DNA of 55,788 nt, taken from the NCBI GenBank assembly GCA_041666685.1, contig JBAYGJ010000002.1, positions 1 to 55,788 on the forward strand, given 5' to 3'. The position numbers and the translations under genes are program-made. Source of the DNA: Patescibacteria group bacterium. Its GTDB lineage: Bacteria; Patescibacteriota; Patescibacteriia; UBA10025; JAHIVO01. The notes under the pieces are model-generated. The model ran no database searches, had not been told where the DNA came from, and was given only the letters and a program-made list of their open reading frames with translations. Of this stretch, positions 1 to 55,788 are shown in pieces (within the stretch, counting starts at the first letter, position 1; each line of letters opens with the position of its first letter).

Positions 1-1
1 C

Positions 2-658
2 ATGAAGCTGGAGAAACGGAAGAAATACCTCCATGTCGCCCTTAACAGCACACTCGAAGAAGCGAGAGAAATCATTTCTCAATTACCGACTTCGAACAGG
101 ATATTAATTGAGGCGGGCACTCCTATGATAAAAATATACGGGGCAGAAGCCGTTTCCCAGATTAAGTCCATTGCTCCTCCCGGAGCCTACATAGTGGCGG
201 ATAACAAATGTACAGATTTAGCGCCGCGTGAAGTAGAAATGATGGCCAATGCCGGCGCCAATGCCGCCACCTGTCTAGGAGTCGCGCCAATCGAAACGAT
301 TGATAGTTTTATAGAGGAATGCCAAAAATACAATATTGATTCGATGATTGACATGATGAATGTCGACAACGCACTGTCGGTCTTGAAGAAACTGAAAAAA
401 TGCCCCACCGTTGTGATGTTGCATCGGGGGGTTGACGAAACCGAATTTTCAAAAGAAAAGCAGATCCCTTACTACCAGATAAAACAGATCAAAGGAAATT
501 ATGATGTTCTTGTGGCGGTAGCGGGTGGTGATACGACGCGGGAGGTCCAGAGGGCAATTTTTAACGACGCGGACATTGTCGTCGTCTGGAAAAATTTTTA
601 TCAACCAAGCGCAGAGACAGCCCAGTTGGCCGACTCATTTTTGAGGGAGATAAAATAA
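2..658 (+). CDS. 3-hexulose-6-phosphate synthase / KGPDC-like (OMP-decarboxylase fold) protein
   Basis: 218-aa ORF. LHVALN..IEAGTP near the N-terminus and VAVAGG..T near the C-terminus resemble the HPS/KGPDC ribulose-phosphate-binding barrel family. The ATG is at the window edge, so the true start could lie upstream. Confidence 0.55.
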   Translation: MKLEKRKKYLHVALNSTLEEAREIISQLPTSNRILIEAGTPMIKIYGAEAVSQIKSIAPPGAYIVADNKCTDLAPREVEMMANAGANAATCLGVAPIETIDSFIEECQKYNIDSMIDMMNVDNALSVLKKLKKCPTVVMLHRGVDETEFSKEKQIPYYQIKQIKGNYDVLVAVAGGDTTREVQRAIFNDADIVVVWKNFYQPSAETAQLADSFLREIK

Positions 659-664
659 TTTTGT

Positions 665-1432
665 TTATTTTTGCTTGACCGTTTGGGATATTGCTTTAAT
701 CCCCTCGAGCACTTCAACCGGCAGGGCAAAAATCACGGTCTTTGACGGGTCCGGGTTTATTTTTTCTATTGTTTGTAATGTTCTCATGGAGAGGCCACCG
801 GGGACTGAACTGAGCACGTGGGCCGCCTGAGCCAGCCGTTCTGATGCCTGGTATTCCCCTTCTGCCCTGATAATGACGGCGCGACGCTCACGTTCTGATT
901 CGGCCTGTTTGGCCATGACGCGTTTCATGTCGGCGGGGAGTTCGATGTCTTGGATTTTTATATCCGTAACCAAAATCCCCCAGGATTGGGTAGCTGCGCT
1001 GACAATTTTTTGTACTTCTTCGGCAATCTTTTCGCGTTCGGAAAGGAGAGGATCAAGTTCGATGGCGCCGATGACGTCACGAAGAGCAGCCTGCGCATAT
1101 TGCGAAACTGCCGTCGTATAGTCCTTGATGTTCAGAATTGCGTTTTCGGCATTTTCTACCTGGAAATAGACAACTGCATTTATGCCCACCGGGACATTGT
1201 CTTTGGTAATGACTTCCTGCTGCGGAATGTCAGTGGTGGTTATGCGCAGATCAACTTTCATCATTCGTTGGAAACCGACAAAGATCCAGGTCAAGCCCGG
1301 CATCCGGGTGCCTGTAAATTTCCCAAGCGTCAAAACGACGCCGCGTTCATATTGGTCAATAATCCTCAGGCCAAGAAGGATAAAGAAACCGACAATGATG
1401 ATTGGCCAGATTAAAATGAGAAGTATTTCCAT
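665..1432 (-). CDS. SPFH/band-7 (stomatin/HflC-like) membrane protein
   Basis: The tracked ORF 665..1474 begins with TTG; the first ATG is at 1432. It has an N-terminal TM helix (ILLILIWPIIIVGFFILLGL), then a band-7 core (RGVVLTLGKF..VDLRI..AVVYFQV) and a coiled AEGE-rich C-terminal part. Confidence 0.8.
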   Translation of the reverse strand: MEILLILIWPIIIVGFFILLGLRIIDQYERGVVLTLGKFTGTRMPGLTWIFVGFQRMMKVDLRITTTDIPQQEVITKDNVPVGINAVVYFQVENAENAILNIKDYTTAVSQYAQAALRDVIGAIELDPLLSEREKIAEEVQKIVSAATQSWGILVTDIKIQDIELPADMKRVMAKQAESERERRAVIIRAEGEYQASERLAQAAHVLSSVPGGLSMRTLQTIEKINPDPSKTVIFALPVEVLEGIKAISQTVKQK

Positions 1433-1477
1433 ATGTTCAATTATAGCACAAGCTATAAAAATGGAATAGTTCAACTG

Positions 1478-1639
1478 TGGTGCGCCTAGCAGGACTCGGG
1501 TGCTGGGCAGCGCCCCCGCAGTGCGGGGTCGACGCTCAACAACCCCTCATTATTTTCGGGGTTTGTTTCGCTCCTGCCCTTCGAGTCCAGTGCCATTTTA
1601 ATTGGTGGTACTAAACTGAAGTCTATATACTTTTCGAAG
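1478..1639 (-). repeat. tRNA-Lys 3'-end copy (with encoded CCA) preceded by a ~140-nt structured insert
   Basis: 1480-1498 matches 1639-1657 of the intact tRNA-Lys at 18/19 positions (T-loop 3' part, T-stem and acceptor 3' strand). It continues into CCA (tgg 1478-1480), which the intact gene lacks. The segment between holds GC hairpins CCCCGCA/TGCGGGG (1513-1528) and CCCC..GGGG (1543-1561), inside a longer imperfect stem (1491-1513 with 1569-1590). Confidence 0.7.
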
Positions 1640-1711
1640 TGCGCCCAGCAGGACTCGAACCTGCAACCTTAGGCTTAAGAGGCCTCTGCTCTACCATTGA
1701 GCTATAGGCGC
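1640..1711 (-). tRNA. tRNA-Lys (anticodon CTT), no encoded CCA
   Basis: The reverse complement folds as a cloverleaf: GCGCCTA / D arm GCTC-AATGGTA-GAGC / anticodon arm GAGGC-CTCTTAA-GCCTA / T arm GCAGG-TTCGAGT-CCTGC / TGGGCGC-A. Confidence 0.9.
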
Positions 1712-1946
1712 GTAAGATGGGGATAGTGTAGCAAGTAAGTGAAATTATTTCCAGGCCGGCACCATTTACCCCTAGGATTATTAATACTCAGTAAAAATTG
1801 CGCTGAGGAATACTATCAACATCAGGATACACATACTGATGACTGCCCAAAACTGCCAGGATTGATATGCTTTTTTCTTTGGTTTTTCTTGTTGTTGGTT
1901 GGGTTGCGGTTGGATTTGTTGATCCATATGATTTGTAAGTTAATTT

Positions 1947-2021
1947 TGGTATCCCCGCTTGGAATCGAACCAAGATGTCTAGCTTAGAAGGCTAGCGCTC
2001 TATCCATTGAGCTACGGGGAC
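1947..2021 (-). tRNA. tRNA-Arg (anticodon TCT), CCA encoded
   Basis: The reverse complement GTCCCCG-TA-GCTC-AATGGATA-GAGC-G-CTAGC-CTTCTAA-GCTAG-ACAT-CTTGG-TTCGATT-CCAAG-CGGGGAT-A-CCA is a canonical cloverleaf. Confidence 0.9.
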
Positions 2022-2118
2022 TTGTTAAAGTTGCCGCTCTATCCGCTCCGACGCTCCGACTAAAACGTCGGAGGTCCGGAGCCCCGACTATTACGTCGGG
2101 GTTGAGCTACGGGGACTT
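2022..2118 (-). repeat. tRNA-Arg 5' fragment (acceptor 5' strand plus D arm) with a 57-nt twin-hairpin insert in the D-loop
   Basis: 2102-2118 is 17/17 identical to 2007-2023, and 2035-2044 is 10/10 identical to 1996-2005. Between them (2045-2101) are two related hairpins, CCCCGACGTAATAGTCGGGG and CTCCGACGTTTTAGTCGGAG. No anticodon or T arm follows. Confidence 0.7.
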
Positions 2119-2620
2119 ATTTTTTTAGCGACAATGCCCGCTTGATAATCGTGGCACTATCTTTTTTCAGTGAGTTGTAGAATTTTATTCTGCTGATGCG
2201 CCGGACATCTATCCATTCTGGCTTTTGTACGTAGCCGAGCTCTTCACCGACCAGATTTTTGTCTGTTATCGCGCCGCTGACTCGTTTGCAGAGGAAGTAG
2301 ATGCAAATAGCATGGACTGATTTTTTATGATTTCTAAAGGTGAAGAATGACGATGAGCACCAGACCGGCAAACCGACGTTAACTTTCAAGCCAGTTTCTT
2401 CCCAGAATTCACGCTTTAGTGTCTGTCCCACCGTTTCGTGCTTATGTCCGCCCCCGCCGGGGAAATCATAGCCATCCCATTGTCTAGATAGTAATACTTT
2501 GTTTTTTTCAATCAACACACCATAAACAGAAGGCCGATATGTTAGTTTTTTTACCGGTACCCGTTGCAGGTTCCAGAACACATCATGACAAACGACAGTT
2601 TTTGGCGAAGTTTTGGGCAT
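2117..2620 (-). CDS. NUDIX hydrolase
   Basis: Nudix box GGGGHKHETVGQTLKREFWEETGL (GX5EX7REUXEEXGU). Confidence 0.85.
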   Translation of the reverse strand: MPKTSPKTVVCHDVFWNLQRVPVKKLTYRPSVYGVLIEKNKVLLSRQWDGYDFPGGGGHKHETVGQTLKREFWEETGLKVNVGLPVWCSSSFFTFRNHKKSVHAICIYFLCKRVSGAITDKNLVGEELGYVQKPEWIDVRRISRIKFYNSLKKDSATIIKRALSLKK

Positions 2621-2712
2621 AATGATCCTGCTGAATGTATCAGTAATATTTGATCAAGTCAACTCGTATATATTGTACTTCGTGCCAGCCGACAAAGCAA
2701 AGGATCGGCTAC

Positions 2713-2740
2713 TTGACAATGTGCCAATAATCCCTATAAT
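2713..2740 (+). promoter_or_regulatory. sigma-70-type promoter upstream of rpsO
   Basis: TTGACA (2713-2718), a 16-nt spacer, then TATAAT (2735-2740). The 85-nt leader contains the hairpin GGGGC-cggttaac-GCCCC, so an S15-autoregulated leader is possible but not shown. Confidence 0.6.
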
Positions 2741-2825
2741 AACGGTTACTAATTAACTGTACGGGTTTCTCGGTTTGGGGCCGGTTAACGCCCCTGTACT
2801 GGGTTCCCGCGAAAGGACAAACAGC

Positions 2826-3113
2826 ATGTTAACCAAACCGGAAAAGGATAAGATTATTGACAAGTATAAGACGCACGCACAGGACACCGGATCGCCGGAG
2901 GTCCAGATTGCCATCCTCTCTGAGGAGATCAGCCGTTTGACCGGGCACCTCCAGGACCACAAGAAAGATTTTTCCTCGCGCCGCGGATTGCTCCGCAAGG
3001 TCGGATTGCGCCGCCGGCTGTTGAAATATCTGGAAAAGGACAACCCGAAAAGTTACGAGAACTTGACCAAGAAACTTAAACTGAAAACTAAGCAGGCTCA
3101 TGATCAAGCATAA
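2826..3113 (+). CDS. rpsO: 30S ribosomal protein S15
   Basis: MLTKPEKDKIIDKYKTHAQDTGSPEVQIAILSEEISRLTGHLQDHKKDFSSRRGLL is the typical S15 sequence. The internal ATG at 2826 is preferred over the ORF-track start at 2775. Confidence 0.93.
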   Translation: MLTKPEKDKIIDKYKTHAQDTGSPEVQIAILSEEISRLTGHLQDHKKDFSSRRGLLRKVGLRRRLLKYLEKDNPKSYENLTKKLKLKTKQAHDQA

Positions 3114-3624
3114 GGATCAGCGAGTCGGCGTTTTCGTCGACGTGCAGAACATGTATTATTCAGCCAAGAACCTTTACGGTCAAAAGGTCAATTTTGGCGA
3201 AATCCTGAAAACGGCCGTTGCAGACCGGAAGCTGATCCGGGCCATGGCCTATGTGATCAAGGCCCAGAACGCAGACGAGCAGAAATTTTTTGATGCACTG
3301 TCAAACCAGGGTTTCGAAGTGAAGATGAAGGACTTACAGGTTTTCTGGGGCGGCCACAAAAAAGGTGACTGGGACATCGGGCTGGCTATGGACGTCATCC
3401 GCCTGTCCACCAAGCTGGACGTGGTCGTATTGGTGACTGGCGATGGGGATTTTGTTCCGTTGATCGAATACATGAAGAACCATGGCCAGTTTGTCGAAGT
3501 GGTGGCATTCGACGAGTCAGCTTCGAGCCAGCTGACTGCCGCTGCTGACGCTTTTACTAATCTGAGTGAAAATAAGAAAAAATACCTTTTACCTGCGTCG
3601 GATATTCGTGGCCGGCGTCGTTAA
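3100..3624 (+). CDS. NYN/LabA-like domain protein (putative RNase)
   Basis: VGVFVDVQNMYYSAKNLYG and VVLVTGDGDFVPLI motifs of the NYN (PF01936-like) family. The start overlaps the rpsO 3' end by 14 nt. Confidence 0.7.
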   Translation: MIKHKDQRVGVFVDVQNMYYSAKNLYGQKVNFGEILKTAVADRKLIRAMAYVIKAQNADEQKFFDALSNQGFEVKMKDLQVFWGGHKKGDWDIGLAMDVIRLSTKLDVVVLVTGDGDFVPLIEYMKNHGQFVEVVAFDESASSQLTAAADAFTNLSENKKKYLLPASDIRGRRR

Positions 3625-3821
3625 TTTGGGCAATGCTCTTTGGAATTACAAATAATTAATAGGCCGTTCGTCAATCTGCCAGGAACCGTGAATTACGCTT
3701 ACTACTTTTCGTAGACTTTTATCTCCAGTGAACTGTCGGTCCACTCCGGATAAAGGTTTATGAAGTGGTAGCGCTAGAGCCGGATCCGCAACGTGATGGG
3801 CAGGCCAAGAAGGAAAAAAGT

Positions 3822-6095
3822 ATGTCTAAGATCGAAAAGTTTTCTACAGAAATCGCCGGCCGCGAGCTGACTTTTGAAGTCGGCCGATTCGCCGGCCAGG
3901 CCAATGCCGCCTGTGTCGTGCAGTATGGCGATACGGTCGTACTCGCTACGGCTGTCATGAGCAAAAATACGCGCGAAGGCATCGATTACTTCCCGCTCCT
4001 CGTTGATTACGAAGAGAGGCTGTATGCCGCCGGGAAAATTAAAGGCTCGCGTTTCATCAAACGCGAAGGACGGCCTACTGACGAAGCAATCCTGACTTCC
4101 CGTCTGGTAGACCGATCAATCCGCCCGTTGTTCAATCAGTCAAGCCGGCAGGACGTGCAGGTGGTGCTGACCGTATTGTCCGTCGACCAGGAGAATGATC
4201 CTGATATCATTTCACTTCTGGCGGCCTCATGCGCGCTGTCGATTTCCAATATTCCCTGGAGCGGCCCGGTGGCCGGCGTACGTATCGGCCAGATCAACGG
4301 CGAGTGGGTGCTGAATCCGACCTATGCGGCCCGTGAAAAAAGCGTCATGGACCTGGCCGTGATCGGGAAAGCTGATAAAATTACCATGATCGAGGCCGGC
4401 GCGCTCCAGATGTCCGAAGATACCATGTATGCCGGTATGGAGTTTGCGCAGAAGCATATCGCTAAACTCATTTCTTTCATCAATGACATCCAGACGAAGA
4501 TCGGCAGGCCGAAAGAGTCTATTGCCTCTACGGGACCGACGGAAGAGGAGAAAGCTAAGTCGGAAAAACTGAAGGAAAAAGTAAAGAATTTCTGTCAGGC
4601 CAAGATCGGGTCAGTTTTTGAACATAAGGACCGGCATGCCCAGGGCGAGGCGATGGATGCCCTCCGGACCCAACTGGAAGAAGTACTCAAAGCGGATAAT
4701 GAAGTTACGAAAGAAGAGCGGGCCAAAGGGCTTAAAATGGTGGATGGCATATATGAGGTAGAGTCCCGGCGCATGGTACTGGAAGAAGGCCGGCGCGTTG
4801 ATGGCCGGGCAGTAGATGAAATCCGTCCGTTATCGGCTGATGTGGCATTACTCCCCCGCACGCATGGTTCCGGTTTATTCAACCGCGGTGAAACCCAGGT
4901 ATTATCAGTAGTTACGCTCGGATCCCCAGGTGACGAACAGACGATGGACTCAATGGAAGAGTCTGGTAAAAAGCGTTTTATGCATCATTATAATTTTCCG
5001 GGCTTTTCCACCGGTGAGGTGGCTCCTGTCCGATCGCCAGGCCGCCGCGAAATTGGCCATGGCGCGTTGGTAGAAAAAGCCCTGTCCCAAGTGATGCCCG
5101 CCAAGGATAAGTTCCCCTATACGATTCGTGTCGTATCGGAAGTGCTGTCATCAAACGGCTCAAGTTCGCAGGCATCGTGCTGCGGTTCGTCATTGGCGCT
5201 GATGGATGCCGGCGTGCCGATTCTCGATCCGGTAGCCGGTATTGCGATGGGTTTGATTTCCGACGAAAAAGACCCGTCACGATTCAAGGTGCTGACAGAT
5301 ATCCAGGGCATTGAGGATCATAATGGTGATATGGATTTCAAGGTGGCCGGTACTAAGAATGGCATCACGGCCATCCAGATGGACGTGAAACTGGACGGCA
5401 TTTCGCTCGAAGTGGCCAGACAGGCACTTGATGGCGCCAAGAAAGCCCGCTTGCAGATATTGGATGTGATGACAAAAGCCATCCCGGCTCCGCGGGCCGA
5501 GCTGTCAAAATATGCGCCGCGCATCACCATGCTGAAGATCAATCCGGAACTGATCCGCGAAGTGATCGGCAAGGGCGGCGAAACGATCAATAAGATCATT
5601 GATGAATGCGGCGGAGCTGATGTCATCAAGATTGATATTGAGGATGATGGTCTGATATACATCACTTCGGCTCATGCTGACATGGCGAAGAAGGCTGAAG
5701 ATTGGATCCAGAATATCGTTAAAGAAGTATTGCCGGGAGAAATATATGAAGGAACGGTGACGCAGATCCTGAAAGACCGCAACAGCGGCGGTGAAATCGG
5801 CGCGGTCGTGGAAATAGCGCCAGGCAAGGACGGCATGGTGCACATTTCGGAATTTTCTCAGGGACGTATCAGGAATGTTTCTGATGTCGTACATGTGGGG
5901 CAAAAGATAAAAGTCAAAGTGGTTGACGTGGACAAGGAGCGGGGCCGGACGAGTCTGTCGGTCAAGGCTTTGGGGACGGACAGTGATTTGGTCATCCCGC
6001 CGTCAGCTCTTGATACGTCAGGCGGTTTTGACCGAGGCGGATCCCGCGGACGCCCGAGCGGTGGTCGTCCCCCATTCAGACACGGCCCGAGATAA
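3822..6095 (+). CDS. pnp: polynucleotide phosphorylase with an RG-rich C-terminal tail
   Basis: Full-length PNPase architecture: two RNase PH domains, KH (GKGGETINKI) and S1 (GTVTQILK..GMVHISE). The ATG at 3822 is preceded by AAGGAAAAAAG. The rpsO-pnp synteny is classical. Confidence 0.95.
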   Translation: MSKIEKFSTEIAGRELTFEVGRFAGQANAACVVQYGDTVVLATAVMSKNTREGIDYFPLLVDYEERLYAAGKIKGSRFIKREGRPTDEAILTSRLVDRSIRPLFNQSSRQDVQVVLTVLSVDQENDPDIISLLAASCALSISNIPWSGPVAGVRIGQINGEWVLNPTYAAREKSVMDLAVIGKADKITMIEAGALQMSEDTMYAGMEFAQKHIAKLISFINDIQTKIGRPKESIASTGPTEEEKAKSEKLKEKVKNFCQAKIGSVFEHKDRHAQGEAMDALRTQLEEVLKADNEVTKEERAKGLKMVDGIYEVESRRMVLEEGRRVDGRAVDEIRPLSADVALLPRTHGSGLFNRGETQVLSVVTLGSPGDEQTMDSMEESGKKRFMHHYNFPGFSTGEVAPVRSPGRREIGHGALVEKALSQVMPAKDKFPYTIRVVSEVLSSNGSSSQASCCGSSLALMDAGVPILDPVAGIAMGLISDEKDPSRFKVLTDIQGIEDHNGDMDFKVAGTKNGITAIQMDVKLDGISLEVARQALDGAKKARLQILDVMTKAIPAPRAELSKYAPRITMLKINPELIREVIGKGGETINKIIDECGGADVIKIDIEDDGLIYITSAHADMAKKAEDWIQNIVKEVLPGEIYEGTVTQILKDRNSGGEIGAVVEIAPGKDGMVHISEFSQGRIRNVSDVVHVGQKIKVKVVDVDKERGRTSLSVKALGTDSDLVIPPSALDTSGGFDRGGSRGRPSGGRPPFRHGPR

Positions 6096-6111
6096 TTTAT
6101 TTCTACTCATT

Positions 6112-6681
6112 ATGATTGTTACCATCAGCGGCAAGCCTGGTTCCGGTAAAAGTACCGTCGCCGAACGGCTGGCCGCTGATTTGGGGTATAAGCGGTATTA
6201 TGTCGGTGCCATGTGGAGAGAAGCTGCCCGGGCGCGCGGGATGAACATAACTGAGTTTGGGGCTTTGGCAAACCGCGATTCTTCCATCGATATTGGGTTT
6301 GAGAAGTCCATCGAAGAGCTCGGACAGCGTGAAGATAATTTTGTGATCGAAAGTCGGACAGCATGGCATTTCATTCCCCACTCGATAAAAGTTTTTATCG
6401 ATGTCAGCGACGATGAAGGCGCCAAGCGGATATGGGGGGCTCTCCAGAAAAAAAATTCAAGCGACCGGAGCGAAGAAAAACATTTGACCACCCTGGCCGC
6501 CGTACTGGAGTCTGTCCGTGACCGTATTTCCAAGGAAACTATCAGGTACCAGAAATATTATGGCATTGATATTTTTGATCGCGTGAACTACGACCTGTTC
6601 CTGGACGCCACTACACTAGACCAGGCACAGGAGTACCAGGCAGTATATTCGTTTGTTAAGAAACACCTGAAAAAAAACTAA
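6112..6681 (+). CDS. cmk: archaeal-type cytidylate kinase (AAA/NMP kinase family)
   Basis: MIVTISGKPGSGKSTVAERLA P-loop, and ..RYQKYYGIDIFDRVNYDLFLDAT, resembling short archaeal-type Cmk. The start is taken at ATG 6112; the longer tracked ORF overlaps pnp. Confidence 0.7.
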   Translation: MIVTISGKPGSGKSTVAERLAADLGYKRYYVGAMWREAARARGMNITEFGALANRDSSIDIGFEKSIEELGQREDNFVIESRTAWHFIPHSIKVFIDVSDDEGAKRIWGALQKKNSSDRSEEKHLTTLAAVLESVRDRISKETIRYQKYYGIDIFDRVNYDLFLDATTLDQAQEYQAVYSFVKKHLKKN

Positions 6682-6791
6682 TAAAAGCCAAAAAGATTGA
6701 TTATCCGATATTGTGGATAATTATTTTTTATTATTTTAATCTTTTTTTACGAAAATTGAGAAAAAAATGTAATATTAGCCATTAGTTGCTA

Positions 6792-6820
6792 TTGACAAAG
6801 GCGTTTTTATGTGATATACT
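6792..6820 (+). promoter_or_regulatory. near-consensus sigma-70 promoter
   Basis: TTGACA (6792-6797), a 17-nt spacer, then TATACT (6815-6820). Confidence 0.6.
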
Positions 6821-6826
6821 GGCTTT

Positions 6827-7217
6827 GTTAAGTTTTTTAATAAGTTATCAACAGTTTTCGCAGCGGATATCAGAATGCTTTGGACGCATGGTTCCAAATC
6901 AGTCTGTTATCTACTGCACGAGGACTAAAAAGTTGGCAGTCCGATTGTGCTGCGACGCGCGGCACAATGATCAAAAAATCAAACAAAACAAAAAGGTTCG
7001 TCCTTAGTCATAAAAGACTAGAGACATAACCACGAGGTGGTAGATAATATAATTGCTTTTTGAAAGCCAACACAAAAGCTTCAACGACTGTATCCACAAA
7101 ATGTTGGTGTCTGCCAGCAATGGCGGATGTCAGCTAGGAATAACAGTCGTCGGGGTGGTTGACGCTCAAAAAGTAATTATATTAATTTGGGGGCGGTCAT
7201 ACCGCCCCCTTTTTTTT
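6827..7217 (+). ncRNA. candidate ~390-nt structured non-coding RNA of unknown class
   Basis: Bounded by the 6792 promoter and the 7189 intrinsic terminator, with no convincing ORF. It shows nested hairpins, for example ATTGTGC (6944-6950) with GCACAAT (6962-6968). I could not see RNase P, tmRNA or SRP signature motifs. Confidence 0.4.
7189..7217 (+). terminator. rho-independent terminator
   Basis: GGGGGCGGT-cat-ACCGCCCCC (9-bp GC stem) followed by T8. Confidence 0.85.
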
Positions 7218-7338
7218 GTTTCGAAAACCCCTTTGGGAAAGTGGTTTTCGACGCATTCCGCAAAGAGCGGTGTTACTCGGCGCGGGACCTTATAACCCAC
7301 ACCTCGCAACGATCTATTTTGATTGGTATACTTATGGC

Positions 7339-7962
7339 ATGACAAAACCGACTTGGCGGGAGGAAAACAATCTTTGGGAGAGCGGCTACAAATTTGTGGC
7401 TGGTGCCGATGAGGCCGGGCGCGGCGCATGGGCCGGACCGCTGGTTGCCGCTGCTGTCATCTTGCCGAAAAATTTCAAGGCGACGGGATTGAATGACTCG
7501 AAAAAACTTTCTCCGATTCAGCGAGAACGGTTGTTCGGGATTATCAAATCCCAGTCAGTTGCTTGGCAAGTGTCAATTATTTCCGTCCAAGAAATCGACA
7601 GGCGTGGTGTCGGTCGAGCAAATATGAAAGCGTTGCGGCAATGCGTTGAGCATTTAAAAAAGAAACCTAACTTCGTTTTGGTCGACGGCTTCAAAATTGA
7701 TTTCGATTCAACCCTATCAAAAAGAATAATCCATGGCGATGCGCGTGTTATGACAATCGCTGCCGCTTCCATCATCGCAAAGGTTACTCGGGACCACATC
7801 ATGGTCGGTCTCCATAATAAATTCCCGCAGTATCATTTTGACAGGCATAAAGGATACGGTACGGAATTGCATCATCAAGCCATAAAGCGGCACGGCGTAC
7901 TGGCACTACATCGACGTTCATATTTGCCAATTAAGAAGTTAGTAAAAAACATACATACGTAG
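7339..7962 (+). CDS. rnhB: ribonuclease HII
   Basis: VAGADEAGRGAWAGPLVAAAV (DEAGRG motif) and ..DSKKLS..GDA..IAAASIIAK. ATG 7339 lies after the terminator. Confidence 0.9.
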   Translation: MTKPTWREENNLWESGYKFVAGADEAGRGAWAGPLVAAAVILPKNFKATGLNDSKKLSPIQRERLFGIIKSQSVAWQVSIISVQEIDRRGVGRANMKALRQCVEHLKKKPNFVLVDGFKIDFDSTLSKRIIHGDARVMTIAAASIIAKVTRDHIMVGLHNKFPQYHFDRHKGYGTELHHQAIKRHGVLALHRRSYLPIKKLVKNIHT

Positions 7963-7982
7963 TTGTGCTATAATACTGATAT

Positions 7983-8537
7983 ATGGCAGAAGCAAAAGAA
8001 CCGACAATATTCTTGAATGCCAAGGAGATTCTGAAGACACTGGGCGTTTCTCATGGCCAGGTGGTCATGGATTTAGGTTGCGGTTCGGGATATTTCGTCA
8101 TAGAGGCTAGCCGATTGGTCGGCGATAGCGGCAAAGTCTATGCGGTGGACGTCCAGAAGCCCGCCCTCTCTACCGTAGCCAGCAAGGCCGCCACGTACGG
8201 ATTGACGAACATTAAAACTGTCTGGTCGGACGCGGAAGTTTACGGCGCCGCCCGAAAGATTAAAAACGCTTCAATTGACGTTATGCTGCTGATCCAATTA
8301 TTCTCGCAGACGCACAAACACCAGGAAGTATTCCGTGAAGCGGTACGGATGACCAAGCCGGAGGGACAAATTGTCGTGGTTGACTGGCGCCCTGACCGGT
8401 TGACGTACGGTCCGCCAAAGAGTAAGCGTCTAAGCATTGAGCAAATAAAAGCCCTGGCTACCCACGAAGGGTGGAGTCGGGCAAAAGAAATTGCCATCGG
8501 TGCGTATCATTTTGGATTAGTATTCACCAAATCGTAA
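7983..8537 (+). CDS. class I SAM-dependent methyltransferase
   Basis: VMDLGCGSGYF motif I and a ~180-aa Rossmann-type layout. Confidence 0.75.
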   Translation: MAEAKEPTIFLNAKEILKTLGVSHGQVVMDLGCGSGYFVIEASRLVGDSGKVYAVDVQKPALSTVASKAATYGLTNIKTVWSDAEVYGAARKIKNASIDVMLLIQLFSQTHKHQEVFREAVRMTKPEGQIVVVDWRPDRLTYGPPKSKRLSIEQIKALATHEGWSRAKEIAIGAYHFGLVFTKS

Positions 8538-8611
8538 TTGACCGAACGGTAGTTCCCAGGTACAGTGTACGTGCCGAAACCTTCCCACAATATATATAGT
8601 GGGATTTTTTT

Positions 8612-8974
8612 ATGTCGCAGTACAGGCAATATATCGGGGAAAGCGGGGAAAGGATGGCAGAGGAATTTTTAGTATCTCGGAAATACCGGATTATCGACCG
8701 GCATTGGCACGGCCGCTACGGGGAAATCGATCTCGTGGCATGCGATCCGGCAAGCAAATGTTTGGTGTTTATAGAGGTCAAAACGCGCACATCTGAGGTA
8801 TACGGCCGGATACACGAGACTATTGACCGGCGAAAACTCGACCGGCTGGCCCTGGCTATCGACCGGTATGTCAGTGAGCATCGGTATCGCGGTCCCTACC
8901 GGTTGGATGCGGTATTCGTCAGGATCGGCCAGAGCCATGATATACAGCACCTGCCGAATGTTTCGATTGACTGA
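8612..8974 (+). CDS. yraN: YraN-family (UPF0102) endonuclease-like protein
   Basis: GESGERMAEEFL..GEIDLVA..LVFIEVKTR motifs. It lies downstream of rnhB, as in many bacteria. Confidence 0.8.
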   Translation: MSQYRQYIGESGERMAEEFLVSRKYRIIDRHWHGRYGEIDLVACDPASKCLVFIEVKTRTSEVYGRIHETIDRRKLDRLALAIDRYVSEHRYRGPYRLDAVFVRIGQSHDIQHLPNVSID

Positions 8975-9075
8975 ATGGGCTTGCATTAATTTCCTATTTC
9001 CCCTATACTCTGTATAGAGACTAGTTTGAATAAACTGGTCTTTTTTAGTAGGCATTACAATTATAAAAAAATATT

Positions 9076-10470
9076 ATGGGACAGGAAAATGACATTATCC
9101 AGGCGGTGAAGCAGATCTGTGAAGAAAAAAATATTTCAATGGAGTCAGTCGTTGAAACTATCGAGGCAGCGTTGGCGGTGGCCTATCGCAAGGATTTTGG
9201 CGAGAAAAACCAGAATATCAAGGTTGAGTTTGAACTGGCCAAAGCCAAGTCCAGGGTGTTTGACGTCAAGACGGTTACGACTGATGAAAAATTTGAACTG
9301 ACCGAAAAACTGAAGGAAGAGAAAAAAGCCCAGGAAGAGGCTGCGGCAGCTGAGGGTAAGCCGCTAGAACCGGACATGTCCGGGCGGGATACTGCCGGCC
9401 AGAATGAGGCAGGCGAAAATGAAGAGGATAAATTTGAACGGTTTAATCCGAAGACTGAAATAACCTTGACGGAAGCCAAGAAGATCAAAAAGAGTTCAAA
9501 GGTTGATGATGTGATAAAGACTGAATTGTTCCCGCCGGCCGCGTACGGCCGTATGGCGGCACAGACTGCCAAACAGGTGATTATCCAACGGCTGCGCGAA
9601 GCCGAGCGTGAAAATATCTACAAAGAGTACAAGGGCAAGGAAGGTGACGTGATCAATGGAACGATTCAACGGGTGGAAGGCCGGATGGTACTGGTTGACC
9701 TGGGCCAGACGATTGCCTTATTGCCGCCGCCCGAGCAGATACCACGCGAACGGTACGTGCCGAACCAGCGCTTACGGTTTTTTGTGGCCGGCGTGAATAC
9801 CACCTCCAAAGGTCCGGAGATAATTTTATCCCGGGCGCATCCGGATATGGTCAGGAAACTATTCATGCTGGAAGTGCCGGAAATTGCCAGCGGTTCAGTG
9901 GAAATAAAGGCGCTAGCCCGCGAAGCAGGATCCCGCACTAAGGTAGCTGTATCGACGACCCAGCGGAATATTGATCCCGTCGGCTCATGCGTCGGCCAGC
10001 GCGGCTCACGCGTCCAGACCATCATCTCAGAAATCGGCGGGGAGAAGATCGACATCATCGAATGGGACGCTAATCCGGTTCGGTTCATCTCCAATGCGTT
10101 ATCGCCGGCGAAGGTCCTGAGCGTAAAAATCAACGAAGAGGAGAAAACAGCTCTTGCAGAAGTAAAAGAGGATCAGCTGTCTTTAGCGATCGGTAAAGCT
10201 GGCCAGAATGTGCGTTTATCCGCCAAACTGACCGGCTGGAAGATCGACATCATTTCGGATACCGGCGAAAAGGTTACGGAAAAAAATACCGATGCCGTGG
10301 AAGTGAAAAAAAATGAAACGACTGACCCAATGCCTGAAGCTGCGGTTACGCCGGAAGCCAGCGCAGAGCCGGAAGTAAGTCCGGCGACAGTTGCTGAAAC
10401 CCCGTCCGAGGTTTCAGCAGCCACACCGGCATCAGAGGAGCCGGCCAAGCCTGAAGAGACAAAAGAATAA
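9076..10470 (+). CDS. nusA: transcription termination/antitermination factor NusA with an internal charged insert and a PE-rich tail
   Basis: N-terminal NusA domain, S1 ([19 protein letters not shown]) and two KH domains (GSRTKVAV.. and [17 protein letters not shown]). About 90 aa of low complexity sits after the NTD, with an acidic/proline tail. Confidence 0.9.
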
Positions 10471-10495
10471 TTATTTAATAAATAATCATCTGATT

Positions 10496-12490
10496 ATGTC
10501 ATTGCCTCTCATTCTCGCACTTGGGGCAGCTGCCCTGGCCATCGTGTATGGCGCCATATTGATCCGCTGGATTATTCGTCAGCCAAAAGGCGACGATAAA
10601 ATGCAATCCATCGCCAAAGCAATCCAAGAAGGAGCGAGCGCGTATTTGAACCGCCAATATCGCACGGTTGGCCTGATTGCCATCGTAGTATTCATTGTTT
10701 TATGGCTCCTTATTGATTTAAAGACTGCTCTGGGCTTCCTAGTCGGCGCGGTATTATCGGCATTGGCCGGCTACATCGGGATGAATGTTTCCGTACGGGC
10801 GAATGTACGTACTGCAGAAGCGGCCAAACAGGGTTTAGCTCGGGCGTTATCCGTTTCTTCAAAAGGCGGAGCTGTAACCGGTTTGCTGGTTGTGGGCCTC
10901 GGTTTGCTCGGAGTGGCCGGTTACTATGCCATCACGAAAGATGTTAAGGCCCTGATTGGTTTGGGCTTTGGCGGAAGCTTGATTTCGATCTTTGCGCGGC
11001 TGGGCGGCGGCATCTATACGAAAGCGGCTGATGTCGGCGCTGACCTAGTCGGTAAAGTAGAGGCGGGCATCCCTGAGGATGACCCCCGCAATCCGGCGGT
11101 GATTGCCGACAATGTAGGAGATAATGTTGGCGATTGCGCCGGTATGGCAGCGGATCTTTTTGAGACCTACGCCGTGACTGCGGTAGCGTCGATGCTGCTC
11201 GGGTCGCTGTTGTTTGTCGGTTTTGAAAATGCACTCCTCTATCCGCTGGTGATCGGCGGCCTGTCAATTATCACGTCTATTATCGGAATATTTTTTATCC
11301 GCCTGGGCAAGTCTCAAAATATCATGGGGGCGCTCTATAAAGGGATGATTGCCGCTGGCGTCCTGTCGGCCATCGCATTTTATCCGCTGACCCGTTGGCT
11401 CATGCAGGATAATGGCCGGTATACAGTCAATAATATTTATCTTGCCTCATTGGTCGGCCTGATTGTGACAGCCTTACTGGTCGTCATTACTGAATATTAT
11501 ACATCGACAAAATACGGTCCGGTTCGCGGAATTGCGAAAGCGTCCGAGACCGGGCATGCGACGAATATTATTAACGGTCTGGCAGTTTCCATGAAAGCGA
11601 CTGCCCTGCCGGTGCTGGTTATCGGCGGTGGAGTTTTGGCGGCGTATGCGTTAGCGGATATTTATGGAATTGCCATTGCAGTCATGAGCATGCTCTCATT
11701 GACCGGGATTATTGTGGCTATCGATGCGTACGGGCCGATCACCGACAATGCCGGAGGCATAGCCGAAATGGCAGAATTGCCAAAATCCGTACGTGATATT
11801 ACCGATCCGCTGGACGCTGTTGGAAATACGACGAAGGCTGTGACCAAGGGATACGCAATAGGTTCAGCGGGGTTGGCGGCTTTAGTGCTTTTCGCTTCAT
11901 ATACTCAGGAATTAGCCGATCGAGGCATGAATTTACTTTTTAATCTGGAAGACCCGAAAGTTATTGTCGGGTTATTTATCGGCGGACTTATGCCGTACCT
12001 ATTCGGGGCGCAAGCCATGCAGGCAGTAGGCAAAGTAGCCGGATATGTTGTTGAAGAGGTGCGGCGTCAGTTTCGCGAGAACAAGGGTATTATGGCAGGC
12101 ACTTCAAAACCGGATTATGCCAAGACAGTGGATATCGTTACGAAAGGTGCCATCAAACAAATGATCGTCCCAGCGCTGATGCCAGTGGTCGTTCCGATTG
12201 CGGTCGGATGGCTGATGGGCCCGGTTGCCCTTGGCGGCTTGCTGGTGGGCAGTATCGTTACCGGTATTTTTGTGGCGATTTCCATGACTACGGGCGGTGC
12301 GGCCTGGGATAATGCAAAAAAATATATTGAAAGCGGAGCATTTGGCGGCAAGGGATCGACGGCGCACCAGGCTGCGGTCACCGGCGATACGGTAGGAGAT
12401 CCATACAAGGACACGGCCGGGCCGGCAATTAATCCGATGATTAAAATCCTGAACATTGTCGCGCTGTTGATTATCGGTTTCATTATCTAA
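10496..12490 (+). CDS. hppA: membrane-bound K+/H+-translocating pyrophosphatase
   Basis: Multi-pass membrane protein with [37 protein letters not shown] and [15 protein letters not shown] signatures. Start taken at ATG 10496, after the nusA stop. Confidence 0.93.
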
Positions 12491-12500
12491 TTTTCAGCTT

Positions 12501-13139
12501 ATGTACGAAGGTGTACGTCAGGTATTCGTGCCTTTAGTACAAAAGAAGATACGTGAGGTGGTTGGCGAGGAACATTTACCAAGCAAGCCACCTTTTATCT
12601 TATCGCCAAACCATATCGGGTTTTTTGACGCTCCCTTTTTGACGGTTTTTGTCCTGAAAAAATATAACCTTCCTTTATATGCGCCTACCGTGATGCATAT
12701 AGTGAGAGCGTGGGGCGGCCAAAGCATCGCCCGTCGCTGGATGGGCATGCTGCCGGTGAGGCCGGAAAATCCTGCTTCAGTCCTCGATGAGGCCAATGAC
12801 TTGTTACGGCAGAACAATATTGTCGCAATTTTTCCCGAAGGTTCCCGCAATGACGACCCAAACCAATTGGACAAGGGTAAGACCGGGGCGGTGAGGCTGG
12901 CGCTCATGTCCGGCGCGCCACTGATCCCCGTAGGGTTGATCAGCAATACGGGGTATAAGATATGGACTGGGCTGTACAGTTTGTTCAGGCATGACCGGTA
13001 CGTGAAAATGGTTTTCGGCCAGCCTTTGGATTTGTCAGAATATCGCGGCCAGCCTATTGATAAGCCCTTATTGGAGTCGGCACACCGGAAGCTCATGCTG
13101 GCGATTAGCGCCCTGTGCGGTAAAGTGTATAATTACTGA
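12501..13139 (+). CDS. PlsC-family lysophospholipid acyltransferase
   Basis: NHIGFFD (HX4D) and FPEGSRN motifs. Confidence 0.75.
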   Translation: MYEGVRQVFVPLVQKKIREVVGEEHLPSKPPFILSPNHIGFFDAPFLTVFVLKKYNLPLYAPTVMHIVRAWGGQSIARRWMGMLPVRPENPASVLDEANDLLRQNNIVAIFPEGSRNDDPNQLDKGKTGAVRLALMSGAPLIPVGLISNTGYKIWTGLYSLFRHDRYVKMVFGQPLDLSEYRGQPIDKPLLESAHRKLMLAISALCGKVYNY

Positions 13140-13141
13140 AC

Positions 13142-13813
13142 ATGACAAAAAAAGTATATCCCATCACTCGTTATACGCTTTTCCCGCTCATCCGGTTTTT
13201 TATAAAAAAAACCTTAGGGCTTGAAAACTTGCCCAAAAAGGGCCCATACCTCATAGCCTGCAAACATATGGGGCCGCTTGACGGCGTCTTTATCGGCGCG
13301 GTAATTGTGCCCTATATCAATCAGAAATTATATTATTTTACCAACGTGGCCCAGTGGGGCTGGGTGTGGGAAAAATTAGTGGCCGAGCGTTGGGCCGGTT
13401 CCATCCCGTACTACCGCGACAATCCGGGAGCCAGCCTGGAAATCGCCAACGAGCTCATACGGCAGGGGAAAGTCATCGGGATTTTCCCTGAAGGCATTAT
13501 CCAGGATTATGGCCAGCGTGGCCGTGCCAAAACCGGCGCCGCCCGGCTGGCTATTTGGCATCATATTCCGATCGTGCCGGTCGGTCTCGTCCATGATATC
13601 AGTGTCAGGACGGACTTGCCGCGGATGTTCCGTAAGCGGCAGGTGTTAAAGAATATTCTGCTCAATCCCCATTCCCTCGAAATCCATATTGGGCAGCCGT
13701 TTGAAATCAGTCAATATTACGGACGCGACATGACGCACGAAATGCTGATCGAAGCTACGAACGCCATTATGATGAATATCGAGAAGCTGACGAAAATAAA
13801 CGTCATTTCTTAA
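13142..13813 (+). CDS. PlsC-family acyltransferase (second copy)
   Basis: CKHMGPLD (HX4D) and FPEGI motifs. It starts 2 nt after the previous gene. Confidence 0.7.
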   Translation: MTKKVYPITRYTLFPLIRFFIKKTLGLENLPKKGPYLIACKHMGPLDGVFIGAVIVPYINQKLYYFTNVAQWGWVWEKLVAERWAGSIPYYRDNPGASLEIANELIRQGKVIGIFPEGIIQDYGQRGRAKTGAARLAIWHHIPIVPVGLVHDISVRTDLPRMFRKRQVLKNILLNPHSLEIHIGQPFEISQYYGRDMTHEMLIEATNAIMMNIEKLTKINVIS

Positions 13814-13858
13814 TTTTTTTATAAATGTAGGCCAATTAATAATTTTCATAATAAATAT

Positions 13859-15310
13859 ATGGAATGGAAAACACTTTCCCATTTACCGGCCAGCGACATC
13901 CGTGAGATGCAAAATGACATCTTGCGTAAATTTGTGCGGCACCAGTTACCGTATTCCCCTTTTTATCGCGCCATGTTTGAAAAAAACAAGATTAGTTTTG
14001 ACGACATCAGAACTGTAGATGATCTGCAGAAATTGCCCTTTTCCGACAAGTCGGATGTCGCACCGACTGCGGACGATCCCGGAAAGTCACGGAAATTTAT
14101 CCTCCAGCCCGATGAGCATTTGATAAAGAAATATGCGTCAAAGAAGTTTCTGGTGAATGTTCTCTGGGGCAAGATGACTAAGCAGGACGTGAAACGGAAA
14201 CTGGAATTTTTATATAAGCCGATCCATATCCATTTCACCACAGGCCGGACCGCCTTGCCGACTTCGTTTGTTTATTCTGGCAGTGATGTCGAGGTGTTGA
14301 AAGAGGCCGGCGAACGCATGCTTGACACGGCTGGCATCACCAGGGATTTGGTAGCCATTAATGCCTTTCCTTATGCCCCCCATTTGGCGTTCTGGCAGGC
14401 GTACAACGCCCTGACCAAGCTGGGCATGACCTCTGTGCATACCGGCGGCGGCAAAATCATGGGGACGCAAAAAATTCTCGATGCGACCGAGAAGTTAAAG
14501 GCCGGTGTACTGACAGTTATCCCCGGATATGGGTACCATCTGTTGCGAGAGGCGGTCAAACAAGGAAGGAATTTTTCCGGACTGAAATTTATCATCAGCG
14601 GCGGCGAGCGAGCCAGCGCCGGGCAGAAGGTAAAAGTGCACGAGCTTTTGGAGCAGCTGCAGGCCAAAGATGCGCAATATCTGTCCACCTATGCCATGAC
14701 CGAAGGCAAGACTGCCTGGATCCAATGCCACGAGCGTTCCGGTTACCATACGTATCCTGACTTGGAGATCTGGGAAGTTATAGACAAGAACGGTAAGGTA
14801 GTCAAGCCGGGCGAGCCAGGGGAATTAGTTATCACCACGATCGGCTGGCACGGGTCAGTCGTCGTCCGTTACCGCACCGGCGATATGACGGAAGGGATGG
14901 ACTATGAACCTTGTCCGCATTGCGGCAAGACCGTCCCGCGCATCCGCATGGATATCCAACGCAATTCAGAAATAAAAGAATTCCACCTGACAAAAGTGAA
15001 AGGTGAATTAATCAATTTAAATGATTTTTATCCGGTCATGTCCGGTATTGCCGAGATTGATGAATGGCAGGTGGAGATCCGCAAGAAAAATAATGATCCG
15101 TATGATACTGATGAGTTGGTGGCGTATGTAGCCGTGAAACCCGGCGCATCATTCAGCCAGGTCAAAGCAGAAGTCGACAAGAAAGTCCGCAGTGAAATGT
15201 TTGTCACAGTTCTGATTGAAGAAAAGAAATTGGCCGAGCTGGAGCAGATGCTTGGCACAGAGACAGAGCTGAAGGAAAAGCGGATTATCGACAAGCGGCC
15301 AAAGGTATAA
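13859..15310 (+). CDS. PaaK/F390-synthetase-like adenylate-forming enzyme (acyl-CoA/AMP ligase)
   Basis: The N-terminal pattern (..YSPFYR..F....I.F.DI..V.DL.KLPF..K.DV) and YRTGD motif are typical of the phenylacetate-CoA ligase family. Confidence 0.7.
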   Translation: MEWKTLSHLPASDIREMQNDILRKFVRHQLPYSPFYRAMFEKNKISFDDIRTVDDLQKLPFSDKSDVAPTADDPGKSRKFILQPDEHLIKKYASKKFLVNVLWGKMTKQDVKRKLEFLYKPIHIHFTTGRTALPTSFVYSGSDVEVLKEAGERMLDTAGITRDLVAINAFPYAPHLAFWQAYNALTKLGMTSVHTGGGKIMGTQKILDATEKLKAGVLTVIPGYGYHLLREAVKQGRNFSGLKFIISGGERASAGQKVKVHELLEQLQAKDAQYLSTYAMTEGKTAWIQCHERSGYHTYPDLEIWEVIDKNGKVVKPGEPGELVITTIGWHGSVVVRYRTGDMTEGMDYEPCPHCGKTVPRIRMDIQRNSEIKEFHLTKVKGELINLNDFYPVMSGIAEIDEWQVEIRKKNNDPYDTDELVAYVAVKPGASFSQVKAEVDKKVRSEMFVTVLIEEKKLAELEQMLGTETELKEKRIIDKRPKV

Positions 15311-15313
15311 AAG

Positions 15314-16213
15314 ATGGCACGCGATATTATCATCATGATCGAAGGCGGGGCCATGCTTGGCGTGTTCGGCGCCGGCGTAGTGACGGCCTTCCAGGAGGCG
15401 GACATCTACCCCCGGATACATAGTGTTTATGGAGCTTCAGCCGGCGCCCATGATTTGGCGTATTTTTTGGCAGCCCAGGCGGACAGCCGGCAGGCGCGGG
15501 TCGGCTCAAGCATTTATTATGAGGATTTAATCGGCAGGCGATTTATCAACCCAAGTCGTTTTTTTGTTTACATCTGGGACCTTATCGTACGCAGGTTCAG
15601 GCCCCGCCACGCTGTACGCCATATTCTTGATCTTGATTATATCATCCACGTCGAGCAGACTGTTAAAAAACTTGATGTTCGTGCCCTCGTGGGCCAACTG
15701 ATCCCATTTTATATCGCGGCCTACGATGTTGCCAGGGGGCAGGTTGTCTTTTTGGACGGCAAGCAGGACACGTTCCAAACGTTGAAAGCTTCCTCCACAG
15801 CTTCGCCGTTTTATGCCAATACCGTCGAGGTTCGGGGGCGCCAATATCTCGACGGCGGGTTGATCCAAGATTGGGATGTCGAAAAGATTGTTCGTGAACA
15901 TCCGGAAAAGAAGATTGTGTATGTCATCAATAATAAAAAGAACCCTTGGTTTACGGGTTTCGTGTTGCCCTATTATTTGTTAGAAGCTGTACTTAACCTG
16001 ATGTGTTTCGGATGGAAAATTTCTTGGTCACGACTAAAAAATTCTTTTGCCTATGAGACCAAGAAAAAATTATTCAAATTTCCGAACGTGACCGTGGTGA
16101 GTAATGTTCTGGAGTTCACGAACAGTATTACCGATAAGGCAGTGTTGCTCAGCATTTACGAGCACGGCCTCGTAAAAGGCAGGGAGGCTTTGGTTAGGTT
16201 AGGTTTAGCTTGA
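15314..16213 (+). CDS. patatin-like phospholipase
   Basis: Oxyanion GGAMLGVFGAGV, nucleophile elbow YGASAGA (GXSXG) and catalytic DGG. Confidence 0.8.
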   Translation: MARDIIIMIEGGAMLGVFGAGVVTAFQEADIYPRIHSVYGASAGAHDLAYFLAAQADSRQARVGSSIYYEDLIGRRFINPSRFFVYIWDLIVRRFRPRHAVRHILDLDYIIHVEQTVKKLDVRALVGQLIPFYIAAYDVARGQVVFLDGKQDTFQTLKASSTASPFYANTVEVRGRQYLDGGLIQDWDVEKIVREHPEKKIVYVINNKKNPWFTGFVLPYYLLEAVLNLMCFGWKISWSRLKNSFAYETKKKLFKFPNVTVVSNVLEFTNSITDKAVLLSIYEHGLVKGREALVRLGLA

Positions 16214-16275
16214 AAAAACCTCGGAACTAGTCTATTATTAAGTATCCAAGGCTGATTTTTTATCCCCAAAAAACC

Positions 16276-17559
16276 ATGAAAATAAGCATCAAGAATCTTC
16301 CCAAAAGCCAAGCCGAACTTACCATTGAGCTGAGTCCGGATGAGATGAAGCCGTTTCAGGAGCAGGCTGCAAAAACATTGTCCTATGGCACCAAGATTGC
16401 CGGGTTCAGGCCGGGCAAGGCACCCTATGAAATGGTTGAGCGTGAGGTGGGCGCCATGAAGATCCTGCAGGAAGCGGCGGAGAAGGCTGTCGAAAAATCA
16501 TTTACAGACGCAATCATTGACCGCAAGCTGGTGACTATCGGACCGCCCCAAGTCAATGTGGAGAAGCTGGCGCCTGGAAATCCGTTCACGTACAAGGCTA
16601 CTGTCTCGCTGTTGCCAAAGATTGAACTGACTGATTACCATAAAGTCAAAGTGGCCAAGCGTGAGGTGAAAGTAGAAGCCAAAGAAATCGACGAGACGAT
16701 CACGAATTTGCGGAAAATGTACGGCAAGGAAAAACTGGTCACCCGCCCCGCCCGGCATGGGGACAAGGTGGAGATTGACCTGGATACTTATATGGATAAA
16801 GTGCCGATTGACGGCGGGACTAGCAAGAACCATCCGGTCATAATCGGCGAAGGGCATTTCATCCCCGGATTTGAGGAAAGTGTCATTGATGTGGTATCCG
16901 GGGAGACAAAGGAATTCCAGTTGAAGTTTCCTAAAACATACCATCGCAAGGATCTAGCCGGGAAGCCGGTCGATTTCAAGGTAAAGGTGAATGCCGTATA
17001 TGAAATTGAGCTGCCGGCTGTGGACGATTCTTTTGCAAAGATGCTCGGCCAATTCGAGAAGCTGGATGACATGCGCAAGGAAATCGAGCGGAGCCTGCAC
17101 CGGGACAAAACCACTAAGGAGCAGCAGCGCTGGGAATTGGAGATCATTAGTGTGCTGATTTCCAGGTCGACTTTCGGCGAGTTGCCGGAAATCCTCATCG
17201 AGACGGAGCTGCATAAGATGATGCATGAATTGGAACACGAGGTGACTGGCGAAGGAATGAAATTCGATGATTATTTACAGAGTATCAAAAAATCCAGGGA
17301 AGAGCTGGAGAAGGAATTCAGGCCTCAGGCGGAAAAGAGGATCAAAACTGCGCTGGTACTTCGGACCATCGCCCAGGAGGAGCACATCAAAGTCAGTGAC
17401 GAGGAATTGGATAAAGAAATCTCCCTGCATCAGCAGCAGTATACCAAAAAGCCTGAAATCGCCGAACAACTCAAAACCCCGGAGTACCGGGATTACCTGC
17501 GCAATATCCTGCGCAGCCGAAAGGTTTTCGCGTGGTTCGAAAATAATCAGCCGAAATAA
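16276..17559 (+). CDS. tig: trigger factor
   Basis: The N-terminal ribosome-binding segment (GFRPGKAP), central FKBP-like domain and C-terminal arms are collinear with Tig. Confidence 0.9.
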   Translation: MKISIKNLPKSQAELTIELSPDEMKPFQEQAAKTLSYGTKIAGFRPGKAPYEMVEREVGAMKILQEAAEKAVEKSFTDAIIDRKLVTIGPPQVNVEKLAPGNPFTYKATVSLLPKIELTDYHKVKVAKREVKVEAKEIDETITNLRKMYGKEKLVTRPARHGDKVEIDLDTYMDKVPIDGGTSKNHPVIIGEGHFIPGFEESVIDVVSGETKEFQLKFPKTYHRKDLAGKPVDFKVKVNAVYEIELPAVDDSFAKMLGQFEKLDDMRKEIERSLHRDKTTKEQQRWELEIISVLISRSTFGELPEILIETELHKMMHELEHEVTGEGMKFDDYLQSIKKSREELEKEFRPQAEKRIKTALVLRTIAQEEHIKVSDEELDKEISLHQQQYTKKPEIAEQLKTPEYRDYLRNILRSRKVFAWFENNQPK

Positions 17560-17570
17560 CCAACTGTCGT

Positions 17571-18404
17571 ATGAACATCGGCGCCCACGTTTCCATTGCT
17601 GGTGGCGTGTATAACGCGCCAATCAACGCACACCGCGCCGGTTGCGAATGTTTTCAGATGTTCACGCGCTCGCCGCAGGGCGGTTCGGCGCCCATTTTGG
17701 ATCCCGGCACGGTCAGTTCCTTTCATGCCAATATGAAGCAATACAAGCAGGCTGCCGTGTATATCCACACCCCATACTATATCAACCTGGCGTCTGCTAC
17801 TGACCGGATCCGTTTGAATTCTATCCGTATAATTCGGGAAGAATTGGAGCGCGGGACATTGCTCGGAGCGAAAGCACTGATGACCCATTTGGGCTCATCA
17901 GCAGGCGTAGGCCAGGATTTGGCCGTAGAAAAAGTTATTGAGGGAATTAAAAAGATTGTTGAGGGGTATAAAGGCACGACGCGATTTCTACTGGAGATCG
18001 CCGCCGGTTCCGGTAATATCATCGGCGATACGTTTGAGGAAATCGGTCAGATAATAAAAGCGGTGCCGGAATATGATTTGGGCGTCTGTTTCGATACCTG
18101 CCATGCGTTCGCCTCGGGGTATGACTTGAGGACGAAAAAAGCCATTGGCGTGACTTTGAAGGCGTTTGAAAAAGCAATCGGTCTGGATAGGCTTGTCCTC
18201 ATCCATGCGAATGACGCTAAATTTGAAATTGGTACGCACAAGGACCGGCACGAGCATATTGGGTATGGCCATATCGGCAGGGAAGGCTTTCGTATTCTTC
18301 TCCATCATCCCCAATTACGGGCGGTTGATTTCATCCTAGAAACACCGCCCAGTGAGAAAAAGGAAATTAATGACATTATGATGTTAAAAAAACTACGTAC
18401 ATGA
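17571..18404 (+). CDS. nfo: deoxyribonuclease IV (endonuclease IV)
   Basis: MNIGAHVSIAGG.., CFDTCHAFASGYD, HANDAK, DRHEHIG signatures. Confidence 0.9.
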   Translation: MNIGAHVSIAGGVYNAPINAHRAGCECFQMFTRSPQGGSAPILDPGTVSSFHANMKQYKQAAVYIHTPYYINLASATDRIRLNSIRIIREELERGTLLGAKALMTHLGSSAGVGQDLAVEKVIEGIKKIVEGYKGTTRFLLEIAAGSGNIIGDTFEEIGQIIKAVPEYDLGVCFDTCHAFASGYDLRTKKAIGVTLKAFEKAIGLDRLVLIHANDAKFEIGTHKDRHEHIGYGHIGREGFRILLHHPQLRAVDFILETPPSEKKEINDIMMLKKLRT

Positions 18405-19039
18405 TGAGATTTTTGCGGAAACTGCCGACATATATCCTGTGGACAATGTTTGCCGTGGCCATCGTGCTCATAATTGCTACTTTCACCGACGCGAATTTAT
18501 TACTCACCAAACCATTGGTCCATAATGATCCACCGCTAAAATCTGACGTCGTGATAATATTGGGGGGCGGCATTTTGGCGGATACCCATTCTTTGCCTTG
18601 GGGCGTCGAGGAACGGGTAGCGAAAGGCGTCGAATTGTATACAGGCGGGTATGCGCCGAAAATAATCGTTTCCGGCGGTATCGTCCATTATGGGGGCGAG
18701 GCGGAGAGTGAAGTCATGGCTCCATATGCAGAAATGTTGGGTGTCCCGGCCAATGATATTATTCAAGAAGACCGGTCTAAGGATACCCATACGAATGCCC
18801 TTTACAGCACACAGATTATGCAGGAACACGGCTGGCAGCGGGCTATCGTGGTGACGTCTGATTTCCATACGAGCCGGGCATGCCGGATATTTAAAAAAGT
18901 CACTCAGAATATCCTCTGTGTTGCCGCACCGCGTAATCCCGCATTCGAGGGAAATTATTTCCGCAATCTCATGGATTTCCGTGCCACGGTCCGCGAATAC
19001 GGCGCTTGGGTGTATAATTGGATGAAGGGTAATCTTTAA
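18401..19039 (+). CDS. YdcF/DUF218 family protein
   Basis: N-terminal TM helix, then VIILGGG.. and VVTSDFHTSRA motifs. A 4-nt overlap with nfo. Confidence 0.7.
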   Translation: MMRFLRKLPTYILWTMFAVAIVLIIATFTDANLLLTKPLVHNDPPLKSDVVIILGGGILADTHSLPWGVEERVAKGVELYTGGYAPKIIVSGGIVHYGGEAESEVMAPYAEMLGVPANDIIQEDRSKDTHTNALYSTQIMQEHGWQRAIVVTSDFHTSRACRIFKKVTQNILCVAAPRNPAFEGNYFRNLMDFRATVREYGAWVYNWMKGNL

Positions 19040-19049
19040 CCGAAACCAT

Positions 19050-19553
19050 ATGAAAATTGGCATCATGTCCGATTCCCATGATAACCAGCCGAACATCGAA
19101 AAAGCGCTGGCGTACCTGACAGAGCAAAAGATCGCTACGATCATCCATTGCGGGGACGTGTGTGCACCAGCGACCTTGGCATTCATGGCTGAACATTATC
19201 ACGGGCAGATCCATATGTGTTTCGGTAATGTGGATGGCGACCGGTATAACATGACGAGAATGTCATTTGAGGACTTTAAGAATGTAAAAATACATGGCGA
19301 AATTGGGGAGCTGGTAGTAGGCGGGAAAAAAATCGCTTTTGTCCATTATCCCTACATGGCCAAAGGCCTGGCCGCCGAGGGTAAGTATGACATGGTATTC
19401 TATGGGCATGACCACAAGCCCTGGGAGGAGATGATCGGAGAAACGCGGATAGTGAATCCGGGAAATTTGGCGAATATTTTTTACGCACCGACTTTTGCGA
19501 TATTCGATACGGAGACGGGCAAGTTGGAATTAAAGATATTGTCTAAAATATGA
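19050..19553 (+). CDS. YfcE/MJ0936-family metallophosphoesterase
   Basis: MKIGIMSDSHDN, HCGD, GNVDGD, YGHDHKP metal-ligand motifs. Confidence 0.8.
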   Translation: MKIGIMSDSHDNQPNIEKALAYLTEQKIATIIHCGDVCAPATLAFMAEHYHGQIHMCFGNVDGDRYNMTRMSFEDFKNVKIHGEIGELVVGGKKIAFVHYPYMAKGLAAEGKYDMVFYGHDHKPWEEMIGETRIVNPGNLANIFYAPTFAIFDTETGKLELKILSKI

Positions 19554-20320
19554 CTTTTAAAAATACACTCATGGCCGCAGCCCAAGCGGCAGGGAATATT
19601 CAGCTCCGCCGTTTCGGTAAGCTGACCAGACGGGACGTCCACCGCAAAGCCCATGATGAATTTGTGACGGATATCGATAAGCAGTCGGAACGGGTCATTA
19701 TTCGCATTATCCGGCGGCGTTTCCCTCAGCATGGGATTCTCTCAGAAGAGTCACCGGCACAGATGAAGACCGGGGATGAATATACCTGGATCATTGATCC
19801 CGTAGACGGTACGACGAATTATTCGATCGGTAATCCGCTTTTTGGCGTTTCCATCGGAGTTGTTGACCGGGACGGCCCTTTGGAGGGAATCGCGTATTTC
19901 CCGGCTTTACAGCGCTGGTACTACGCCAGGCGCGGCACTGGCGCGTATTTGAACGGTCGGAGAATCACGGTGGCACGCAATTGGTATGACCGGGCGATCC
20001 TGACACTCAGCTACCCACATTCCATCAGTGCATCCCATGGGGCCATGAATATTATCAACCGTTTGCGGCCGCAAGTAGCCAATATTCGCGTGTTCGGTTC
20101 GGCGTCATTTTCGTTCTGCTCCGTCGCGTCCGGGTCGGTTGATGCGATCATATTGGTCGGTCGGCAGCATCTCTGGGATGTGTACCCGAATATCCTTTTT
20201 GTCACCGAGGCTGGGGGCCGGGTAAGCGATTTTGCCGGACATCCCTGGACGCCGCGGGCATCAGGGCTGATCGCATCCACGCCAAAAATACACCATCAGT
20301 TGGTCAGGAGATTGCCATAA
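19550..20320 (+). CDS. inositol monophosphatase-family phosphatase
   Basis: LSEES.., WIIDPVDGTTNY and WD.. motifs of the IMPase/SuhB family. Confidence 0.85.
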   Translation: MTFKNTLMAAAQAAGNIQLRRFGKLTRRDVHRKAHDEFVTDIDKQSERVIIRIIRRRFPQHGILSEESPAQMKTGDEYTWIIDPVDGTTNYSIGNPLFGVSIGVVDRDGPLEGIAYFPALQRWYYARRGTGAYLNGRRITVARNWYDRAILTLSYPHSISASHGAMNIINRLRPQVANIRVFGSASFSFCSVASGSVDAIILVGRQHLWDVYPNILFVTEAGGRVSDFAGHPWTPRASGLIASTPKIHHQLVRRLP

Positions 20321-20408
20321 TATAATTATGCATACCCGAAAACCTGTGGTCTGTTTTTTGTGCCGTCCCTCAATCAGTTCGGGACCGCACGTATTTGATT
20401 TCATGTAT

Positions 20409-20492
20409 TGCCGCCGGTCGGAATCGAACCGACACGGCCTTGCGGCCAACGGATTTTAAGTCCGTCGCGTATACCAGTTCCGCCACGGCGGC
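20409..20492 (-). tRNA. tRNA-Leu (anticodon TAA), long variable arm, no encoded CCA
   Basis: Reverse complement: GCCGCCG..ACGGA-CTTAAAA-TCCGT-GGCCGCAAGGCCGT-GTCGG-TTCGATT-CCGAC-CGGCGGC-A. Confidence 0.9.
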
Positions 20493-20951
20493 CTACGGTT
20501 GTATTATATCAAATAAAACGATTCCTAGCGCTATGGCCACGTTCAGCGATTCCTTCTGGCCATGCATGGGGATATCGATCACTACATCGCATTTTTTTAA
20601 TAACGTGTCTGGCAGTCCCCTGACTTCGGCCCCGACAATGAGGGCAAGTGGAAATTTTTTCTTCCGCGTGAAATATGGGGTACTTTTTTTTGATTGTTCC
20701 AGGGCAACTAGCTCGTACTTTTTGGCGTTCAATTCTTTCAGAACATCGGCTGTCCTCGGACGTTTTTCAAACGGTACGAAGGCCGTCGCACCGAGGGCCA
20801 CTTTGTCGATTTTTGGGTGCGGCGGGGCAGGGGTTATGCCGCACAAATAGATCTTTTTCACGCCAGCGGCGTCTGCGGTACGGAATATGGCGCCAACGTT
20901 AAATCGGCTCCTGACGTTATGGAGTATAAGGACAACGTCTTGGGTATGCAT
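20493..20951 (-). CDS. SpoU/TrmH-family RNA 2'-O-methyltransferase
   Basis: HNVRSRFNVGAIFRTADAAG and LIVGAEVRGL..IPMHG..ESLNVA motifs. Start set at ATG 20951, because the longer ORF reads through the GC-rich repeat element. Confidence 0.8.
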   Translation of the reverse strand: MHTQDVVLILHNVRSRFNVGAIFRTADAAGVKKIYLCGITPAPPHPKIDKVALGATAFVPFEKRPRTADVLKELNAKKYELVALEQSKKSTPYFTRKKKFPLALIVGAEVRGLPDTLLKKCDVVIDIPMHGQKESLNVAIALGIVLFDIIQP

Positions 20952-20963
20952 ATTGTTTGATAA

Positions 20964-21116
20964 AGCGGGGAACGGCCCGCCTCGACTCGCATTGTTCGTC
21001 GACGCGAGGCGGGGACTTCTTCTCCCCCAATCTCGTCGCAAGCCTCCTCGATTTCCTCCGAAGCCTGTGGCCCTCGCTTCAACTCCTTCGGAGCGCTCGG
21101 GTCCGCTTCGAATCCG
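20964..21116 (-). repeat. GC-rich hairpin element carrying a 12-nt copy of the tRNA-Gly(GCC) 3' end
   Basis: 20964-20975 (agcggggaacgg) is identical to 21176-21187. It is followed by the stems CCCGCCTCG/CGAGGCGGG (20976-21013) and CTCCGAAG/CTTCGGAG (21056-21093), and a T-loop-like TTCGAA at about 21107. Confidence 0.5.
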
Positions 21117-21172
21117 TTAATTATTAAGGCTACCGTACTGATTGCGAGTATTTGATATTAATTAATGTTCGC

Positions 21173-21247
21173 TGGAGCGGGGAACGGGACTCGAACCCGC
21201 GACCTCTTCCTTGGCAAGGAAGCGTTCTACCACTGAACTACCCCCGC
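21173..21247 (-). tRNA. tRNA-Gly (anticodon GCC), CCA encoded
   Basis: Reverse complement: GCGGGGG-TA-GTTC-AGTGGTA-GAAC-G-CTTCC-TTGCCAA-GGAAG-AGGTC-GCGGG-TTCGAGT-CCCGT-TCCCCGC-T-CCA. Confidence 0.9.
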
Positions 21248-21391
21248 ATTTATTATGAAGGGACACCTTCGGTTTACCTTCATCTCATCCTTTCCCTCAA
21301 AGGGATGCCTTGCCCGGCGTGAAGCCGAGGCTTGGCATGATGATTTCAAGTACTGTCAGAATGTCAAAATAATCATTTGTTGTCAATACAC

Positions 21392-21483
21392 TGGAGGCGT
21401 GAGCGGGAATTCTTCTCGTTCCTCGAAGCCGGCCGCCCTTCGCTTTATCACCTTCGGTGCGCTCTGGTCGGCTGCAATTCCCG
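21392..21483 (-). repeat. tRNA-Cys 3'-end copy (with CCA) whose T-loop holds a ~62-nt insert
   Basis: 21395-21411 is 17/17 identical to 21503-21519 and is preceded by tgg (CCA), which the intact gene lacks. CGGGAATT (21404-21411) and AATTCCCG (21476-21483) close a hairpin around a GC-rich insert containing cccttcgc. Confidence 0.65.
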
Positions 21484-21502
21484 TATATTTATTAAGGTGA
21501 CT

Positions 21503-21574
21503 AGGCGTGAGCGGGAATTGCACCCGCGTATAGAGGTTTTGCAGACCTCTGCCTTACTACTTGGCTATCACGCC
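21503..21574 (-). tRNA. tRNA-Cys (anticodon GCA), no encoded CCA
   Basis: Reverse complement: GGCGTGA-TA-GCCA..GGC-A-GAGGT-CTGCAAA-ACCTC-TATAC-GCGGG-TGCAATT-CCCGC-TCACGCC-T. The U73 discriminator and A13/A22 mismatch are typical of tRNA-Cys. Confidence 0.85.
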
Positions 21575-21578
21575 TTAA

Positions 21579-21643
21579 AGAGGTGGTTTTGTCCCGCATT
21601 CGTGGCGGGGCAGACCTCTGCCTTACCACTTGGCAACGTAGCC
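21579..21643 (-). pseudogene. tRNA-Cys-like 5' two-thirds with a different acceptor strand and a hairpin inserted in the anticodon loop
   Basis: 21610-21643 matches the D arm and anticodon-stem region of the intact gene (21541-21574), but the acceptor is GGCTACG instead of GGCGTGA. After CTGC a 19-nt hairpin (CCCGC-cacgaat-GCGGG, 21593-21609) interrupts the anticodon. There is no T arm or 3' strand. Confidence 0.6.
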
Positions 21644-21741
21644 ATTAGGGCGTATAGATATGGTATCAATCTGGAGGTGTTTTTTCAAGGGTTGGCCAAA
21701 AACAAACCCCGCTCATAACTGGGCGGGGCTTGCTGGTTGTT

Positions 21742-22239
21742 TTATAGAATTTCCATTTTGACGTGCCTCACGCCCCATTGTTTCGCCAATTCGCGGGTCG
21801 GCATCCAAATGTCAGCCCTTGTACTGAATCTGGCAGCCATCCGGTCTTCGACGATGAAGATTTTATCTCCAAATTGGTCAGGAAACCGTACTTTTGTCCC
21901 AATTGGCAGGAAATTTGCGGCAATAATCCCGTCACGTACCTGGGTGCCCGAGGCAGTGGTAAACGGCGTACTGCCGCACTGGTCAACCGTCGATGAATAG
22001 GCGGTTACGGTTAACGTGAGTACCTTTTTTGCGGCCGGTTTCGGACGATCAGGGATTTCCGGAAGATGCATGACGGCGGCCGGGGCGATTTGGACGGCGT
22101 TAGTTTGTTCGATAGCCGTTATCGGCTCGGCGGTTGATTGCGCCAGGGCTAAATGCGGGAAAGAAAATTCAAAACTAAAAATTGAGAGGACGATTATTGT
22201 TATGTATTTGATTTTTCTGAGGATAATTCGCTTGATCAT
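21742..22239 (-). CDS. secreted 3D-domain (RlpA/MltA-like double-psi barrel) protein
   Basis: Signal peptide, then LTVTAYSS..DQCGSTP..TASG..GIIAAN..PIGTKV.. ..VEDRMAARF..DIWM, typical of the 3D domain. Confidence 0.75.
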   Translation of the reverse strand: MIKRIILRKIKYITIIVLSIFSFEFSFPHLALAQSTAEPITAIEQTNAVQIAPAAVMHLPEIPDRPKPAAKKVLTLTVTAYSSTVDQCGSTPFTTASGTQVRDGIIAANFLPIGTKVRFPDQFGDKIFIVEDRMAARFSTRADIWMPTRELAKQWGVRHVKMEIL

Positions 22240-22337
22240 ACGGTTCGGTTAATAGTCTTTTGCTAGATTGCCCAATATTAGCAATTAATTGTTAAATATT
22301 CCATAAATTTAGCTAACATTGGCTACAATGTAGGTAT

Positions 22338-22363
22338 CAAAAAACACCCTATCACAAGGGTGC
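22338..22363 (-). terminator. rho-independent terminator downstream of ddl
   Basis: On the minus strand: CACCCT-tgtgat-AGGGTG followed by T6. Confidence 0.7.
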
Positions 22364-22425
22364 TTTTGATGGCCTATCTTAGCAGACCTGGGGATTATGT
22401 CAAGTGTGAAGGGTCGGGCTGATCG

Positions 22426-23442
22426 TTATCGTGTATGCGCCAATTCAATCAGCCTGGATAGTAATTTTTGATATGGGATACCACTGGCTTGCCACATTTT
22501 GGGGTACATGGAGATGTCGGCGAAGCCGGGCAGCGTGTTTATCTCGTTTAAGTATATTTTGCCGGTCTTTTTCACCAGGAAGTCCACCCGCGCTAACCCT
22601 TCGCAATTTGCCAAACGGTAAGCATCACGGGCTAATATTTTAATCTCGTCCAGGATTTTTTTAGGCAGTTGTGCCGGAATTTGCGGGTGGCTTCGCGAGT
22701 CGAAATATTTATCGTCATAATCGTAAAATTCGTGTGAGGTGACAATACGGCCGGGTATAGCAACTTTGAAGTTTTTTATTGAATTACCTGATACCGCAAC
22801 TTCTATTTCATAGCAGTTTTCAACTGATTCTTCGATAATTACCTTTACGTCATATGCGCGGGCGAATTTGATTGCCTGGGCCAGCTTTTTCTTATCCTTC
22901 ACTTTGGTGATGCCGACCGATGATCCAGTGCAGGCCGGTTTTACAAAAACAGGAAATTTTAGCTGTAACGCCTGGCTAAGACTTTTCTTGATTTCTTTTG
23001 TGGCGTGACGTTTGTAATCAATAATAACAAACTTCGGTTTTGGTAGGCCGTGGTATTTCATCAGTTCGTTGAATATCCCTTTATCCAAGCACAATGACGA
23101 TGAAAGGACGTCCGCACCGACAAATGGGATATTGAGCATACGGAACATGCCTTGGATGGTGCCGTCTTCGCCGCCAATGCCGTGCATAACCGGAAAAGCC
23201 ACGTCGATCTGACGGCTGAGGGTATTCAGGTCGGCTGGCTTCAGTCGGCCAGTCCGCTTGTTTTCAATATGGGCGATGATGCCTGTACCAGTCCAAAACT
23301 TTCCTTTCTTATCAATAAAAAATTCACGCACGCGGAAATGCTTGCGGTCAACGGCGGCAATAACGTTTTTGGCTGACATGAGCGATACCTCATGTTCCGG
23401 AGACTGTCCGCCGAAGAATATGCCGACCGTAGTTTTTTTCAT
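22426..23442 (-). CDS. ddl: D-alanine--D-alanine ligase
   Basis: VGIFFGGQSPEHEVS.., HGIGGEDGTIQG, ATP-grasp core, EINTLPGF. Confidence 0.93.
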   Translation of the reverse strand: MKKTTVGIFFGGQSPEHEVSLMSAKNVIAAVDRKHFRVREFFIDKKGKFWTGTGIIAHIENKRTGRLKPADLNTLSRQIDVAFPVMHGIGGEDGTIQGMFRMLNIPFVGADVLSSSLCLDKGIFNELMKYHGLPKPKFVIIDYKRHATKEIKKSLSQALQLKFPVFVKPACTGSSVGITKVKDKKKLAQAIKFARAYDVKVIIEESVENCYEIEVAVSGNSIKNFKVAIPGRIVTSHEFYDYDDKYFDSRSHPQIPAQLPKKILDEIKILARDAYRLANCEGLARVDFLVKKTGKIYLNEINTLPGFADISMYPKMWQASGIPYQKLLSRLIELAHTR

Positions 23443-23451
23443 TGTGAGTAA

Positions 23452-23580
23452 TTAAAGCTCTTCTTCAGAAATTACTTTAACGTCATTTTTTTCAGCAGTT
23501 CGATTACTTTTTTCATTTGGCTTGCTCATGCCGTCGTATCTGCAATAAACCCCTAACAAGCATGCGCTGCACAGTTTCAT
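23452..23580 (-). pseudogene. 42-aa remnant of a DUF523 (YbbK-like) gene
   Basis: MKLCSACLLGVYCRYDG matches the conserved N-terminus of ~150-aa DUF523 proteins. The ORF stops after 42 codons with unrelated sequence. Confidence 0.4.
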
Positions 23581-23589
23581 ATTTTGAAA

Positions 23590-23601
23590 AGCGGGTAGGG
23601 A
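23590..23601 (-). repeat. 12-nt copy of the tRNA-Gly(TCC) 3' end (outer 3' piece)
   Basis: agcgggtaggga is identical to 23620-23631. Confidence 0.6.
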
Positions 23602-23606
23602 CTTAT

Positions 23607-23704
23607 TTAAGTCACATTGAGCGGGTAGGGAGAATCGAACTCCCGGCAACAGGTTGGAAACCTGTGGTATTACCACTATACGATACCCGCTCAATGTGAC
23701 TTAA
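23607..23704. repeat. perfect 21-nt inverted repeat framing the intact tRNA-Gly(TCC)
   Basis: ttaagtcacattgagcgggta (23607-23627) is the exact reverse complement of tacccgctcaatgtgacttaa (23684-23704). This extends the 7-bp acceptor stem by 14 bp. Confidence 0.9.
23620..23690 (-). tRNA. tRNA-Gly (anticodon TCC), no encoded CCA
   Basis: Reverse complement: GCGGGTA-TC-GTAT-AGTGGTA-ATAC-C-ACAGG-TTTCCAA-CCTGT-TGCC-GGGAG-TTCGATT-CTCCC-TACCCGC-T. Confidence 0.9.
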
Positions 23705-23782
23705 TTGTTGTAAATATGTTTGTGAATCGCCCGTGAACCACTGAATGGTTCAGGGCGTCATGTACCCTTGAGTGGTACATAA

Positions 23783-23837
23783 CGAACTCCCGGCAACAGG
23801 TTGGAAACCTGTGGTATTGCCACTATACGATACCCGC
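23783..23837 (-). pseudogene. 55-nt 5' copy of tRNA-Gly(TCC), positions 1-55, truncated in the T-loop (outer 5' piece)
   Basis: 54/55 identical to 23636-23690 (single g/a difference at 23819 vs 23672). The copy ends at ..GGGAGTTCG. Confidence 0.85.
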
Positions 23838-23987
23838 ATTAATGCTAAGGATGCCAAAGAAAATTATTAAGGTCAATATAGTAATTTCCTTGCCTCATTG
23901 TAACCTCAACTCCTTCTTTTTTCAAGTGCAGGGTTCGGTGTCGTCGGGTTCTTTTGTATTTATCATAAACAGGATACAATAGAACAT

Positions 23988-24608
23988 ATGGCACAACCAA
24001 CCGTGTCAATCATCCTCCCGACATATAACCGGGCCGAATACCTTGATCGATGCATTTCCTCGGTTGAGCGACAAACGTTTCCTGATTGGGAACTGATTAT
24101 TGTAGATGACGGCAGCACCGACGGCAGCAAGAAAATAATCGATGCACATATCCGGCAAAGCTCCCGGATACGGTATACGTTCCAAAACAATCAGGGAGCG
24201 GCGTACGCGGTTAATGCGGGGATCGGGATGGCTCGGGGCACATACCTGGCTTTCATCGACAGTGATGATGAATATTCGCCTGCCCACCTCAAGCGCCATG
24301 TCGAGTATTTACGCGCTCATCCGGCAGTAGACATGGTGCATGGCAGTTTCTCGGTCATCGGCAGCCCGTATGTGAAAGACAAAAATGATATGACGAAAAT
24401 GATCCACCTATCGAAATGCGCGGTATGCGGGACGTTTTTCGGCAAACGCCATGTGTTTACCCAACTGCACGGATTCAAGCCCCTGTACTATAGTAAGGAT
24501 TCGGAATTTTTTGAGCGTGCAGAAAAGGAATTCTCCCTGGTCAGGCTGGACTACGGGACATATATTTACCACCGGGATACGCCCGGCAGCAAGACAAACA
24601 TCGTATAA
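23988..24608 (+). CDS. family-2 glycosyltransferase
   Basis: VSIILPTYNRAEYL.., IIVDDGSTDGS, FIDSDDEY (DXD) motifs. Confidence 0.85.
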   Translation: MAQPTVSIILPTYNRAEYLDRCISSVERQTFPDWELIIVDDGSTDGSKKIIDAHIRQSSRIRYTFQNNQGAAYAVNAGIGMARGTYLAFIDSDDEYSPAHLKRHVEYLRAHPAVDMVHGSFSVIGSPYVKDKNDMTKMIHLSKCAVCGTFFGKRHVFTQLHGFKPLYYSKDSEFFERAEKEFSLVRLDYGTYIYHRDTPGSKTNIV

Positions 24609-24627
24609 GCAGCACCAATATATTGCG

Positions 24628-24969
24628 TTAGGGATGCCAGAGGAATTCGGCCAGGTCAATATAAAAATTGCCCTGTCTTTTTGAAACGCTGACCCCTTCT
24701 TTTCTCAGGAGTTCGGCTTGGAGGTTTTTTGAATGTATTTGGCAGGTGGTACTGATGCGGCCGGCCCGGTTGATGACGCGCTGCCAGGGCACCAGATGCA
24801 GCTGGCTGTCCGGCAGGACGTGTAAGGCCCAGCCGACCATCCTGGCGGCCCGTGGCGAGCCCAGGAGTGCGGCAATCTGGCCATAGGTGGCGACTTTGCC
24901 ACGGGGAATTTGTTTCACCAACGTATAGACGTCAGCAAAGAAGTTGGTTTTATTTTTTAAGGACGGCAT
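24628..24969 (-). CDS. MGMT-family DNA-binding protein, probably alkyltransferase-like (ATL, no active-site Cys)
   Basis: IPRGKVATYGQIAALLGSPRAARMVGWAL helix-turn-helix. The PCHRV motif is replaced by PWQRV, as in ATL proteins. Confidence 0.7.
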   Translation of the reverse strand: MPSLKNKTNFFADVYTLVKQIPRGKVATYGQIAALLGSPRAARMVGWALHVLPDSQLHLVPWQRVINRAGRISTTCQIHSKNLQAELLRKEGVSVSKRQGNFYIDLAEFLWHP

Positions 24970-25741
24970 GGATGAATTTTTTTGTAAAATCGTCAGACCA
25001 TGGCTTGAGAGTAGAAAGTAGCGCTTCGCGCCCGTTGCTTGATGACTTTATCATTTCCCGTCCTACCGACACGAATGCGTCAAACATTTTTTTATTTCGA
25101 GGCGCTTTGGTAGCCAAGTGCTTGAGGAATTGAACTTTGTCCAAGTTAATCATAGGCTTACCGTGCCGGACCGGGTAGCCGACATACGCTCGGATGGTTT
25201 TACGTCCAGCGATAGCGGCCAGTGTCGTGCGCCGCATGCCGTCGAAAAGGCGTAGCGTATGTTCGTGTTTGTCGAAAAAGACGAAAACCGGATGGTGGTC
25301 GCGTTCCGGTCGTGATTGCAGGTTGGGCATGAATTTTTTGAAAAACGTCGGATGATGGTGATAGTATTCGGCGAAATCATAGAACTTACGGTGACAGGAG
25401 TGAATAATTTTATCCACTTGGATAGGATTAAATCCAGTCATGGTTAGATTGTTGATATTCCTGACTTCCAAACGCCACTTATATGACGGGTCGGTTAATA
25501 GGCGGTAAACCGATTTGACCCGCCAACCTTCCGCGATGGCTGATACCAATAGCCAGTAATGATGCAAACCATCGCGTTTGATGAAATTATTGATTGATTT
25601 TTTCAGAAGCCGTCTGAAGTCGTGGCGCTTTATATCGCGAAAAATTTTCAGGAATTCGTGGTACAAAAATTGGTTGGCTAGTATAGTCGGCGCCACGTTC
25701 TTTCGCAGCGTACGTTTGGGCGGAGGGATGTATTGTTTCAT
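24950..25741 (-). CDS. hypothetical protein with a possible ParB/sulfiredoxin-like motif
   Basis: 263-aa ORF. LFDGMRRTTLAAIAGRKTIRAYVG resembles the DGxHR..A....G...I.A core of ParB-like nuclease domains. Its 3' end overlaps the ATL gene by 20 nt. Confidence 0.35.
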   Translation of the reverse strand: MKQYIPPPKRTLRKNVAPTILANQFLYHEFLKIFRDIKRHDFRRLLKKSINNFIKRDGLHHYWLLVSAIAEGWRVKSVYRLLTDPSYKWRLEVRNINNLTMTGFNPIQVDKIIHSCHRKFYDFAEYYHHHPTFFKKFMPNLQSRPERDHHPVFVFFDKHEHTLRLFDGMRRTTLAAIAGRKTIRAYVGYPVRHGKPMINLDKVQFLKHLATKAPRNKKMFDAFVSVGREMIKSSSNGREALLSTLKPWSDDFTKKFIHAVLKK

Positions 25742-25745
25742 ATAG

Positions 25746-26213
25746 TTATTGTAACATGTTTTTACTGGGGAGAGGCGAAATCACAACCAGCCAGCGTGTT
25801 GATCTTCCGCCAGCAGCGGACCAGCGTCGGAAAAAGTCTGGTTTTGATAATTTACAATGAGAGCCATTCCAAGGGTCCGCCAGGATAATCGACTTCTTAT
25901 TCAGGTGGCGCACGACACTGTAATGCAGTTCGTTGTCGGATGGTTCACGAAAAAGCACGATAATTTTCATTTTGAGAAACAAGGCCTTTTGGATATCTGA
26001 TAAAAGGGCACGGCTTTTAACGCTAGTGTGTAAGCCAAACCGTTCAAGGATTTTTTGTATGTTTTTTCTTGTAGTGCCTGTCCGAAATTTTGTGCGCGCC
26101 AGTCGTGCGATCGTGCGCTGGGGAACTCGGATGCCGAAACACCCTAAAACCATTTGGACGGATGCCGGGCCGCACCAATAGTCTTTCTGTTGTTTATGGT
26201 AGTTGAGGATCAT
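25746..26213 (-). CDS. papain-fold cysteine peptidase, C39-like (Peptidase_C39_2-type)
   Basis: DYWCGPASVQMVL (catalytic Cys context) and a later HYSVV..ADPWNG (His/Asp). No signal peptide. It ends 4 nt before the next gene. Confidence 0.5.
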   Translation of the reverse strand: MILNYHKQQKDYWCGPASVQMVLGCFGIRVPQRTIARLARTKFRTGTTRKNIQKILERFGLHTSVKSRALLSDIQKALFLKMKIIVLFREPSDNELHYSVVRHLNKKSIILADPWNGSHCKLSKPDFFRRWSAAGGRSTRWLVVISPLPSKNMLQ

Positions 26214-26325
26214 CGTCAGGTTGAAAAAACTCCCAGTAATATTGCTGGGTATAGTATAGCATTTTGATTTTTAAAATGTGAGCGTCCGATGCTAAAAACG
26301 CGACGGTAGTCAGGTGCGATGGCGC

Positions 26326-27165
26326 TTATACAGCGAATGAAGGTTCTGGCTGGGCGTTGGCAAGATCGTGGGCACGCTCATCTATGAATACCGGTATTGG
26401 TTGAACTGCAGATAATTCGCGTACAACACCGGACAGGGAAACCATATGTCCGTGCGCGATTGATTTGTGTAATTGGACCTGGTAGTGCGCGCCACTCGGC
26501 TGGATAATGCGGTAACCGTCGGTCTGATGGTGCTGCCGCTCAATCGCGAGAGCTGCAGCAATACTGCCGGAGGCACAGCCGGTTTCCCTGATAAGCGTGT
26601 TTGTAGCCTTGACCCAAATGTAGGGGTTGATGTGATATGTATTGCCTATAGCGCTGACACCGATAATCCCCATCGCGGCTAGATGACGATCTTGCTGTTG
26701 GTGGCGGTTTAAGAGGTCGCGTGCCATCACCAAGTCATGGGCATATGAAATGATGAGGTGCTGGATGCCCTGTAATTTTACTAAATATCCATGGCTGGTA
26801 TTTTCCTGACTGACAATAAAATCATTGCCAATTAACAGAGTGACATCATTCTTGTTTATCTCTACATGCACCATACCCGAAAAACCGGATACTTCCAGTG
26901 CGACCTTGGATCGGCCGTTTTGTCTAGCCCAGACATACGCGGCGCACCGCGCTGCATTGCCACAAAATTCTCCCCCCATCATTTCGAGTCCCGCGTCAGC
27001 GGAATGATGGCGCGGGGGCACCAGGAAGCCCACTTGTTCGATGGACGGGTTTTGGCTCATGATCATGTTGCCGACCGCTGCATAAGCGGTAGGTTTGACT
27101 GGGCGGGTGACAATCGCGGTTTCATTGCCTCCTGGCCATAGTTTTTCAAATGGGATTGGTATCAT
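26326..27165 (-). CDS. DapF-fold (diaminopimelate epimerase-like) PLP-independent racemase/epimerase
   Basis: GGNETAIV near the N-terminus, first catalytic-Cys motif GGEFCGNAARCAA (compare DapF CGNGARC) and second-half TGCASGSIAAA. The two-domain length fits. Confidence 0.6.
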   Translation of the reverse strand: MIPIPFEKLWPGGNETAIVTRPVKPTAYAAVGNMIMSQNPSIEQVGFLVPPRHHSADAGLEMMGGEFCGNAARCAAYVWARQNGRSKVALEVSGFSGMVHVEINKNDVTLLIGNDFIVSQENTSHGYLVKLQGIQHLIISYAHDLVMARDLLNRHQQQDRHLAAMGIIGVSAIGNTYHINPYIWVKATNTLIRETGCASGSIAAALAIERQHHQTDGYRIIQPSGAHYQVQLHKSIAHGHMVSLSGVVRELSAVQPIPVFIDERAHDLANAQPEPSFAV

Positions 27166-28718
27166 GTGATTTCAACGCAGGCATTAATTTTTTTATCCAA
27201 TCCAATGGACGTGGTAATGTCTTCTTTGGTCAGTTTAGTGAGTAGCAGATCTTGTTCGTTTTCCGGATATATGATCCGATACATCTCGGGCATCATAGGT
27301 GACAGTGCTTCCTCGAGTGTAATGGTATGCGATGTTTCTACTAATATCCTCCAAGTATCTGGGGTTCCACGAAGGATCAAATCAAGCCCTGTAGCTGGGG
27401 CCAGCGTACCGTCGTGTGTTTTGATAAAGGCAGTAATAAAATCCCCGCATAATTTATCGGTTATGGTGTCAGCGCTTATGGCCGCGCTTTCCTGGTCTCC
27501 AACCTCATTCAGCATTGATAGGTATGCTTTTTTAATTTGCGTCAGGTAATTCACCTGGTTGAACCCGCCCAACAGCTTCAGCCCGTAATAACAGGACAAA
27601 ACTAAGAAAACGAGAAGCGTGCTGGGGATGAGCTCGCGTTTGTTTATTGCGGTAGTGATCCCCCGAGGAGTCAGTTCGACGCGGAAGTGACCGTCTGACG
27701 TGATCAGATCGTCTCCCTCTTTCCATAATTGTTGTTTGTATTTCCTGTCAGGAGGCAGTGCCCAAAATAAGTATGTGCCGAGTTTTTGGGCTAGAGAGAA
27801 CCCGCCCATGATGGTGTCGAATTTTTCAATGAGGAGTTTTTGGTACATCGGGTCAAACAATATCCGGTGGATAACGGTATCAGAACTGATGTGATGTTGT
27901 ACGAGCAATTGCGTGACGAGCATTTCGGACTCCAGGTATATTACGGAGGGATACTGCATTGGTTGGGGGGAGAAAAATTTTTTCCATAAAGCATCGTTGG
28001 TTTTTGTAATCTGGTCGGAATACGTCGAACAGTTCATTACGTCAGGTGACTGATACACTTCTGATATCAATGATTTTAGTTGCCGGCCTTGGTGGGTGGT
28101 CAGGTGTTTTTCTGAAACCAGCCTGTCGATTTTATTGGGTATTAGCCGCATTTCTTTTTCGGAGAACCCGGGATAGTGGATGACAGAATGGGCGCGTATG
28201 CTGTCCGGGAAAAATGGCAATGGAATGGGGGTTTTTGGGGAAGTGCCAGCGCTCGTTATCAGCAGTCCTCTGGGGTAGGAGGAATTGTTGAAGGATATAT
28301 TGGCGCAGGCCAGTACAATGACATGTCGAAGTGATGGGTTGTTGCTGCCTGCCAGGGTAGCGGCAGTAATGAGGTTTGAACTTAAGAAAAATGGGTGGCA
28401 CAGAGGACCGTGGTGGTCAGCGGTGGAAATTGTATAATGTATTGATAATTGTTTCGCGGCGCTTTTGGCGATTTCTGGGCCGAGTCGTTTTTCTGTTTCC
28501 TGATGAAACGTTTCGATGAATTCGGCTTTTCTATTTGATCCTTTTGAATTTTCCGAAACAGCCTGGTATTGTGCGGCATATTCATATAGGCTTATCTTGC
28601 CGTAGCGAGATAGGATTTCGCCCAGGATTGGTCTATATGCGAAAATTTTTTCCTTCAGAGCCGCGAACTGCAGCGTGGTTTGGCTTTTGGCTGCTTGAGT
28701 ACTCATGGTTTTTTCCAT
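27162..28718 (-). CDS. conserved-looking hypothetical protein, 518 aa, function unknown
   Basis: Long uninterrupted ORF with no family motif I recognise (notable strings: TISTADHHGPLCHPFF, ACANISFNNSSYPRGLL). Its stop overlaps the start of the DapF-like gene (ATGA). Confidence 0.6.
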   Translation of the reverse strand: MEKTMSTQAAKSQTTLQFAALKEKIFAYRPILGEILSRYGKISLYEYAAQYQAVSENSKGSNRKAEFIETFHQETEKRLGPEIAKSAAKQLSIHYTISTADHHGPLCHPFFLSSNLITAATLAGSNNPSLRHVIVLACANISFNNSSYPRGLLITSAGTSPKTPIPLPFFPDSIRAHSVIHYPGFSEKEMRLIPNKIDRLVSEKHLTTHQGRQLKSLISEVYQSPDVMNCSTYSDQITKTNDALWKKFFSPQPMQYPSVIYLESEMLVTQLLVQHHISSDTVIHRILFDPMYQKLLIEKFDTIMGGFSLAQKLGTYLFWALPPDRKYKQQLWKEGDDLITSDGHFRVELTPRGITTAINKRELIPSTLLVFLVLSCYYGLKLLGGFNQVNYLTQIKKAYLSMLNEVGDQESAAISADTITDKLCGDFITAFIKTHDGTLAPATGLDLILRGTPDTWRILVETSHTITLEEALSPMMPEMYRIIYPENEQDLLLTKLTKEDITTSIGLDKKINACVEIT

Positions 28719-28742
28719 ATCAACTTATGTGTTCTGCGTTAG

Positions 28743-28768
28743 CAAAAAAACACAGTCTAATCTGTGTT
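28743..28768 (-). terminator. putative rho-independent terminator
   Basis: On the minus strand: AACACAG-attaga-CTGTGTT followed by a T-run. It lies between the Cache/HAMP gene and the 518-aa gene. Confidence 0.5.
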
Positions 28769-29075
28769 GGACTGCAATTTCAAAATAAAAATTGTGCTTG
28801 GGATGCAGTAGTCTTTTTCCGCATGACCTTACCGAGAATCATGTTTTGATTTCGGGGGGCTTTTCTGAGGGTATTGATTGTCTGGCTTACCGACGGACGT
28901 GAAGGGTCATCGGTTGCAGAATTGGTCATACATCAAAAATATAGGTTGACACCCATGGTACACCCATATCGGCGAATAGTCAATGCTGCTGTTTTTTAAA
29001 TTGGCGTTTTTCTCCAATAATAGCAAAAAAATCCCCCTAACGCCGGATACGTATACGGATTAGCAGTAGCGTATG

Positions 29076-30260
29076 CTAATCAGACCAGGGCGTGGCCGTT
29101 GGGGTATCGTCATGTTTTTTTGGCGCCTTTGCCGCTTTGAGTTTTTTGTCAATTTGTTCGAGGACTGAGGCCATTTGCCCGACTTCATTGTTAGGTAATG
29201 TATCTGAGGAAGATTCGTAATTACCGGATTCGATATGCTGGGCCATACGCAGCAACTCCTTCATGGTTCTGCTGATGCGGCCACTTAGAAAAAAAGCGAA
29301 TCCTGTTACGGCTCCCATGACCCCTAGCCCGGTGAGGGCGTATACCCAGCCCAGATTATCTACTGGTTCCGTTACTTCATTTTCCATCATTTCAACTAAA
29401 AAACACCATTGTTGGGATTTTACATAGCCATGACCGCCAATTATGACGTCTCCGCTTGGGCTCTTGTATCTGGCCTGCTCTTCGTTATGTGATTCGACGG
29501 CGTCTGAGTCCCCACCGTATTTTTTTATATCAGCCAAGCATGTCAGGGTATTCGGGTTACTTATTCGCTCAAGTAACGCCTGATTAGAGAATCGACCCGC
29601 AGTCAGGCGCTGGCCGTCTTTATTGATCAAGTATGATTCGCCGGTATTACCAAGGGCGGTAGGGTCAGTTACTATATCGGAAATTTTATTGAAACGGAAA
29701 CGACTGACTGCAACGCCAACAATTTTTGTATTATTTATGACAGGGACGGCGACATTAATATCCGCCTCGTTGGCGTTTGAGGAGTTGAGATATGCCGCTG
29801 AAATGTACGGGATGGATCGACCGTTGAGAAATTCTTGGGATTTTGACAGATCCCCGCCCAATGCAGTATTGAGAAATGATGAAGCTATGAGCGTGCCCTT
29901 CGAGTCCAAAAGATAAATTTCTATCAAGTTGTCGATTAGTGGAAATTTATTTTTTAGCAGATACATGGACAATTCATTTTTAACGCAGGGGCTGGTCGCG
30001 TGTCCATTTTCGGAAAGGCAGCCTGAAATAAATTCGTCGCTGGCGGTTAATTTTGTGAAGCTTTTTATTTCATCAAGGTAAGTTTCAATGTGTTCGGAGC
30101 GTTCGTTGATGATGGTGCCTAAATGTTCAGATTGGGAAATTTTTATATCAGCTCGCAGCGCGCCCATACTTATATATATAGCTGTACTAGTTACTATAGC
30201 TGCAAAAATACAAATTGGCAGAACAATGCGATATGTTAGATGTCCTGTGCGAATTTTCAT
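29076..30260 (-). CDS. membrane sensor with an extracytoplasmic Cache-like domain and HAMP, no output domain
   Basis: N-terminal TM helix, ~270-aa periplasmic region with a Cache-like pattern (..ESYLINKDGQRLT..), a second TM helix (VYALTGLGVMGAVTGFAFFL), a HAMP-like segment, then the ORF ends. Confidence 0.55.
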   Translation of the reverse strand: MKIRTGHLTYRIVLPICIFAAIVTSTAIYISMGALRADIKISQSEHLGTIINERSEHIETYLDEIKSFTKLTASDEFISGCLSENGHATSPCVKNELSMYLLKNKFPLIDNLIEIYLLDSKGTLIASSFLNTALGGDLSKSQEFLNGRSIPYISAAYLNSSNANEADINVAVPVINNTKIVGVAVSRFRFNKISDIVTDPTALGNTGESYLINKDGQRLTAGRFSNQALLERISNPNTLTCLADIKKYGGDSDAVESHNEEQARYKSPSGDVIIGGHGYVKSQQWCFLVEMMENEVTEPVDNLGWVYALTGLGVMGAVTGFAFFLSGRISRTMKELLRMAQHIESGNYESSSDTLPNNEVGQMASVLEQIDKKLKAAKAPKKHDDTPTATPWSD

Positions 30261-30275
30261 AATTACAGAAATTAT

Positions 30276-30420
30276 TGGTCGGGGTGCCCGGGACCCTTCG
30301 ACTTCGCTCAGGGCAGGCTTGTCACCGCCATCCTGTCATCTGACAGGATAGGTCCCGGCGGACCCCCCCGACGATACCGTCGGAAATGATTCCAGCCCTC
30401 CCCAGAGACTGGTCCGCTGA
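30276..30420 (-). repeat. tRNA-Pro 3'-end copy (with CCA) joined to a ~130-nt hairpin-rich insert
   Basis: 30276-30291 is 16/16 identical to 30449-30464, with a similar 3' flank. CCGGGACC (30288-30295) pairs with GGTCCCGG (30351-30358) around the motif cccttcgacttcgctcaggg (30294-30313) and the hairpin ATCCTGTCA/TGACAGGAT. Confidence 0.7.
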
Positions 30421-30448
30421 ATACAGTAATTAAACTATTAAATTTATT

Positions 30449-30525
30449 TGGTCGGGGTGCCCGGACTTGAACCGGGGACCTCTCGCTCCCAAAGCGAGCG
30501 TTCTAGCCAACTGAACTACACCCCG
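30449..30525 (-). tRNA. tRNA-Pro (anticodon TGG), CCA encoded
   Basis: Reverse complement: CGGGGTG-TA-GTTC-AGTTGGCTA-GAAC-G-CTCGC-TTTGGGA-GCGAG-AGGTC-CCCGG-TTCAAGT-CCGGG-CACCCCG-A-CCA. Confidence 0.9.
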
Positions 30526-30641
30526 TAGAAAATTGTGTATATTACAAAACCAGCGATTACTGCGTCACTGTAGCATGGGTTTTGTATTTTTTCAAGCAAT
30601 CCCTCGACCCCCAAGAAGTTGTTTATTTGGGGGAAGGGCGA

Positions 30642-31961
30642 TTATTGGAATATTTTATTATCCAATAATGTTGTTGCCAGCCGGTTGAACAAGGGCTCGG
30701 GGGAGCTTTGTACCTGATGCAAAAAAGTACGTTCCTCCTGCTTGTTCAAATTACGTCGGCCAATGACATATTCAATTGTCTGGTGAATATCGGCCTGATG
30801 GTGGGCAGGTGCGCTAGCAAAAAGGCGCATAACTTTATCCCTGTCATTGTCAGTGATATCTGGCGCCTGTTGTGCAAGCATGATGTTGATCAGCTCATCT
30901 GTGCTCAATCCGTCTAATGTATCAATTTCCGTTTTTTCTTCCTCAGTAACTCCTGCCCGGATTTCGTTCCAGACGTTTTCTGGGAGCCTTTTTTTGGGGA
31001 AGGCGAATTCCGTCCCGGGATGCAATTCTGGGGAGAAAACCTGTCGGTATAAAGGCGAATCCTGCCCACCGGTCAATCTGGTCAGTATTATGCCTGATTC
31101 CCGTTTCATTTTTTCGGCTCGTTGCTCGGCTTCCTGAGTAGATAGTGGGAAAATATTCCGCATCGGCATTTCGAGGTAATGGACGATATTTGTCCAGCTT
31201 TGTTTAGGATCCGTCCCGGCATTGAATTTGTCTTGCGGTAAGTTGTTAAATAGGGGAAATGACTTATCAAACGAGAGGCGTTCATCAGGGTACAGCGCCG
31301 CTCCCCGCTGTACGCCGTCTGTTACGACGTTCCTGACAAATTCCCGGCTCCCTAAAATTCCAGCCAGCCGATCAATTGATTGGACATGATGTGTAATCGG
31401 GTCACGTTCGTCATTGGCGCCTCCGTGGAACAGCGCTGCGCCAATCACCCGTCGGTTGAAAGCTTTTGACGCCTCAATCATTTCGGGATCCTGTTCAGAT
31501 CCGACTTTATATTTTCTGGCCATCAGTGCGCCAAGATATCCGCTCAATGCGGCATGCAGCTGGATCTGTCTTCCTTTTTTGAAATCCATGGCTCCGGATC
31601 GCTCTTGGCTCAATAATTCAGGGTATCTCCCTAAATCATGAAGCAGCGAAGCATAGAGAGTCAGGTATTGTTCGCTTTTTGAAATTTTTCCTGTTTGGGC
31701 CAAATATAAAAATTCCAGCATATCATATGATATGTGTGTCGTGTCATGTCCCAATGTTTCCCGGTGCTCTTTCGTGTCCCACATATTTAGCATTTCAGTA
31801 AGAGCGCCATCAAATTGCTCGGGATACTTTTCGATCAGTTGGGTCAGTTTCTGATCGCCAAAATGGATATCTTCCGGTTTTGGGAGCTGCCCTCCGAAGC
31901 GCTCCATTGTTTCGGGAGTTTTGTCTCCTAGTTGATCGTACCATTCAGGAGATTTTTCCAT
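30642..31961 (-). CDS. HD-domain protein (metal-dependent phosphohydrolase superfamily), function unknown
   Basis: LYASLLHDLGR (HD motif), with later histidines and aspartates. 439 aa with no other recognisable domain. Confidence 0.5.
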   Translation of the reverse strand: MEKSPEWYDQLGDKTPETMERFGGQLPKPEDIHFGDQKLTQLIEKYPEQFDGALTEMLNMWDTKEHRETLGHDTTHISYDMLEFLYLAQTGKISKSEQYLTLYASLLHDLGRYPELLSQERSGAMDFKKGRQIQLHAALSGYLGALMARKYKVGSEQDPEMIEASKAFNRRVIGAALFHGGANDERDPITHHVQSIDRLAGILGSREFVRNVVTDGVQRGAALYPDERLSFDKSFPLFNNLPQDKFNAGTDPKQSWTNIVHYLEMPMRNIFPLSTQEAEQRAEKMKRESGIILTRLTGGQDSPLYRQVFSPELHPGTEFAFPKKRLPENVWNEIRAGVTEEEKTEIDTLDGLSTDELINIMLAQQAPDITDNDRDKVMRLFASAPAHHQADIHQTIEYVIGRRNLNKQEERTFLHQVQSSPEPLFNRLATTLLDNKIFQ

Positions 31962-31968
31962 ACAGTTC

Positions 31969-32360
31969 TTATGTTATTGTTTTGCCATGGCGGTCACGAC
32001 GTTTTTCATTTGTTTTGTAGCCGTCATCCGATGACCAGAATAAGTACAGTTTTTTCTGAAACCCGCCCTTGTGGAGGAAATTTTTCTTTTGGGCCTGACG
32101 AATGTCTTGGGTTGATATTTTTTTAAGTTTTTTTATCTCGTCGATTACATCCAGTACATCGGCGATCTCATCAGCCAATTTAAAAAACGGTTCTTGGCTT
32201 TTTGCAACCCAGTCGCCTCTTCCTCAACTTTCTTAATAAGTTCTTTCTCGAATTCCTTTAGTTTGAGCTTCTTGAATTTGGCAGTAGCCCCAGCCGTTTT
32301 AATCCGTTCTGGAATTTTGTCGCGGACCAGCTTGTAGTAATATATCTTTTTCATTACCAA
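31969..32360 (-). pseudogene. MazG-like / phosphoribosyl-ATP pyrophosphohydrolase-like NTP pyrophosphatase, split by a frameshift
   Basis: ORF 32145..32360 carries YKLVRDKIPE..EEEA and ORF 31969..32178 carries ADEIADVLDVIDEI..RGGF-like KGGF. Together they make one typical ~120-aa protein. The frames switch near homopolymer runs at about 32180-32200. Confidence 0.6.
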
Positions 32361-32435
32361 TTGTAGTGGTTGTATCCACTCTATAATAACATGGCTAATT
32401 TATTCTTGGAATGGGATGGTGCCGAGGGCCAGGAT

Positions 32436-32930
32436 TTACTTCAATTTGTTTAGTTGAGTTTTATCCTGGCTGAATTTTACCTCTAAATCAGTAAATAATT
32501 CCAAAACTCCATCTTTAAGAAGCCCCCGAACAATTTGAACCGCAAAATTTGAATCCTGCGCAAGATCGTCAATGCGCACTTTTCGGGCCCGCATTAACCA
32601 GGGCAGATCCTCCCTTGTAGCTCCGAAATAAATATTTGGAATTTTGGCCTGAAAAATTGCCGCACCACACATGATGCAGGGTTCATGGGTTGAGTAAATT
32701 GTACAATCGCTTAAATTATGCGTCCGGAGTATTGTGCAGGCTTTCCGAAGTGCCTGCATTTCTGCGTGTGCAGTCGCGTCACCTTTTGCAATATTTTCTG
32801 CGTGGCCTTTTGCAATAACTTTGCCATTGCACGTTATTACTGCACCAAACGGAAAATCGCCAGCTAGCTTCGCTTTCTTAGCTTCCTGGATGGCAAGGCG
32901 CATGAACGTGTGGTGTAGATTTTCCCTCAT
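32436..32930 (-). CDS. CDA-fold nucleoside/tRNA-adenosine deaminase (TadA or guanine-deaminase type)
   Basis: HAEMQAL and HEPCIMCGAAI zinc-binding motifs. 164 aa. Confidence 0.75.
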   Translation of the reverse strand: MRENLHHTFMRLAIQEAKKAKLAGDFPFGAVITCNGKVIAKGHAENIAKGDATAHAEMQALRKACTILRTHNLSDCTIYSTHEPCIMCGAAIFQAKIPNIYFGATREDLPWLMRARKVRIDDLAQDSNFAVQIVRGLLKDGVLELFTDLEVKFSQDKTQLNKLK

Positions 32931-33019
32931 GCAGTAAGAGTTTGTATTAATGAAAAGCTACCAGATATGCTCAATGGGGCGTTGACAGCTCTTTAAGTCC
33001 GGAGTTTTCCGCACATCTT

Positions 33020-33057
33020 CCGAGGGCCACCTACGGTCGGACTGGCGACTCAAGGAT
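33020..33057 (-). repeat. tRNA-Phe 3'-half copy with a substituted T-loop
   Basis: ccgagggcca (33020-29), cggactggcgac (33038-49) and caaggat (33051-57) match 33084-93, 33098-109 and 33111-17. The T-loop gaat is replaced by cctacggt. Confidence 0.65.
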
Positions 33058-33081
33058 GAAAAGGGTAATTCTGCTCCCAAA

Positions 33082-33153
33082 TGCCGAGGGCCAGAATCGG
33101 ACTGGCGACGCAAGGATTTTCAGTCCTTCGCTCTACCACTGAGCTACCTCGGC
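33082..33153 (-). tRNA. tRNA-Phe (anticodon GAA), no encoded CCA
   Basis: Reverse complement: GCCGAGG-TA-GCTC-AGTGGTA-GAGC-G-AAGGA-CTGAAAA-TCCTT-GCGTC-GCCAG-TCCGATT-CTGGC-CCTCGGC-A. Confidence 0.9.
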
Positions 33154-33163
33154 ATGTGACCGT

Positions 33164-33261
33164 CCTCGGCATTTGGGAGTAATTAGCACCATTCGCTCTT
33201 CCGGGGCGCTTCTATGGGCGCGCCCGCTCTGCTTGTGCAGAGCCCACTTCGCTACCTCGGC
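33164..33261 (-). repeat. two upstream copies of the tRNA-Phe 5' acceptor strand separated by GC hairpins
   Basis: cctcggc (33164-70) plus atttgggag (33171-79) is the exact complement of the tRNA 3' strand plus trailer, giving a 16-bp alternative helix. gctacctcggc (33251-61) is 11/11 identical to 33143-53 and is followed on the minus strand by the hairpins GCTCTGCACAAGCAGAGC and GGGCGCGCCC. Confidence 0.65.
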
Positions 33262-33300
33262 GGATTCACCGGCATAAGCGAGTATTATGATACGTGTCCA

Positions 33301-33377
33301 TGGTGGGGACGAGAGGAGTTGAACCTCTGACCTTCACAATGTCAATGTGACGCTCTAACCAACTGAGCTACGTCCCC
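33301..33377 (-). tRNA. tRNA-Val (anticodon GAC), CCA encoded
   Basis: Reverse complement: GGGGACG-TA-GCTC-AGTTGGTTA-GAGC-G-TCACA-TTGACAT-TGTGA-AGGTC-AGAGG-TTCAACT-CCTCT-CGTCCCC-A-CCA. Confidence 0.9.
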
Positions 33378-33383
33378 GTGGTC

Positions 33384-33466
33384 TGGTGGGCGACCCAGGA
33401 GTTGCACCCTTCGACTTCGCCACCTCGATTTCACTCGGTGGCTTCGCTCAGGGTAGGCCTGGGACC
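33384..33466 (-). repeat. tRNA-Ile 3'-third copy (with full CCA) carrying a ~50-nt insert between the T-stem 5' strand and the T-loop
   Basis: 33385-33408 is 24/24 identical to 33518-33541, and cctgggacc (33458-66) equals 33540-48. The insert carries a split cccttcgacttcgc / cttcgctcaggg motif around the hairpin GCCACC..GGTGGC. Confidence 0.8.
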
Positions 33467-33519
33467 GCTCAAGTATCCAATAACAAATTTCTTCAGCATG
33501 AATGCTATTATTCCCTCGG

Positions 33520-33593
33520 TGGGCGACCCAGGAGTTGCACCTGGGACCTCGTCATTATCAGTGACGCGCTCTAACTACCTGAGCTAGTCGCCC
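33520..33593 (-). tRNA. tRNA-Ile (anticodon GAT); only CC of CCA encoded
   Basis: Reverse complement: GGGCGAC-TA-GCTC-AGGTAGTTA-GAGC-G-CGTCA-CTGATAA-TGACG-AGGTC-CCAGG-TGCAACT-CCTGG-GTCGCCC-A. Leader TTCCCTCAGT and trailer ACCGAGGGAA add 10 bp (one A/C mismatch) to the acceptor helix. Confidence 0.9.
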
Positions 33594-33623
33594 ACTGAGG
33601 GAACAAGTATGGCTACCTGCTTG

Positions 33624-33655
33624 CCCCGAGCGAAGTCGAGGGGAGCTAGTCGCCC
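33624..33655 (-). repeat. 13-nt tRNA-Ile 5' copy fused to the shared GC motif
   Basis: gagctagtcgccc (33643-55) is identical to 33581-93. The adjacent ccccgagcgaagtcgagggg (33624-43) is the shared motif in the orientation complementary to the copy inside the 3' fragment. Confidence 0.7.
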
Positions 33656-33756
33656 ATGCCTTTTTTCCAACAAAAAAACTACAACCTGATGGTACTATTG
33701 TAGTTTATCATACATAAAAAATCAAATGACTGGAGGGATGCTTATAAACCCCTTAG

Positions 33757-33787
33757 CAACCAGCAGGTGGTAAAGAATACGAATCAA
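33757..33787 (-). promoter_or_regulatory. 3' strand of the 16S rRNA processing stem
   Basis: caaccagcaggtggtaaagaatacgaatcaa is nearly perfectly complementary to 35389-35418 on the other side of the 16S gene. Confidence 0.7.
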
Positions 33788-33851
33788 CTCAATGATGTAT
33801 ATCTATACGTACGTCAGAGACGCACGAATATCGACAAATTGGTTACTCCTT

Positions 33852-35347
<1,496 letters not shown>

Positions 35348-35388
35348 TAGTTGGAGTTTTTAACTAGAAAAACTCCCAAAAAAAGGAA

Positions 35389-35418
35389 TTGATTCGTTTC
35401 CTTACCACTTGCTGGTTG
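35389..35418 (-). promoter_or_regulatory. 5' strand of the 16S rRNA processing stem
   Basis: ttgattcgtttccttaccacttgctggttg is complementary to 33757-33787. It is a likely RNase III site, by analogy with other bacteria. Confidence 0.7.
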
Positions 35419-35625
35419 TTAAAAAGAAAACATTGTTAAGGTTCTCCTGCGGCAGCCGATAAAAAATCCCGGAACAGCCGGGAAACAAAATTCTTTTAAA
35501 AAATGGTTTTACCCAAATTATTTTGCTCCGTTAGGCTGGTTCCTTTCCTGATTTTATTGTAAACTTAGCGAAAAAATCGACCCTTCGTAGTTGTATACGT
35601 ATTGTATACTACTCAGCCCGCCCTG

Positions 35626-36273
35626 TCAAGCAGTGCCTTTTGCGCGATGAGTGCGCCATTTGGCGATTGCCTGGTGGTCCCCAGACAGCAGGATTTTGGG
35701 TACCGATTGGCCTTTAAATCTTTCCGGCCGGGTGAAATGCGGGTATTCCCGATATTTCAGTCCTTTGGAAAATGTTTCGTCTTTTGGAGAGTCGGCATGA
35801 CCCAACACGCCCGGCAGCAGTCTTGATATGGCATCGACGATGGTCATGGCCGGCAGTTCCCCGCCGGTCAGGACATATTTGCCGGTGCTAATTTCCGCGT
35901 CGATATATTTTTTTATCCGTTCGTCCACCCCTTCGTAATGTCCGCAGATCAGAATCAGTTGGTCAATCGCAGAATATTGTTTGGCTGTCAGTTGAGTAAA
36001 CATCTTCCCTTTCGCCGCCATGAGGAAGGTTTTGGAATGTTTTTTTCGCTTGATAGATTTCAGGCATCGGTAAAGCGGATCGATTTTCATGACCATGCCC
36101 GGGCCGCCGCCGTACGGACGGTCGTCGACAGTCCTGTGTTTGTCTGACGTAAAGTCGCGCAGGTTATGAATTTTTATAGTGATCAGCTTTTTATTCTGCG
36201 CACGTTTAATGATGCTCTCATTAAAGTAAGATTTAAATATTTCCGGGAAGATGGTGATGATGTCAAATTGCAT
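35626..36273 (-). CDS. trmD: tRNA (guanine37-N1)-methyltransferase
   Basis: MQFDIITIFPEIF.., DDRPYGGGPGMVM, ILICGHYEGVDERI, GDYVLTGGELPAM-like signatures. Confidence 0.93.
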   Translation of the reverse strand: MQFDIITIFPEIFKSYFNESIIKRAQNKKLITIKIHNLRDFTSDKHRTVDDRPYGGGPGMVMKIDPLYRCLKSIKRKKHSKTFLMAAKGKMFTQLTAKQYSAIDQLILICGHYEGVDERIKKYIDAEISTGKYVLTGGELPAMTIVDAISRLLPGVLGHADSPKDETFSKGLKYREYPHFTRPERFKGQSVPKILLSGDHQAIAKWRTHRAKGTA

Positions 36274-36282
36274 GAAATAAAT

Positions 36283-38274
36283 TTAGAGTATTTTATTCAA
36301 CCTCTCTAGTTTTGATTTTGTTTCAAGGCTCAGTACTTTGGTAGTAATATATTTTAATTTATTTCTGTCAAATTCATACTTTACCCATTTATTAGTAATA
36401 GCCTGTTCTCTGAATGGGATAAGTATTTCCCTGGTTATATCGATTAGATTGAACATCCATTTAGTTCTGGTTGGCGTTTCGTGGTATTTTGTTAATAACG
36501 TGGTTTTTACGTGTTCAATCAGATTAATGATTAATTCGACAGTTAGATCAATCGCGCCGGATTTCCAAAGCAATTTGTTTATCTCAATTTTATCTTTGGC
36601 GCCTAGTTTTTTGTTCAGAGATTGGTATAGATATTGTCTTTCATCTGGTGTTAAAACCTGAGAATAGAGAGCTACTAAATATGCGATATCGGTTTTTCCT
36701 TCAATAATATCAGAGTGAGACACGCCTTTCATCCCCTTGCTCATTCCGGTAACTTCCTCGACAATTACATAGTCACCCAAATCATTCCTGATCATTTGGA
36801 TAATCCCATAAAACATCCCGATTTTCGGCGCTATGTCATTAATTTCGTTAGCGTTTAAGATTTGCGCTTCTTTATTGCCAGCCCTCGCCGATAAATCTCC
36901 TATGGCTTCAAAGAATCCGCCGCAAATCCCATAGATCCGTTGAATGTAGAGGTCAATCACCTCGTCGAACTTTTTATTTTTTAATAATTTCTTTTTACTT
37001 ACGGAATTAAAAGTAAGTTGTAAATCAATGACTTGGCCGCGATACATCAAGAGATTACACTCATTCATAATTCCAGCCAATTTTTTTCCAATCGTCAAAT
37101 TTTCGGAAGCTATGATAAAAAAGTATTTTAAGGTGAGCAAATGGCCCAAAATTCCGGTGTAAATTGCATCACGGCGTGTAAATTTTTTCCAGACAGTTTC
37201 AAGCTTTTGCCGATAACTTGAATTATCGAAAACATCGTCAAGGGCGTACGTGTTCATCCAATTATATAATTCCACAACCACGCCGAGATCATAAGGAAAC
37301 GATATTGATTTAACAAATTTTTTTTCAAGAACTAAGTGATGGTTGACTAAATCATATAATTCAAAGAATAATTCTGGACGGACTTTTTTTACTCCATGGT
37401 GCCTGCCTTCAACTTTGGTAAAAGGCGGATTTATGGAATGCTCCAGACAATTAAGAATTTTTTCCGGTGATTCATCCCACGATTCAATTACGGCAGCAAT
37501 GCCGGAATCTATTTCTTTTTCTGTCAGTTTGTTCTTGAAGTATTTTGAAATGTTCCTCTCAACCTGACAAACCAAAAGCGAAACTTTGTCTGAATTAAAC
37601 TGAATTTTTTTCAGAATCTGCAATTCTTTGAGTATTTGCTTATCAGAAAGCTTATTAGTAAAGACCATTTTCCCCAGACTCTCTTTGTTAGCAATTTCTC
37701 GGGCCCTTTCGTCAACCTTATAATTGATAATTCCAGAACGTGAATAAATTGATCGATAATAGTCATCCAGGTATTCTGAAATCTTTGACTCAAATTGATT
37801 TTCATTTTGTGCAAATAGTACAGTTGTGTGCACAAATTTTTGATGATTTTTTACTATTTCCGCGACATTTTTATTGGCAGTAAGAATTGCGTTAATGCTA
37901 AAGCTAACCATCCATTGCGAGGCGTAGTAATCAACATGTTCTACGTCTTCGATAAGCATTATAACTGGTTTGCTTTTGGAAATCGCATATCCGCACTCCC
38001 AAGTGCTGTCTGTCCCCGTTGGAGAACCGTCTAGTGTTTTATATTTTTTCATATAAACAACCAGTGCGTCAGCATGATTGATAGCATCCAGGTCAAGACA
38101 AGCAATACCAATTGGTATAAACCGGTGATCATCTGGCGTATCTTGAGTCCCCGGTTCAAACAAGCCAATGCTTCTGTTGAAAAATCGTGAATATTTATTA
38201 CTAAAATATTCCCTCCAGAGTGTTATACCGCTGGCAAGGTAGAGATGATATTTGAATTGTTTTTCTTTCTGCAT
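36283..38274 (-). CDS. fusion protein: nucleoside 2-deoxyribosyltransferase-like N-domain plus polyprenyl-synthase-like (isoprenoid synthase fold) C-domain
   Basis: N-terminus: LYLASG.. and DALVVY..GTDSTWECGYAISKSKPVIML (NDT-family pattern). C-terminus: YALDDVFDNSSYRQ (DDxxD-type first Asp-rich motif), IIQMIRNDLGDY (degenerate second motif) and IIEGKTDIAYLVAL (GK.T lid). The gene is visibly more AT-rich than its neighbours. Confidence 0.5.
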   Translation of the reverse strand: MQKEKQFKYHLYLASGITLWREYFSNKYSRFFNRSIGLFEPGTQDTPDDHRFIPIGIACLDLDAINHADALVVYMKKYKTLDGSPTGTDSTWECGYAISKSKPVIMLIEDVEHVDYYASQWMVSFSINAILTANKNVAEIVKNHQKFVHTTVLFAQNENQFESKISEYLDDYYRSIYSRSGIINYKVDERAREIANKESLGKMVFTNKLSDKQILKELQILKKIQFNSDKVSLLVCQVERNISKYFKNKLTEKEIDSGIAAVIESWDESPEKILNCLEHSINPPFTKVEGRHHGVKKVRPELFFELYDLVNHHLVLEKKFVKSISFPYDLGVVVELYNWMNTYALDDVFDNSSYRQKLETVWKKFTRRDAIYTGILGHLLTLKYFFIIASENLTIGKKLAGIMNECNLLMYRGQVIDLQLTFNSVSKKKLLKNKKFDEVIDLYIQRIYGICGGFFEAIGDLSARAGNKEAQILNANEINDIAPKIGMFYGIIQMIRNDLGDYVIVEEVTGMSKGMKGVSHSDIIEGKTDIAYLVALYSQVLTPDERQYLYQSLNKKLGAKDKIEINKLLWKSGAIDLTVELIINLIEHVKTTLLTKYHETPTRTKWMFNLIDITREILIPFREQAITNKWVKYEFDRNKLKYITTKVLSLETKSKLERLNKIL

Positions 38275-38343
38275 ATCAGTAAATAGTATACCACATTCAA
38301 CAACAAAACCGCACTGATGTGCGGCTTTGCTTATAAAACTATT

Positions 38344-38670
38344 TTATATTTTCAGATCGTCAACCGCTGAGGTGTCTACCGCTTCGCTTGGTGCAGAGGC
38401 GCGAGGGCCTTTGCGGTAGCCTTCCGGTTCGTAGATCTTCAGGTTGACCCGAGCGTGGTTCTTTGCGCCGACTACCCGCAACAGCGTGCGGATGGCCTTG
38501 GCAGTCTGGCCCTGGCGGCCGATAACCTGGCCGAGATCGGCTGGGTTGACCTTGAGGGTAATCAGGACGCCCATTTCATCGACAGTCCGGTCGGACGAAA
38601 CGTCATCCGGCTTGTCGACGAGCGACTTCACCACGTACTCTACGAATTCCTGGTCGTGTTCTTTTGCCAT
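38344..38670 (-). CDS. KH-domain RNA-binding protein (YlqC/UPF0109 family)
   Basis: ..LKVNPADLGQVIGRQGQTAKAIRTLL.. (GXXG KH motif). Its position next to rpsP is typical. Confidence 0.85.
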   Translation of the reverse strand: MAKEHDQEFVEYVVKSLVDKPDDVSSDRTVDEMGVLITLKVNPADLGQVIGRQGQTAKAIRTLLRVVGAKNHARVNLKIYEPEGYRKGPRASAPSEAVDTSAVDDLKI

Positions 38671-38770
38671 ACAATTGTGGTTCTTCAGTTATTCTATTAA
38701 GGTGCCAGTACTGTCGACCTGATCAGAACTGGATTTCCTGCTGTTATGCTAACAATGATAAAGTGGTTTG

Positions 38771-40645
38771 TCAAATTGCGCTGCACTCAGTGACTGCCTG
38801 GACAGGCCAGGCGCAGCTCCATTTACCGAATTTGTTGATGTAGCACGTATCATTGACCCGGACGGCAAAGTTTTGCGTTGAGGTGTAGGTTTCGTGCTGC
38901 ACTGTGGCGGTAAAGGAATAATTTCCAGAGCTGAACTGGTTTGTCGGCCAGGCAAAAGTATTTTGTACTCCCGAACAGGTATTTGTCTGAAAAAACTTTG
39001 GAGAATTGACGCTATATTGAAATGGCAGATTCATCGGATTGGCGGCGATAAGTTTGACCGTGGCCGGGTACAATTCATTGACTACAATTGGGCTGATCGG
39101 CTGGAGGATGGGGACGGCAGAGACGGGCGAATAATCGTAATTAGTTATTTCGCCGGTAGAAAAATTATAGATCGGGCTGGAGGTATCGCAGATACTATTG
39201 CGATCAGTGTCGTCACAGCCATTGGCCGGGTTATTGTGCATGCTCCAGAAATTTCCGACACCATTTTCGTCATACTGATTGTTGGTTCCCATATCGTATG
39301 ACGGCTTGACGTATTCCGGGTCGCCGATGAAATTAATGTAGTTTTTTATAAACACGTTGTCATGTGTACCGGACTGGAAAGCTGTTCCCGTATAGACTGT
39401 CATGTAATTATTTTCTATACGGTTGTTGTGAGGATTATAGAAAATGCCATTGGTTGACCCGCTGCCTGATATGACGCCCCAATCTACGCCAGTATAGGTA
39501 TTATAGGAAACCGTATTATCATGGGAGTCATGCAAAAGGTTTATCCCGGGCCCCCAAAAATCAATGATTGTGTTGTGGTGAATCGTGTTAAATTTTGCCG
39601 CGCCGGTGTTTTTGAAATCGTCCGAATCTTTGTCGCCATCAAAGGTGACGCCAGCTCCAGTCCAGACTTCATGCGGGCCAATAATGGTATTGTTGTAGAT
39701 GTTGTTATAGGCCGACCCATGGTTGATCCAGATGGCATTGGGGGAGGCGGCGCTACTTGGGAATTTACCCAGTGTATTCCTATACACCTGGTTATAATTG
39801 GAATTGAACGCCAAGTTGATTCCGCCATTTGAGAAAAGCGTATTATCATGGATTCGGCTGTTTGATGCAAACTCCAAATCAATAGTCGGGAGCACGCTTT
39901 TATTGCCGGAGTTTTCCAGTCGGACATTATTATAGATCTCGCTATTAATGACAGAGCTGACTACCATGTCGATATAGGAACTTTGAGTGAAGGTGTTATT
40001 GAAGAGGGTTACTCGCATAGGCGGCTTCGGCGCGTGGTTAAATGAATCATACCCGCCTCCGACGTACATGCCGTACCCAAAACCACCGATGGTGCAGTTC
40101 TTGATGGTCAGGTTATCAGCACCTGTAGCAAAAATTCCGATTTTATTGTATGCGGGATTTGGCGCTGGGGCGCTGAAGTCGTAGTTACCAACCATGATGG
40201 AGCCGTTGCAGTCGAGCGTTACGTTCGCCGAGTAGATGCCGACAATAATATACGAAGTCGTTGTTCGGGTGTATGTCTTGTTGCACAACGTTAGAGTAAT
40301 GGGGGCGTCTGCAGGGTCATCGTAGATAAAGTATCCATTGGAAGATATATCAGGATCAATGCAGTCGGCCGGTTGGGCTGCAGCCATTGGTACGTTGATT
40401 CCGGGCTCGCTGTCCAGCAGAGCGGACGCCCGTAATGTATCCGATGGTGCCGCAGTCGGTAAGGCGGGATTTGTTTTTGGCAGTATGACTGGGAAATGGC
40501 GGGTAACTATCGGGGGGGTGATTGCCTCACTATCTGTACTGACTAAGAGGTACGGAACCGCTGCAGCCTGGGCTGATTGAGCAACCAAAATTCCCCCAAG
40601 GAGTAACATGGCGGACAATGAAACCGTGACTATTACGTTTTTCAT
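38771..40645 (-). CDS. secreted right-handed parallel beta-helix repeat protein (NosD/pectate-lyase-like)
   Basis: Signal peptide MKNVIVTVSLSAMLLLGGILVAQSAQAAA (ATG 40645). Repeated ..N.I..N.. turns (HDNTLFSNGGINL, YNNTIIGP, HHNTIIDFWGPGINL, HDNTVSYNTYTG), with a Cys-rich C-terminus. Confidence 0.65.
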   Translation of the reverse strand: MKNVIVTVSLSAMLLLGGILVAQSAQAAAVPYLLVSTDSEAITPPIVTRHFPVILPKTNPALPTAAPSDTLRASALLDSEPGINVPMAAAQPADCIDPDISSNGYFIYDDPADAPITLTLCNKTYTRTTTSYIIVGIYSANVTLDCNGSIMVGNYDFSAPAPNPAYNKIGIFATGADNLTIKNCTIGGFGYGMYVGGGYDSFNHAPKPPMRVTLFNNTFTQSSYIDMVVSSVINSEIYNNVRLENSGNKSVLPTIDLEFASNSRIHDNTLFSNGGINLAFNSNYNQVYRNTLGKFPSSAASPNAIWINHGSAYNNIYNNTIIGPHEVWTGAGVTFDGDKDSDDFKNTGAAKFNTIHHNTIIDFWGPGINLLHDSHDNTVSYNTYTGVDWGVISGSGSTNGIFYNPHNNRIENNYMTVYTGTAFQSGTHDNVFIKNYINFIGDPEYVKPSYDMGTNNQYDENGVGNFWSMHNNPANGCDDTDRNSICDTSSPIYNFSTGEITNYDYSPVSAVPILQPISPIVVNELYPATVKLIAANPMNLPFQYSVNSPKFFQTNTCSGVQNTFAWPTNQFSSGNYSFTATVQHETYTSTQNFAVRVNDTCYINKFGKWSCAWPVQAVTECSAI

Positions 40646-40772
40646 AAATGTATAGGTAATTAAATGCAAAAAATCCACTTAAGCATGAGTGGTGCTAAAG
40701 ATGACTAGGCCCCTTCAGTGAAACCTCTTATAAAGAAACACTGTTGATTAGGGAAATTTTTTTACTTTTTTG

Positions 40773-41177
40773 CTAGGCAGCTGGTTTAGCCTCGCCCGTT
40801 TCAGCTTTTGGCTGAGGCGTTTCTGGAACTGGTACCGGGACAGCCTCTGTTTTAGGCTCTACAGCTTTTGGGGCCGGTGCGGGCTCGGCAGATTTCGGAG
40901 CTTCTTCCTTCTTGCGGATGTTCGCCACCTTGATTTTCTCGCCAGTGATAAGTTTCTGGTCGATCAGCAGATTATGAACCACCCCGGAAGTGGAGGCACC
41001 CTTGGAAATCCAATGTTGGATACGCTCTTTTTTCAGCTCGACTTTATTGGTATGCGGGTCGTAGGTCCCGAGCAGTTCCAAATAGTCACCGACCGTGTCC
41101 TTGGCCTTTTCAGAAACGATGATCCGGAATACCGGATGTTTCTTTTTGCCGAATCTTGATAAACGAATAGTTAGCAT
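40773..41177 (-). CDS. rpsP: 30S ribosomal protein S16 with an Ala/Pro/Lys/Glu-rich C-terminal extension
   Basis: MLTIRLSRFGKKKHPVFRIIVSEKAKDT..GTYDP is the S16 core. About 50 extra residues follow (KKEEAPKSAEPAPAPK..). Confidence 0.93.
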   Translation of the reverse strand: MLTIRLSRFGKKKHPVFRIIVSEKAKDTVGDYLELLGTYDPHTNKVELKKERIQHWISKGASTSGVVHNLLIDQKLITGEKIKVANIRKKEEAPKSAEPAPAPKAVEPKTEAVPVPVPETPQPKAETGEAKPAA

Positions 41178-41277
41178 AGTATACGTATTTTAGGGTAAAA
41201 TCGTTTTTTCGTCAAGCCCCCCTCCCGGCAGACCCACATCCAACGATCATGGGCGCACTTCCATGGGGCAGAATAGG

Positions 41278-43977
41278 CTACCTGTTGACGACTTTTTCTG
41301 CCTCCGCCATGTCGATAGACAGGAGTTTGGATGCTCCGTCGTTGCTCATAGTTACGCCGTAGATAATGGTAGCTTTATTCATCGTGGCTCGGTTATGGGT
41401 GATAACGATGAATTGGGTTTTTTTAGACAGCCTTTCCACGATTGAAGCGAACCTGATGGAGTTGCTTTCGTCCAGTGCCGCATCCACTTCGTCCAAAATG
41501 ACGAACGGCGACGGATTATTATGGATGATGGCGCAGATCAGGGCGATGGATGTCAGGGCACGTTCCCCGCCGGAGAGCATGCTGATGCCACGGAGTTTTT
41601 TCCCGGGCGGAGTGGCGTGGATATCGATGCCAGTGATTATTTTTTCCACTTTTTTGGTATACAGGGGATTTTTTTTCTTTTCCTCTTCTGCGTCCTCGTT
41701 ATCATCTCCCTCTTCGTCCTCCTCTTCTTCTCCCATTTCTTCCAATTCCTCTTCAGGGCTTTTCGGCTCTTCTTTGACCAGCGACAGGCTGGCGTGGCCG
41801 CCATTGAAGAGAATCTTGAAGTATTCGCCGAACTGGGCGTTGATCTGTTCGAAAGCCTTGCCGAACTGTTCCTTGATCGTCTCATTCAGGTTGGCGATGG
41901 CTGATTCAAGGTCGGCCATGGCCTTGTTCAGGTCGGCGGTTTCAGTGGTCAGGAAGTCAAAACGTTCCTTGGTGGTTTTGTATTCCTCGGCAACCTGCGG
42001 GTCGATGCCGCCGATCAGTTCGATCTGTTTTTTCAGGTGCTGGATCTGCTCGAAGAGTTGCGGCTCCGGCGGGACGGCCGGACCGGCCTTCACTCTGGCA
42101 CGTTCATCGTCAGTGAGCTCGTCGGTCATTTCTTTGGCCAGGTCCTCCTGGTGCGTTTCGATTTTAGCAATGGAGATCTGGATGCCGTTCAGTTCCGCGG
42201 TGATGATATTCAGGGCCTGTTGTTTTTGGGAGAAGACGTTCTGTTGTTTGAACACCTCTTCTTTCTTCTTTTGCTCAGTCTGGTTGAAAGACGCAATCTG
42301 TTCGGTAATTTTTGACAGTTGAGCCTCGATCCCGTTGATTTTTTGGCTGATTTCCTTCTCATCATTGGCGATATCCCGTGATAATTCTGAGGCGGTTTTG
42401 GACGATGAGGCCCGGGTCAGGTCACGGGAAATTTTGGCCAATTCGTCCGTCAGGTTTGTTATTTGAGCGCGGTGCAGGGATTCTTTTTCCTGATGGACCT
42501 GGAGCTTGATTTTGATGGCATTGATTTCAGTTGCGATTGTTTCCTTGTGACCGAGCAGTTTGGCGATTTGGTCCTGCAGGCCGATGACTTCATGCGGGTC
42601 GCCGGAACCTGATTCGCGGAGTTTCTGGGCCAGATGGCGGAGTTGGCTGGTGATGGCCCGGGCCGTTGTTTTGATCGCGTGCAGCTCGTCCAGTGTCTGG
42701 GCCTGCTCGATTTTATTCAACAATTCCTGCTGTTCGGTAAAAAGTTGGTCAATGGATTTGGCTACCTCTGGAATGGTGACGGTTTTTCGGTTGGCCATCC
42801 GGCTGCGCGACGCCTGGAGGCTTTGGCTCAATGCCTGGATCTCGGAGGAGACGACCTGGAATGTTTTTTCCTTTTCGGCCAAATGGCTGGAGAATTTTTC
42901 CGCCTGTCCGGAATGTCCCGCGCTGGAGACGTCGAGTTCGCTGATGGACGCCTGCAATTGTTCCTTGCGGCGTTCGAGCCAGACCAGATCGTATTGGCCC
43001 TGCTGTTCGCGGCTGACGGCGATTTTGCCCTTGATGATGGCCTGGTCGCGCAGCAAGGAATTTTTTTCCGTTGACAGTTGGTTGTATTCGCGCTGGAGTT
43101 TGTCGTACTCTTCCTGCCGACTGGTGCCCAGGGCCAGCTCGTGCATATGAGCCTGGATAGTATCCAACTCCTTGGTAACCGTTTCGCGTTTCTTGTCGGT
43201 CTCGTGGAATTTTTTCTCTTCCACTTCATGTTGGGCGGCCAGGTCATGCCATTGGCCGGTGTAATAGGTATGCTGGACGTTTTTCAGTTCCGCCTGCACT
43301 TCCTCGCGTTTTTCCAGGCGGTGTACCTGGCGGGTCAGCGAGCGAAGCCTGGGCTCGATTTCCTGGATGAGCAGTTCGGCCTGGCTGAGGTTTTCTCGGG
43401 TCAGGTCGAGTTTATGCTCAGCCTGTTCTTTTTTGAGCTGGTACTGCCTGACGCCGGCCGCCTCGTCAAAAAATTCCTTCCGTTGGTTCGGCGTGGCGGC
43501 CAGGAACAGGTCGACCATGCCCTGGCTAATGATGCTGTAGGAGCGCTGGCCGAAATTCGATTTAGCCAAAAGCAGGAGGATGTCCTGGAGCCGGACCTTG
43601 TTCTTGTTGATGAAGTATTCGCCCTCCCCGTCCCGGTAGATTTTCCGGGTAATGATGATTTCACCGTAATCGATGGGCGCCTGGCGGTCCTCGTTATTCA
43701 GGTGCATGTCCACCTGGCAGAATCCGAGGCGGGATTTCTTGTCCGAGCCGGCAAAAATGACGTCCTCGGATTTCTTTCCGCGGAGGGTTTTCAGGCTCTG
43801 TTCGCCCAGGACCCAACGGACCGCGTCAGCGGTGTTGGACTTGCCGGAGCCGTTTGGGCCGACGATGGCCGTAATGCCCGGCTTGAATTCTAGGACGGAT
43901 TTGCTGGCAAATGATTTAAAGCCCTGGATGACGAGTTGTTGGAGATACATGGTGTCTTTGTGGGATTTTTTGGACAA
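41278..43977 (-). CDS. smc: chromosome segregation SMC protein (short, 899 aa)
   Basis: Walker A GPNGSGKSN, long coiled coils, signature LSGGERALT, Walker B FVILDEVDAALD. An acidic insert EEELEEMGEEEEDEEGDDNEDAEEE lies before the C-terminal head. Confidence 0.9.
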   Translation of the reverse strand: MSKKSHKDTMYLQQLVIQGFKSFASKSVLEFKPGITAIVGPNGSGKSNTADAVRWVLGEQSLKTLRGKKSEDVIFAGSDKKSRLGFCQVDMHLNNEDRQAPIDYGEIIITRKIYRDGEGEYFINKNKVRLQDILLLLAKSNFGQRSYSIISQGMVDLFLAATPNQRKEFFDEAAGVRQYQLKKEQAEHKLDLTRENLSQAELLIQEIEPRLRSLTRQVHRLEKREEVQAELKNVQHTYYTGQWHDLAAQHEVEEKKFHETDKKRETVTKELDTIQAHMHELALGTSRQEEYDKLQREYNQLSTEKNSLLRDQAIIKGKIAVSREQQGQYDLVWLERRKEQLQASISELDVSSAGHSGQAEKFSSHLAEKEKTFQVVSSEIQALSQSLQASRSRMANRKTVTIPEVAKSIDQLFTEQQELLNKIEQAQTLDELHAIKTTARAITSQLRHLAQKLRESGSGDPHEVIGLQDQIAKLLGHKETIATEINAIKIKLQVHQEKESLHRAQITNLTDELAKISRDLTRASSSKTASELSRDIANDEKEISQKINGIEAQLSKITEQIASFNQTEQKKKEEVFKQQNVFSQKQQALNIITAELNGIQISIAKIETHQEDLAKEMTDELTDDERARVKAGPAVPPEPQLFEQIQHLKKQIELIGGIDPQVAEEYKTTKERFDFLTTETADLNKAMADLESAIANLNETIKEQFGKAFEQINAQFGEYFKILFNGGHASLSLVKEEPKSPEEELEEMGEEEEDEEGDDNEDAEEEKKKNPLYTKKVEKIITGIDIHATPPGKKLRGISMLSGGERALTSIALICAIIHNNPSPFVILDEVDAALDESNSIRFASIVERLSKKTQFIVITHNRATMNKATIIYGVTMSNDGASKLLSIDMAEAEKVVNR

Positions 43978-44101
43978 ATGAAAGAGGCTTGAGGCCCTCT
44001 TGATGGGGATATTTTAACATGTTTTCGGGAAATTCCCAAATAAAAATCGGGCTCACACTAGTAGAATGTGGAGCCCGTAGCATTTCTGGTTTGAGATGTG
44101 T

Positions 44102-44449
44102 CTAAAGTGGCGCGTTCTGGCCAGTTTCTGGAGTGCCACCATTTTTTGTCATCAGGTATTTCTGGCGATATTTTTTACCCCCAATAAACCCGAAGACGAT
44201 GATACCGAAGACATAGGCGATGGCGCTGATTATCAGCATTGCTTTCCAGAACGGATCGTGTTCAGCCAAGTATCCTCCGAAAATGGATCTTAGTATGAGG
44301 ACGATACATGCTATGCCGAACAGCATCAGGATGAAAAGGTCCATCTTTTTGTCATTCCAGTGGTTATTGATCCATTGGAAACAACCAACCGGAAAACAGA
44401 TAGTATATCCCAGGGCTTTAAGGTTCTCTAGAAAACCTTGGATAGACAT
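44102..44449 (-). CDS. small integral membrane protein, function unknown
   Basis: 115-aa ORF with 3 predicted hydrophobic helices. Confidence 0.5.
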   Translation of the reverse strand: MSIQGFLENLKALGYTICFPVGCFQWINNHWNDKKMDLFILMLFGIACIVLILRSIFGGYLAEHDPFWKAMLIISAIAYVFGIIVFGFIGGKKYRQKYLMTKNGGTPETGQNAPL

Positions 44450-44552
44450 CCTATCCTCCTCGCTTTTGAAGGAACCATTATTAAATTACACAATCATATC
44501 GTCTTTTATTAGGTGCGTCAAGGGAAGTTAAAAACTTCCATAAACTTGTTAT

Positions 44553-44581
44553 TTGACGTCAGTTGTCCCTCCGTGTATCAT
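44553..44581 (+). promoter_or_regulatory. sigma-70-type promoter
   Basis: TTGACG (44553-58), a 17-nt spacer, then TATCAT (44576-81). Confidence 0.5.
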
Positions 44582-44587
44582 GGAGAT

Positions 44588-44800
44588 GCCCGCCATGTGA
44601 ACAGCACGGAAGAGGGCGACTACTGAACAGCTCGCATTTTGCGGGAAGAGTCATGCGAGCAACTTCGCAACCCGGGAGAGCGGTCTGTACCTTTTCATTC
44701 AATTCATAATCTACCCTCGTGGTGGATGCGGCAACTGCCGTTGATCATCAATCCGATGTACAGACCCGGTGTGAGCATACGCTCTCCCGGTCTTTTTTTA
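44588..44800 (+). ncRNA. candidate ~210-nt structured non-coding RNA of unknown class
   Basis: No ORF longer than 20 codons. Hairpin CTCGCAT..ATGCGAG (about 44631-44659). A long-range helix CCGGGAGAGCG+GTCTGTAC (44672-44690) pairs with GTACAGAC (44758-65) and CGCTCTCCCGG (44780-90), followed by T7. Confidence 0.4.
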
Positions 44801-44802
44801 AA

Positions 44803-44832
44803 TTAAAAAAAGCCATTGTGTTTCCACAACGG
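44803..44832 (-). terminator. rho-independent terminator of the sigma-factor gene
   Basis: On the minus strand: CCGTTGTG-gaaa-CACAATGG followed by CTTTTTTT. Confidence 0.7.
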
Positions 44833-44837
44833 CTAGG

Positions 44838-45683
44838 TCAATCGGAGAACATGCCTCCGCCTTCAGTTTCTGTTAATTTTCTGGCAGCAATTTTCAATTT
44901 ACGCTTGGCGATGGTGAATCGGGCTTGGACCATCGTGGTGGTCATTTGGAAACGTTCAGCCGCTTCCTTAAGTAAGTGGCGCTGACCATCTTCCATGCCA
45001 CTCATATACCGGAAAATTTCACGTTCCTCATCGGTTAAGACTTGGAGTAGGTCGGCCAGAACTGCGGCATAATGCCGTTGATCAACGATGGCATCAGGTG
45101 AGATGGCGCGCTCATCTACTAGCAGGTCATGTAATGACGAATCACTGTCAGAAAAATGCTCATCCAATGACCGATGCGTTGCGGTGGCAAACGCCTCCCT
45201 CATCTGGGTTTCGCTGATGCCGAGCTCTTTCAGTTGCTCTGGTGATAACGGTGCACCTGACTGGCCGGCGACGGCAGTTTCCAGCGCTTTCCGGATGGCA
45301 TAGAATTCGTTCTGGATGTGCGTCCTTGAGGAAATGATATGCTGGAATCTGGCGACTTCTTCTCTGATATGCTGACGGATCGGCCAGACTGCATAGGAGA
45401 TGAGACGCGCGTTCCTGTCTGGATGGTATAATTTTATTGCGATAGCCAGCCCAGTATTGCCGGCGTTGACCAGGTCTTCGATAGCAACGTCGGACCAGCT
45501 GTACAAATTGGCGACGGAAACGACGAAACGCAGATGAGCTTTTGCCAGTTTTTCCTGCGCTTTTCTATCACCCACCAGACTTTTTGTCGCTAATTGTGCC
45601 TCCTCTTCACGTGTGATGAGAGGAGTCTTACCGATCTCATCCAAGTAATACTTATAACTTGGAGAGTTGGAATAAGTGCCCAT
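44838..45683 (-). CDS. RNA polymerase sigma-70 family factor (compact, RpoD-like regions 2-4)
   Basis: YLDEIGKTPLITREEE (region 1.2), HLRFVVSVANLY (2.x), WPIRQHI.. and a C-terminal HTH (..LLKEAAERFQMTTTMVQARFTIAKRKL). Confidence 0.85.
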   Translation of the reverse strand: MGTYSNSPSYKYYLDEIGKTPLITREEEAQLATKSLVGDRKAQEKLAKAHLRFVVSVANLYSWSDVAIEDLVNAGNTGLAIAIKLYHPDRNARLISYAVWPIRQHIREEVARFQHIISSRTHIQNEFYAIRKALETAVAGQSGAPLSPEQLKELGISETQMREAFATATHRSLDEHFSDSDSSLHDLLVDERAISPDAIVDQRHYAAVLADLLQVLTDEEREIFRYMSGMEDGQRHLLKEAAERFQMTTTMVQARFTIAKRKLKIAARKLTETEGGGMFSD

Positions 45684-45724
45684 ATTTACCTCTCAATGTA
45701 CGTGTGTTTGTTTTAAATTACAAA

Positions 45725-45753
45725 AGTGTACGATATTATCAGCTCCTCGTCAA
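45725..45753 (-). promoter_or_regulatory. sigma-70-type promoter upstream of the sigma-factor gene
   Basis: On the minus strand: TTGACG (45753-45748), a 17-nt spacer, then TACACT (45730-45725). Confidence 0.5.
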
Positions 45754-45861
45754 GGGACGGGTAGGGATCCCTCAACATTGCCACTTCGACTTCGCTCGTG
45801 GGCTACGTTCGGGATATTTTTTCTGCCGAAATTTTTTCGCTCAGGAGGAACTTGAAAATTC

Positions 45862-45900
45862 GAGAAAAAATAAATACCGCCAAGTCGGATGACTCGGCGG
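45862..45900 (-). terminator. rho-independent terminator downstream of pyrBI
   Basis: On the minus strand: CCGCCGAGTC-atcc-GACTTGGCGG (10 bp including one G-U pair) followed by a T-rich tract. Confidence 0.7.
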
Positions 45901-45927
45901 GGTATGGGTAGCGAAAAAGGTTCGATG

Positions 45928-47409
45928 TTAATCCCAGAGAGGAGTGCCACAGTATTCGCAAGTCAGAATCTTGGAATCTGCGCCCGGCTGGCCGGTAAAG
46001 AGAAAGTTCGGTTTCGCTTCACGATCATTGTTCGTGATGCAGGCATTGTTTGTGCAGTGCACATTTTGCGAAATACCGATAGGGGCACGGTACCGCCTTT
46101 TGAGAATTGTACTGTTGCCCGGCAGGTAATTGATCGTTACGCCGGGGTAGAGGGTTTGGATTGTGGCGCCGGCGAATTCGGGCAGCTCGTAGTCGTTGAG
46201 GAGCAGAACGTCTTTCTTGCCGCTCGGATGCCGGCTTGATTTGACGTAACGGACGGACTGTCCGGAGATGCCTCCCGGTAAACACTGGAGTAGTTTGAGC
46301 AGACGCTCGATATTATCGGCCTGTCCCGGCGGGATATGGTCGATAACTGTCCCGCATTTGATCGGCTGGAAATGTTTGAGTGGCTTGCCGGTCACGACGG
46401 TTTTTTCCGTCTGGTCAATGAAGAACGGCTGTTGGACAGGGTGCAGGTCGATCGGCACATACTGTGTTTCGCACAGCATCGCGATGATAGCCATCCGAGC
46501 AGGTATGCCGTATTCGGCCTGCTGGAAGGCGATGATCCGCTTATCGAGGGAAACCTCGGAGTCGATTTCATCCACTCGCGGGAGCGGATGCATGACGCGC
46601 ACATCGGGCTTCCAACTATCCAGCACATCCTGATTGATAATGAAACGGTGGCGGACCGATTCGATGTAGCGTTTTTCTTCTGTCGACATGCGTTCTAATT
46701 GGAACCTGGTGACATAGACGATGTCGCAGTCTGCCAGGATATCCAATGAATCCCCTTCGGTTACGTTTGCGAGGCTGAGTTTGTACCGATCCGGAAGTTC
46801 GAACCCTTTGGGCGCGGCGAATTTGAATTTCATGCCTTCGCGTCGGCAAAATGCCTGGAGTAAGGTATGAGCTGTCCGGCCTTTGCTGGGGTCGCCCATA
46901 ATACCGAGGGTGAAATTGTCCAGGCGGCCAAGTGTGCGTTTGATGGTCAGCATATCCAAGACAGTCTGGGTGGGATGCCATTGCCGCCCATCGCCGCAGT
47001 TGATGATATTGACCGGTCCGGGGTTGATGACTGAGAAATCGGTCACGTATTCCTGACATCTTTTGGCGATATAGAGCGGCTCACCTTCGATGCTGGTGCG
47101 GATAGCGACTATTCGTGTATTGCGCCCGACATGCATGCGCAGGTCGTCAGTGAAACTCTCCCCTTTACCCATAGATGATTGATTGGGATCGGCGAACCGA
47201 GTCACCTTCATTCCCATATTATCACCTGCGGTTTCGGTAGCTAGCATTGTCCGAGTGCTCCGCTCCCGAAAGAGTGTGAGTAGTCGGTAATGCGGATACT
47301 GCCGGTTGCAGGTATTCCTCTGCGCCCATGGGATCATAGATTCCGCCTGACCTACGACGTAATCTATGGAGTTGTTGCCCATGAAGCTGTCCATGTTGAT
47401 GACGTGCAT
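45928..47409 (-). CDS. pyrB: aspartate carbamoyltransferase, catalytic chain fused to the regulatory chain (PyrB-PyrI)
   Basis: N-terminal ~310 aa carry the STRTR-type (ERSTRT), HPTQ and HPLPRV motifs. The C-terminal ~150 aa carry PyrI features (GTVIDHIPPG.., zinc cluster C..NNAC..CEYC). Confidence 0.85.
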   Translation of the reverse strand: MHVINMDSFMGNNSIDYVVGQAESMIPWAQRNTCNRQYPHYRLLTLFRERSTRTMLATETAGDNMGMKVTRFADPNQSSMGKGESFTDDLRMHVGRNTRIVAIRTSIEGEPLYIAKRCQEYVTDFSVINPGPVNIINCGDGRQWHPTQTVLDMLTIKRTLGRLDNFTLGIMGDPSKGRTAHTLLQAFCRREGMKFKFAAPKGFELPDRYKLSLANVTEGDSLDILADCDIVYVTRFQLERMSTEEKRYIESVRHRFIINQDVLDSWKPDVRVMHPLPRVDEIDSEVSLDKRIIAFQQAEYGIPARMAIIAMLCETQYVPIDLHPVQQPFFIDQTEKTVVTGKPLKHFQPIKCGTVIDHIPPGQADNIERLLKLLQCLPGGISGQSVRYVKSSRHPSGKKDVLLLNDYELPEFAGATIQTLYPGVTINYLPGNSTILKRRYRAPIGISQNVHCTNNACITNNDREAKPNFLFTGQPGADSKILTCEYCGTPLWD

Positions 47410-47552
47410 GACAAATCCTCCTGTCCCTCAAATTGGGACGGTTTGTATGTTAAATTACTCTATTTTTTTCTATTGTTTCAAATACCTTACCATAGCGGTT
47501 TAGGAGCGTCAAGGAAATAAAAAGGGCCGGGCTTATGCTCGACCTGACTTGG

Positions 47553-47798
47553 TCAATCTGGATGGAATTGGGAACGATGGTTCTGCCTGATAGCCCGATC
47601 TTGGCGCCGTAGTCTCATTACAATAATAATGAGATAGACTTGGAGCCCGGTGATGCAGACCATGCAGAAAAGCAGGTCCAGGCAGATGATAAGGTTGCTG
47701 ATGCCTTTATTGAAAGGCAGGAAACTTAGGGCCATCATCAGTAAGCCTATGGCCATGATTTCCATAAGGCGGATGGCACGTTTGGTAGAAAGTTTCAT
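47553..47798 (-). CDS. small membrane protein, function unknown
   Basis: 81-aa ORF with two hydrophobic helices. The promoter at 47901-47929 lies upstream. Confidence 0.45.
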   Translation of the reverse strand: MKLSTKRAIRLMEIMAIGLLMMALSFLPFNKGISNLIICLDLLFCMVCITGLQVYLIIIVMRLRRQDRAIRQNHRSQFHPD

Positions 47799-47900
47799 TC
47801 GGCCGCTTCCTCAATACGACAACTGTCGTAGTTTGCCGTCCAATGGGCATGTTTATGAGGAGCAATCCTATTACTCTGAATGTACGAGTAGGTTCATGGC

Positions 47901-47929
47901 AATGTATCATGGAGATGTGCGGACGTCAA
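47901..47929 (-). promoter_or_regulatory. sigma-70-type promoter
   Basis: On the minus strand: TTGACG (47929-24), a 17-nt spacer, then TACATT (47906-01). Confidence 0.5.
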
Positions 47930-47931
47930 GC

Positions 47932-47963
47932 ATAAAAAAAGGAGCCGGTGGGTGGGGCTCCTT
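47932..47963 (-). terminator. rho-independent terminator (hairpin flanked by A- and T-runs, possibly bidirectional)
   Basis: GGAGCC-ggtgggtgg-GGCTCC. On the minus strand it is followed by T7, directly after the zinc-ribbon ORF stop. Confidence 0.7.
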
Positions 47964-48110
47964 TTAGGAATTAGGAAGCGGTGAAAATGTTCCGTCGGGG
48001 GAGTATCCAGGCTTGATAGTGCCGCAACGTGAGCACTTCATCGGATCGGTAACGTGTAATCCACAATTTGGGCAGACCCAGATCGGGATAGGCGGACGAT
48101 TTATTTCCAT
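47964..48110 (-). CDS. 48-aa zinc-ribbon protein (absent from the ORF track)
   Basis: MEINRPPIPIWVCPNCGLHVTDPMKCSRCGTIKPGYSPDGTFSPLPNS has two CxxC pairs. AAGGAGGG lies 4 nt upstream of the ATG, and a terminator follows immediately. Confidence 0.55.
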   Translation of the reverse strand: MEINRPPIPIWVCPNCGLHVTDPMKCSRCGTIKPGYSPDGTFSPLPNS

Positions 48111-48171
48111 CAACCCTCCTTGGCTAAAGGAACGTATACTGATGTTAGTATACTCTTGAAATTTTTTTCGG

Positions 48172-48207
48172 GAAAATAAAAAGGAGCCGACAGTTACGTG
48201 CGGCTCC
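48172..48207 (-). terminator. rho-independent terminator downstream of pyrE
   Basis: On the minus strand: GGAGCCG-cacgtaactgt-CGGCTCC followed by TTTTTATTTT. Confidence 0.7.
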
Positions 48208-48248
48208 AGAATAGGAAAAGGGAATCGAATGAGCGGTGAGAAAATCGG

Positions 48249-48935
48249 TCAGCTTTGCTGATGTTCAGCAATGAAGCGCTGAACGTCAGCGTGCTGTTCC
48301 TCGGTAATCAGATGCTCCTCGGCAAAGGTCTGGGCGACGTCCAGGATCCTGAAGAGCGAACCGGTACGGAAACCGTCGCGCCGCAGGGATTCCATGCCAC
48401 CCTGCTGGCGGTCGAATGCGACGAGGACGGTAATCTCATCCTGAGGATAGCCGCCCGTGATGAGCTTTTTGCTGGCTTCGCGCTTGCTTTTTGACGTAGT
48501 CACTACGTCATCAATGAGGTAGAGGTGTCCCCCTTCCTCATAGTTGCCTATGACCAGCGATCCGCTGCCGATGCCGTAGTTTTTTGGCTCAGGGCGGAGT
48601 GCCCGCAGGCGCAGATCCATGCCCATTCCCTGGCCGGCATATACTGCCGCCGTAGCCAATGGGTTAGCCGCCTCCGGAATGCCGCAGACGTAATTCGGAG
48701 TCCTCCGGCGTTCGCTGATGAGTTCCGAAATAAGCGTGGCGAAAAGCACGCCGAACATCGGAATGAGGCCGTGGGAATCCCACATTTTATCACGCAGGTT
48801 GACGTAGATCGGCGACATGCTGCCGTCTTTGAGTTTGGTCAATGGGCCGACGACGATGATTTTCTCGTCGAGCAGCCTCTTTAGGAATTCCAGATGATCT
48901 CTGGGGTTCAGGTTTTCCATAAGCACTCCATGCAA
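48249..48935 (-). CDS. pyrE: orotate phosphoribosyltransferase
   Basis: PRPP-binding motif LYLIDDVVTTSKS and the overall OPRTase layout. The start may instead be the ATG at 48920 (GGAG upstream). Confidence 0.8.
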   Translation of the reverse strand: MHGVLMENLNPRDHLEFLKRLLDEKIIVVGPLTKLKDGSMSPIYVNLRDKMWDSHGLIPMFGVLFATLISELISERRRTPNYVCGIPEAANPLATAAVYAGQGMGMDLRLRALRPEPKNYGIGSGSLVIGNYEEGGHLYLIDDVVTTSKSKREASKKLITGGYPQDEITVLVAFDRQQGGMESLRRDGFRTGSLFRILDVAQTFAEEHLITEEQHADVQRFIAEHQQS

Positions 48936-48962
48936 AAGGGTGGAAGAAAATAGAGGTTGCTG

Positions 48963-49874
48963 TCAAATACTGGACGTGGCGAGCTGAGCGCGCAGATCGT
49001 TGATCTGCGTATTCAGCGTTTCCGCAGCCAGGCCGGCGGCTTCGTCGAAATTGTCCTCGGATGAGGCATGGCACACGCTCGAAGAAGCGTTGATCAGGGC
49101 CGGTCCGCTAGCATTGTTGCGGAGGGTACCGGCTAGATCGCCCTGCTGTTTTCCGATGCCGGGTATCAGCAGCGGTACGTCCGATCCGACGCGCTGACGG
49201 ATATTCCCGAGTTCTTCGGGATGAGTGGCGCCGGTGACCAGGCCGAGCTGACCATCCCAGATGCTGGACCGTTCGAATGTGCAACCATGGATTGTTTTTC
49301 CTCTGGTCAGCACTTCGGCCACCCACTCGTAAACGGGTATATGGCGGTCGTCGCAATCGCCGATGGCGTCAGGGACGGTAACCTTCATGTTCTGGAGGAT
49401 GGCTGCATCTTTGTTGGACGTGACGCAGAGGGCGAAAATACCCAGTCCGGCTTCCAGGAACGGTTCGAGCGTTTTCGGGCCGAGATAGGGGCTGACCGTC
49501 ACGGCATCCGGATCGAACAGCTTGTAGAACTGAGCGTACATCTTGGCGGTGTCGCCGATATCGCCCCGTTTGCCGTCCACGACCAATAGATGGTCGGGGA
49601 ATTCTTTCCTGATGAACCTGCAGATGGTTTCCAGGGCGTGGATGCCGGCGGGACCATGCGCCTCATAAAAAGCCACATTGGGCTTGAAGGCGCACGCATG
49701 CGGCGCCGTCTTCCTGATGACTCGCGTGAGGTATTCATAGAACATGGGCTGCAGGCGATCACCGAATCCGGACACCAAGCTCGGTGGGAACTTGGCAATG
49801 ACGGGATCGAGACCGACGCACAATATGCTGCCGGTTTTCTCTTGCGCGTTGCGCAGTTTTTCTAGAAGTGTCAT
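48963..49874 (-). CDS. pyrF: orotidine 5'-phosphate decarboxylase, type 2
   Basis: LCVGLDP.., VVDGKRGDIG, ..TVSPYLG.. motifs of the long-form PyrF. Confidence 0.85.
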   Translation of the reverse strand: MTLLEKLRNAQEKTGSILCVGLDPVIAKFPPSLVSGFGDRLQPMFYEYLTRVIRKTAPHACAFKPNVAFYEAHGPAGIHALETICRFIRKEFPDHLLVVDGKRGDIGDTAKMYAQFYKLFDPDAVTVSPYLGPKTLEPFLEAGLGIFALCVTSNKDAAILQNMKVTVPDAIGDCDDRHIPVYEWVAEVLTRGKTIHGCTFERSSIWDGQLGLVTGATHPEELGNIRQRVGSDVPLLIPGIGKQQGDLAGTLRNNASGPALINASSSVCHASSEDNFDEAAGLAAETLNTQINDLRAQLATSSI

Positions 49875-50068
49875 GATTGGCCTCCAATAGGTTTGAATAG
49901 GTTTTCAAGCGTCTGTTTCTGTTTTGTATTTGCGTTACCTTAGCAAATGTAAGCCTGATGTGTCAATCCGAAGTGTGCGGGTGTTATTGACAGCCAAATC
50001 CGATCGGGAGTAGAGTTGGGTGAATTGACCTTTGACTAGAACACCCTATTATTCCAGGAGGTTTACTG

Positions 50069-50440
50069 ATGTTTGTAAAAAAGTTCGTAGCGGTTGCGGT
50101 CATCTGTATCTTGGCCGGACTCATGGTCGGATGTGCCGCAAAACAGCAGGCAATGATCGGCGGAGAAGGAAAGTCTCCCGTCCTGCAGGGCCAGGGTATC
50201 GGCAAGATTACCGGCGTGGTTCTCGATCAGAACAACGAACCTTTGGTCGGCGTATCAGTTGCGCTGGTCGGTACTAGGTCAGGCGCGATGACCAACGAGG
50301 AGGGCCGGTATACTATTCTCAACGTGAGGACCGGCAGATATTCGCTTCAGTTTTCTTTGCCGGGCTACAAAACCTTAACTGTAGATGAAGTGGAGGTGCG
50401 GGCCGACCTGGCGACATATTTGGACCAGAAACTTTATTAG
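50069..50440 (+). CDS. lipoprotein with a carboxypeptidase-regulatory-like (CarboxypepD_reg) domain
   Basis: Lipobox LMVGC after the signal sequence. GKITGVVLDQNNEPLVGVSVALVGT..GAMTNEEGRYTI..V..G.Y.L.FS.PGY pattern. Confidence 0.7.
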   Translation: MFVKKFVAVAVICILAGLMVGCAAKQQAMIGGEGKSPVLQGQGIGKITGVVLDQNNEPLVGVSVALVGTRSGAMTNEEGRYTILNVRTGRYSLQFSLPGYKTLTVDEVEVRADLATYLDQKLY

Positions 50441-50468
50441 CTGGTCGAGTATCGTTTATGTTGAATGA

Positions 50469-50494
50469 GCCGGGACTCAGTCCTGGCTTTTTTA
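50469..50494 (+). terminator. rho-independent terminator
   Basis: GCCGGGACT-c-AGTCCTGGC followed by T6. Confidence 0.7.
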
Positions 50495-50529
50495 ATAAAA
50501 AATACGCACGCGGAAGTCCGACGTGCGCA
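50495..50529 (-). terminator. rho-independent terminator (convergent partner)
   Basis: On the minus strand: CGCACG-tcggacttccg-CGTGCG followed by a T-rich run. Confidence 0.55.
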
Positions 50530-50561
50530 TGAGTTTGGTTGTGATGTGATTGTCGTTGTCT

Positions 50562-50957
50562 CTATTTGACGAATGTGCGGGCCGTCTCCCTGTGGCGCTG
50601 TTCGAGCTCCTGCAATTTGGGAGGGCGGTCGGTGAGCTCCTGCTGGGCGGCAATCGCCCTTTTCGCGATCGTTTCGCAGACAAGCACTTCGGTGCCGGCA
50701 GCCACCTCGAACCCGTCGGGAAGGGGGTGTGCTGTTTTGATGGCACACTGGTTGCCGGGTTTGCTGACATTTGCCCGGCGGCGTTTGATCTCGATACTTG
50801 ATACTTTGACCGTCGTCTCAGCCGATCCGTTCCTGATCACCAGTTCCTCGTGGGCAACGAAACCGTTCTGATCGACGGCGATGCCGATATACGGACCGAA
50901 CTTTCCCGGAAAAACTTCGAACACTTGGCCAACGGGCACGAGAATGCCTTGAGCCAT
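50562..50957 (-). CDS. hypothetical protein, possibly an EF-Tu-domain-2-like beta-barrel
   Basis: 131-aa ORF. The GQVFEVF..G.IGIAVD..G.V..E.V.. pattern is loosely reminiscent of translation-factor domain II. Weak call. Confidence 0.3.
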   Translation of the reverse strand: MAQGILVPVGQVFEVFPGKFGPYIGIAVDQNGFVAHEELVIRNGSAETTVKVSSIEIKRRRANVSKPGNQCAIKTAHPLPDGFEVAAGTEVLVCETIAKRAIAAQQELTDRPPKLQELEQRHRETARTFVK

Positions 50958-51090
50958 ACAACACCTCCATGTTTTGAACGTTATTGGTTTTTGTTTACGG
51001 GGATATGTATCAATCTATAACTGGAAATATTTTTTGTCAAATGCAAAAAGCGTCCCGCAATCGGGACGCTTTGCTAGATGCCGCGAATGA

Positions 51091-52227
51091 TTATTTATTG
51101 TCCCAGATGACGCGCGATGCGGCTAGTGTTTTTGTCGCGGAAGTATAGTCTCCGACAACTTTTACTATTTCGCCGACAGTCAGATCGTCGAATGTCTTAT
51201 TGGTGACGGTGTTGCAGGCGGCTTTAACGAAGCCGGTACTTTTCACAGGCTTTTCCAGATACAGGTATTTTGTCGAACTTGTCGTGGTGACCGTAACCTC
51301 GACCATCTTTTTCGAGTTGCCCATTTGGAGGACGAAGGAATGCGCAGCGGCATTGATGGATTTGACCGTACCTTTCATGTCCCGGTATTTGGCGACAATG
51401 GTATTGTCCCGGACCACTTTCGCGTTGAGTACTTTACCGGTACCGAGCGTGCCGCGGGCTTCGATCTTATCCCCGACAGAAAATTCATCAATGGTGGCAG
51501 TCAGCATGTGTTTGCGGAAGAGCTTGGTCGTGGAGGTGACATTGACGGTCCATTGCTGTTTTTTGCCCAGATCCACGGTAAGTGTTGCCGGTAATCCGCC
51601 ATTGGTGAGCTCAATAGCCGAGATGGTTCCAGCTAGTGTTTTCATGTAGACAATGACCCGGTCGGCATCGATTCGATTTGAAGCTTGGCGCCAGAGCCCG
51701 ATAACTTTTGCCAATTCGCCATTTTTCAGGTCAGTACAGGCGACTTTTTCTCCGCCGCGGATGATTGTGGCGGTGGTGGCGAGATAAACGGTTTGTTGCT
51801 CCCGATCCTTCGGTTTGTAGGTAAATGAGTTACTGGCACAATTTGTCGTGACGATAGTGCCGATGAACGTCCCGCCGGCGCGTTGGACAGACAGGTCTTT
51901 GATCGTTTTCGGGGTAATGGTATTCACTGCATCGCTCGAGAGCGTCCCTTTTACCTGGATGGTGTCTCCGACCATGAATTCGGATAAGTCGGCCGGACCG
52001 TTATATTTCCTGACGATGACTGTCGTGGCGTCGACATTGACGGTGTATACCGTCGCGCCTGATGTCAGTGTGATAGTGGCTGGTACGCTGGTGCCGCTCA
52101 TGGCGGTCAGGGTGCCGGTAACCGCGATGGCGCTGGTTGATACGCTTTCTTCCGCTTGGACGGGCAGTGCCATCAGTAACGCAAAAAGAATGGCTGAACT
52201 GCCTAGAAGAGTAGTCATTTTCCTCAT
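51091..52227 (-). CDS. secreted repeat protein (four DUF5666-like beta modules)
   Basis: Signal peptide ..ALPVQAEE. Four repeats of the form T..T.I.R....A...DL..G...KV.G. Confidence 0.5.
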   Translation of the reverse strand: MRKMTTLLGSSAILFALLMALPVQAEESVSTSAIAVTGTLTAMSGTSVPATITLTSGATVYTVNVDATTVIVRKYNGPADLSEFMVGDTIQVKGTLSSDAVNTITPKTIKDLSVQRAGGTFIGTIVTTNCASNSFTYKPKDREQQTVYLATTATIIRGGEKVACTDLKNGELAKVIGLWRQASNRIDADRVIVYMKTLAGTISAIELTNGGLPATLTVDLGKKQQWTVNVTSTTKLFRKHMLTATIDEFSVGDKIEARGTLGTGKVLNAKVVRDNTIVAKYRDMKGTVKSINAAAHSFVLQMGNSKKMVEVTVTTTSSTKYLYLEKPVKSTGFVKAACNTVTNKTFDDLTVGEIVKVVGDYTSATKTLAASRVIWDNK

Positions 52228-52306
52228 ACTATTCGTTATATTAATAATTAACCCGTCGTTACCTTGCTACGCGGGGTAGTATAGAATACTTTTAATTGTC
52301 TGTACA

Positions 52307-52996
52307 CTACCAGCCTTTTGCTTTCAGTCCGGCTTCGGCTGCGGCGACTTGTGCCTCTTGTTTTGACAATCCCTCACCGGTCGCAATCTGCTCTTTGCCC
52401 AGGAATAATCCGATGACGAAATTTTTTGCGTGGTCTGGGCCGTTTTCGGACAGAACCTGGTAGGACGGGGTGATCCCGTAATTTTCCTGGCTCAATTCCT
52501 GGAACCGGCTTTTCGGGTCTTGGTAGGCTTTGTTGGCGATGATCCCTTCCAAATGGATAAGGATCCGTTCGTGGATGAATTTTTTTGCCGGCTCCCATCC
52601 CTGATCCAGGTAGATGGCGCCGATCAGCGCTTCAAAAGCGTTGGCCATGATGAACTGCCTGGCCTTGGAGTTGGCGTCTTTTGATTCCCCCTTTGACAGA
52701 TATAAGTAGCCGTTCAGATCGCAGGTCAGGGCGATTTGGGCAAGCATTTTTGAATTGACCAGGCTGGCGCGCCAGTTGGTTAGGTCGCCCTCGGGATTCG
52801 GGTACCTCGCGTAGAGGTATTCCGTCACGATCAGCTCCAGTACCGCATCGCCCAAAAATTCCAGCCGTTCATTATGCGGCAGGGGGAAATCCGGATGCTC
52901 ATTGAGATACGAACGATGGACCATGGACTGGCGGAGCAGGTCCTGGTTCTTGAACGTGATGTTGATGGTTTTTTCTAGCTCGTTTATTTCTTTCAT
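52307..52996 (-). CDS. rnc: ribonuclease III
   Basis: NERLEFLGDAVLEL signature and a C-terminal dsRBD (..GPDHAKNF...GEGLSKQEAQVAAA). Confidence 0.93.
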   Translation of the reverse strand: MKEINELEKTINITFKNQDLLRQSMVHRSYLNEHPDFPLPHNERLEFLGDAVLELIVTEYLYARYPNPEGDLTNWRASLVNSKMLAQIALTCDLNGYLYLSKGESKDANSKARQFIMANAFEALIGAIYLDQGWEPAKKFIHERILIHLEGIIANKAYQDPKSRFQELSQENYGITPSYQVLSENGPDHAKNFVIGLFLGKEQIATGEGLSKQEAQVAAAEAGLKAKGW

Positions 52997-53049
52997 GGGG
53001 TAGTGTCCACGAGCTGAAACGAATGTTCGACTCTCCGGCGAACGCTCGT

Positions 53050-53535
53050 TTAAGCTGACGGTTGTTTATCCGGCGCAGACTGTTTGGGAGCTTCTTCCGA
53101 AATGGCCACCTCGCCTTTTTTGACCATTTCTTTGTATATGGATCCCAGGACGCCGTTGATGAATTTGCCTGACGATTCCCCGCCGAAACTCTTGGCCAGT
53201 TCGATCGCCTCGTTGATCGCCACTTTCGGGGGGATTTCGCCTTTGGAGAATTTCAGTTCGTAGATGCCGATGCGCAGGACGTTGCGGTCCACGACTGTGA
53301 TCTGTTCCAGCGGCCATTCCGGGGCGAATGACGTGATCAGCTGGTTGATGTCCGCGACGTTATGGATGACGCCTTTGACGAGGCGCATGCTGAACCCATT
53401 GTCCTCAAAAGCCGGCGCAAACTCTTTGAGATTGCGTTCTACCAGAGACGGGAGAGTGCGCTCGTCCAGTTTGTTGAAATCCCATTCGTATAGGGATTGC
53501 ATGGCGATAGTTCTGGAAAGGTGGCGATTGGACAT
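53050..53535 (-). CDS. nusB: transcription antitermination factor NusB
   Basis: [11 protein letters not shown].., [22 protein letters not shown]... FINGVL motifs. Confidence 0.9.
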
Positions 53536-53609
53536 GATGCGTTGGTAATGTGTAATTGGTAACAGGTAATTTTTATGCCGACTGTTACAGATTACGAGTT
53601 ACTTATTAC

Positions 53610-53843
53610 TTACTTTTTAGCCTTATCTTCTTTTTTCTTGGCTTTCTTTTTCTTGCGGTCCGCTTTGACATCAAGCATCAGGACGTCCTGGCCTTTGTAA
53701 AAGCCACAATAGGCGCACACGTGGTGCGGTCGGATTGGTTTTTTGCATTTCGGGCATTTCGCCAGTGACTGTACCTCGAGGGCGAAATGGGAAGCGCGTT
53801 CACGTTTAGACTGTCTAGTTCTTCGTTTGGCTGGTAAGCCCAT
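53610..53843 (-). CDS. rpmF: 50S ribosomal protein L32 with a Lys-rich tail
   Basis: GLPAKRRTRQSKRERASH.. ..CPKCKKPIRPHHVCAYCGFYKG is the L32 zinc-ribbon form, with the tail DRKKKKAKKKEDKAKK. Confidence 0.9.
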   Translation of the reverse strand: MGLPAKRRTRQSKRERASHFALEVQSLAKCPKCKKPIRPHHVCAYCGFYKGQDVLMLDVKADRKKKKAKKKEDKAKK

Positions 53844-53981
53844 ATGATTTTTACGTTAGCATTGAATAAATTATACCTAGTATCCGCTTCATTGACAAGC
53901 GACATCCATTACACTAAGATGTGGGGACATTGTAAATGGTTCTTTTGATCATGTCAATTCAGAAAGGCAGGAGTACGGGAT

Positions 53982-54251
53982 ATGAGTAACACAATAGGCG
54001 ACAATCCCGAGCTTCGTCGGGAAATCTTAGCAGCCGGTCAGGCAGCCCTGGATGCGCAAACCGCACCCACAAATTGCCAGCACCTCGGGGTATTGAGAGG
54101 TGAAGGCCGGATGGAGCTCCCTCCAACCATGGCCGCAAAGTATCCGCTGGGTATTTATCTGGGTACATGCGTGAATGGTTGCGGGACCACCAAAAGTGCC
54201 CGAGTCTTTGATGAAGCGAAGGAATGGCCGCAGTTTGGCCAGGTAGAGTAG
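53982..54251 (+). CDS. hypothetical protein, 89 aa
   Basis: ORF with AGGAG 9 nt upstream of the ATG. No recognisable motif. Confidence 0.4.
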   Translation: MSNTIGDNPELRREILAAGQAALDAQTAPTNCQHLGVLRGEGRMELPPTMAAKYPLGIYLGTCVNGCGTTKSARVFDEAKEWPQFGQVE

Positions 54252-54267
54252 TACATTGGAGGACTTC

Positions 54268-54336
54268 ATGGATGATTTTTTTGGGGATCCTTATGAGGAT
54301 GACGATGATTTCCCGGATTGGATCTTGGATATTTGA
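54268..54336 (+). CDS. 22-aa highly acidic micro-ORF (absent from the ORF track)
   Basis: MDDFFGDPYEDDDDFPDWILDI. GGAGGA lies 4 nt upstream of the ATG, 16 nt after the previous stop, and a terminator follows. Confidence 0.3.
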   Translation: MDDFFGDPYEDDDDFPDWILDI

Positions 54337-54358
54337 TCCTTGGGCAGAAGAATTTTTT

Positions 54359-54391
54359 AGGCAGTTGCATCGGTGACTGCCTTTTTATTTT
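54359..54391 (+). terminator. rho-independent terminator
   Basis: AGGCAGT-tgcatcggtg-ACTGCCT followed by TTTTTATTTT. Confidence 0.7.
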
Positions 54392-54479
54392 GGCAAGAGT
54401 TGAATTTTGCATTATACTATTAAATAATGAGGTGAACTCGTGACATATTTTTTAGGGCAGATGGTCTAAGAAAACAATC

Positions 54480-55721
54480 ATGGAACAAACTAATTTAAAA
54501 GTTTATGGCCATAGGTGGCTGATACTACTGGCATTCATGTTTATCGCCGGTATGAACCAGATGACGTGGATTACATTTGCCCCGATCACCAGTAAGGCGG
54601 TGGAGTTTTTTGGTCTTAAATCCGATTTAATGGTCAGTTTGCTATCAATGAGTTTCATGGCAGTCGGTATATTATTGGTCATCCCCGCGGCCTGGGTGAT
54701 CGACACCTGGGGTTTTCGTGTTGCTGTCGGCATTGGCGCTGCCCTGACCGGCTTTTTTGCTATGACTCGTGGTATATTTGCGCATAACTTCTCCTTGGTT
54801 TTTGCCTCACAGATCGGGCTAGCTGTTGCCCAACCATTTATACTTGGCGCGATTACTAAACTCGCGGCGCGCTGGTTCCCGGTCAAGGAACGGGCGACAG
54901 CAGCTGGACTGGGGACACTATCAACGTACCTCGGAATTATGGCGGCGATGATTATTACGCCCCCACTCACTCTGGAACTTGGGATTCCCGGGATGCTGCT
55001 TGCTTACGGTGTGGCTAGTCTGGTAGCGGCGTTTTTTTTCCTCTTTGTCGCCCGCGAACGTCCGCCTACATCACCCGCGTTCGCTGGCGTTGATGATCGG
55101 GTGCTGATGTTTGAAGGTTTGAAGCGCGTGTTGCGCCAGCGGGATTTTATATTCTTGCTCATTATATTCTTTTTTGGGCTGGGCGCATTCAATGCCATCT
55201 CTACTTGGATTGAAGTGATCGTCCATCCTCGCGGGTTCTCAATTGCCCAGGCCGGAATGGCTGGCGGTTTGATGCTGATCGGCGGTATTTGTGGTGCAAT
55301 CGCTATGCCAATATTGTCAGATACTTTTCATCGACGCAAGCCATTTATGATCACCGCTTTGGCCGGTGTAATCCCTGGTTTGATTGGTATGACCTTTGCT
55401 ACAAATTACTGGTTGTTGCTGGCGTCCGGTTTTATTTTCGGATTTTTTCTGCTCGGTTCTGGTCCGATCGGATTTCAGTATGCGGCCGAGATTACCCGGC
55501 CCGCACCCGAAGGCACGTCCAATAGCCTATTGCTGGCGATGGGCCAGATTTCAGGAATTATCTTTATCTTCGGCATGGACGCCCTTAAGGCGCCCGGCAC
55601 CGGCGTGATGACCAACTCGCTATTGGGCCAGGCCGGGTTGATCGTGCTGAGCTTGATACTGGTTATGTTCCTCCGGGAATCACCAATTTTGGCGTCTTCA
55701 CGCAAGATTGAACAATTATAG
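54480..55721 (+). CDS. major facilitator superfamily transporter
   Basis: 413 aa with about 12 hydrophobic helices and a central loop, the typical MFS layout. Confidence 0.8.
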   Translation: MEQTNLKVYGHRWLILLAFMFIAGMNQMTWITFAPITSKAVEFFGLKSDLMVSLLSMSFMAVGILLVIPAAWVIDTWGFRVAVGIGAALTGFFAMTRGIFAHNFSLVFASQIGLAVAQPFILGAITKLAARWFPVKERATAAGLGTLSTYLGIMAAMIITPPLTLELGIPGMLLAYGVASLVAAFFFLFVARERPPTSPAFAGVDDRVLMFEGLKRVLRQRDFIFLLIIFFFGLGAFNAISTWIEVIVHPRGFSIAQAGMAGGLMLIGGICGAIAMPILSDTFHRRKPFMITALAGVIPGLIGMTFATNYWLLLASGFIFGFFLLGSGPIGFQYAAEITRPAPEGTSNSLLLAMGQISGIIFIFGMDALKAPGTGVMTNSLLGQAGLIVLSLILVMFLRESPILASSRKIEQL

Positions 55722-55739
55722 CATTTGTTGTATACAAAA

Positions 55740-55772
55740 CCGCCGTCCAATTTTGGAGCGGCGGAATTTTTA
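55740..55772 (+). terminator. rho-independent terminator
   Basis: CCGCCG-tccaattttggag-CGGCGG followed by AATTTTTA. Confidence 0.6.
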
Positions 55773-55788
55773 TATCTGTTGGAGAATG

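Follow-up and report, generated by a model that had tools for sequence, protein, structure and literature searches.

The question raised by this locus is why two tRNA genes of an ultra-small CPR/Patescibacteria bacterium, encoding tRNA-Lys(CUU) and tRNA-Arg(UCU), are each accompanied by an interrupted partial copy of themselves. Here, the window denotes the whole stretch of 55,788 nucleotides that was analyzed, in which all features of the Lys and Arg locus lie on the minus strand.

The tRNA-Lys(CUU) locus

The intact Lys gene is followed downstream by the following elements:

1639..1711, minus strand: intact tRNA-Lys(CUU) (ARAGORN; Rfam tRNA, 73.4 bits)
1589..1638, minus strand: AU-rich spacer of 50 nt between the intact tRNA-Lys and R1 (sequence)
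1499..1588, minus strand: R1 module, 90 nt, GC-rich, three-way junction (covariance model)
1478..1498, minus strand: distal copy of tRNA-Lys positions 56-73 plus CCA (repeat D3 and sequence)
1475..1476, no strand: strain-variable junction, 2 nt past the distal CCA

The intact gene is 100% identical to the tRNA-Lys of the relative L084. A reading of the window made beforehand from the sequence only had claimed that the last 19 nt of this gene recur at 1480-1498, and repeat analysis bears this out, with plus-strand positions 1480-1498 matching 1639-1657 at 18/19 positions (repeat D3). The sole difference gives the distal copy an A67 and with it a Watson-Crick U6-A67 pair, where the intact gene has a U6-G67 wobble, and the copy continues into CCA (1480-1478), whereas the intact gene has no encoded CCA and is followed by CTT; both points had been read correctly. 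CCA is likewise encoded in four other tRNA genes here (Arg, Gly-GCC, Pro, and Val), and the original 3' end of the gene, since displaced, probably survives as the distal copy. The 7 nt with which this copy opens supply the 3' strand for stem A of R1. The 140 nt separating gene and copy had been described as a long imperfect stem with two GC hairpins; they comprise the 50-nt AU-rich spacer and the 90-nt R1 module, in which two outer stems close two hairpins. Between the window and L084 this spacer is 73.5% identical, compared with ~58% at third codon positions of the neighboring NUDIX gene.

The tRNA-Arg(UCU) locus and its D-loop module

At the Arg gene it is the 5' end that is duplicated, on the upstream side:

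2101..2116, minus strand: remnant of tRNA-Arg positions 1-16 (GTCCCCGTAGCTCAAC) (repeat D2, 19/20)
2045..2100, minus strand: D-loop module, 56 nt, two hairpins (repeat D1, inverted repeat I3)
2035..2044, minus strand: remnant of tRNA-Arg positions 17-26 (GGATAGAGCG) (repeat D9; alignment)
2022..2034, minus strand: 13-nt leader GCAACTTTAACAA, from the remnant to the intact gene (sequence)
1947..2021, minus strand: intact tRNA-Arg(UCU) with encoded CCA (ARAGORN; Rfam, 70.1 bits)
1781..1927, minus strand: 48-amino-acid ORF, predicted small membrane protein, filling the Arg-Lys interval

The copy consists of the first 26 nt of the gene (2116-2035) and ends at position 26; the acceptor 5' strand and both D-stem strands are present in it, as had been claimed, in the form of positions 1-16 and 17-26. 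Its D-loop insert does consist of two paralogous hairpins, which are 80% alike: CCCCGAC-GUAAUA-GUCGGGG for hairpin 1 and, with a longer stem, CUCCGGACC UCCGAC-GUUUUA-GUCGGA G CGUCGGAG for hairpin 2. Some of the earlier measurements needed correction, since the insert is 56 nt long and not 57, the copy starts at 2116 and not 2 nt earlier, at 2118, and the intact gene follows after 13 nt (2034-2022) rather than directly. The fold of the module has a z-score of -6.2.

The outermost remnant begins immediately past the NUDIX stop codon and is the positional homologue of an outer, multiply interrupted tRNA-Arg in the relatives L085 and L084. The D-loop module occurs at the identical D-loop position in L085 and in L281, a distant Parcubacteria MAG, where it lies in a tRNA-Arg(GCG) and is ~88% identical to that of the window (our own count from the alignment). 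The module copies show one compensatory change from C-G to U-A. The place of the leader is taken by CTATCTTTAACAA in L084 and by a GIY-YIG ORF in L281, where the module is followed by GGATAGA, the ORF, and then the intact tRNA-Arg; this shared module at the same position ties the ORF-less arrangement of the window to an ORF-bearing one. The 48-amino-acid ORF probably lies outside the mobile units proposed below, and the interval that it fills differs among relatives, being empty in L084 and occupied by a second NUDIX gene in L085.

The R1 module is a covarying three-way junction

The R1 module of the window scores 74.4 bits (E = 1e-17) against the R1 covariance model and is built as follows:

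1588-1582, minus strand: stem A 5' arm GGACUCG, reverse complement of T-loop/T-stem
1579-1574 with 1510-1505, minus strand: stem B GGGCAG/CUGCCC
1571-1534, minus strand: P1, base GCGAA/UGAGC with tandem G.A, plus a variable hairpin
1531-1511, minus strand: P2
1504-1499, minus strand: linker AGCACC

Five further CPR genomes contain the same three-way junction, where it follows Lys, Tyr, Gly, Arg, and Trp genes. Across the family 95.9% of the cells pair, and 20 of the 27 pairs show double changes, a level of covariation reached by 0 of 500 shuffles; RNAalifold returned the same structure from a plain MAFFT alignment of the six founding members, a set that excludes the window's own copy. Identity to the tRNA begins at C56 (+/-1 nt) in all members. 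The 5' arm tracks the T-loop of the host gene, reading GGACUCG at Lys, GGAUUCG at Tyr, and GGGGAAUCG at Gly, and stem A (7 to 9 bp) amounts to a T-loop/T-stem duplex; one copy, which sits in a D-loop, has neither stem A nor the tRNA-complementary arm. R1 may sequester or silence the remnant, act as a recombination site, or serve as a guide.

Neither insert matched Rfam 15, where even a permissive scan (E ≤ 10) over 1350-2250 returned only the two tRNAs and no group I catalytic core. Among the candidate identities that we rejected for R1 is a hammerhead ribozyme, since GAAAC...GUC is present but the CUGANGA box and a continuous stem III are absent, and one member has GAAC. A kink-turn was rejected likewise, since R1 has the tandem G.A pairs but not the 3-nt bulge, and so was a tRNA-primed retroelement, whose primer-binding site the 5' arm resembles, as the ORFs examined include no reverse transcriptase and the copy boundary lies at C56. 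The covariance model is narrow and misses related-looking inserts at the Cys, Ile, Pro, and Gly(GCC) loci of the window. An overly specific first pattern matched only in the contig of L084, and a wider one matched 61 loci, the majority being fortuitous hits to coding DNA from other phyla (calculated chance expectation ~35).

Partial self-copies and nested tRNA genes in CPR genomes

The arrangement is not confined to these two genes. At least 7 of the 10 tRNAs of the window have collinear partial self-copies, and in a survey of 140 CPR tRNAs a partial self-copy was found within 600 nt of 25 (~18%; the remaining ~82% have none), compared with 0 of 16 non-CPR tRNAs. The copies are always in the orientation of the tRNA, with 3' copies lying downstream in 21 cases and upstream in 1, and 5' copies upstream in 7 cases and downstream in 0, a strict polarity that is expected from insertion into the gene. 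A 16-mer scan allowing ≤2 mismatches within 1.2 kb yielded 18 copies among 127 tRNAs, at a calculated chance expectation of ~3e-4 per query.

Several of these loci are nested. In the Gly(UCC) locus of the window, an outer copy runs through position 61, next comes an inner gene enclosed by a perfect inverted repeat of 12 bp, and positions 62-72 follow; the Thr locus of L100 shows the same abutting-remnant design. In L085, inserts interrupt one outer Arg gene at 16/17, 21/22, and 37/38 and also in the T-loop, the 21/22 insert containing a second, complete tRNA-Arg; L084 has three nested layers. The interrupted copies of L084 and L085 are without G53-C61 and T-loop residues. Literature searches turned up no account of CPR tRNA genes that are nested or flanked by remnants.

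Comparison of close relatives shows both conservation and turnover. Third codon positions of the NUDIX gene are 57 to 61% identical among the three relatives, whereas L084 and L085 share 94.8% identity in insert I3, 90.5% in insert I4, and 19/19 positions in hairpin 1 of the D-loop module. The sequence-only reading had named unique, neutrally decaying inserts as grounds for refuting it; both inserts instead belong to families conserved across CPR. At Lys, R1 is present in the window and L084, while in L085 the whole Lys gene has been replaced: the first 12 nt of a tRNA-Lys of the window type are followed by a hairpin, a GIY-YIG ORF, and a foreign tRNA-Lys, between flanks (promoter region and terminator) that are the same as those in the window and in contig L082. 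The two states are read as occupied and unoccupied alleles of the Lys locus. Relatives were also sought via the SPFH protein, which gave 80 loci but is too conserved, synteny being gone, and a metagenome scan with the NUDIX protein revealed no new close relative.

A strain-level breakpoint at the distal Lys copy

At the junction 1475/1476, strains part ways. The window continues into an SPFH gene, whereas the JGI contig L082, which comes from another sample, matches window positions 2763-1476 at 100% identity and is unrelated beyond, where a terminator, a YgaP-like gene, and a gene for a CCA-adding enzyme follow. Run X1, from a groundwater sample, contains both flanks, with unitig depths of 7.2 and 8.8 compared with 13.9 toward NUDIX. 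L085 has a homologous terminator flank, which makes this flank the older state. No empty-site joint was found in the contigs of X1 and X2, and in X1 the unitig at window position 1 is a dead end. A second genomic copy of the Lys unit, suggested by the high depth of a 220-nt unitig, was rejected, as the depth is explained by shared tRNA k-mers.

Small GIY-YIG genes adjoin tRNA genes

The order 5' remnant, GC hairpin(s), small GIY-YIG ORF, and intact tRNA recurs in L281 (Arg and Ser), L085 (Lys), L068 (Leu), and L269 (Lys), and ORFs in this setting match the Pfam GIY-YIG family at E = 1.7e-13 and 1.6e-10. Examples of these small ORFs lie at 4654-4914 in L281 and at 7564-7824 in L085. In 2.3 Mb, 5 of the 16 small GIY-YIG ORFs end ≤50 nt upstream of a tRNA on the same strand (6 if one that starts 50 nt downstream of a tRNA is counted), when ~0.05 would be expected by chance (calculated). 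The predicted proteins consist of the catalytic domain alone, with no DNA-binding domain, and their sole NCBIfam match, below the cutoff, is to a group I intron endonuclease family. Such proteins may cut tRNA genes. No GIY-YIG ORF was detected in the window.

A proposed cassette that carries its own replacement tRNA sequence

We lean toward the explanation that the interrupted self-copies are arms left by small cassettes that invade tRNA genes and restore them with their own tRNA sequence, the copies in the window having lost the nuclease gene. At Arg, a cassette would have entered the resident tRNA-Arg in the D-arm region, bringing a leader and a complete tRNA-Arg. A full cassette of this type would comprise the two-hairpin module, the gene for the small predicted GIY-YIG nuclease, and the tRNA. 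The first 26 nt of the resident would have been left upstream, with the hairpin module within its D-loop, and the window would later have lost the nuclease gene and the downstream remnant. At Lys, a 159-nt unit consisting of new positions 56-73, the spacer, and R1 would have entered at T-loop position 55/56 and moved the original 3' end, with its A67 and CCA, 159 nt downstream, where the R1 5' arm would pair with the displaced piece. Spread would most likely occur by homing, in which a naive tRNA gene is cut by the putative nuclease and then repaired with the cassette as template, the tRNA-derived arms providing homology. Arms of this kind are found as collinear 5' and 3' remnants, with abutting break points in Gly(UCC), in the Arg locus of L085, and in L084. 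An intact inner copy stays a target, which would explain the Russian-doll nesting in the relatives.

This explanation is favored by the polarity of the copies, the abutting remnants around intact genes, the recurrent order with a small GIY-YIG ORF, the D-loop module shared with L281, the two alleles at the Lys locus, the covariation of R1, strain variants whose breakpoint coincides exactly with the end of the distal Lys copy, and modules conserved far above the neutral level. The modules would travel with the cassettes. As the window has no nuclease, integrase, or transposase gene, it shows no mobility by itself. Several observations argue against such cassettes. The small GIY-YIG proteins have no DNA-binding domain, and a nuclease with this target should also cut an intact inner tRNA of the same sequence; elements of the R1 type are without a linked GIY-YIG ORF, and the R1 copy in a D-loop is without the complementary arm. 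The hairpin modules lie inside the remnants and not at the cassette edges, which calls for a second assumption, namely that they inserted separately or that selection acted to disrupt homology or to avoid misfolding. High module conservation could equally be compatible with a host function, and the order of events is insecure because only three close relatives are available.

More tentatively, CPR may carry an undescribed class of selfish elements that home into tRNA genes without self-splicing, bring along a whole or partial replacement of the gene they destroy, leave nested Russian-doll remnants, and end in structured modules, among them the new three-way-junction motif R1 with its arm complementary to the target T-loop.

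Alternative explanations

A classical integrase attachment site, the reading suggested by the att-like look of the duplication, is in our view unlikely; it fits Lys in part and Arg not at all. It would have a tyrosine-integrase element enter the T-loop of tRNA-Lys, with the new 3' end as attL, the displaced original as attR, and R1 as the attP arm region, the element being mostly deleted to 140 nt and surviving as a remnant or as a trans-mobilized, CIME-like non-autonomous element. The direct repeat from the T-loop to the 3' end (C56 to A73, 18/19) agrees with this, as do the original look of the displaced copy (Watson-Crick 6-67 pair and encoded CCA), the tandem arrays of the Lys-type unit in L280, L281, L257, and L094, and R1 stem A, which rebuilds the target as a duplex in the manner of folded single-strand att sites. 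Strain variants and relatives diverge right downstream of the distal copy (the variants 2 nt past its CCA), as at integration hot spots. Yet Pfam searches of the ORFs around all tRNA loci of the window revealed no tyrosine or serine integrase, none was seen by eye among the listed ORFs of L094 (one ORF was run against Pfam), and no tRNA of the window or of the loci inspected has an integrase gene nearby. Pattern scans of viral contigs found no copies. A unit of about constant size, 150 to 200 nt in six genomes, is not expected from independent deletions, and integration predicts the opposite of what L094 shows, where the proximal end matches the tRNA 5' strand and the distal copies mismatch it. 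The conserved non-Watson-Crick G.A pairs and loop of R1 suggest a folded single strand rather than arm-type binding sites. Duplications of the 5' end, as at Arg and also at Gly, Ile, Phe, and Cys, and whole tRNAs within tRNAs are left unexplained. The sequence-only reading had itself doubted that integrases could account for everything, given tiny, structured inserts and a duplicated Arg 5' end, a doubt that the lack of an integrase near the window tRNAs reinforces; it put no mechanism of its own forward, and the spread of both insert families across CPR, the GIY-YIG link, and the frequency of self-copies among the window tRNAs were beyond what the letters alone could show.

A host function of the modules and tRNA pieces, as parts of CPR tRNA transcription units (processing stalks, pre-tRNA folding decoys, small RNAs with a tRNA-like 3' end, or protein-binding RNAs), seems rather improbable to us. 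It would account for module conservation well above neutral, for the covariation, conserved junction nucleotides, tandem G.A pairs, and conserved 11-nt loop of R1, and for the invariant tRNA orientation. Leader and trailer form inverted repeats with the intact gene at their tip, resembling processing stems, and the modules persist in very small genomes. Their presence, however, is patchy (L085 has no R1 at Lys, the window has no inserts I2-I4 at Arg, and ~82% of CPR tRNAs have nothing), copy number varies up to tandem arrays, and the remnants are truncated at different points in different genomes. Pairs in R1 are nearly all Watson-Crick, and G-U pairs (6 of ~350) are no commoner than C.A/A.C mismatches (5), so that neither strand is favored, unlike in most functional RNAs. 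A terminator stands between the tRNA and R1 in L280, and association with nuclease genes is typical of mobile DNA.

Local replication errors, that is, slippage or template switching at tRNA hairpins that duplicated gene parts which then decayed neutrally with hairpins as by-products, we consider very improbable. The copies are short and near the parent gene, the R1 5' arm is an inverted T-loop copy such as template switching can make, and the Arg repeat extends ~5 nt upstream of position 1. Against this, the same inserts recur at different tRNAs in distant genomes, are conserved at 90 to 100% compared with ~58% at neutral sites, covary strongly, and share their architecture with embedded GIY-YIG genes; membership of both inserts in families largely refutes an origin by such errors.

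A misjoin of tRNA-related reads from different organisms, to which tRNA k-mers common to many organisms of the sample (depth 50 to 650 at 1640-1700) and a junction at 1475/1476 resolvable in two ways might point, is hardly credible, as 1476-2763 reads identically in three assemblies (the window, ENA contig L081, and JGI contig L082), which derive from at least two samples, and in the raw Logan unitigs of X1, unitig depth is even through the inserts (13.9 over 1667-2200), and dozens of unrelated MAGs show the same architecture; the assembly error that the sequence-only reading had allowed for finds no evidence.

Significance and comparison with known systems

Introns splice themselves out, and integrative elements carry the 3' end of a tRNA. 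If tRNA genes are indeed invaded as proposed, a cassette carrying its own copy of the target would be a third route for mobile DNA into an essential RNA gene. It would explain why CPR tRNA loci are full of fragments that confuse tRNA annotation and assembly, and would give a role to the abundant family of small GIY-YIG genes in CPR genomes. R1 and the two-hairpin D-loop module are conserved, covarying structured motifs outside assigned families, and the strain-level rearrangement at a tRNA remnant points to recombination hot spots that shape tiny genomes. For CPR bacteria, whose manipulation is difficult, the modules and putative nucleases could be developed into site-specific tools.

Integron attC sites and the CTX-phi attP hairpin are recombination sites formed by a folded single strand. 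R1 may be comparable, as an imperfect palindrome of ~100 nt whose stem recreates its target, which is conserved more in structure than in sequence and forms tandem arrays at one site, but it differs in its conserved junction and loop sequences, in having no linked IntI- or Xer-type gene, and in its target, the tRNA T-loop. Small palindromic repeats of reduced genomes include the Rickettsia palindromic elements and REP/MITEs. The inserts are similarly short, GC-rich, hairpin-forming, and ORF-less and enter genes, including RNA genes, but are tied to tRNA loops and compensating gene copies, and each genome appears to have few of them.

Archaeal multi-intron and split tRNA genes have bulge-helix-bulge introns. 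The outer Arg gene of L085, with inserts in the D-loop, at 37/38, and in the T-loop and GC-rich helices flanking them, looks similar, but unlike archaeal tRNA introns (see also PMC3241643) these inserts are plain hairpins in a bacterium, and the copies are without essential parts, so no splicing would yield a canonical tRNA. A bulge-helix-bulge intron was rejected, as insert I3 of L085, by inspection, closes at its ends as a plain hairpin lacking a bulge-helix-bulge, the window inserts are hairpins or stems, and the Arg copy stops at position 26. So was a self-splicing group I tRNA intron, given no Rfam match and inserts of 56 and 90 nt in the D-loop and T-loop of truncated copies.

The tRNA att duplications (attL/attR, CIME-type remnants, and tRNA gene fragments; PMC9897764) likewise have a 3' repeat around foreign DNA, a gene rebuilt with element sequence, variable downstream DNA, and tandem arrays. 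Here, in contrast to those (PMC9897764), the unit is ~160 nt, has no integrase, and folds into a three-way junction with a target-complementary arm, and unlike with 3'-targeting integrases there are also 5' duplications and whole genes nested in genes. SegB of phage T4 is a free-standing GIY-YIG homing endonuclease in the phage tRNA gene cluster (PMC2330249), and SegB-driven amplification of tRNA loci has been described (PMC13096335). As in that system, small GIY-YIG genes adjoin tRNA genes, and the expected route of spread is that the naive allele is cut and its repair carries over the flanking markers, without any intron; the differences are that here the target gene is split, the replacement copy lies inside the insertion, remnants are left, the predicted nucleases consist of the catalytic domain only, and the setting is a bacterial chromosome instead of a phage. 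Insertions in CPR rRNA genes include short (<200 bp), ORF-less inserts at the tips or bases of stem-loops, some insertions carrying GIY-YIG genes, and are neither group I nor group II introns; the paper makes no mention of tRNA (PMC11270868). Both concern the same group of organisms and short ORF-less inserts in stable RNA genes, but the rRNA insertions interrupt a functioning gene, whose RNA has to tolerate them or have them removed (PMC11270868), whereas here the interrupted copies of a tRNA gene are truncated and its function is left to a separate, intact copy.

Architecture of the tRNA-Arg/tRNA-Lys interval

All tRNA-Arg and tRNA-Lys features lie on the minus strand, with a NUDIX gene (2620-2117) and an SPFH gene (1432-665) on either side.

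Features of the tRNA-Arg/tRNA-Lys interval
2116-2101, minus, tRNA-Arg positions 1-16, remnant
2100-2045, minus, 56-nt two-hairpin insert
2044-2035, minus, tRNA-Arg positions 17-26, remnant
2034-2022, minus, 13-nt spacer
2021-1947, minus, intact tRNA-Arg(UCU), CCA encoded
1927-1781, minus, 48-aa ORF
1711-1639, minus, intact tRNA-Lys(CUU), without CCA
1638-1589, minus, 50-nt AU-rich spacer
1588-1499, minus, 90-nt GC-rich module
1498-1478, minus, second copy of tRNA-Lys positions 56-73, then CCA

The sequence-only reading had proposed interrupted self-copies of both genes, and its particulars hold: the tRNA-Lys 3' end is repeated at 18/19 positions, A67 of the copy gives a Watson-Crick pair with U6, CCA follows the copy whereas CTT follows the intact gene, and the D-loop of the Arg copy carries two paralogous hairpins. 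The Lys and Arg regions are both predicted to fold much more stably than shuffled sequence (z = -3.3 and -6.2, respectively). An Rfam search of the region recognized the two tRNAs and gave no other match, and the 48-aa ORF (1781-1927) has no Pfam match. The closest relatives of the flanking proteins are Patescibacteria/CPR MAGs throughout, and the window also contains a bacterial 16S gene.

Positions 1476-2763 are identical in three independent sources, namely, the ENA contig L081, the JGI contig L082 from another sample, and Logan unitigs of run X1 from groundwater. This agreement shows that the inserts did not arise in assembly, and misassembly is largely excluded. L082 departs from the window exactly 2 nt past the distal CCA, continuing into a terminator and genes for a YgaP-like membrane protein and a CCA-adding enzyme (PolyA_pol and HD domains; 1334-3085 of L082), the latter being relevant because several intact tRNA genes here lack an encoded CCA. 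Since run X1 holds both continuations (unitig depths of 7.2 and 8.8, against 13.9 on the common NUDIX side), two genotypes with different sequence beyond this point exist side by side. Of the two flanks, the one with the terminator is the older, as it is homologous to the flank in the close-relative MAG L085. In X1 the 1.5-kb SPFH/HPS-like segment forms a unitig of its own (depth 7.2), which runs into a dead end at position 1 of the window; the three records that reach this side, namely, Logan contig L083, L081, and the window, stop within 30 nt of that position. Compared with the L082-type strain, the segment may have been inserted or rearranged.

The Lys insert belongs to a family of structured modules

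The core of the Lys insert, which we term R1, recurs in five further genomes, at host tRNAs Tyr (L100), Arg(UCG) (L269), Gly (L257), Arg(GCG) (L281), Trp (L094, three copies), and Lys(UUU) (L280, three copies), and as an orphan in L266, a locus without intact tRNA. RNAalifold, run on a plain MAFFT alignment, predicts a three-way junction. Stem A forms between the distal tRNA copy (C56-N64) and the element's 5' arm, whose sequence is that of the T-loop/T-stem in reverse complement; stem B is GGGCAG/CUGCCC, P1 has a GCGAA/UGAGC base with tandem G.A pairs below a variable hairpin, and P2 bears a conserved 11-nt loop in many members. Among 16 matches aligned by (and thus fitted to) our covariance model, whose E-values are rough and of which three are weak or spurious, 95.9% of cells pair and 20 of 27 pairs show double changes; none of 500 shuffles reached this pairing, and slid controls pair at about 35%. 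Stem A varies with the host tRNA, and the identity of distal copies to the tRNA always starts at C56 ± 1 nt. G-U pairs are scarce (6 of about 350) and no commoner than C.A/A.C mismatches (5), so that the fold favours neither strand. R1 units also occur in arrays of two or three, and in L280 the D-loop of one 5' remnant holds a copy that lacks stem A.

In L094 (1570-9745), a segment of about 7.6 kb with the NUDIX gene inside it is flanked on either side by R1-type units carrying tRNA-Trp 3' fragments, and these fragments mismatch the acceptor stem of the resident tRNA-Trp. The ORFs listed there include no integrase, and the segment may be an island bounded by R1-type units.

The Arg insert is associated with small GIY-YIG genes

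In L281, from a distant Parcubacteria MAG, a 5' remnant of tRNA-Arg(GCG) is split at 16/17 by the two-hairpin module known from the window, which here has about 88% identity (our count) and one compensatory C-G to U-A change. Behind it come GGATAGA, an 86-aa GIY-YIG ORF (Pfam E value of 1.7e-13), the intact tRNA-Arg 10 nt past that ORF, and two R1-type units. The same order of remnant, hairpin(s), GIY-YIG, and intact tRNA is found in L085 (Lys), L068 (Leu), L269 (Lys), and L281 (Ser). The 2.3 Mb covered contain 16 small GIY-YIG ORFs, of which five terminate at most 50 nt upstream of a same-strand tRNA and one more begins 50 nt downstream of a tRNA; by chance, we calculate, about 0.05 would be expected. 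The window has no small GIY-YIG ORF, and a Pfam search of the ORFs around its tRNA loci gave no integrase. The proteins of L281 (4654-4914) and L085 (7564-7824) consist of the catalytic domain only (83 to 86 aa), one of them with a sub-threshold NCBIfam "group I intron endonuclease" match and a weak Pfam T5orf172 match.

Layered tRNA genes in close relatives

In the MAGs L084 and L085, whose NUDIX proteins are 86% identical, the gene order NUDIX, tRNA-Arg, tRNA-Lys is kept. Behind NUDIX, L085 has a single outer tRNA-Arg of the window's sequence type, broken by four inserts.

Inserts in the outer tRNA-Arg of L085
16/17, D-loop module, same as the window's
21/22, inverted-repeat stem around a complete, different tRNA-Arg(UCU)
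37/38, 42-nt hairpin
T-loop, insert of about 125 nt

L084 has one more layer, its outermost copy being split at 29/30 by the leader TCTTTAACAA and a middle tRNA that itself contains the inner-tRNA insert. By position, the window's Arg 5' fragment is homologous to these outer genes, and its intact tRNA-Arg matches the middle cassette of L084; the downstream Arg remnants are absent from the window. In both MAGs the flanks of the 21/22 insert pair as a plain GC hairpin once the inner tRNA is removed, and the direct repeat GACGAG (6 nt) stands on each side of that tRNA, so that the gene occupies the tip of a hairpin module and is bounded by the 6-nt repeat. Hairpin tips also hold intact genes for Gly and Ile in the window and for Thr in L100. 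Between the Arg and Lys genes, the content turns over: the 48-aa ORF in the window, nothing in L084, and a second NUDIX gene in L085.

At the Lys locus, L084 has a tRNA-Lys 100% identical to the window's, with homologous spacer, module, and distal copy. L085 shares the upstream region and retains only the first 12 nt of the window-type gene, followed by a hairpin, an 83-aa GIY-YIG ORF, a complete tRNA-Lys whose acceptor stem differs, and a terminator matching the L082 flank. The window and L085 would thus represent an occupied-versus-unoccupied allele pair.

Occurrence of partial self-copies beside CPR tRNAs

In a convenience sample of loci fetched for unrelated reasons, 25 of 140 distinct CPR tRNAs have a partial self-copy beside them (14 nt, at most one mismatch, within 600 nt, outside annotated tRNAs); the 14-nt scan found none at the 16 tRNAs of non-CPR loci, a small control. 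Polarity is strict, with 3' copies downstream (21 versus 1) and 5' copies upstream (7 versus 0). Self-copies accompany at least 7 of the window's 10 tRNAs (Lys, Arg, Cys, Gly-UCC, Ile, Phe, and Pro), and a short piece is present at Gly-GCC.

Other tRNA loci of the window with self-copies
20964-21115, 3' piece after tRNA-Gly(GCC)
21392-21643, tRNA-Cys, older 5' two-thirds with hairpin in anticodon loop; 3' copy with CCA behind R1-like module
23590-23837, tRNA-Gly(UCC) (tRNA 23619-23690, minus)
30276-30313, 3' copy with CCA after tRNA-Pro
33020-33273, three layers around tRNA-Phe
33384-33655, tRNA-Ile (tRNA 33518-33593, minus)

Gly(UCC) is the cleanest single-insertion case within the window: the outer copy, whose T-loop holds a hairpin of 55 nt, is whole up to and including position 61, the inner gene is intact between the arms of a perfect 12-bp inverted repeat (TTAAGTCACATT / AATGTGACTTAA), and outer positions 62-72 follow directly. 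The Ile and Phe loci share this design. The intact tRNA-Ile lies between TTCCCTC/GAGGGAA, with a 5' remnant bearing a 24-nt D-loop hairpin (33613-33655) and a 3' remnant (33384-33466) that includes CCA and has 51 nt inserted in its T-arm; the motifs GAGCGAAG and GUCGAAGGG of the Ile insert are common to the Pro inserts and, loosely, R1. The R1 model gives no score to the inserts at Cys, Gly(GCC), Pro, and Phe. In L100, one tRNA-Thr is nested within another.

Origin of the inserts

The simplest account, towards which we lean from this wholly computational analysis, is that small cassettes insert into tRNA genes and bring compensating tRNA sequence, since this would cover the 5' and 3' copies, the abutting remnants, the repeated nesting, the association with nuclease genes, and the allele found in L085. 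The window's Arg locus would be the left arm (1-26 plus D-loop module) of such an event, with nuclease ORF and right arm lost; at Lys, a 159-nt unit (positions 56-73, spacer, and R1) would have entered the T-loop at 55/56, displacing the original 3' end. Spread may occur by homing through double-strand-break repair, and the R1 arm might silence the remnant, serve as a folded recombination site, or guide targeting. Less easily reconciled with cassette insertion are the survival of an intact inner copy, which should be open to cleavage as well, the position of the modules within the arms and not at their edges, and the lack of an ORF linked to R1-type units that could move them.

That the self-copies are integrase remnants seems unlikely: the Lys repeat and the downstream variability would fit, but integrases are missing, the inserts are uniformly small, 5' ends are duplicated, and the mismatch pattern in L094 disagrees. 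A host function of the modules, which we deem still less probable, would agree with their conservation and covariation; their patchy distribution and arrays, the truncation of remnants at different points, and the nuclease genes do not fit it. As to conservation, among the three close relatives available (window, L084, and L085) DNA identity of the NUDIX genes is 80%, and at third codon positions it is only 57 to 61%. L084 and L085 share 94.8% and 90.5% identity in the outer tRNA-Arg inserts I3 and I4, the first D-loop hairpin is 19/19 between the window and L085, and the Lys spacer is 73.5% identical between the window and L084; in R1, junctions are kept and hairpins are replaced by different, still pairing sequences. 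The modules are maintained either by selection or by recent transfer. Replication slippage with neutral decay is largely excluded by this conservation above third codon positions, by the membership of both inserts in families, and by the nuclease link.

Comparison with known systems

The combination of a split target with a carried replacement copy, nested layers, and conserved structured end modules was not found in the literature searched, whose coverage was incomplete, so that an earlier description may exist. Among the closest known systems are the CPR rRNA-gene insertion sequences, short and ORF-less or GIY-YIG-bearing, described without mention of tRNA (PMC11270868), att duplications at tRNA genes (PMC9897764), and free-standing GIY-YIG endonucleases in phage tRNA clusters (PMC2330249, PMC13096335).

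Follow-up and report, generated by a model that had tools for sequence, protein, structure and literature searches.

Most tRNA genes in a 55.8-kb stretch of a Patescibacteria genome sit among partial copies of themselves, which suggests repeated replacement in place

tRNA genes of the window and their partial copies

The window (the whole stretch of DNA analyzed, 55.8 kb) comes from the genome of a Patescibacteria (CPR) bacterium, an uncultivated, ultra-small organism. It carries 10 tRNA genes, all on the minus strand, and ARAGORN and Rfam agree on the same 10. Exact-match and local-alignment scans found same-strand partial self-copies no more than 350 nt away for eight of these (Lys, Arg, Gly(GCC), Cys, Gly(UCC), Pro, Phe, and Ile) and gave no self-copy match within the window for Leu and Val, confirming what a sequence-only reading of this DNA had claimed. 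The self-copies of each of the eight tRNAs have p ≤ 0.01 versus shuffled flanks, and the background of self-matches of at least 11 nt in control DNA was 0.01 per tRNA. Note that many 10–13-mers match by chance in such a scan. An assembly artifact was rejected because the structures recur in two further independent assemblies of the same genome (L081 and L082, >99.8% identical) and in other species. The self-copy pattern was also seen in at least five related species (L003, L005, L027, L033, and L044) and was absent from most of the other Patescibacteria loci examined.

The intact tRNA-Lys(CUU) gene (1639–1711; ARAGORN and Rfam), in which CCA is not encoded, is followed by a dead 3′ copy (1478–1590; self-copy scan, p = 0.003) composed of a T-stem remnant at ~1573–1578, a T-loop interrupted by a G+C-rich hairpin of ~75 nt, and positions 55–73 plus CCA (1478–1498), in that order. 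A67 of this fragment pairs with T6 better than does G67 of the intact gene. The tRNA-Arg(UCU) gene (1947–2021, CCA encoded; ARAGORN and Rfam) has a dead 5′ copy (2035–2116; self-copy scans) that runs from positions 1–15 (2102–2116) through an insert to positions 17–26 (2035–2044), the insert being a 57-nt double hairpin in the D-loop (2045–2101, z −6.3). The intact tRNA-Leu(UAA) gene lies at 20409–20492. Downstream of tRNA-Gly(GCC) (21173–21247, CCA encoded), the segment at 20964–21172 consists of an A+T-rich spacer, a G+C-rich insert, and a 3′ fragment in that order, the fragment comprising positions 61–72 without CCA (20964–20975). The insert holds a hairpin, CCGCCTCGCGTC...GCGAGTCGAGGCGG (~20985–21020), which recurs with the same arms at a different tRNA (Ile) in L033, and is ~70% similar to the 3′ insert of tRNA-Cys(GCA). 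The intact Cys gene (21502–21575, without CCA) has pieces on both sides. The dead 5′ copy (21577–21643, positions 1 to ~45) has an acceptor allele, ggctacg, unlike that of the intact gene and a 19-nt hairpin in its anticodon loop (~21592–21610). On the 3′ side (21392–21501) a G+C-rich insert of ~90 nt precedes positions 57–73 plus CCA (21392–21411).

The 3′ region of the intact tRNA-Pro(UGG) gene (30449–30525, CCA encoded) spans 30276–30448 and contains an A+T-rich spacer, a degenerate T-stem 5′ strand, hairpins including a copy of a 20-nt motif called M (30294–30313), and positions 62–77 with CCA (30276–30291). This last fragment is ~15 nt upstream of a Cache-domain gene, the site that tRNA-Pro of L003 occupies before the orthologous gene. 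Intact tRNA-Phe(GAA) (33081–33154, without CCA) has 5′ fragments at 33164–33261 with G+C-rich hairpins between them: positions 2–12 at 33251–33261 and the acceptor 5′ strand again at 33164–33172. The Phe 5′ fragment and its upstream flank are kept in L003. A dead 3′ copy of tRNA-Phe (33020–33054, positions 38–58 and 62–71) has ccgtaggt in place of the T-loop, and its L003 orthologue has an M-like insert at the T-loop site. The intact tRNA-Val(GAC) gene (33301–33377) encodes CCA.

The intact tRNA-Ile(GAU) gene (33518–33593) encodes an incomplete CCA (CC only) and lies between the arms of an inverted repeat, ttccctc/gagggaa. The segment at 33597–33655 contains an Ile 5′ fragment (positions 1–13, 33643–33655), an inverted copy of motif M (33624–33643), and a spacer. 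On the other side is a dead 3′ copy (33382–33466) with positions 46–54 (33458–33466), a 51-nt insert, and positions 53–76 plus CCA (33382–33408) in that order. The insert lies at the T-stem/T-loop junction and is motif M split by a nested hairpin. At Gly(UCC) an intact inner gene without CCA (23619–23690) is abutted by the arms of an inverted repeat of 14 contiguous bp (left, ttaagtcacattga, 23691–23704; right, aatgtgacttaa, 23607–23618). Around it lies an outer, old tRNA-Gly(UCC) of positions 1–55/57 with one mismatch to the inner gene (23783–23837), a 54-nt double-hairpin insert in the T-loop of that copy (23729–23782, z −6.6), and a 3′ fragment made of the T-stem and acceptor 3′ strands without CCA (23590–23601), which in the predicted fold pairs with the outer 5′ part. 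The minimum-energy folds of 23585–23840 (z −11.6) and 33380–33660 (z −5.4) have an outer tRNA-like helix around the inverted-repeat stem and an inner cloverleaf. These predicted structures suggest that Gly(UCC) and Ile are each a tRNA within a tRNA, the live gene being inside a loop of the old gene.

CCA ends, motif M, and the hairpin inserts

Among the intact genes CCA is encoded only in Arg, Gly(GCC), Pro, and Val, and for Lys, Cys, and Ile it is present on the downstream fragment and incomplete or absent on the intact gene. The sequence-only reading described each gene correctly, but its headline that CCA sits on the copy rather than on the intact gene was too general. That asymmetry holds for three 3′ fragments out of seven; at Gly(GCC) it is the intact gene and not the fragment that has CCA, at Pro both do, and at Gly(UCC) and Phe neither does.

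The copies of motif M reported in the same reading are real: an exact copy at 30294–30313, one split by a hairpin at 33409–33453, an inverted copy with two mismatches at 33624–33643, and an M-like hairpin with three mismatches on the plus strand at 45782–45801, between pyrB-pyrI and a sigma-factor gene with no tRNA gene adjoining. No match as good as the three-mismatch copy arose in 100 shuffles. The CCCTTCG "cores" given with them are weak evidence, as the 7-mer occurs at chance frequency window-wide (11 found versus 7.8 expected, four of the 11 within tRNA-insert regions). A 10-nt Gly(UCC)-like tag at 45758–45767 is, taken alone, at chance level. Motif M is a 17–20-nt module that is common at the tips of hairpins in bacterial and phage DNA of unrelated origin. 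It occurs in more than 120 viral contigs, unrelated and mostly G+C-rich, and only two of 131 copies are near a tRNA. Such ubiquity, which the earlier reading had itself named as evidence against its proposal, means that M does not define a family of tRNA-targeting elements.

The inserts in dead copies are 50–77% G+C, with hairpin z-scores mostly −2 to −6.7, and about 18 of 22 internal inserts are at D, anticodon, or T loops (binomial p = 1e-5). No live tRNA has a hairpin insert. As the inserts are heterogeneous and lie inside the loops of dead copies, the proposal that they were vehicles restoring the 3′ end of the gene is not supported, and a simple scheme in which an insert brings a new 3′ end does not accommodate the 5′ copies present at five tRNAs or the several nested whole-gene replacements.

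Alleles and layouts in related species

In four cross-species cases the allele of the dead copy differs from that of the live gene, and in three of the four the dead-copy allele is live in a sister species. The live Ile gene of L027 and L033 shares its acceptor (GGGCATG) and T-stem (CCTGG) with L066, and the pieces flanking it are of the GGGCGAC...GTCGCCC allele, the live form in the window, L003, L005, and L011; apart from a 30-nt insert in the T-loop, the dead Ile 3′ part is identical to the live sequence of L005. L003 has a new Val gene (GGGCTCG) upstream of a decaying, 5′-damaged copy that is orthologous to the live Val gene of the window. The dead Pro 3′ copy of L005 has the T-stem of the window/L033 allele and the live gene has the L027 allele; Pro alleles do not track TrmD similarity. 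Gly(UCC) of L003 shows covariation between the outer 5′ piece (gcggata) and the far 3′ fragment (tatccgc), where the live gene has gcgggta/tacccgc. The four allele cases and the Pro fragment at the site of the L003 tRNA-Pro bear out the view that the fragments are ancestral gene ends and that the intact gene arrived later, in whole or in part.

The layout varies among close species: the Ile 3′ copy is missing from L003, dead copies of Phe and Val occur in L033 but not in L027, and an inverted repeat is present at Pro of L033 but not of L027. Dead pieces and some inserts are conserved between species while spacers have diverged, and the spacer sequences do not repeat those of the flanks. Compared with the live gene of their own genome, dead Gly(UCC) copies have 0–1 differences in 45 positions, versus 10–11 in 45 when compared with the gene of the other species, and despite this divergence the anticodon-loop insert between the dead pieces is orthologous across the species. 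Most likely gene conversion has kept the dead copies similar to the live gene, although site-specific re-insertion in two species, instead of orthology plus gene conversion, could also explain the common insert. The compared relatives yielded neither an empty-site/filled-site polymorphism nor a donor of any new copy. The closest relatives have only 60–78% protein identity and thus individual events cannot be reconstructed.

Inverted repeats extending the acceptor stem (leader–trailer duplex of −12 kcal/mol or stronger) were found at 12 of 33 live tRNAs in genomes having the pattern versus 0 of 66 in other loci (p = 3.6e-4). The leader–trailer stems are lineage-specific and covary between species. 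Those in which the leader is paired to the discriminator and CC could owe their presence to selection as processing signals and not to the way a copy arrived.

Replacement in place and competing explanations

It seems to us an even prospect that the companion fragments are the remains of earlier tRNA genes and that tRNA genes of this Patescibacteria lineage have repeatedly been replaced in place. A new complete copy, sometimes a different allele known also from other lineages and often bracketed by a short inverted repeat prolonging the acceptor stem, would land beside the resident cognate gene or within one of its loops. The resident, split or made redundant, would leave 5′ and/or 3′ pieces behind, which would then acquire small G+C-rich palindromic inserts, nearly always at the former D, anticodon, or T hairpin loops; motif M is one type of such insert. 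Through gene conversion, the live gene would keep the dead pieces nearly identical to itself. Most likely the new copy would arrive either on DNA acquired from relatives and recombined into the genome or by fold-back synthesis starting from the terminal inverted repeat of the tRNA itself; neither route would need a dedicated integrase. Replacement probably preceded the hairpin inserts, but the order may have been the reverse. Tandem duplication-random loss in animal mitochondria likewise leaves tRNA pseudogenes beside a functional copy, with copies homogenized within the genome, but here the spacers are not flank duplicates, old and new copies can be different alleles and are nested rather than tandem, and hairpin inserts are present.

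A rather unlikely alternative is that loop-targeting mini-elements came first. G+C-rich hairpins resembling MITEs, REPs, or rRNA intervening sequences, mobilized in trans, would insert in D, anticodon, and T loops and kill tRNA genes, with survival only where duplication or import gave a second copy; the fragments would be victims and the intact gene the rescuer. The loop bias of the inserts fits this explanation, as do the hairpin arms shared by Gly(GCC) of the window and Ile of the distant L033, an identical 30–31-nt T-loop insert in several pseudo-copies, the occurrence of motif M at hairpin tips in many genomes, and the precise interruption of two different L003 tRNAs at one shared site (G10^C11) by inserts that have matching TCCCG...CGGGA ends and made no target duplication. 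However, some dead copies are free of inserts (the L044 Val 5′ copy and L027 units of positions 1–27), the new gene was a different allele rather than a cleaned-up duplicate in the four cases above, and loss of an essential single-copy tRNA to an insertion would kill the cell before rescue. Moreover, the hairpin families were not found outside tRNA neighborhoods in 1.2 Mb of related loci, and the ~47 open reading frames of the 55.8-kb window, all housekeeping or without a Pfam match, encode no transposase, RAYT, HUH enzyme, integrase, or reverse transcriptase. Mobility enzymes may lie elsewhere in the genome. REP/REPIN, Correia, and Rickettsia palindromic elements and yeast mitochondrial GC clusters are also short G+C-rich imperfect palindromes in A+T-rich noncoding DNA that can nest in each other and have related copies at unrelated sites in different species, but the inserts described here are seen almost only in loops of dead tRNA copies and show no evident target duplication or family-wide terminal sequence. 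Also comparable are the RNase III-excised intervening sequences of 23S and 16S rRNA and the CPR rRNA insertions, helix-closed stem-loops exactly at hairpin tips of a structured RNA gene and sporadic between close relatives. Their host rRNA genes are functional and the insertions are cut out of the RNA, whereas the interrupted tRNA copies are nonfunctional and adjoin an intact gene.

Scars of integrases are less probable still. Tyrosine integrases typically cross over at anticodon and T loops, where many of the breakpoints fall, and the classic order of intact gene, insert, and direct repeat of the tRNA 3′ part is found at five tRNAs. The arrangement also resembles the attL/attR partial tRNA genes left by genomic islands, prophages, and integrative elements in that inserted DNA is bordered by a directly repeated tRNA segment, an intact gene is re-formed, and the old end has been displaced to the distal side of the insert. 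Prokaryotic tRNA fragments are usually attributed to integrase-mediated integration (PMC9897764). On this account prophages or integrative elements with a tRNA segment would have entered tRNA genes and later shrunk by deletion to 20–200 nt, with only the att repeats surviving on either side. However, there is no cargo, no integrase or phage gene lies between any repeat pair or elsewhere in the 55.8 kb, and all inserts are 19–200 nt. In addition, 5′ copies and breakpoints in the D-loop or D-stem are common and whole cognate genes are nested in old ones. With eight of 10 tRNA genes hit, near-total internal deletion would have had to spare both att repeats every time.

Least probable, and in our view doubtful, is a functional pre-tRNA architecture, which the sequence-only reading had offered as its lineage-specific alternative and in which fragments, hairpins, and inverted repeats would be selected parts of long precursors rather than debris (processing stems for RNase III, which the window encodes, folding insulators, or decoys): shuffled sequences fold much less well than these regions, dead pieces and some inserts outlast the spacers, and the covarying leader–trailer stems are a lineage-specific feature, but the layout is not conserved between close species (Ile of L003; Phe, Val, and Pro of L027 versus L033), some hairpins such as the L003 anticodon-loop insert are decaying, Leu and Val lack any such feature, and bacterial RNase P is inhibited when the leader base-pairs with the 3′ RCCA (PMC9433436). 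Noncanonical introns and split tRNA genes of archaea (Thermoproteales and Nanoarchaeum) also have inserts at D, anticodon, and T loops, and complementary flanks bring the split halves together. In this bacterium, by contrast, the interrupted copies are truncated and redundant and an uninterrupted gene is always present; no splicing endonuclease or bulge–helix–bulge motif came to light. The long persistence of dead pieces in very small genomes hints at some function.

Interrupted partial copies beside intact tRNA genes

The window carries ten tRNA genes, all on the minus strand, on which ARAGORN and Rfam agree. As had been proposed from the sequence-only reading, partial self-copies on the same strand accompany the Lys, Arg, Gly(GCC), Cys, Gly(UCC), Pro, Phe, and Ile genes and are absent for Leu and Val. 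In an exact-match scan combined with local alignment against shuffled flanks, 8/10 of the tRNAs had a self-copy no more than 350 nt away (each p <= 0.01); in the control, 1.77 Mb of sequence, the rate of self-matches was 0.01 per tRNA. Direct repeats of a tRNA segment were found on the 3' side for Lys, Cys, Gly(GCC), Pro, and Ile and on the 5' side for Arg, Cys, Gly(UCC), Phe, and Ile, and an intact gene is present for all eight of the tRNAs with fragments. The same structures are found in two other independent assemblies of the window's genome and several species have the same pattern. Given three independent assemblies, an assembly artefact was therefore rejected. No structural polymorphism was seen among contigs encoding an identical TadA protein, these being the same genome (99.9%). 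The single close TadA match from a metagenome scan (comparison contig L203, 78%) gave no synteny, nor did a search via a neighboring protein of 439 aa, the nearest homologue of which is 62% identical.

The earlier statements on encoded CCA, which assigned it to some intact genes and, at Lys, Cys, and Ile, to the downstream fragment in place of the gene, are literally right. However, the asymmetry read from them (CCA on the fragment, not the gene) applies to only three of seven 3' fragments and is reversed at Gly(GCC).

When read along the sequence, the fragments usually proved to be parts of longer dead copies split by G+C-rich inserts. The Arg dead copy consists of positions 1-15, a 57-nt double hairpin, and positions 17-26, whereas the Cys dead 5' copy has a 19-nt hairpin in its anticodon loop and the Gly(UCC) dead copy runs through positions 1-57 and then into a 54-nt double hairpin in the T-loop. 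The Ile dead copy comprises positions 46-54, motif M (the 20-nt motif shared among inserts) with a nested hairpin, and positions 53-76 plus CCA. In the Lys and Pro dead copies, T-loop inserts precede the 3' end. Across six genomes, about 18/22 internal inserts fall in loops (D, anticodon, variable, or T; binomial p = 1e-5), with three or four in the 5' strand of the D-stem. No intact tRNA carries an insert.

The inserts are 19-200 nt in size and contain no ORF. A set of 32, at 48-77% G+C, folds as hairpins far better than do shuffled sequences (z mostly -2 to -6.7). Ends of the form TCCCG...CGGGA recur, but in some inserts only. Where insert boundaries are exact (L003 G10^C11 and the L005 anticodon loop, both in related species) there is no target duplication. 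Rfam gave no match to the inserts at the gathering threshold or at E <= 1, group I/II intron core included. The Lys, Cys, and Gly(GCC) inserts begin with an apparent inverted copy of the T-loop, which is partly explained by the palindromy of the T-arm, and just the Cys match (11 nt) is clearly above chance.

Relative age of dead copies and live genes across the lineage

The dead copies and their inserts are a lineage trait. The related Patescibacteria (CPR) species L003, L005, L027, L033, and L044 have a syntenic TrmD-16S-Ile-(Val)-Phe-Pro region with dead copies and inserts of the kinds found in the window; such dead copies are lacking from loci outside the CPR and from most of the other Patescibacteria loci. 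Even close species differ in layout. Dead Val and Phe copies are present in L033 and missing from L027, and the Ile 3' copy of the window is missing from L003. This variation speaks against a conserved precursor architecture, and the lineage-specific pre-tRNA layout that had been offered as the alternative reading is not supported in that form.

The proposal that the fragments are the older genes and the intact genes newcomers received direct support from four cross-species cases. At Ile in L027 and L033, the acceptor (GGGCATG) and T-stem (CCTGG) of the live gene match those of the distant locus L066, and the flanking pieces (GGGCGAC...GTCGCCC) represent the allele carried by the live genes of the window, L003, L005, and a further comparison locus, L011. 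The dead 3' part is the live L005 sequence with a 30-nt insert between T55 and C56. The order of this unit is old 1-27, leader, new 1-27, leader, new gene, trailer, and old 29-76, indicating that the new gene lies inside the old gene. At Val in L003, the orthologue of the live Val gene of the window is a copy damaged at its 5' end; a new gene (GGGCTCG) is found upstream of it, and its downstream flank is shared with the window. At Pro in L005, the T-stem of the dead 3' copy is that of the window/L033 allele, whereas the live gene is the L027 allele. The fourth case, Gly(UCC) in L003, shows covariation of the outer 5' piece with the distant 3' fragment (gcggata/tatccgc), the live gene having gcgggta/tacccgc instead. 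Two features of the window also point to older fragments and newer live genes: the position of the L003 tRNA-Pro, before an orthologous Cache-domain gene, corresponds in the window to the Pro fragment and not to the live gene, and the Lys fragment pairs with the 5' acceptor strand better than does the 3' end of the live gene.

The T-arms of tRNA-Pro (genes at L003 7526-7599, L005 15979-16054, L027 16036-16112, and L033 16580-16657) join the window with L033 and L005 with L027, contrary to TrmD similarity, and the L003 tRNA-Pro is very divergent. That the Pro alleles do not track species relatedness suggests that tRNA alleles have been exchanged between lineages.

In the Gly(UCC) region the T-loop of the old gene encloses the live gene with its flanking repeats, together with a spacer and two hairpins, a nested arrangement also found in L003 and L005. 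The predicted minimum-energy folds of the Ile and Gly(UCC) regions are nested (z of -5.4 and -11.6), the modeled layers being, from the outside in, the paired old acceptor halves, M with an inverted copy (Ile), a leader-trailer stem, and the inner cloverleaf. Inverted repeats that prolong the acceptor stem were found at 12/33 of the live tRNAs in affected genomes versus 0/66 in other loci (window 23691-23704 with 23607-23618 and 33597-33603 with 33509-33515; L033 16565-16665; L005 15965-16065). These stems reach 16 contiguous base pairs, with the leader usually pairing to the discriminator plus CC(A) and typically ending in TGGT or GGT. The repeats are not conserved in sister species: the L033 Pro gene has one, whereas the L027 Pro gene lacks it, and the two Pro alleles also differ. 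Bacterial RNase P is reportedly inhibited by leader pairing of this kind (PMC9433436). Extensions of the acceptor stem as long as these should hinder the enzyme.

L003 and L005 share an orthologous anticodon-loop insert in their old Gly(UCC) copies (35/37 identical), which was found nowhere else among the 289 loci compared. The segments flanking it match the live gene of the same genome at 44-45/45 positions and have 10-11/45 differences from the gene of the other species. Gene conversion from the live gene would be the simplest explanation of this homogenization and would also account for the loss of the anticodon-loop insert from the window copy. The alternative to orthology plus gene conversion is repeated site-specific re-insertion. 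In L033 a chimeric pseudo-tRNA (15810-15920) has a Val anticodon arm between a 5' end resembling Ile and a 3' end from Ile, and shares a 31-nt T-loop insert with the dead Val copy, which points to recombination among dead copies.

Hairpin families and motif M

The sites proposed for M were confirmed at 30294, 33409-33453 (split by a hairpin), 33624 (inverted), and, with three mismatches, 45782, giving four copies in the 55.8 kb of the window. Two further parts of that proposal failed. The 7-mer 'cores' occur across the window at the frequency expected by chance, and M is not a tRNA-specific signature, because it sits at the tips of hairpins or in palindrome arms in many viral contigs and is rarely near a tRNA (among the matches listed, 2/131 copies lie <500 nt from one); a ubiquitous distribution unrelated to tRNAs was among the outcomes named beforehand as counting against the proposal. 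In the viral scan M (CTGAGCGAAGYCGAAGG) was found in more than 120 contigs, a lower bound, compared with a chance expectation of ~14 contigs that rests on a rough estimate of the collection size. The closing stems of the M-tipped hairpins differ in sequence yet are complementary; elsewhere M lies in the arms of long palindromes. Median G+C of the M-bearing contigs is 60% among the matches listed. Judged from these sequences, M is a widespread cross-phylum hairpin-tip module. Hammerhead, UNCG, and GNRA motifs were rejected by inspection owing to misfit of the consensus, and literature searches for the M sequence and its translated strings returned nothing relevant.

M also caps a variable, covarying stem in a conserved element of ~250 nt found in the contigs L183, L151, L096, and L142. 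The viral contig L183 has this element three times, each upstream of an ORF. Rfam gave no match for the ~250-nt element, nor for M in the window and ten M-containing loci, and from its sequence the element looks like an undescribed structured RNA or repeat.

A second family, CCGCCTCGCGTC...GCGAGTCGAGGCGG, is shared by the Gly(GCC) insert of the window (20985-21020) and the old Ile copy of L033 (15654-15708), the loops being different and that of the L033 copy containing a further hairpin. As the CCGCCTCGCGTC and GCGAGTCGAGGCGG arms are present in two distant species and at different tRNAs, some hairpins have spread between sites or species. Two hairpin families and the anticodon-loop insert, when scanned against viral sequences, gave no matches. 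Viral scans with the central parts of tRNA-Pro and tRNA-Ile returned only ordinary phage tRNA arrays without self-copies, and thus no phage vehicle was identified. A census of perfect hairpins across the window was not discriminating. The stretch 45758-45801 contains an M-like hairpin and, 11 nt further along the minus strand, gatccctacccg, a sequence similar to the tRNA-Gly(UCC) 3' end. The two elements are ordered and oriented as at the Pro and Ile sites, although the tag alone is at chance level, and this site may be the relic of a dead copy far from any tRNA.

Candidate explanations and gene content of the window

The best-supported explanation, to which we give an even chance, is recurrent in-place replacement of tRNA genes, with the displaced pieces kept and homogenized and palindromic inserts at the former loops. 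New genes could have arrived by recombination of DNA taken up from relatives, the tRNA being the only conserved anchor. Another conceivable route is fold-back synthesis starting from the tRNA's terminal inverted repeat, which would account for leaders complementary to ACCA plus the trailer. If replacement holds, the tRNA genes of one CPR branch have been repeatedly replaced, partly by alleles that other lineages also carry, and have left dated layers of debris. Such debris would naturally document how essential RNA genes of ~1-Mb genomes undergo horizontal replacement and gene conversion.

In the main rival explanation loop-targeting hairpin elements hit the gene first and the new copy is a rescue. 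The precision of the sites and the cross-species spread of some hairpins would be expected of such elements, but insert-free dead copies exist and the new genes are of a different allele, and we consider this order of events rather unlikely. It is also conceivable, though improbable, that the inverted-repeat tRNA genes are transposase-less 'replacement cassettes' that enter the hairpin loops of the resident cognate gene by a hairpin or fold-back route, destroy that gene, and become indispensable, with the small G+C-rich hairpin modules and M likewise spreading into hairpin tips through this targeting of structure. Snap-back extension of a tRNA copy would explain leaders ending in TGGT, the complement of ACCA. 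Were the cassette reading true, these genes would represent a kind of structure-guided mobile DNA not described before, and essential RNA genes would be subject to selfish turnover.

Scars of classic integrases seem quite improbable. Fragments of tRNA genes left by integration are well known (PMC9897764), the 3' repeats fit, and a direct tRNA repeat flanks the insert with one copy completing the intact gene. However, the 5' copies, the nesting, the insert sizes, the lack of recombinases, and the number of genes affected do not fit. An integrase att duplication repeats the 3' portion of a tRNA (from the anticodon loop, the T loop, or the 3' end), whereas here 5' parts are duplicated in five tRNAs and breakpoints also lie in the D-loop and D-stem. 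Pfam analysis of the ~47 window ORFs detected no integrase, recombinase, transposase, RAYT, reverse transcriptase, or HUH enzyme.

Other known systems share single features with the pattern. Small palindromic repeats are well known, and those of the REP, REPIN, and MITE type are likewise short imperfect palindromes that fold as stable hairpins. They come with a cognate RAYT or transposase and with conserved termini or duplication of the target site; here no such gene lies in the window, exact insert boundaries show no target duplication, and common ends recur in some inserts only. Introns of tRNA genes sit in the sole complete gene and are removed to yield a functional tRNA, whereas here each interrupted copy seen is truncated or decayed and stands beside an uninterrupted gene. 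Intervening sequences of rRNA are also helix-closed stem-loops at the hairpin tips of a structured RNA gene; their host gene is functional and they are excised by RNase III, whereas the present copies look dead, although an RNase III gene is in the window. Split and permuted tRNA genes have no intact gene and their pieces are joined, in contrast to the eight tRNAs here. Tandem duplication with random loss was rejected since the L044 Val spacer is unrelated to the upstream flank and old and new alleles differ in four cases.

In limited searches of the literature on tRNA introns and pseudogenes in CPR and Parcubacteria, we did not find the pattern described, nor did we find a description of the combination of dense dead copies at most tRNAs without an integrase, nested cognate genes, and inverted-repeat-flanked replacements. 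Hairpins, the M module, and even whole tRNAs at hairpin tips without a recognizable transposase pose the same puzzle as do bacterial rRNA intervening sequences. Note that automated annotation of such genomes risks miscounted tRNAs and spurious short proteins from the G+C-rich inserts.

The window ORFs are housekeeping genes or lack a Pfam match, and include PNPase, NusA, SMC, Ddl, TrmD, TadA, RNase III, RNase HII, and pyrBI. A TrmD scan of a collection with one genome per species returned mostly uncultivated Patescibacteria at a best identity of 77-78%, indicating that the window's own species is absent from that collection. A single 493-aa ORF (45928-47409, minus strand) contains the PyrB aspartate carbamoyltransferase catalytic domains and both PyrI regulatory-chain domains, an apparent fusion. 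There are two ORFs resembling OMP decarboxylase (2-658 and 48963-49874), and between tRNA-Arg and tRNA-Lys (~1780-1930, minus strand) lies a small ORF of ~50 aa with a hydrophobic C-terminal half. The complete bacterial 16S rRNA gene (33854-35350) is followed by tRNA-Ile, Val, and Phe (33081-35350 overall). As tRNA-Ala and the 23S rRNA gene are absent from the window, the rRNA genes appear to be unlinked. The near-universal U55 is missing from the T-loops of Ile (33518-33593), Cys (21502-21575), and Phe (33081-33154). Ile and Cys have TGCAAYT (G55) and Phe has TCCGATT (C55); L003 has the same unusual Ile and Phe T-loops and L005 the same Phe T-loop only.

Follow-up and report, generated by a model that had tools for sequence, protein, structure and literature searches.

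Probable turnover relics on both sides of a live tRNA-Cys gene in a Patescibacteria group bacterium

The intact tRNA-Cys gene of this Patescibacteria group bacterium lies between two incomplete tRNA-Cys pieces on the same strand. Our preferred reading, to which we give a probability of about 0.75, is that neither flanking piece would be part of a working tRNA and that both would be relics left by turnover of one tRNA-Cys locus. The finding is a real feature whose core, pseudogene relics, is ordinary, and which sits inside an unusual pattern that is lineage-wide. A first-pass annotation of the window, by which we mean the whole stretch of 55,788 nucleotides that was analysed, had proposed that the 5' piece was either a split or trans-assembled tRNA or a decaying paralogue. 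The second proposal was essentially right and lacked precision in one respect, for the fragment is better described as what is left of another allele at this very locus; the similar relics at most tRNA genes of the window had been missed.

Architecture of the tRNA-Cys locus

Along the minus strand, the terminator of the gene for a 3D-domain protein precedes a promoter-like site, after which come the 5' tRNA-Cys piece, TTAA, the intact tRNA-Cys, a 15-nt spacer and the 3' piece. The features of the locus, and one related copy farther downstream, are the following.

21660 to 21688, minus strand: promoter-like site TTGAAA-17-TACCAT with TG, predicted to drive the whole unit
21579 to 21643, minus strand: A', putative relic of a type-A tRNA-Cys, positions 1-44 (sequence, blastn, relatives)
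21591 to 21609, minus strand: GC-rich 19-nt hairpin inserted inside the anticodon of A'
21575 to 21578, minus strand: TTAA junction between the A' relic and the live gene
21503 to 21574, minus strand: live tRNA-Cys(GCA), type B (ARAGORN and Rfam)
21488 to 21502, minus strand: 15-nt spacer or filler, AGTCACCTTAATAAA, leading from the live gene to the 3' relic
21476 to 21487, minus strand: start of the 3' relic, TATACGGGAATT, equal to type-B positions 44-60 with four bases lost
21412 to 21475, minus strand: 64-nt T-loop insert of the 3' relic
21392 to 21411, minus strand: native type-B 3' end, AATTCCCGCTCACGCCT, plus CCA, abutting the flank GTGTATTGACA
21053 to 21130, minus strand: second copy of the downstream module, homologous to the 64-nt insert by nhmmer

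ARAGORN and Rfam agree on a single intact tRNA-Cys(GCA) at 21503-21574 on the minus strand (65 bits), as the first-pass annotation had it. This live gene belongs to what we call type B: its acceptor strands are GGCGTGA and TCACGCC, it has U73, it combines A18 with G55, and it lacks an encoded CCA, AG coming next. It is 100% identical to the Cys gene of two related genomes (L003 and L112, see below), type B being invariant in these three genomes, and the copy of a further one (L114) differs by one compensatory change in the anticodon stem. Judging from these sequences, selection maintains type B as a tRNA. A phage origin of the live alleles was also considered and dropped, as exact matches to the type-B Cys and type-II Gly(TCC) sequences were not found in IMG/VR. 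An Rfam search over 20300-24000, at gathering and at permissive thresholds, returned tRNAs only, with no intron, ribozyme or tmRNA.

The 5' piece (21643-21579) reads GGCTACG, TT, GCCA, AGTGGTA, AGGC, A, GAGGT and CTGC, then CCCGCCACGAATGCGGGAC, then AAA, ACC, ACCTC and T. It was correctly recognised from the start as part of a second tRNA-Cys with the acceptor GGCTACG, and a block of 25 nt within it (21634-21610) shares 96% identity with the intact gene (blastn E=7e-7). This block bears out the claim that the two share a D arm and an anticodon stem, except that the D arms are not strictly identical: the fragment is of the G18 type, whereas the intact gene has A18. The anticodon stem-loop is interrupted, CTGC and AAA being set apart by the 19-nt hairpin CCCGCCACGAATGCGGGAC, whose deletion gives CTGCAAA exactly, and it carries an extra ACC; a T arm and a 3' acceptor strand are lacking, all as previously read from the sequence. 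The description of the piece as a 5' two-thirds needs a small correction, since the piece runs on to position 44 and includes the 3' strand of the anticodon stem as well. Its predicted fold is not clearly more stable than those of shuffled sequences (z=-1.7).

The 3' piece (21487-21392) had been described as a repeat of the last 17 nt of the intact gene with CCA added, and with an insert of about 62 nt in place of the T loop. The repeat itself stands: 21411-21395 equals 21519-21503 over 17 nt at 100% identity (blastn E=2e-4), CCA, which the intact gene lacks, comes next, and the exact direct repeat spans positions 57-73, with 91 nt between the copies. Both this repeat and the 25-nt block of the 5' piece are far above chance, a 12-nt exact match less than 700 nt from a tRNA being expected at 0.005 per tRNA. 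What did not hold is the extent of the piece, which starts not at the last 17 nt but at position 44 (TATACGGG, 21487-21480) and represents the 3' third of the gene; four bases are missing from this start, C50 and the TGC of the T loop. The T-loop insert is present and measures 64 nt (21475-21412). It has AATT on either side, and it is closed by CGGGAATT and AATTCCCG in the predicted fold, as had been noticed; this fold is no better than those of shuffled sequences (z=0.16). Its core, GAGCG-NNN-CGAAGG, has 2 matches against 0.05 expected, and the insert is homologous to 21130-21053, downstream of tRNA-Gly(GCC) (nhmmer E=1e-5). The latter module is bordered by tRNA-Gly(GCC) and by a Gly 3'-end-like relic (20975-20960), and CCTTAATAA, a part of the 15-nt spacer of the Cys locus, is found in it as well. 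The 3' piece is inactivated by this 64-nt palindromic-repeat insert in its T loop.

The junction between CCA and the flank of the 3' piece recurs in L003, L112 and L004. Because the 17 nt, the CCA and the flank match the ends of the clean type-B genes of L003 and L112, the 3' piece would contain the original 3' end of type B, which, on the strength of this sequence comparison, is displaced by an insertion or duplication of 108 nt. The "CCA-bearing downstream copy" of the first-pass annotation is then, more precisely, the displaced native 3' end of the live gene itself. The 5' relic being of type A and the 3' relic of type B, the two cannot be the halves of a single split resident gene, and no fewer than two separate events are required.

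Two alleles at one position in related genomes

The gene for a D-Ala-D-Ala ligase (Ddl), two genes upstream of the Cys locus, assigns the window to Patescibacteria. Our comparison relied on the closest species representatives, L002, L003 and L004, in which gene order is kept and this ligase is 72-78% identical, and on L112, L113 and L114, found through homologues of the adjacent 3D-domain protein. A metagenome scan with this neighbouring protein returned distant relatives only (39-71% identity). Two very different tRNA-Cys(GCA) alleles occur in the clade at one position, with the same promoter and the same CCA-plus-flank: type A (GGCCACG...G18/U55...CGTGGCC) and type B (GGCGTGA...A18/G55...TCACGCC). 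The locus is seen as a clean A, a clean B, or a live copy of one type that truncated 5' relics of the other precede.

L004: clean, uninterrupted type A, GGCCACG...AGTGGTA...GGCGGTTCGATTCCGCC CGTGGCC T CCA, with the same promoter
L003 and L112: clean type B with encoded CCA, the sole Cys gene at the locus, relic absent
L114: type-A 5' relic (positions 1-21, with a D-loop insert), then live B
L002: B', A' (positions 1-41), B', then live A
L113: B', then A' with an insert homologous to that of L002

From these states it follows that the 5' piece of the window would be a relic of allele A and the live gene a representative of allele B. In comparison with the live type-A genes of the relatives, A' has the substitutions C4T and A9T, a triplication of ACC and the insert. 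The end of the type-A 5' fragment varies from position 21 in L114 to 41 in L002 and 44 in the window, with further disruptive inserts, and in L113 the D arm of the relic is corrupted. The junction between A' and B is AATTTAAAC in L002 and TTAA in the window. The 77-nt insert in A' of L002 occupies the same anticodon site as the hairpin of the window, starts with TCCCGCC and ends with GCGGGA; the termini CCCGCCA...GCGGGAC are common to the window hairpin and the anticodon inserts of L002 and L113. These two are homologous to one another (z=10.7), while the short copy of the window against both gives z=1.6, which alone is not significant. Taken with the shared termini and site, the 19-nt hairpin probably represents a shorter version of the insert that measures 77-106 nt in L002 and L113.

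The recurrence in L002 and L113 of an interrupted type-A 5' piece with its insert at the same site, together with the precision of the insert, whose removal restores the anticodon loop, is what could be said for a split or trans-spliced tRNA, in which a 3' half from another part of the genome would complete the 5' piece, with the hairpin as an intron or a joining helix. An intact tRNA-Cys(GCA) lies, however, 4 nt downstream of the piece. The matching 3' strand is missing from the window, as had been stated, a search for CGTAGCC-N-CCA over the 55.8 kb giving one-mismatch matches at chance level only. Moreover, L002 has an intact type A beside the same fragment, L003 and L112 do without the fragment and L004 has a clean type A; truncation points vary among genomes and other disruptive inserts occur; and the relic carries the substitutions C4T and A9T when B carries none. 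No tRNA splicing endonuclease or ligase was found among the approximately 50 open reading frames of the window, and to our knowledge no such endonuclease exists in bacteria. A split tRNA thus appears to us wholly implausible, and this part of the first-pass annotation is to be abandoned. More specific forms of the idea were rejected separately: a Nanoarchaeum-type split tRNA, as the window has no complementary 3' half and the intact gene is present; a group I intron, as the insert is 19 nt long (77-106 nt in relatives) against a core of roughly at least 200 nt, and Rfam gives no match with E up to 5; and an archaeal-type tRNA intron, whose insertion would be likewise precise but whose host copy here is without T arm and 3' strand. 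The intron-aware search that had been recommended, run as the intron mode of ARAGORN, yielded chimeras of relic and live gene and no genuine intron-containing gene.

Since the window comes from a metagenome-assembled genome and both alleles occur in related populations, one may also ask whether an assembler joined strain variants of type A and type B. Against this, the Logan assembly of run SRR6484324 has the A'-B junction identical to that of the window, comparable relics occur at Cys and/or Gly-TCC in five assemblies from different projects (L002, L003, L113, L114 and the window), and inserts are not strain variants. An assembly artefact can hence be given next to no credit.

The same promoter sequence is found immediately 5' of the clean Cys gene in L003, L004 and L112 and ahead of the first relic in L113. 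In the window it lies 5' of the relic, with no terminator between the relic and the live gene. If turnover relics are what we have before us, as we prefer to think, transcription from the conserved promoter would pass through the relic, with RNase P freeing the live tRNA at its 5' end. With its encoded CCA displaced, the tRNA would have to be trimmed at the 3' end and to receive CCA enzymatically, so that the live CCA-less gene would rely on a CCA-adding enzyme.

Relics and hairpin inserts at other tRNA genes

Co-oriented partial copies accompany 8 of the 10 tRNA genes of the window, within 60-650 nt (blastn):

tRNA-Lys, 1498-1480: 3' end with CCA, the live copy being without CCA
tRNA-Arg, 2116-2036: 5' piece with two D-loop hairpins
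tRNA-Gly(GCC), 20975-20960: the Gly 3'-end-like 3' relic
tRNA-Cys, 21643-21579 and 21487-21392: 5' and 3' relics
tRNA-Gly(TCC), 23837-23783 and 23601-23590: positions 1-55 and 3' end
tRNA-Pro, 30291-30276: 3' relic
tRNA-Phe: 5' and 3' pieces, with the native 3' end and CCA at 32432-32420, past a deaminase gene
tRNA-Ile, 33655-33619 and 33408-33385: 5' piece with D-loop hairpin, and 3' piece with CCA

Under a stricter rule, a 12-nt exact match at less than 700 nt, the count is 7/10 tRNAs in the window versus 3/65 in a comparison set made up of L004, distant relatives and unrelated bacteria (Fisher p=6e-6). Relics are absent from L004, whereas L002 and L003 have several. Wherever a locus has both a 5' and a 3' relic (7/7), the extents of the two never overlap, the former stopping 0-26 nt short of where the latter begins, and such loci give the impression that the resident gene received an intact copy inside it. 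Two relatives have explicit cases. The native tRNA-Pro of L002, whose sequence is the live one in L004 and in the window, consists of two pieces (1-26 and 41-73) with an intact tRNA-Pro of different sequence between them; a 9-bp inverted repeat flanks the latter and lengthens its acceptor stem. The native tRNA-Val of L003 is interrupted at 18/19 by an intact tRNA-Val that differs from it and lies within CCCCGCGTCTTC...GAAGATGCGGGG. A 14-bp extension of the acceptor stem likewise surrounds the live tRNA-Gly(TCC) in the window, L002 and L003, and four of its pairs have changed on both sides between genomes. Among the replacement tRNAs, some are enclosed by extended stems that are perfect. The Cys locus is less tidy than the nested cases of L002 and L003.

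It is on this wider pattern that two further explanations can be weighed. The first is that the locus is the scar of an element that a tyrosine integrase inserted at the T loop or 3' end of the tRNA, that brought a replacement 3' end and that has since been almost wholly deleted, with attL and attR left 108 nt apart. Several features resemble att sites: there is a direct repeat of 17 nt from T loop to discriminator, as such sites would have; the proximal copy is intact with a foreign or CCA-less 3' end; the distal 3' fragment, from the T loop on, keeps CCA and the native flank; and at tRNA-Phe the displaced 3' end is separated from the tRNA by a deaminase gene. Yet no integrase was found in the window and the 91 nt between the repeats (108 nt in all) hold no element body; the distal copy reaches back past the exact repeat to position 44; integration gives neither 5' relics nor whole tRNAs nested in resident genes; and 8/10 loci would each need an integration followed by near-total deletion. 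An integrase scar is accordingly an unlikely origin. The second explanation takes the pieces for a functional leader or trailer RNA that aids processing, as scaffolds for RNase P or RNase III, or regulates the live tRNA. It would accord with the predicted co-transcription of relics and live gene from the position of the promoter, with the lasting of relics across diverged genomes, with the four compensatory pair changes in the 14-bp stem extension of the tRNA-Gly(TCC) cassette and with the RNase III gene in the window, but the Cys locus of L003, L112 and L004 is without any relic, extents and inserts vary freely among relics, and the folds are not clearly above shuffles (relic z=-1.7, module 0.16). 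We regard such a role as very unlikely at this locus.

The inserts follow a regularity of their own. They stand at three sites of the relics, the D loop (13/14), the anticodon (34-36) and the T loop, and their deletion restores the tRNA sequence; they are seen in dead copies alone, the interrupted copies being all truncated or corrupted. A 24-nt insert at D-loop 13/14 is shared by the Ile relic of the window and the Cys-B relic of L113 (22/24 identical); the Pro relic has it too, reversed, within its T-loop insert. The window contains 3 copies of the core of this insert, CCYGAGCGAAGTCGARGG, in both orientations and against 0.01 expected. More than 120 IMG/VR contigs have the core as well, often within longer palindromes, so that it belongs to a ubiquitous class of palindromic repeat. 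Among the copies in viral contigs only 2 of 96 lie within 300 nt of a tRNA, with no sign of a tRNA link, and no Rfam family covering the motif was found. Perfect GC-rich hairpins are about threefold enriched at less than 300 nt from tRNAs (9/31 in 8.6% of the window). As for the anticodon site, the inserts of different tRNAs have weak homology (z about 3) and the orthologous Gly(TCC) inserts of L002 and L003 can be aligned at their termini only, so that a single transposing family is not demonstrated for this site.

A short imperfect palindrome in many copies and both orientations, the core motif has the properties of REP/MITE-like repeats, a class to which the 19-nt hairpin of the Cys locus is too short to be assigned. 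The inserts resemble REP and MITE sequences, and also the intervening sequences of rRNA, in being short, GC-rich, imperfect palindromes that are nested, lie in both orientations and occur in intergenic DNA too. They are unlike REP/MITE repeats in their preference for tRNA-gene loops, and no cognate transposase was seen in the window. We know of no described REP/MITE-like repeats with so precise a preference for the loops of tRNA genes.

A turnover scenario and its relation to known systems

Under the reading that we prefer, new intact copies would be inserted into the resident gene, or be locally duplicated within it, with filler DNA at the junctions, and the survivors would be those events that leave one working copy. 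The dead pieces would then take up GC-rich hairpin repeats, precisely into single-stranded loops, and suffer deletions; the same process would have marked 8/10 tRNA genes of the window. It counts against this scenario that Pfam searches of the approximately 50 open reading frames of the window found no mobile-element agent: no recombinase, transposase, integrase or reverse transcriptase, and no RAYT or IS200-type transposase in particular. It also counts against it that relics are shared across genomes of 77-80% Ddl identity, a persistence that is long for junk in a small genome and that may reflect gene conversion or some function.

Tandem arrays of trnF(GAA) pseudogene repeats lie beside the functional gene in the plastids of Brassicaceae and other plants, where illegitimate recombination around the tRNA structure is given as their origin; related tRNA duplications have been described in plastids. 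The relics described here are like such tandem pseudogene arrays, being co-oriented partial copies of 5' or 3' domains beside one live gene whose number and extent vary among relatives. They differ from the plastid arrays in that the relic and the live gene may represent different alleles, entire replacement genes lie inside resident ones, hairpin inserts enter loops precisely, and many isoacceptors are concerned at once in a bacterium with a small genome.

Archaea offer a second comparison. In Caldiarchaeum, a 5' fragment of tRNA-Thr of one type lies upstream of another in connection with a recombinase-bearing element (PMC3293823), and transposing tRNA introns at non-canonical positions in Thermoproteales are cited in PMC10714607. 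As in Archaea, a 5' fragment of one allele here precedes a different live allele, and short structured inserts occupy the D, anticodon and T loops, with similar inserts at the same position of different tRNAs. The interrupted archaeal genes are functional and are cut by the tRNA splicing endonuclease, whereas the interrupted copies here are truncated and accompanied by an uninterrupted one; nor, unlike in Archaea, was an endonuclease or recombinase found in the window. Our literature search for tRNA relics or hairpin inserts in tRNA genes of Patescibacteria, or for the motif, retrieved no description.

It is tempting to go further and to imagine an undescribed, structure-directed insertion at tRNA genes, in which small palindromic elements would enter D, anticodon and T loops, accurate to the base pair, some of them carrying a whole CCA-less replacement tRNA in their stem, such that the resident would be killed and replaced in a single step and alleles would turn over. 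This might be the bacterial counterpart, at the level of DNA, of the transposition of archaeal tRNA introns and of the splitting of tRNA genes, and a route to interrupted or split tRNA genes. We put it forward as a speculative possibility, more doubtful than not.

Bacterial tRNA genes are commonly counted among the most stable genes, and in this lineage alleles of the same isoacceptor appear to replace one another at fixed loci. The replaced copies would mark the sites of DNA entry, the three loops, which are also the sites of archaeal non-canonical introns and of archaeal splits. Annotators should beware of intron-aware finders, which will join a relic to the live gene and report a false intron-containing gene; ARAGORN did so here. 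The window holds no bacterial split tRNA, and it is the density and regularity of the relics that deserve follow-up: should the insertion process be active, these bacteria would provide a tractable model for the origin of interrupted tRNA genes.

Relics beside further tRNA genes

The live genes for tRNA-Lys, Arg, Gly(GCC), Pro, Phe and Ile in the window are each adjoined by co-oriented relics, that is, dead partial tRNA copies. As a rule, the live copy at these loci has lost its encoded CCA, and a distal 3' relic has kept the CCA together with the native flank, the original downstream sequence.

Relics beside tRNA genes and the tRNA-Phe region
1480-1498, tRNA-Lys relic
2036-2116, tRNA-Arg relic
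20960-20975, tRNA-Gly(GCC) relic
30276-30312, tRNA-Pro relic
32420-32432, tRNA-Phe relic (native 3' end plus CCA)
32420-33081, tRNA-Phe region with a deaminase gene
33020-33057, co-oriented tRNA relic
33385-33460 and 33619-33655, tRNA-Ile relics

At tRNA-Phe, a gene of the dCMP/cytidine-deaminase family (32436-32930) separates the live tRNA from its displaced native 3' end plus CCA and is not found at this position in the closest species representatives, L002, L003 and L004; the arrangement suggests that a gene-sized segment was inserted at a tRNA.

The tRNA-Gly(TCC) locus and the spacer after tRNA-Cys

tRNA-Gly(TCC) locus and tRNA-Cys/tRNA-Gly(GCC) spacer
23590-23837, minus strand, tRNA-Gly(TCC) relics and live gene
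21255-21390, minus strand (L003, 9600-9744), 145-nt spacer between tRNA-Cys and tRNA-Gly(GCC)

The tRNA-Gly(TCC) locus comprises, in order, a near-identical 5' relic (positions 1-55), two hairpins, the live gene, devoid of an encoded CCA, and a 12-nt 3' relic. The acceptor stem of the live tRNA is extended by a perfect 14-bp stem, TTAAGTCACATTGA / TCAATGTGACTTAA. L002 and L003 show this layout too, with another stem sequence: both partners of four pairs in the extension are altered, and the sequence of the tRNA itself is 100% identical. Between tRNA-Gly(TCC) and ddl lies a short ORF (23445-23575, minus strand) that starts MKLCSACLLGVYCRYDG and stops after 42 residues. This ORF may be a truncated gene remnant; L002 has a similar stretch.

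The 145-nt spacer shows conservation in the window and L003 and is missing from L004. A TTGACA promoter-like site stands at its start. Within it, GCCAAG(hairpin)CAAGGCA resembles the D arm of tRNA-Cys with a hairpin in the D loop and may be an additional, older relic.

Other genes, a palindromic repeat and the tRNA elbow

After the 16S rRNA gene come tRNA-Ile, tRNA-Val and tRNA-Phe (33081-35350), with neither tRNA-Ala nor 23S rRNA, which suggests that the rRNA genes are unlinked. One 493-aa ORF (45928-47409) carries both catalytic (OTCace_N, OTCace) and regulatory (PyrI, PyrI_C) domains of aspartate carbamoyltransferase and appears to be a PyrB-PyrI fusion.

Copies of the core CCYGAGCGAAGTCGARGG
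30295-30312, 33625-33642 and 45783-45800, window
L115-L194, viral loci

This core is part of a very widespread palindromic repeat, present in more than 120 IMG/VR contigs, some of which hold 2-4 copies. Rfam lists no family for the repeat, and the literature searched does not mention it; it resembles repeats that lead to spurious ORFs in genomes from soil and groundwater.

Finally, in both the live type B allele of tRNA-Cys (21503-21574) and tRNA-Ile(GAT) (33518-33593) the D loop carries A18 (UAGU, not UGGU) and the T loop G55 (UGCAA, not UUCRA); the type A allele of tRNA-Cys has the usual G18/U55. The joint presence of A18 and G55 suggests that the two positions of the conserved G18-U55 elbow contact changed in a coupled way.

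Follow-up and report, generated by a model that had tools for sequence, protein, structure and literature searches.

A tRNA-Gly(UCC) gene nested within an older copy of itself in Patescibacteria: a possible folded tRNA precursor

Anatomy of the Locus

The window (W), by which we mean the whole stretch of 55,788 nt that was analysed, carries at 23590-23837 on its minus strand a complete tRNA-Gly(UCC) gene that sits inside the interrupted remains of another copy of the same gene; we call these the inner and the outer copy (Table 1). ARAGORN and Rfam return a single tRNA-Gly(UCC) here, at 23619/23620-23690(-) with 63.3 bits. Together with a repeat search, they bear out what a first-pass annotation had read from the letters, namely the intact tRNA, outer copies of it that match at 54/55 and 12/12 positions, and a perfect 21-bp inverted repeat. 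The repeat search places a 55-nt direct repeat (98%) at 23636-23690 / 23783-23837, a 12-nt direct repeat (100%) at 23590-23601 / 23620-23631, and the inverted repeat (21 nt, perfect) at 23607-23627 / 23684-23704; it also recovers both of the hairpins that had been seen in the remaining segment. Neither the 55-nt repeat nor the inverted repeat can reasonably be put down to chance. The 12-mer, taken alone, is marginal across the window (blastn E = 0.17); it lies on the same strand, 18 nt from the gene, and its place is kept in two other species. The inner and outer copies in W differ at position 20 (U in the inner copy, C in the outer).

The locus had been described as split by one 181-nt insert, with four bases (ATTC) missing from the outer gene. 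The nested layout stands, but the missing bases were a misreading: ATTC lies directly after hairpin 2, so that the outer gene lacks none of its 71 positions. It is also interrupted twice rather than once, maybe by two events, both with edges in the T arm. One interruption is the 55-nt, two-hairpin insert in the T-loop, and the other is a 122-nt block (23602-23723) that contains a spacer, the clamp, and the inner tRNA. The clamp (14 bp) and the acceptor stem (7 bp) together make up the perfect helix of 21 bp.

The protein genes beside the locus run from a full MGMT-like gene through a GT2 gene to a 3' fragment of an old MGMT-like gene, of which W retains just the promoter-bearing end. In L001 the DUF523-like gene, truncated in W, is full-length at the same place. 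In W, L001, L002, and L003 alike, 8-12 nt separate the outer 3' end from the start of the next gene. L001 and L002 have the promoter-like site at the orthologous position too, and the scan of W, L001, and L002 returned no sigma-70-like promoter for the spacer that precedes the inner tRNA. Please note that the scan works by consensus matching and that the site falls within coding sequence, which is conserved in any case; we speak of the site as promoter-like. The earlier report of rnc at 52307 is correct, and its product carries Ribonuclease_3 and dsrm domains.

Table 1. Features at and around the nested tRNA-Gly(UCC) locus of the window
Feature	Position	Strand	Remarks
Promoter-like site TTGAAA-17-TACAAT (10/12)	23897-23925	-	Upstream of outer 5' piece
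MGMT-like C-terminal fragment, LKKEGVEVTMRQGNYYIDLNNFLWHP and stop	23845-23925	-	Holds the promoter-like site; translation compared with L001, L002, L003
Outer tRNA-Gly 5' piece	23783-23837	-	tRNA positions 1-55; 54/55 identical to inner gene
55-nt insert in outer T-loop	23728-23782	-	Hairpins 1 and 2
Hairpin 1, ATGTACC/GGTACAT	23760-23780	-	Inside outer T-loop insert
Hairpin 2, CGCCCTGAACCA/TGGTTCACGGGCG	23728-23757	-	Inside outer T-loop insert
ATTC	23724-23727	-	Four T-loop/T-stem bases of outer gene, directly after hairpin 2
Spacer ACAAACATATTTACAACAA	23705-23723	-	Before clamp; 61-72% identity between genomes, relative to the longer sequence; ..ACAACAA conserved
Clamp 5' arm (leader) TTAAGTCACATTGA	23691-23704	-	Inverted repeat
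Inner intact tRNA-Gly(UCC)	23620-23690	-	No encoded CCA; putative working gene
Clamp 3' arm (trailer) CAATGTGACTTAA	23607-23619	-	With discriminator U 23620 pairs with 5' arm; acceptor stem extended to 21 bp
Linker ATAAG	23602-23606	-	
Outer tRNA-Gly 3' piece TCCCTACCCGCT	23590-23601	-	tRNA positions 60-71; paired with outer 5' piece in the predicted fold
Truncated DUF523-like ORF (2-thiouracil desulfurase family)	23452-23580	-	ATG 9 nt past outer 3' end
ddl	22426-23442	-	Follows the DUF523-like ORF
rnc, RNase III (Ribonuclease_3 and dsrm domains)	52307-52996	-	Candidate enzyme for the clamp helix

Related Genomes and the Age of the Layout

The loci compared with the window are L001-L003, L081, L094, and L103-L113. 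L103 is on the same contig as L002 and does not count as an extra occurrence. Members of the clade were also sought through homologues of Ddl and of the MGMT-like protein. The nested layout is common to W, L001, and L002, which on Ddl identities form a clade with L003 and L105 outside it, and whose Ddl proteins are 77-80% identical. Its presence in two other species means that the layout is old and did not arise in assembly.

A natural worry would be that the assembly took a chimeric or collapsed path through tRNA sequence common to many organisms of the sample, given that this sequence is identical in many Patescibacteria contigs and that the short-read contigs L081, L106, and L107 break inside tRNA-Gly. 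The three homologous nested layouts nevertheless come from independent assemblies, and they have diverged and show compensatory changes; orthologous yet diverged junctions are not what an artefact is expected to leave, and we give this explanation almost no credence.

Empty sites in relatives, which the first-pass annotation had proposed looking for, do exist. L003 and L108-L113 have a plain tRNA-Gly(UCC), without nesting, right behind the MGMT-like gene, and in L003 it stands directly before ddl. The outer 3' end of L002, ..CCGCTCCAG, agrees with the 3' end of the L003 tRNA. These sequence comparisons support the view that the outer pieces occupy the ancestral position of the gene, between the MGMT-like gene and ddl. 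Elsewhere, L105 has no tRNA before ddl, and the L104 contig, whose Ddl is the closest to that of W (85% identity), begins 196 nt before ddl with a stretch that does not align to the nested locus. A scan of metagenomes with an exact 25-mer of the tRNA gave 23 loci, of which L103 is nested and the others are plain, without a clamp. The same 25-mer had no match in viral contigs, and blastn against phage records returned generic tRNA-Gly matches only.

Between the genomes with the nested layout, the tRNA-derived pieces have changed little: the outer 5' segments are identical at 53-55 of 55 nt, and the short outer 3' piece matches at 8-9 of the 9 positions shared with the other genomes (CCTACCCGCT in L001, CTATCCGCTCCA in L002). 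The inserts and spacers are 33-83% identical. Two hairpins lie at the same place in L001 and L002 with sequences that differ from those of W, and the counterparts of ATTC are found in GATTCCC (L001) and GCTCCC (L002). The outer copy of L001 and L002 carries an insert in the anticodon loop that is absent from W. L001 also has a perfect 84-nt repeat that takes in the spacer and a clamp arm, and recent tandem partial duplications have occurred at its locus.

This last point bears on the earlier statement that the locus is not a simple tandem duplication. In a plain tandem, both ends of the partial copy lie on the same side of the intact gene and the spacer is repeated upstream. In W and L002 the outer 3' end instead comes after the inner gene, and the outer 5' piece borders directly on the ancestral flank, and the statement holds for them; in L001, with its partial tandem duplications at the same locus, it holds less well. 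Plain tandems in various stages of decay, without conserved structure, had been named as what would tell against anything unusual here. The relatives give a mixed answer, since L001 has partial tandems but the inverted repeat and the hairpins are conserved.

Folding and Covariation

RNAfold, which the first-pass annotation had suggested running, gives exactly the nested structure for 23585-23842(-), at -114.2 kcal/mol with z = -11. The minimum-energy folds of W, L001, and L002 are all nested, with the outer acceptor helix closing the structure (z = -11, -7.5, and -9.4, respectively). Between species, 4 of the 14 clamp pairs are altered on both sides, with one mismatched cell, compared with 0-1 pairs in all of the slid controls. 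The outer acceptor stem of L002 reads GCGGATA/TATCCGC against GCGGGTA/TACCCGC elsewhere, so that one pair is altered on both sides, and hairpin 2 is perfect in W, L001, and L002 with a different sequence in each. This pattern supports the inverted repeat being a selected helix. Because the layout occurs in three genomes only, the covariation amounts to one contrast of W with L001/L002 and one further pair in L002. It should also be remembered that intrastrand DNA template switching can create perfect palindromes and "correct" them without any selection at the RNA level.

Helices of leader and trailer that likewise extend the acceptor stem are found at other tRNAs (L094 Val, 9 bp; L001 Pro, 8 bp; L109 Pro), and the tRNA-Ile in the rRNA operon of W is enclosed by a long leader-trailer helix. 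Of the three options first put forward for the locus (a small element that supplies a replacement tRNA, an rRNA-like processing helix, and a decoy or regulatory RNA), the processing helix fits best, in view of the clamp covariation, the presence of rnc, and the helices at other tRNAs. No evidence was found for a decoy or regulatory RNA. At gathering thresholds, Rfam returned tRNAs and 16S rRNA only across the window, the locus, L001-L003, and six other Patescibacteria loci; at relaxed thresholds (E up to 10 on 23450-23950 and up to 1 at the related loci) it gave weak, sub-threshold chance matches and no intron, ribozyme, or sRNA family.

Self-Fragments at Other tRNA Genes

The locus does not stand alone. 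In the window, self-fragments lie close to seven of the 10 tRNAs, often accompanied by GC-rich hairpins at loop positions; other Patescibacteria contigs have tRNAs flanked in this way too. Their share falls with distance from W (7/10 in W, 2-3/5 in L001, 1/4 in L002, and 0/5 in L003). The nested Gly(UCC) locus takes to its extreme a tendency shared by most tRNA genes of this genome.

Direct repeats of the 3' end, 12-24 nt long, are found at Lys, Cys, Gly(GCC), Pro, and Ile. At tRNA-Cys of W, the upstream and downstream fragments are different alleles that cannot pair with each other, and 5' and 3' fragments can therefore originate in separate events; compared with the plain locus of L002, W has a simple 89-nt insert between 17-nt direct repeats of the tRNA 3' end. 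The tRNA-Cys of L001 shows recent tandem partial duplications as well. At tRNA-Phe of W, a perfect 16-bp inverted repeat joins the inner 3' end to the duplicated 5' strand, not to the gene's own 5' end, and looks mutational rather than functional.

All located inserts in outer copies lie in loops or junctions (the D-loop, the anticodon loop after nt 34/35, and the T-loop), and none lies within a helix. The ends of the anticodon-loop insert are alike in Gly and Cys (YCCCGC...GCGGGA). The second tRNA-Phe gene of L111 has an insert in each of the three loops, and L109 Pro has a 31-nt direct repeat around an element of ~190 nt without an ORF. Trailers of W Pro and W Ile share CCCTGAGCGAAGTCGAAGG, which recurs with one change at L001 Gly(GCC), and the trailers of W Cys and W Gly(GCC) look homologous by eye. 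A single family of 3' trailer blocks was considered and rejected, as their joint alignment is incoherent (mean column identity 40%); the subgroups Cys/Gly(GCC) and Pro/Ile/L001 Gly(GCC) are alike by eye only.

Inserts in three loops invite the thought that the outer copy works as a gene, that its inserts are introns, with the inner tRNA inside one of them, and that splicing at the RNA level removes them all. The second tRNA-Phe of L111 would suit such an arrangement, as would the positions of the outer-copy inserts. At 18-122 nt, however, the inserts are too short for group I introns, and we know of none under roughly 200 nt. Neither group I nor group II introns were matched in Rfam at the relaxed thresholds, and many of the partial copies lack whole tRNA halves. 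The T arm can be rebuilt neither in L002, where GGGAGTTC..GCTCCC is without the GATT bases, nor in L001, where the 3' strand of the T-stem is damaged. A spliced outer tRNA was rejected on this last ground, and we regard it as extremely improbable.

A mobile element deserves longer consideration. Here, a unit of hairpins, spacer, clamp, tRNA, and clamp, without an ORF, would enter the T arm of a matching tRNA gene and supply its replacement, moved by a recombinase encoded elsewhere in the manner of miniature or cis-mobilisable integrative elements. The outer pieces at the ancestral flanks and the inner copy with new flanks are as such an insertion would leave them. The edges lie in the T arm and the anticodon loop, where integrases that target tRNA genes reportedly tend to cross over. 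A target duplication of 4-5 nt could be the source of the remains TCCC (W, right), CTCCC (L002, left), and CCC / CC (L001, both sides); the repeats at other tRNAs vary from 12 to 31 nt. The trailers of different tRNAs share related GC-rich blocks, and the element at L109 Pro sits within its direct repeat. The clamp sequence is nevertheless unique within the window, where its 14-nt arm has no second occurrence with up to 2 mismatches, and no sequence relationship links the clamps of Gly, Phe, and Ile. Terminal inverted repeats in several copies, the mark of a MITE-like element, are not seen, with the clamp arm at the nested locus only. Among the neighbouring ORFs scanned with Pfam at Gly(UCC), Gly(GCC)/Leu, Pro, Phe, Arg, Lys, and the rRNA operon, none is an integrase or transposase, and two have no Pfam match. 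No copy turned up in the viral contigs or phage records, each target would require a different cargo tRNA, and all three occurrences are orthologous, so there is no evidence of independent insertions. We saw no sign of an autonomous element, given that there is no ORF, no integrase beside the tRNAs tested, and no second copy of the clamp in the window; the mobilised version of the small element that the first-pass annotation had envisaged we consider improbable.

A Folded Precursor or a Scar

The explanation to which we tentatively lean is that the locus is a gene-replacement scar that now acts as one folded precursor, with the inner tRNA freed from an rRNA-like leader-trailer helix, probably by RNase III. 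An ancestral tRNA-Gly(UCC) at the conserved place between the MGMT-like gene and ddl would have been interrupted twice in its T arm in the common ancestor of the small clade, once by the two-hairpin insert and once by a block with a complete second copy of the tRNA and a 14-bp leader/trailer clamp around it. Partial duplication or recombination at the tRNA gene is the probable origin, and the same process may have produced the self-fragments at most tRNA genes of this genome.

The inner copy, with no promoter-like site of its own, would be the working tRNA, and its transcription would begin at the putative old promoter, which lies in the terminal part of the MGMT-like gene, and run through the outer 5' remnant. 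In the transcript, the outer acceptor and T helices would close the whole structure, and the clamp would lengthen the inner acceptor stem to 21 bp, a length that may block RNase P; leader pairing that lengthens the acceptor stem reportedly inhibits the bacterial enzyme (PMC9433436). A double-strand-specific nuclease, most likely RNase III, would open the clamp first, as in rRNA leader-trailer stalks, and RNase P, RNase Z, and the CCA-adding enzyme would finish the tRNA. Among the RNase genes that CPR bacteria reportedly keep are rnc, rnj, and pnp (PMC12641178). As for the outer helix, it probably continues to set the precursor off from the downstream mRNA.

Gene conversion or recent duplication is clearly active here and speaks against a folded precursor. 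It is visible in the 54/55 identity of the W outer copy, which lacks the anticodon-loop insert of L001 and L002, and in the perfect 84-nt repeat of L001, and it could keep the outer pieces alike without any function. A neutral scar is a serious rival, although we think it rather unlikely. The outer pieces, the hairpins, and the inverted repeat would be debris of repeated partial duplication and recombination at tRNA genes, kept alike by gene conversion from the intact copy; the inner tRNA alone would matter, and the rest would be tolerated leader and trailer. Several routes could lead there, among them homology-facilitated illegitimate recombination with imported DNA, template switching at a highly structured and highly transcribed gene, and leftover att repeats.

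Much of the evidence from other tRNAs suits a neutral scar, including the self-fragments that thin out away from W, the recent tandem duplications of L001 at Gly and Cys, the mixed alleles and the simple 89-nt insert at W Cys, and the W Phe repeat that pairs with a duplicated strand. The pattern of a new copy with a leftover old end is repeated at the neighbouring MGMT-like gene. Moreover, the 71-nt inner sequence is that of plain tRNA-Gly genes in unrelated Patescibacteria contigs, so that tRNA genes could serve as recombination anchors. Mere debris, however, would hardly explain why the layout persists in three species whose spacers have diverged strongly and whose tRNA-derived pieces have not. 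The identity tracts of L002 are 20-25 nt long and bounded by inserts, which is short for conversion, compensatory changes affect four clamp pairs and the outer acceptor pair of L002, and every located insert avoids the helices. Patescibacteria genomes are described as small, at 0.5-1.5 Mbp (PMC12641178), and much inert DNA is not expected in them.

A broader suggestion is more speculative still, and we consider it unlikely. Patescibacteria may have an undescribed class of small, GC-rich, structured inserts without ORFs that enter tRNA loops (D, anticodon after nt 34/35, and T) and are tolerated only by way of a fresh tRNA copy. The outer copies, though disabled, would persist as scaffolds in the shape of a tRNA, with three tasks: to close the precursor, to offer the inner pre-tRNA in its clamp to RNase III, and to show where the downstream mRNA has its 5' end. 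In that case the Gly(UCC) locus would be no scar but a functional and conserved precursor, a tRNA within a tRNA.

Each outcome would have its use. If the folded precursor is real, a bacterial tRNA is matured from a double-stranded stalk, as rRNA is, and an older tRNA shell is reused as the precursor's frame and as a cleavage mark for the next mRNA, that of the cell-wall gene ddl; this would be a new route of tRNA maturation in a phylum with a reportedly reduced set of RNases (PMC12641178). If the locus is a neutral scar, most tRNA genes of the lineage are hot spots of partial duplication and replacement and may act as recombination anchors in these organisms, which probably depend on imported DNA, and tRNA annotation is affected through pseudo-tRNA calls and contig breaks inside tRNA genes.

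Comparison with Known Systems

Our literature search did not find nested tRNA genes described in bacteria, and it is worthwhile to set the locus beside its nearest parallels. The scars of integrative elements (attL/attR at tRNA 3' ends; PMC9897764) resemble it in the copy of the tRNA 3' end downstream of an intact gene, in edges that lie in the T arm (or, at other tRNAs here, in the anticodon loop), in the empty sites of relatives, and in a pattern spread over many tRNAs. They differ in that here the repeats are 18 nt apart (18-200 nt at other tRNAs), the neighbours are ddl, the DUF523 remnant, GT2, and the MGMT-like gene rather than an integrase or other element genes, a 5' fragment on the other side puts the intact gene wholly inside new sequence, and the nested layout is conserved across species.

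A second parallel is offered by rRNA leader-trailer helices and by the intervening sequences of 23S rRNA, both of them RNase III targets (PMC10250234). A helix of about two turns encloses a functional RNA and covaries between species (three sequences), rnc is present, and the tRNA-Ile in the rRNA operon of the window has such a long helix. Here, in contrast, a single tRNA outside the rRNA operon is involved, the predicted helix directly continues the acceptor stem, the base of the structure is formed by both ends of the tRNA's older copy, and RNase III is a candidate for cutting it.

Archaea and red algae have disrupted tRNA genes (multi-intron, split, and permuted; PMC3978253, PMC3218864, PMC4090602), in which short structured inserts likewise occupy the D-, anticodon-, and T-loops; the present host is a bacterium, an intact copy exists, and the outer copies of L001 and L002 cannot be rebuilt. 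Group I introns of bacterial tRNA genes (PMC3984707) likewise lie in tRNA loops, in the same kind of host gene. A 2025 preprint by Nakagawa et al., cited in PMC12641178, reports by its title a new group I intron site in tRNA genes of Patescibacteria, the same phylum as the nested locus. The inserts described here differ in giving no Rfam signal, in being much too short, and in that one of them contains a whole tRNA.

In tandem tRNA arrays, RNase P separates the members of a polycistronic transcript (PMC4176162). The nested locus differs from these in having one intact copy only and, in W and L002, an older 3' end beyond that copy, which makes it nested and not side by side. The likeness lies in several copies of the same tRNA on what would be one transcript, in tRNA-like folds that may be cleavage marks beside an mRNA, and in the true tandem partial repeats of L001.

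Anatomy of the locus

ARAGORN and Rfam agree on a single tRNA here (63.3 bits), an intact tRNA-Gly(UCC) with an older copy of the same gene lying in pieces on either side of it. The first-pass annotation had described this as a tRNA gene split in its T-loop by a 181-nt insert carrying an intact copy, and a repeat search bore out the direct repeats of 55 nt (98%) and 12 nt (100%); it also recovered the two hairpins and the 21-nt inverted repeat, whose arms match perfectly. The ATTC that it took to be missing is, in fact, present directly 3' of the second hairpin, and the outer gene is therefore complete, with two interruptions. RNAfold predicts a nested fold for the locus (-114.2 kcal/mol, z = -11), which is no independent evidence because such a fold is expected from sequence built of tRNA copies.

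Features of the nested locus and of related sites in the window
Feature	Position	Strand
MGMT-like gene, full length, more divergent	24628-24969	-
GT2 glycosyltransferase gene	23988-24608	+
MGMT-like ORF fragment, end (native gene, final 26 codons)	23845-23925	-
Outer tRNA piece, positions 1-55	23837-23783	-
Two hairpins	23782-23728	-
ATTC	23727-23724	-
Spacer	23723-23705	-
Clamp arm TTAAGTCACATTGA	23704-23691	-
Intact tRNA-Gly(UCC)	23690-23620	-
Clamp arm CAATGTGACTTAA	23619-23607	-
ATAAG	23606-23602	-
Outer piece TCCCTACCCGCT	23601-23590	-
Next ORF, ATG	9 nt beyond outer 3' piece	-
DUF523-like gene	23452-23580	-
Partial tRNA copies (Lys, Arg, Gly(GCC), Cys, Pro, Phe, Ile)	1480-1498, 2102-2116, 20964-20975, 21395-21411, 21610-21634, 30276-30291, 33037-33057, 33385-33408, 33643-33655	-
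tRNA-Cys locus	21390-21650	-
Deaminase gene	32436-32930
tRNA-Phe locus	33037-33270	-
16S rRNA, tRNA-Ile, tRNA-Val, tRNA-Phe	33081-35350	-
tRNA-Ile locus	33380-33662	-
CCCTGAGCGAAGTCGAAGG or its complement, near different tRNAs	30295-30313, 33408-33453, 33624-33642
CCCTGAGCGAAGTCGAAGG motif, within intergenic region 45684-45927	45780-45850
rnc	52307-52996

Relatives with the nested and the plain state

The nearest relatives of the window's Ddl protein in Patescibacteria MAGs are those of contigs L001 (78%), L002 (77%) and L003 (72%). Upstream of ddl, L001 and L002 show the nested layout of the window, which is known from these three genomes only; L103, a match from a public metagenome scan by exact 25-mer query, which diverged relatives would escape, is the same contig as L002. 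L003 carries a plain tRNA-Gly(UCC) with encoded CCA in exactly the same place, with the MGMT-like gene on one side and ddl on the other. Similarly, six more distant contigs found through the MGMT-like protein (L108-L113) have a plain tRNA gene 3' of that gene. Ddl identities group the window with L104, then L001 and L002, and leave L003 and L105 outside, so the plain gene represents the ancestral state, and the nested layout is a derived character shared within a small clade. An assembly artefact is very unlikely, since orthologous yet diverged junctions in three independent assemblies argue strongly against it.

Three short-read contigs (L081, L106, L107) stop within tRNA-Gly(UCC), which fits assembly breaks at sequence common to many organisms or locally repeated. 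L106 is the nearest MGMT-like relative of L001 (88%), and its locus could therefore be nested too.

The L002 locus runs GCGGATATCG, an 18-nt hairpin plus CAA, GTATAGTGGTAATACCACAGGTTTC, a 59-nt insert (TCCCG...GCGGGA), CAACCTGTTACCGGGAGTTC, two hairpins, GCTCCC, spacer, clamp (the 14-bp leader-trailer helix that prolongs the inner acceptor stem to 21 bp), inner tRNA, clamp, spacer and, at its end, CTATCCGCT-CCA-GACTT-ATG, the start of ddl. In L001 there is a homologous anticodon-loop insert (76 nt) in addition to the T-loop hairpins, and a recent tandem duplication in the form of an 84-nt perfect repeat (GGCGGGGATTCCC, spacer, clamp arm and tRNA positions 1-34). A spliced tRNA with several introns is a reading of such inserts that we consider most improbable.

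Conservation and covariation

The inner tRNA has the same sequence in all three genomes. Identity between genomes is 53-55/55 nt for the outer 5' tRNA-derived segments, 8-9/9 shared positions for the outer 3' piece and 33-83% for inserts and spacers. The clamp is TTAAGTCACATTGA in the window and TTAATCCTTATTGA in L001 and L002: both sides have changed at four pairs, with one mismatched cell (in L002), and slid controls gave 0-1. The outer acceptor stem of L002 (GCGGATA/TATCCGC, versus GCGGGTA/TACCCGC) adds one further compensated pair. In the minimum-energy folds of L002 and L001 the outer acceptor helix closes the structure (z = -7.5 and -9.4, respectively).

We tentatively favor reading the locus as a gene-replacement scar that became, or remained, a component of a structured precursor. 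In this view, the working tRNA would be the inner gene, transcribed from the ancestral promoter and held by a covarying leader-trailer helix that would serve in the manner of an rRNA processing stalk. The outer acceptor/T helix would close the transcript and probably still marks the border to the downstream mRNA. tRNA fragments at tRNA loci, leader-trailer helices and tandem tRNA copies are already-known kinds of feature. In a limited literature search, we found no description of a tRNA gene nested in its predecessor and conserved between species with a covarying 14-bp clamp, and no account of dense self-fragments and loop-position hairpins around Patescibacteria tRNA genes.

Promoter and neighboring genes

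The sole sigma-70-like site in the region (TTGAAA-17-TACAAT, 10/12) sits within the end of the MGMT-like gene, some 60 nt ahead of the outer 5' piece, and the window, L001 and L002 all have it in the orthologous position. The call is a consensus match in conserved coding sequence. The spacer before the inner tRNA, scanned in the same three genomes, has no comparable site. We infer a single transcript that starts at the old promoter, takes in the outer 5' piece, the inner tRNA and the outer 3' piece, and continues into the downstream gene. That gene starts 8-12 nt beyond the outer 3' end in these genomes and in L003; it is ddl in L002 and L003 and a DUF523 gene in the window and in L001. Between tRNA and ddl, the DUF523-like gene (2-thiouracil desulfurase family) is shortened to ~42 codons in the window, full length in L001 and absent from L002 and L003.

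In the window, the remnant of the native MGMT-like gene that bears the promoter-like site is retained beside the tRNA, with the glycosyltransferase gene and a second, divergent MGMT-like gene beyond it. The native gene has been replaced here, and 23845-24969 is a gene-replacement scar in protein-coding DNA.

Clamp helices and ribonucleases

The clamp is absent from all 22 plain tRNA-Gly(UCC) genes of this sequence. Other helices that extend an acceptor stem occur elsewhere in Patescibacteria: 9 bp at L094 Val, 8 bp at L001 Pro, ~12 bp with a mismatch at L109 Pro and 7 + 2 bp at the window's tRNA-Ile. This tRNA-Ile, in the rRNA operon, is at the tip of a long leader-trailer helix (z = -5.6), in which leader CCCTCGACTTCGCTCGGGG pairs with trailer CCCTGAGCGAAG..GAAGTCGAAGG; the helix also has an inner clamp (TTCCCTC/GAGGGAA), with copies of that tRNA's own ends at the base. 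The 16S/tRNA cluster leads into the deaminase gene with no 23S rRNA gene after it, so the rRNA genes appear unlinked.

RNase III, RNase J and PNPase are reportedly retained in CPR bacteria (PMC12641178), and the window encodes rnc. Pairing between leader and 3' end that prolongs the acceptor stem is reported to inhibit bacterial RNase P (PMC9433436); a continuous 21-bp helix should therefore need prior opening.

Self-fragments at other tRNA genes

By blastn of each tRNA against the window, 8/10 have same-strand self-fragments close by. These lie upstream only for Arg (positions 1-15), downstream only for Lys (55-73), Gly(GCC) (61-72), Pro (62-77) and Phe (38-58), and on both sides for Cys (11-35; 57-73), Gly(UCC) (1-55; 60-71) and Ile (1-13; 53-76). 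The partial copies are within ~250 nt of the intact genes, in many cases with GC-rich hairpins between. Under a strict rule (at least 12 consecutive identical nt, no more than 300 nt from the tRNA), the counts are 7/10 in the window, 2/5 in L001 (3/5 by blast), 1/4 in L002, 0/5 in L003 and 10/72 across all other loci compared, every match being in a Patescibacteria contig.

GC-rich hairpins occupy loop positions of the upstream copies: the D-loop in the window's Arg and Ile, L002 Gly and the outer Cys copy of L001, and the anticodon loop, after nt 34/35, in L001 and L002 Gly and in Cys of the window and L001, with similar ends (YCCCGC...GCGGGA). At six tRNAs, blocks of 18-200 nt are bounded by 12-24-nt direct repeats; the window's Cys locus, compared with the plain one of L002, has an 89-nt insert between 17-nt direct repeats of the tRNA 3' end. 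Several downstream blocks have an AT-rich start, an inverted T-loop copy inside and common motifs. A mobile mini-element carrying the tRNA would fit the edges and a possible 4-5-nt target duplication, but no second non-orthologous copy, common terminal repeat or recombinase was found, and we consider it improbable.

The window's Cys locus has a GGCTACG-type 5' fragment with an anticodon-loop hairpin, then an intact GGCGTGA-type gene whose downstream fragment (...TCACGCC) is of its own allele. The flanks are thus different alleles, not halves of one gene, and 5' and 3' fragments can arise separately. This speaks against the picture of one split gene. L001 (5860-6215) has the reverse order, GGCGTGA-type 5' fragments with a D-loop hairpin and then a GGCCACG fragment and intact GGCCACG gene, in two tandem units estimated to be ~90% alike. 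At the window's Phe locus, the 3' end of the tRNA can pair with a second copy of the 5' acceptor strand that lies 9 nt upstream of the genuine one; the resulting inverted repeat (CTCCCAAATGCCGAGG / CCTCGGCATTTGGGAG) is perfect over 16 bp and looks like a template-switching product.

These swapped Cys alleles and the pairing with a duplicated strand at Phe support the main rival reading, a neutral scar: all of this would be tolerated debris, with gene conversion keeping the pieces uniform and template switching creating and perfecting the palindromes. The perfect recent duplications in L001, the window's outer copy without the old anticodon-loop insert and the same kind of scar at the neighboring MGMT-like gene also favor it; we hold it to be somewhat less likely than the structured precursor.

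Related arrangements occur in other contigs. L111 (1131-1520; also L112 and L113) has an intact tRNA-Phe followed by a second, "exploded" one, whose recognizable segments are set apart by inserts (~30-80 nt) in all three loops (D, anticodon and T); the motif of its first insert (AAGCGAAGCAAA..TTTGCTT..GACGAGGCG) is common to tRNA-adjoining blocks in L109 and, in looser form, L084 and L099. At L109 Pro (429-720), a 31-nt direct repeat (tRNA 3' end plus clamp arm) surrounds an ORF-less block of ~190 nt that includes the 3' portion of another, different Pro-like tRNA; of the two repeat copies, it is the distal one that complements the leader perfectly. At L089 Gly(UCC), a T-loop copy in inverted orientation is accompanied by a GC-rich block and by a direct repeat.

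CCCTGAGCGAAGTCGAAGG occurs in the window's Pro and Ile trailers and, differing by one change, in the trailer of L001 Gly(GCC); the Ile leader carries its complement. Near different tRNAs it stands in both orientations; its sites include L001 6588-6606 and L087 downstream of tRNA-Phe (2337-2411), and it is also found in a non-tRNA intergenic region of the window and in other Patescibacteria contigs. It matches no Rfam family and may be a dispersed structured repeat. In addition, a small conserved hairpin, GAGCGAGGCTCGCCGTAG(G/A)CGGCCCGCT, likewise without an Rfam match, lies directly 3' of tRNA-Gly in L083, L090, L096 (Gly(UCC)) and L001 (6610-6680), with a looser version downstream of L097 tRNA-Gly(UCC); its last bases (CCCGCT) repeat the 3' end of the tRNA.
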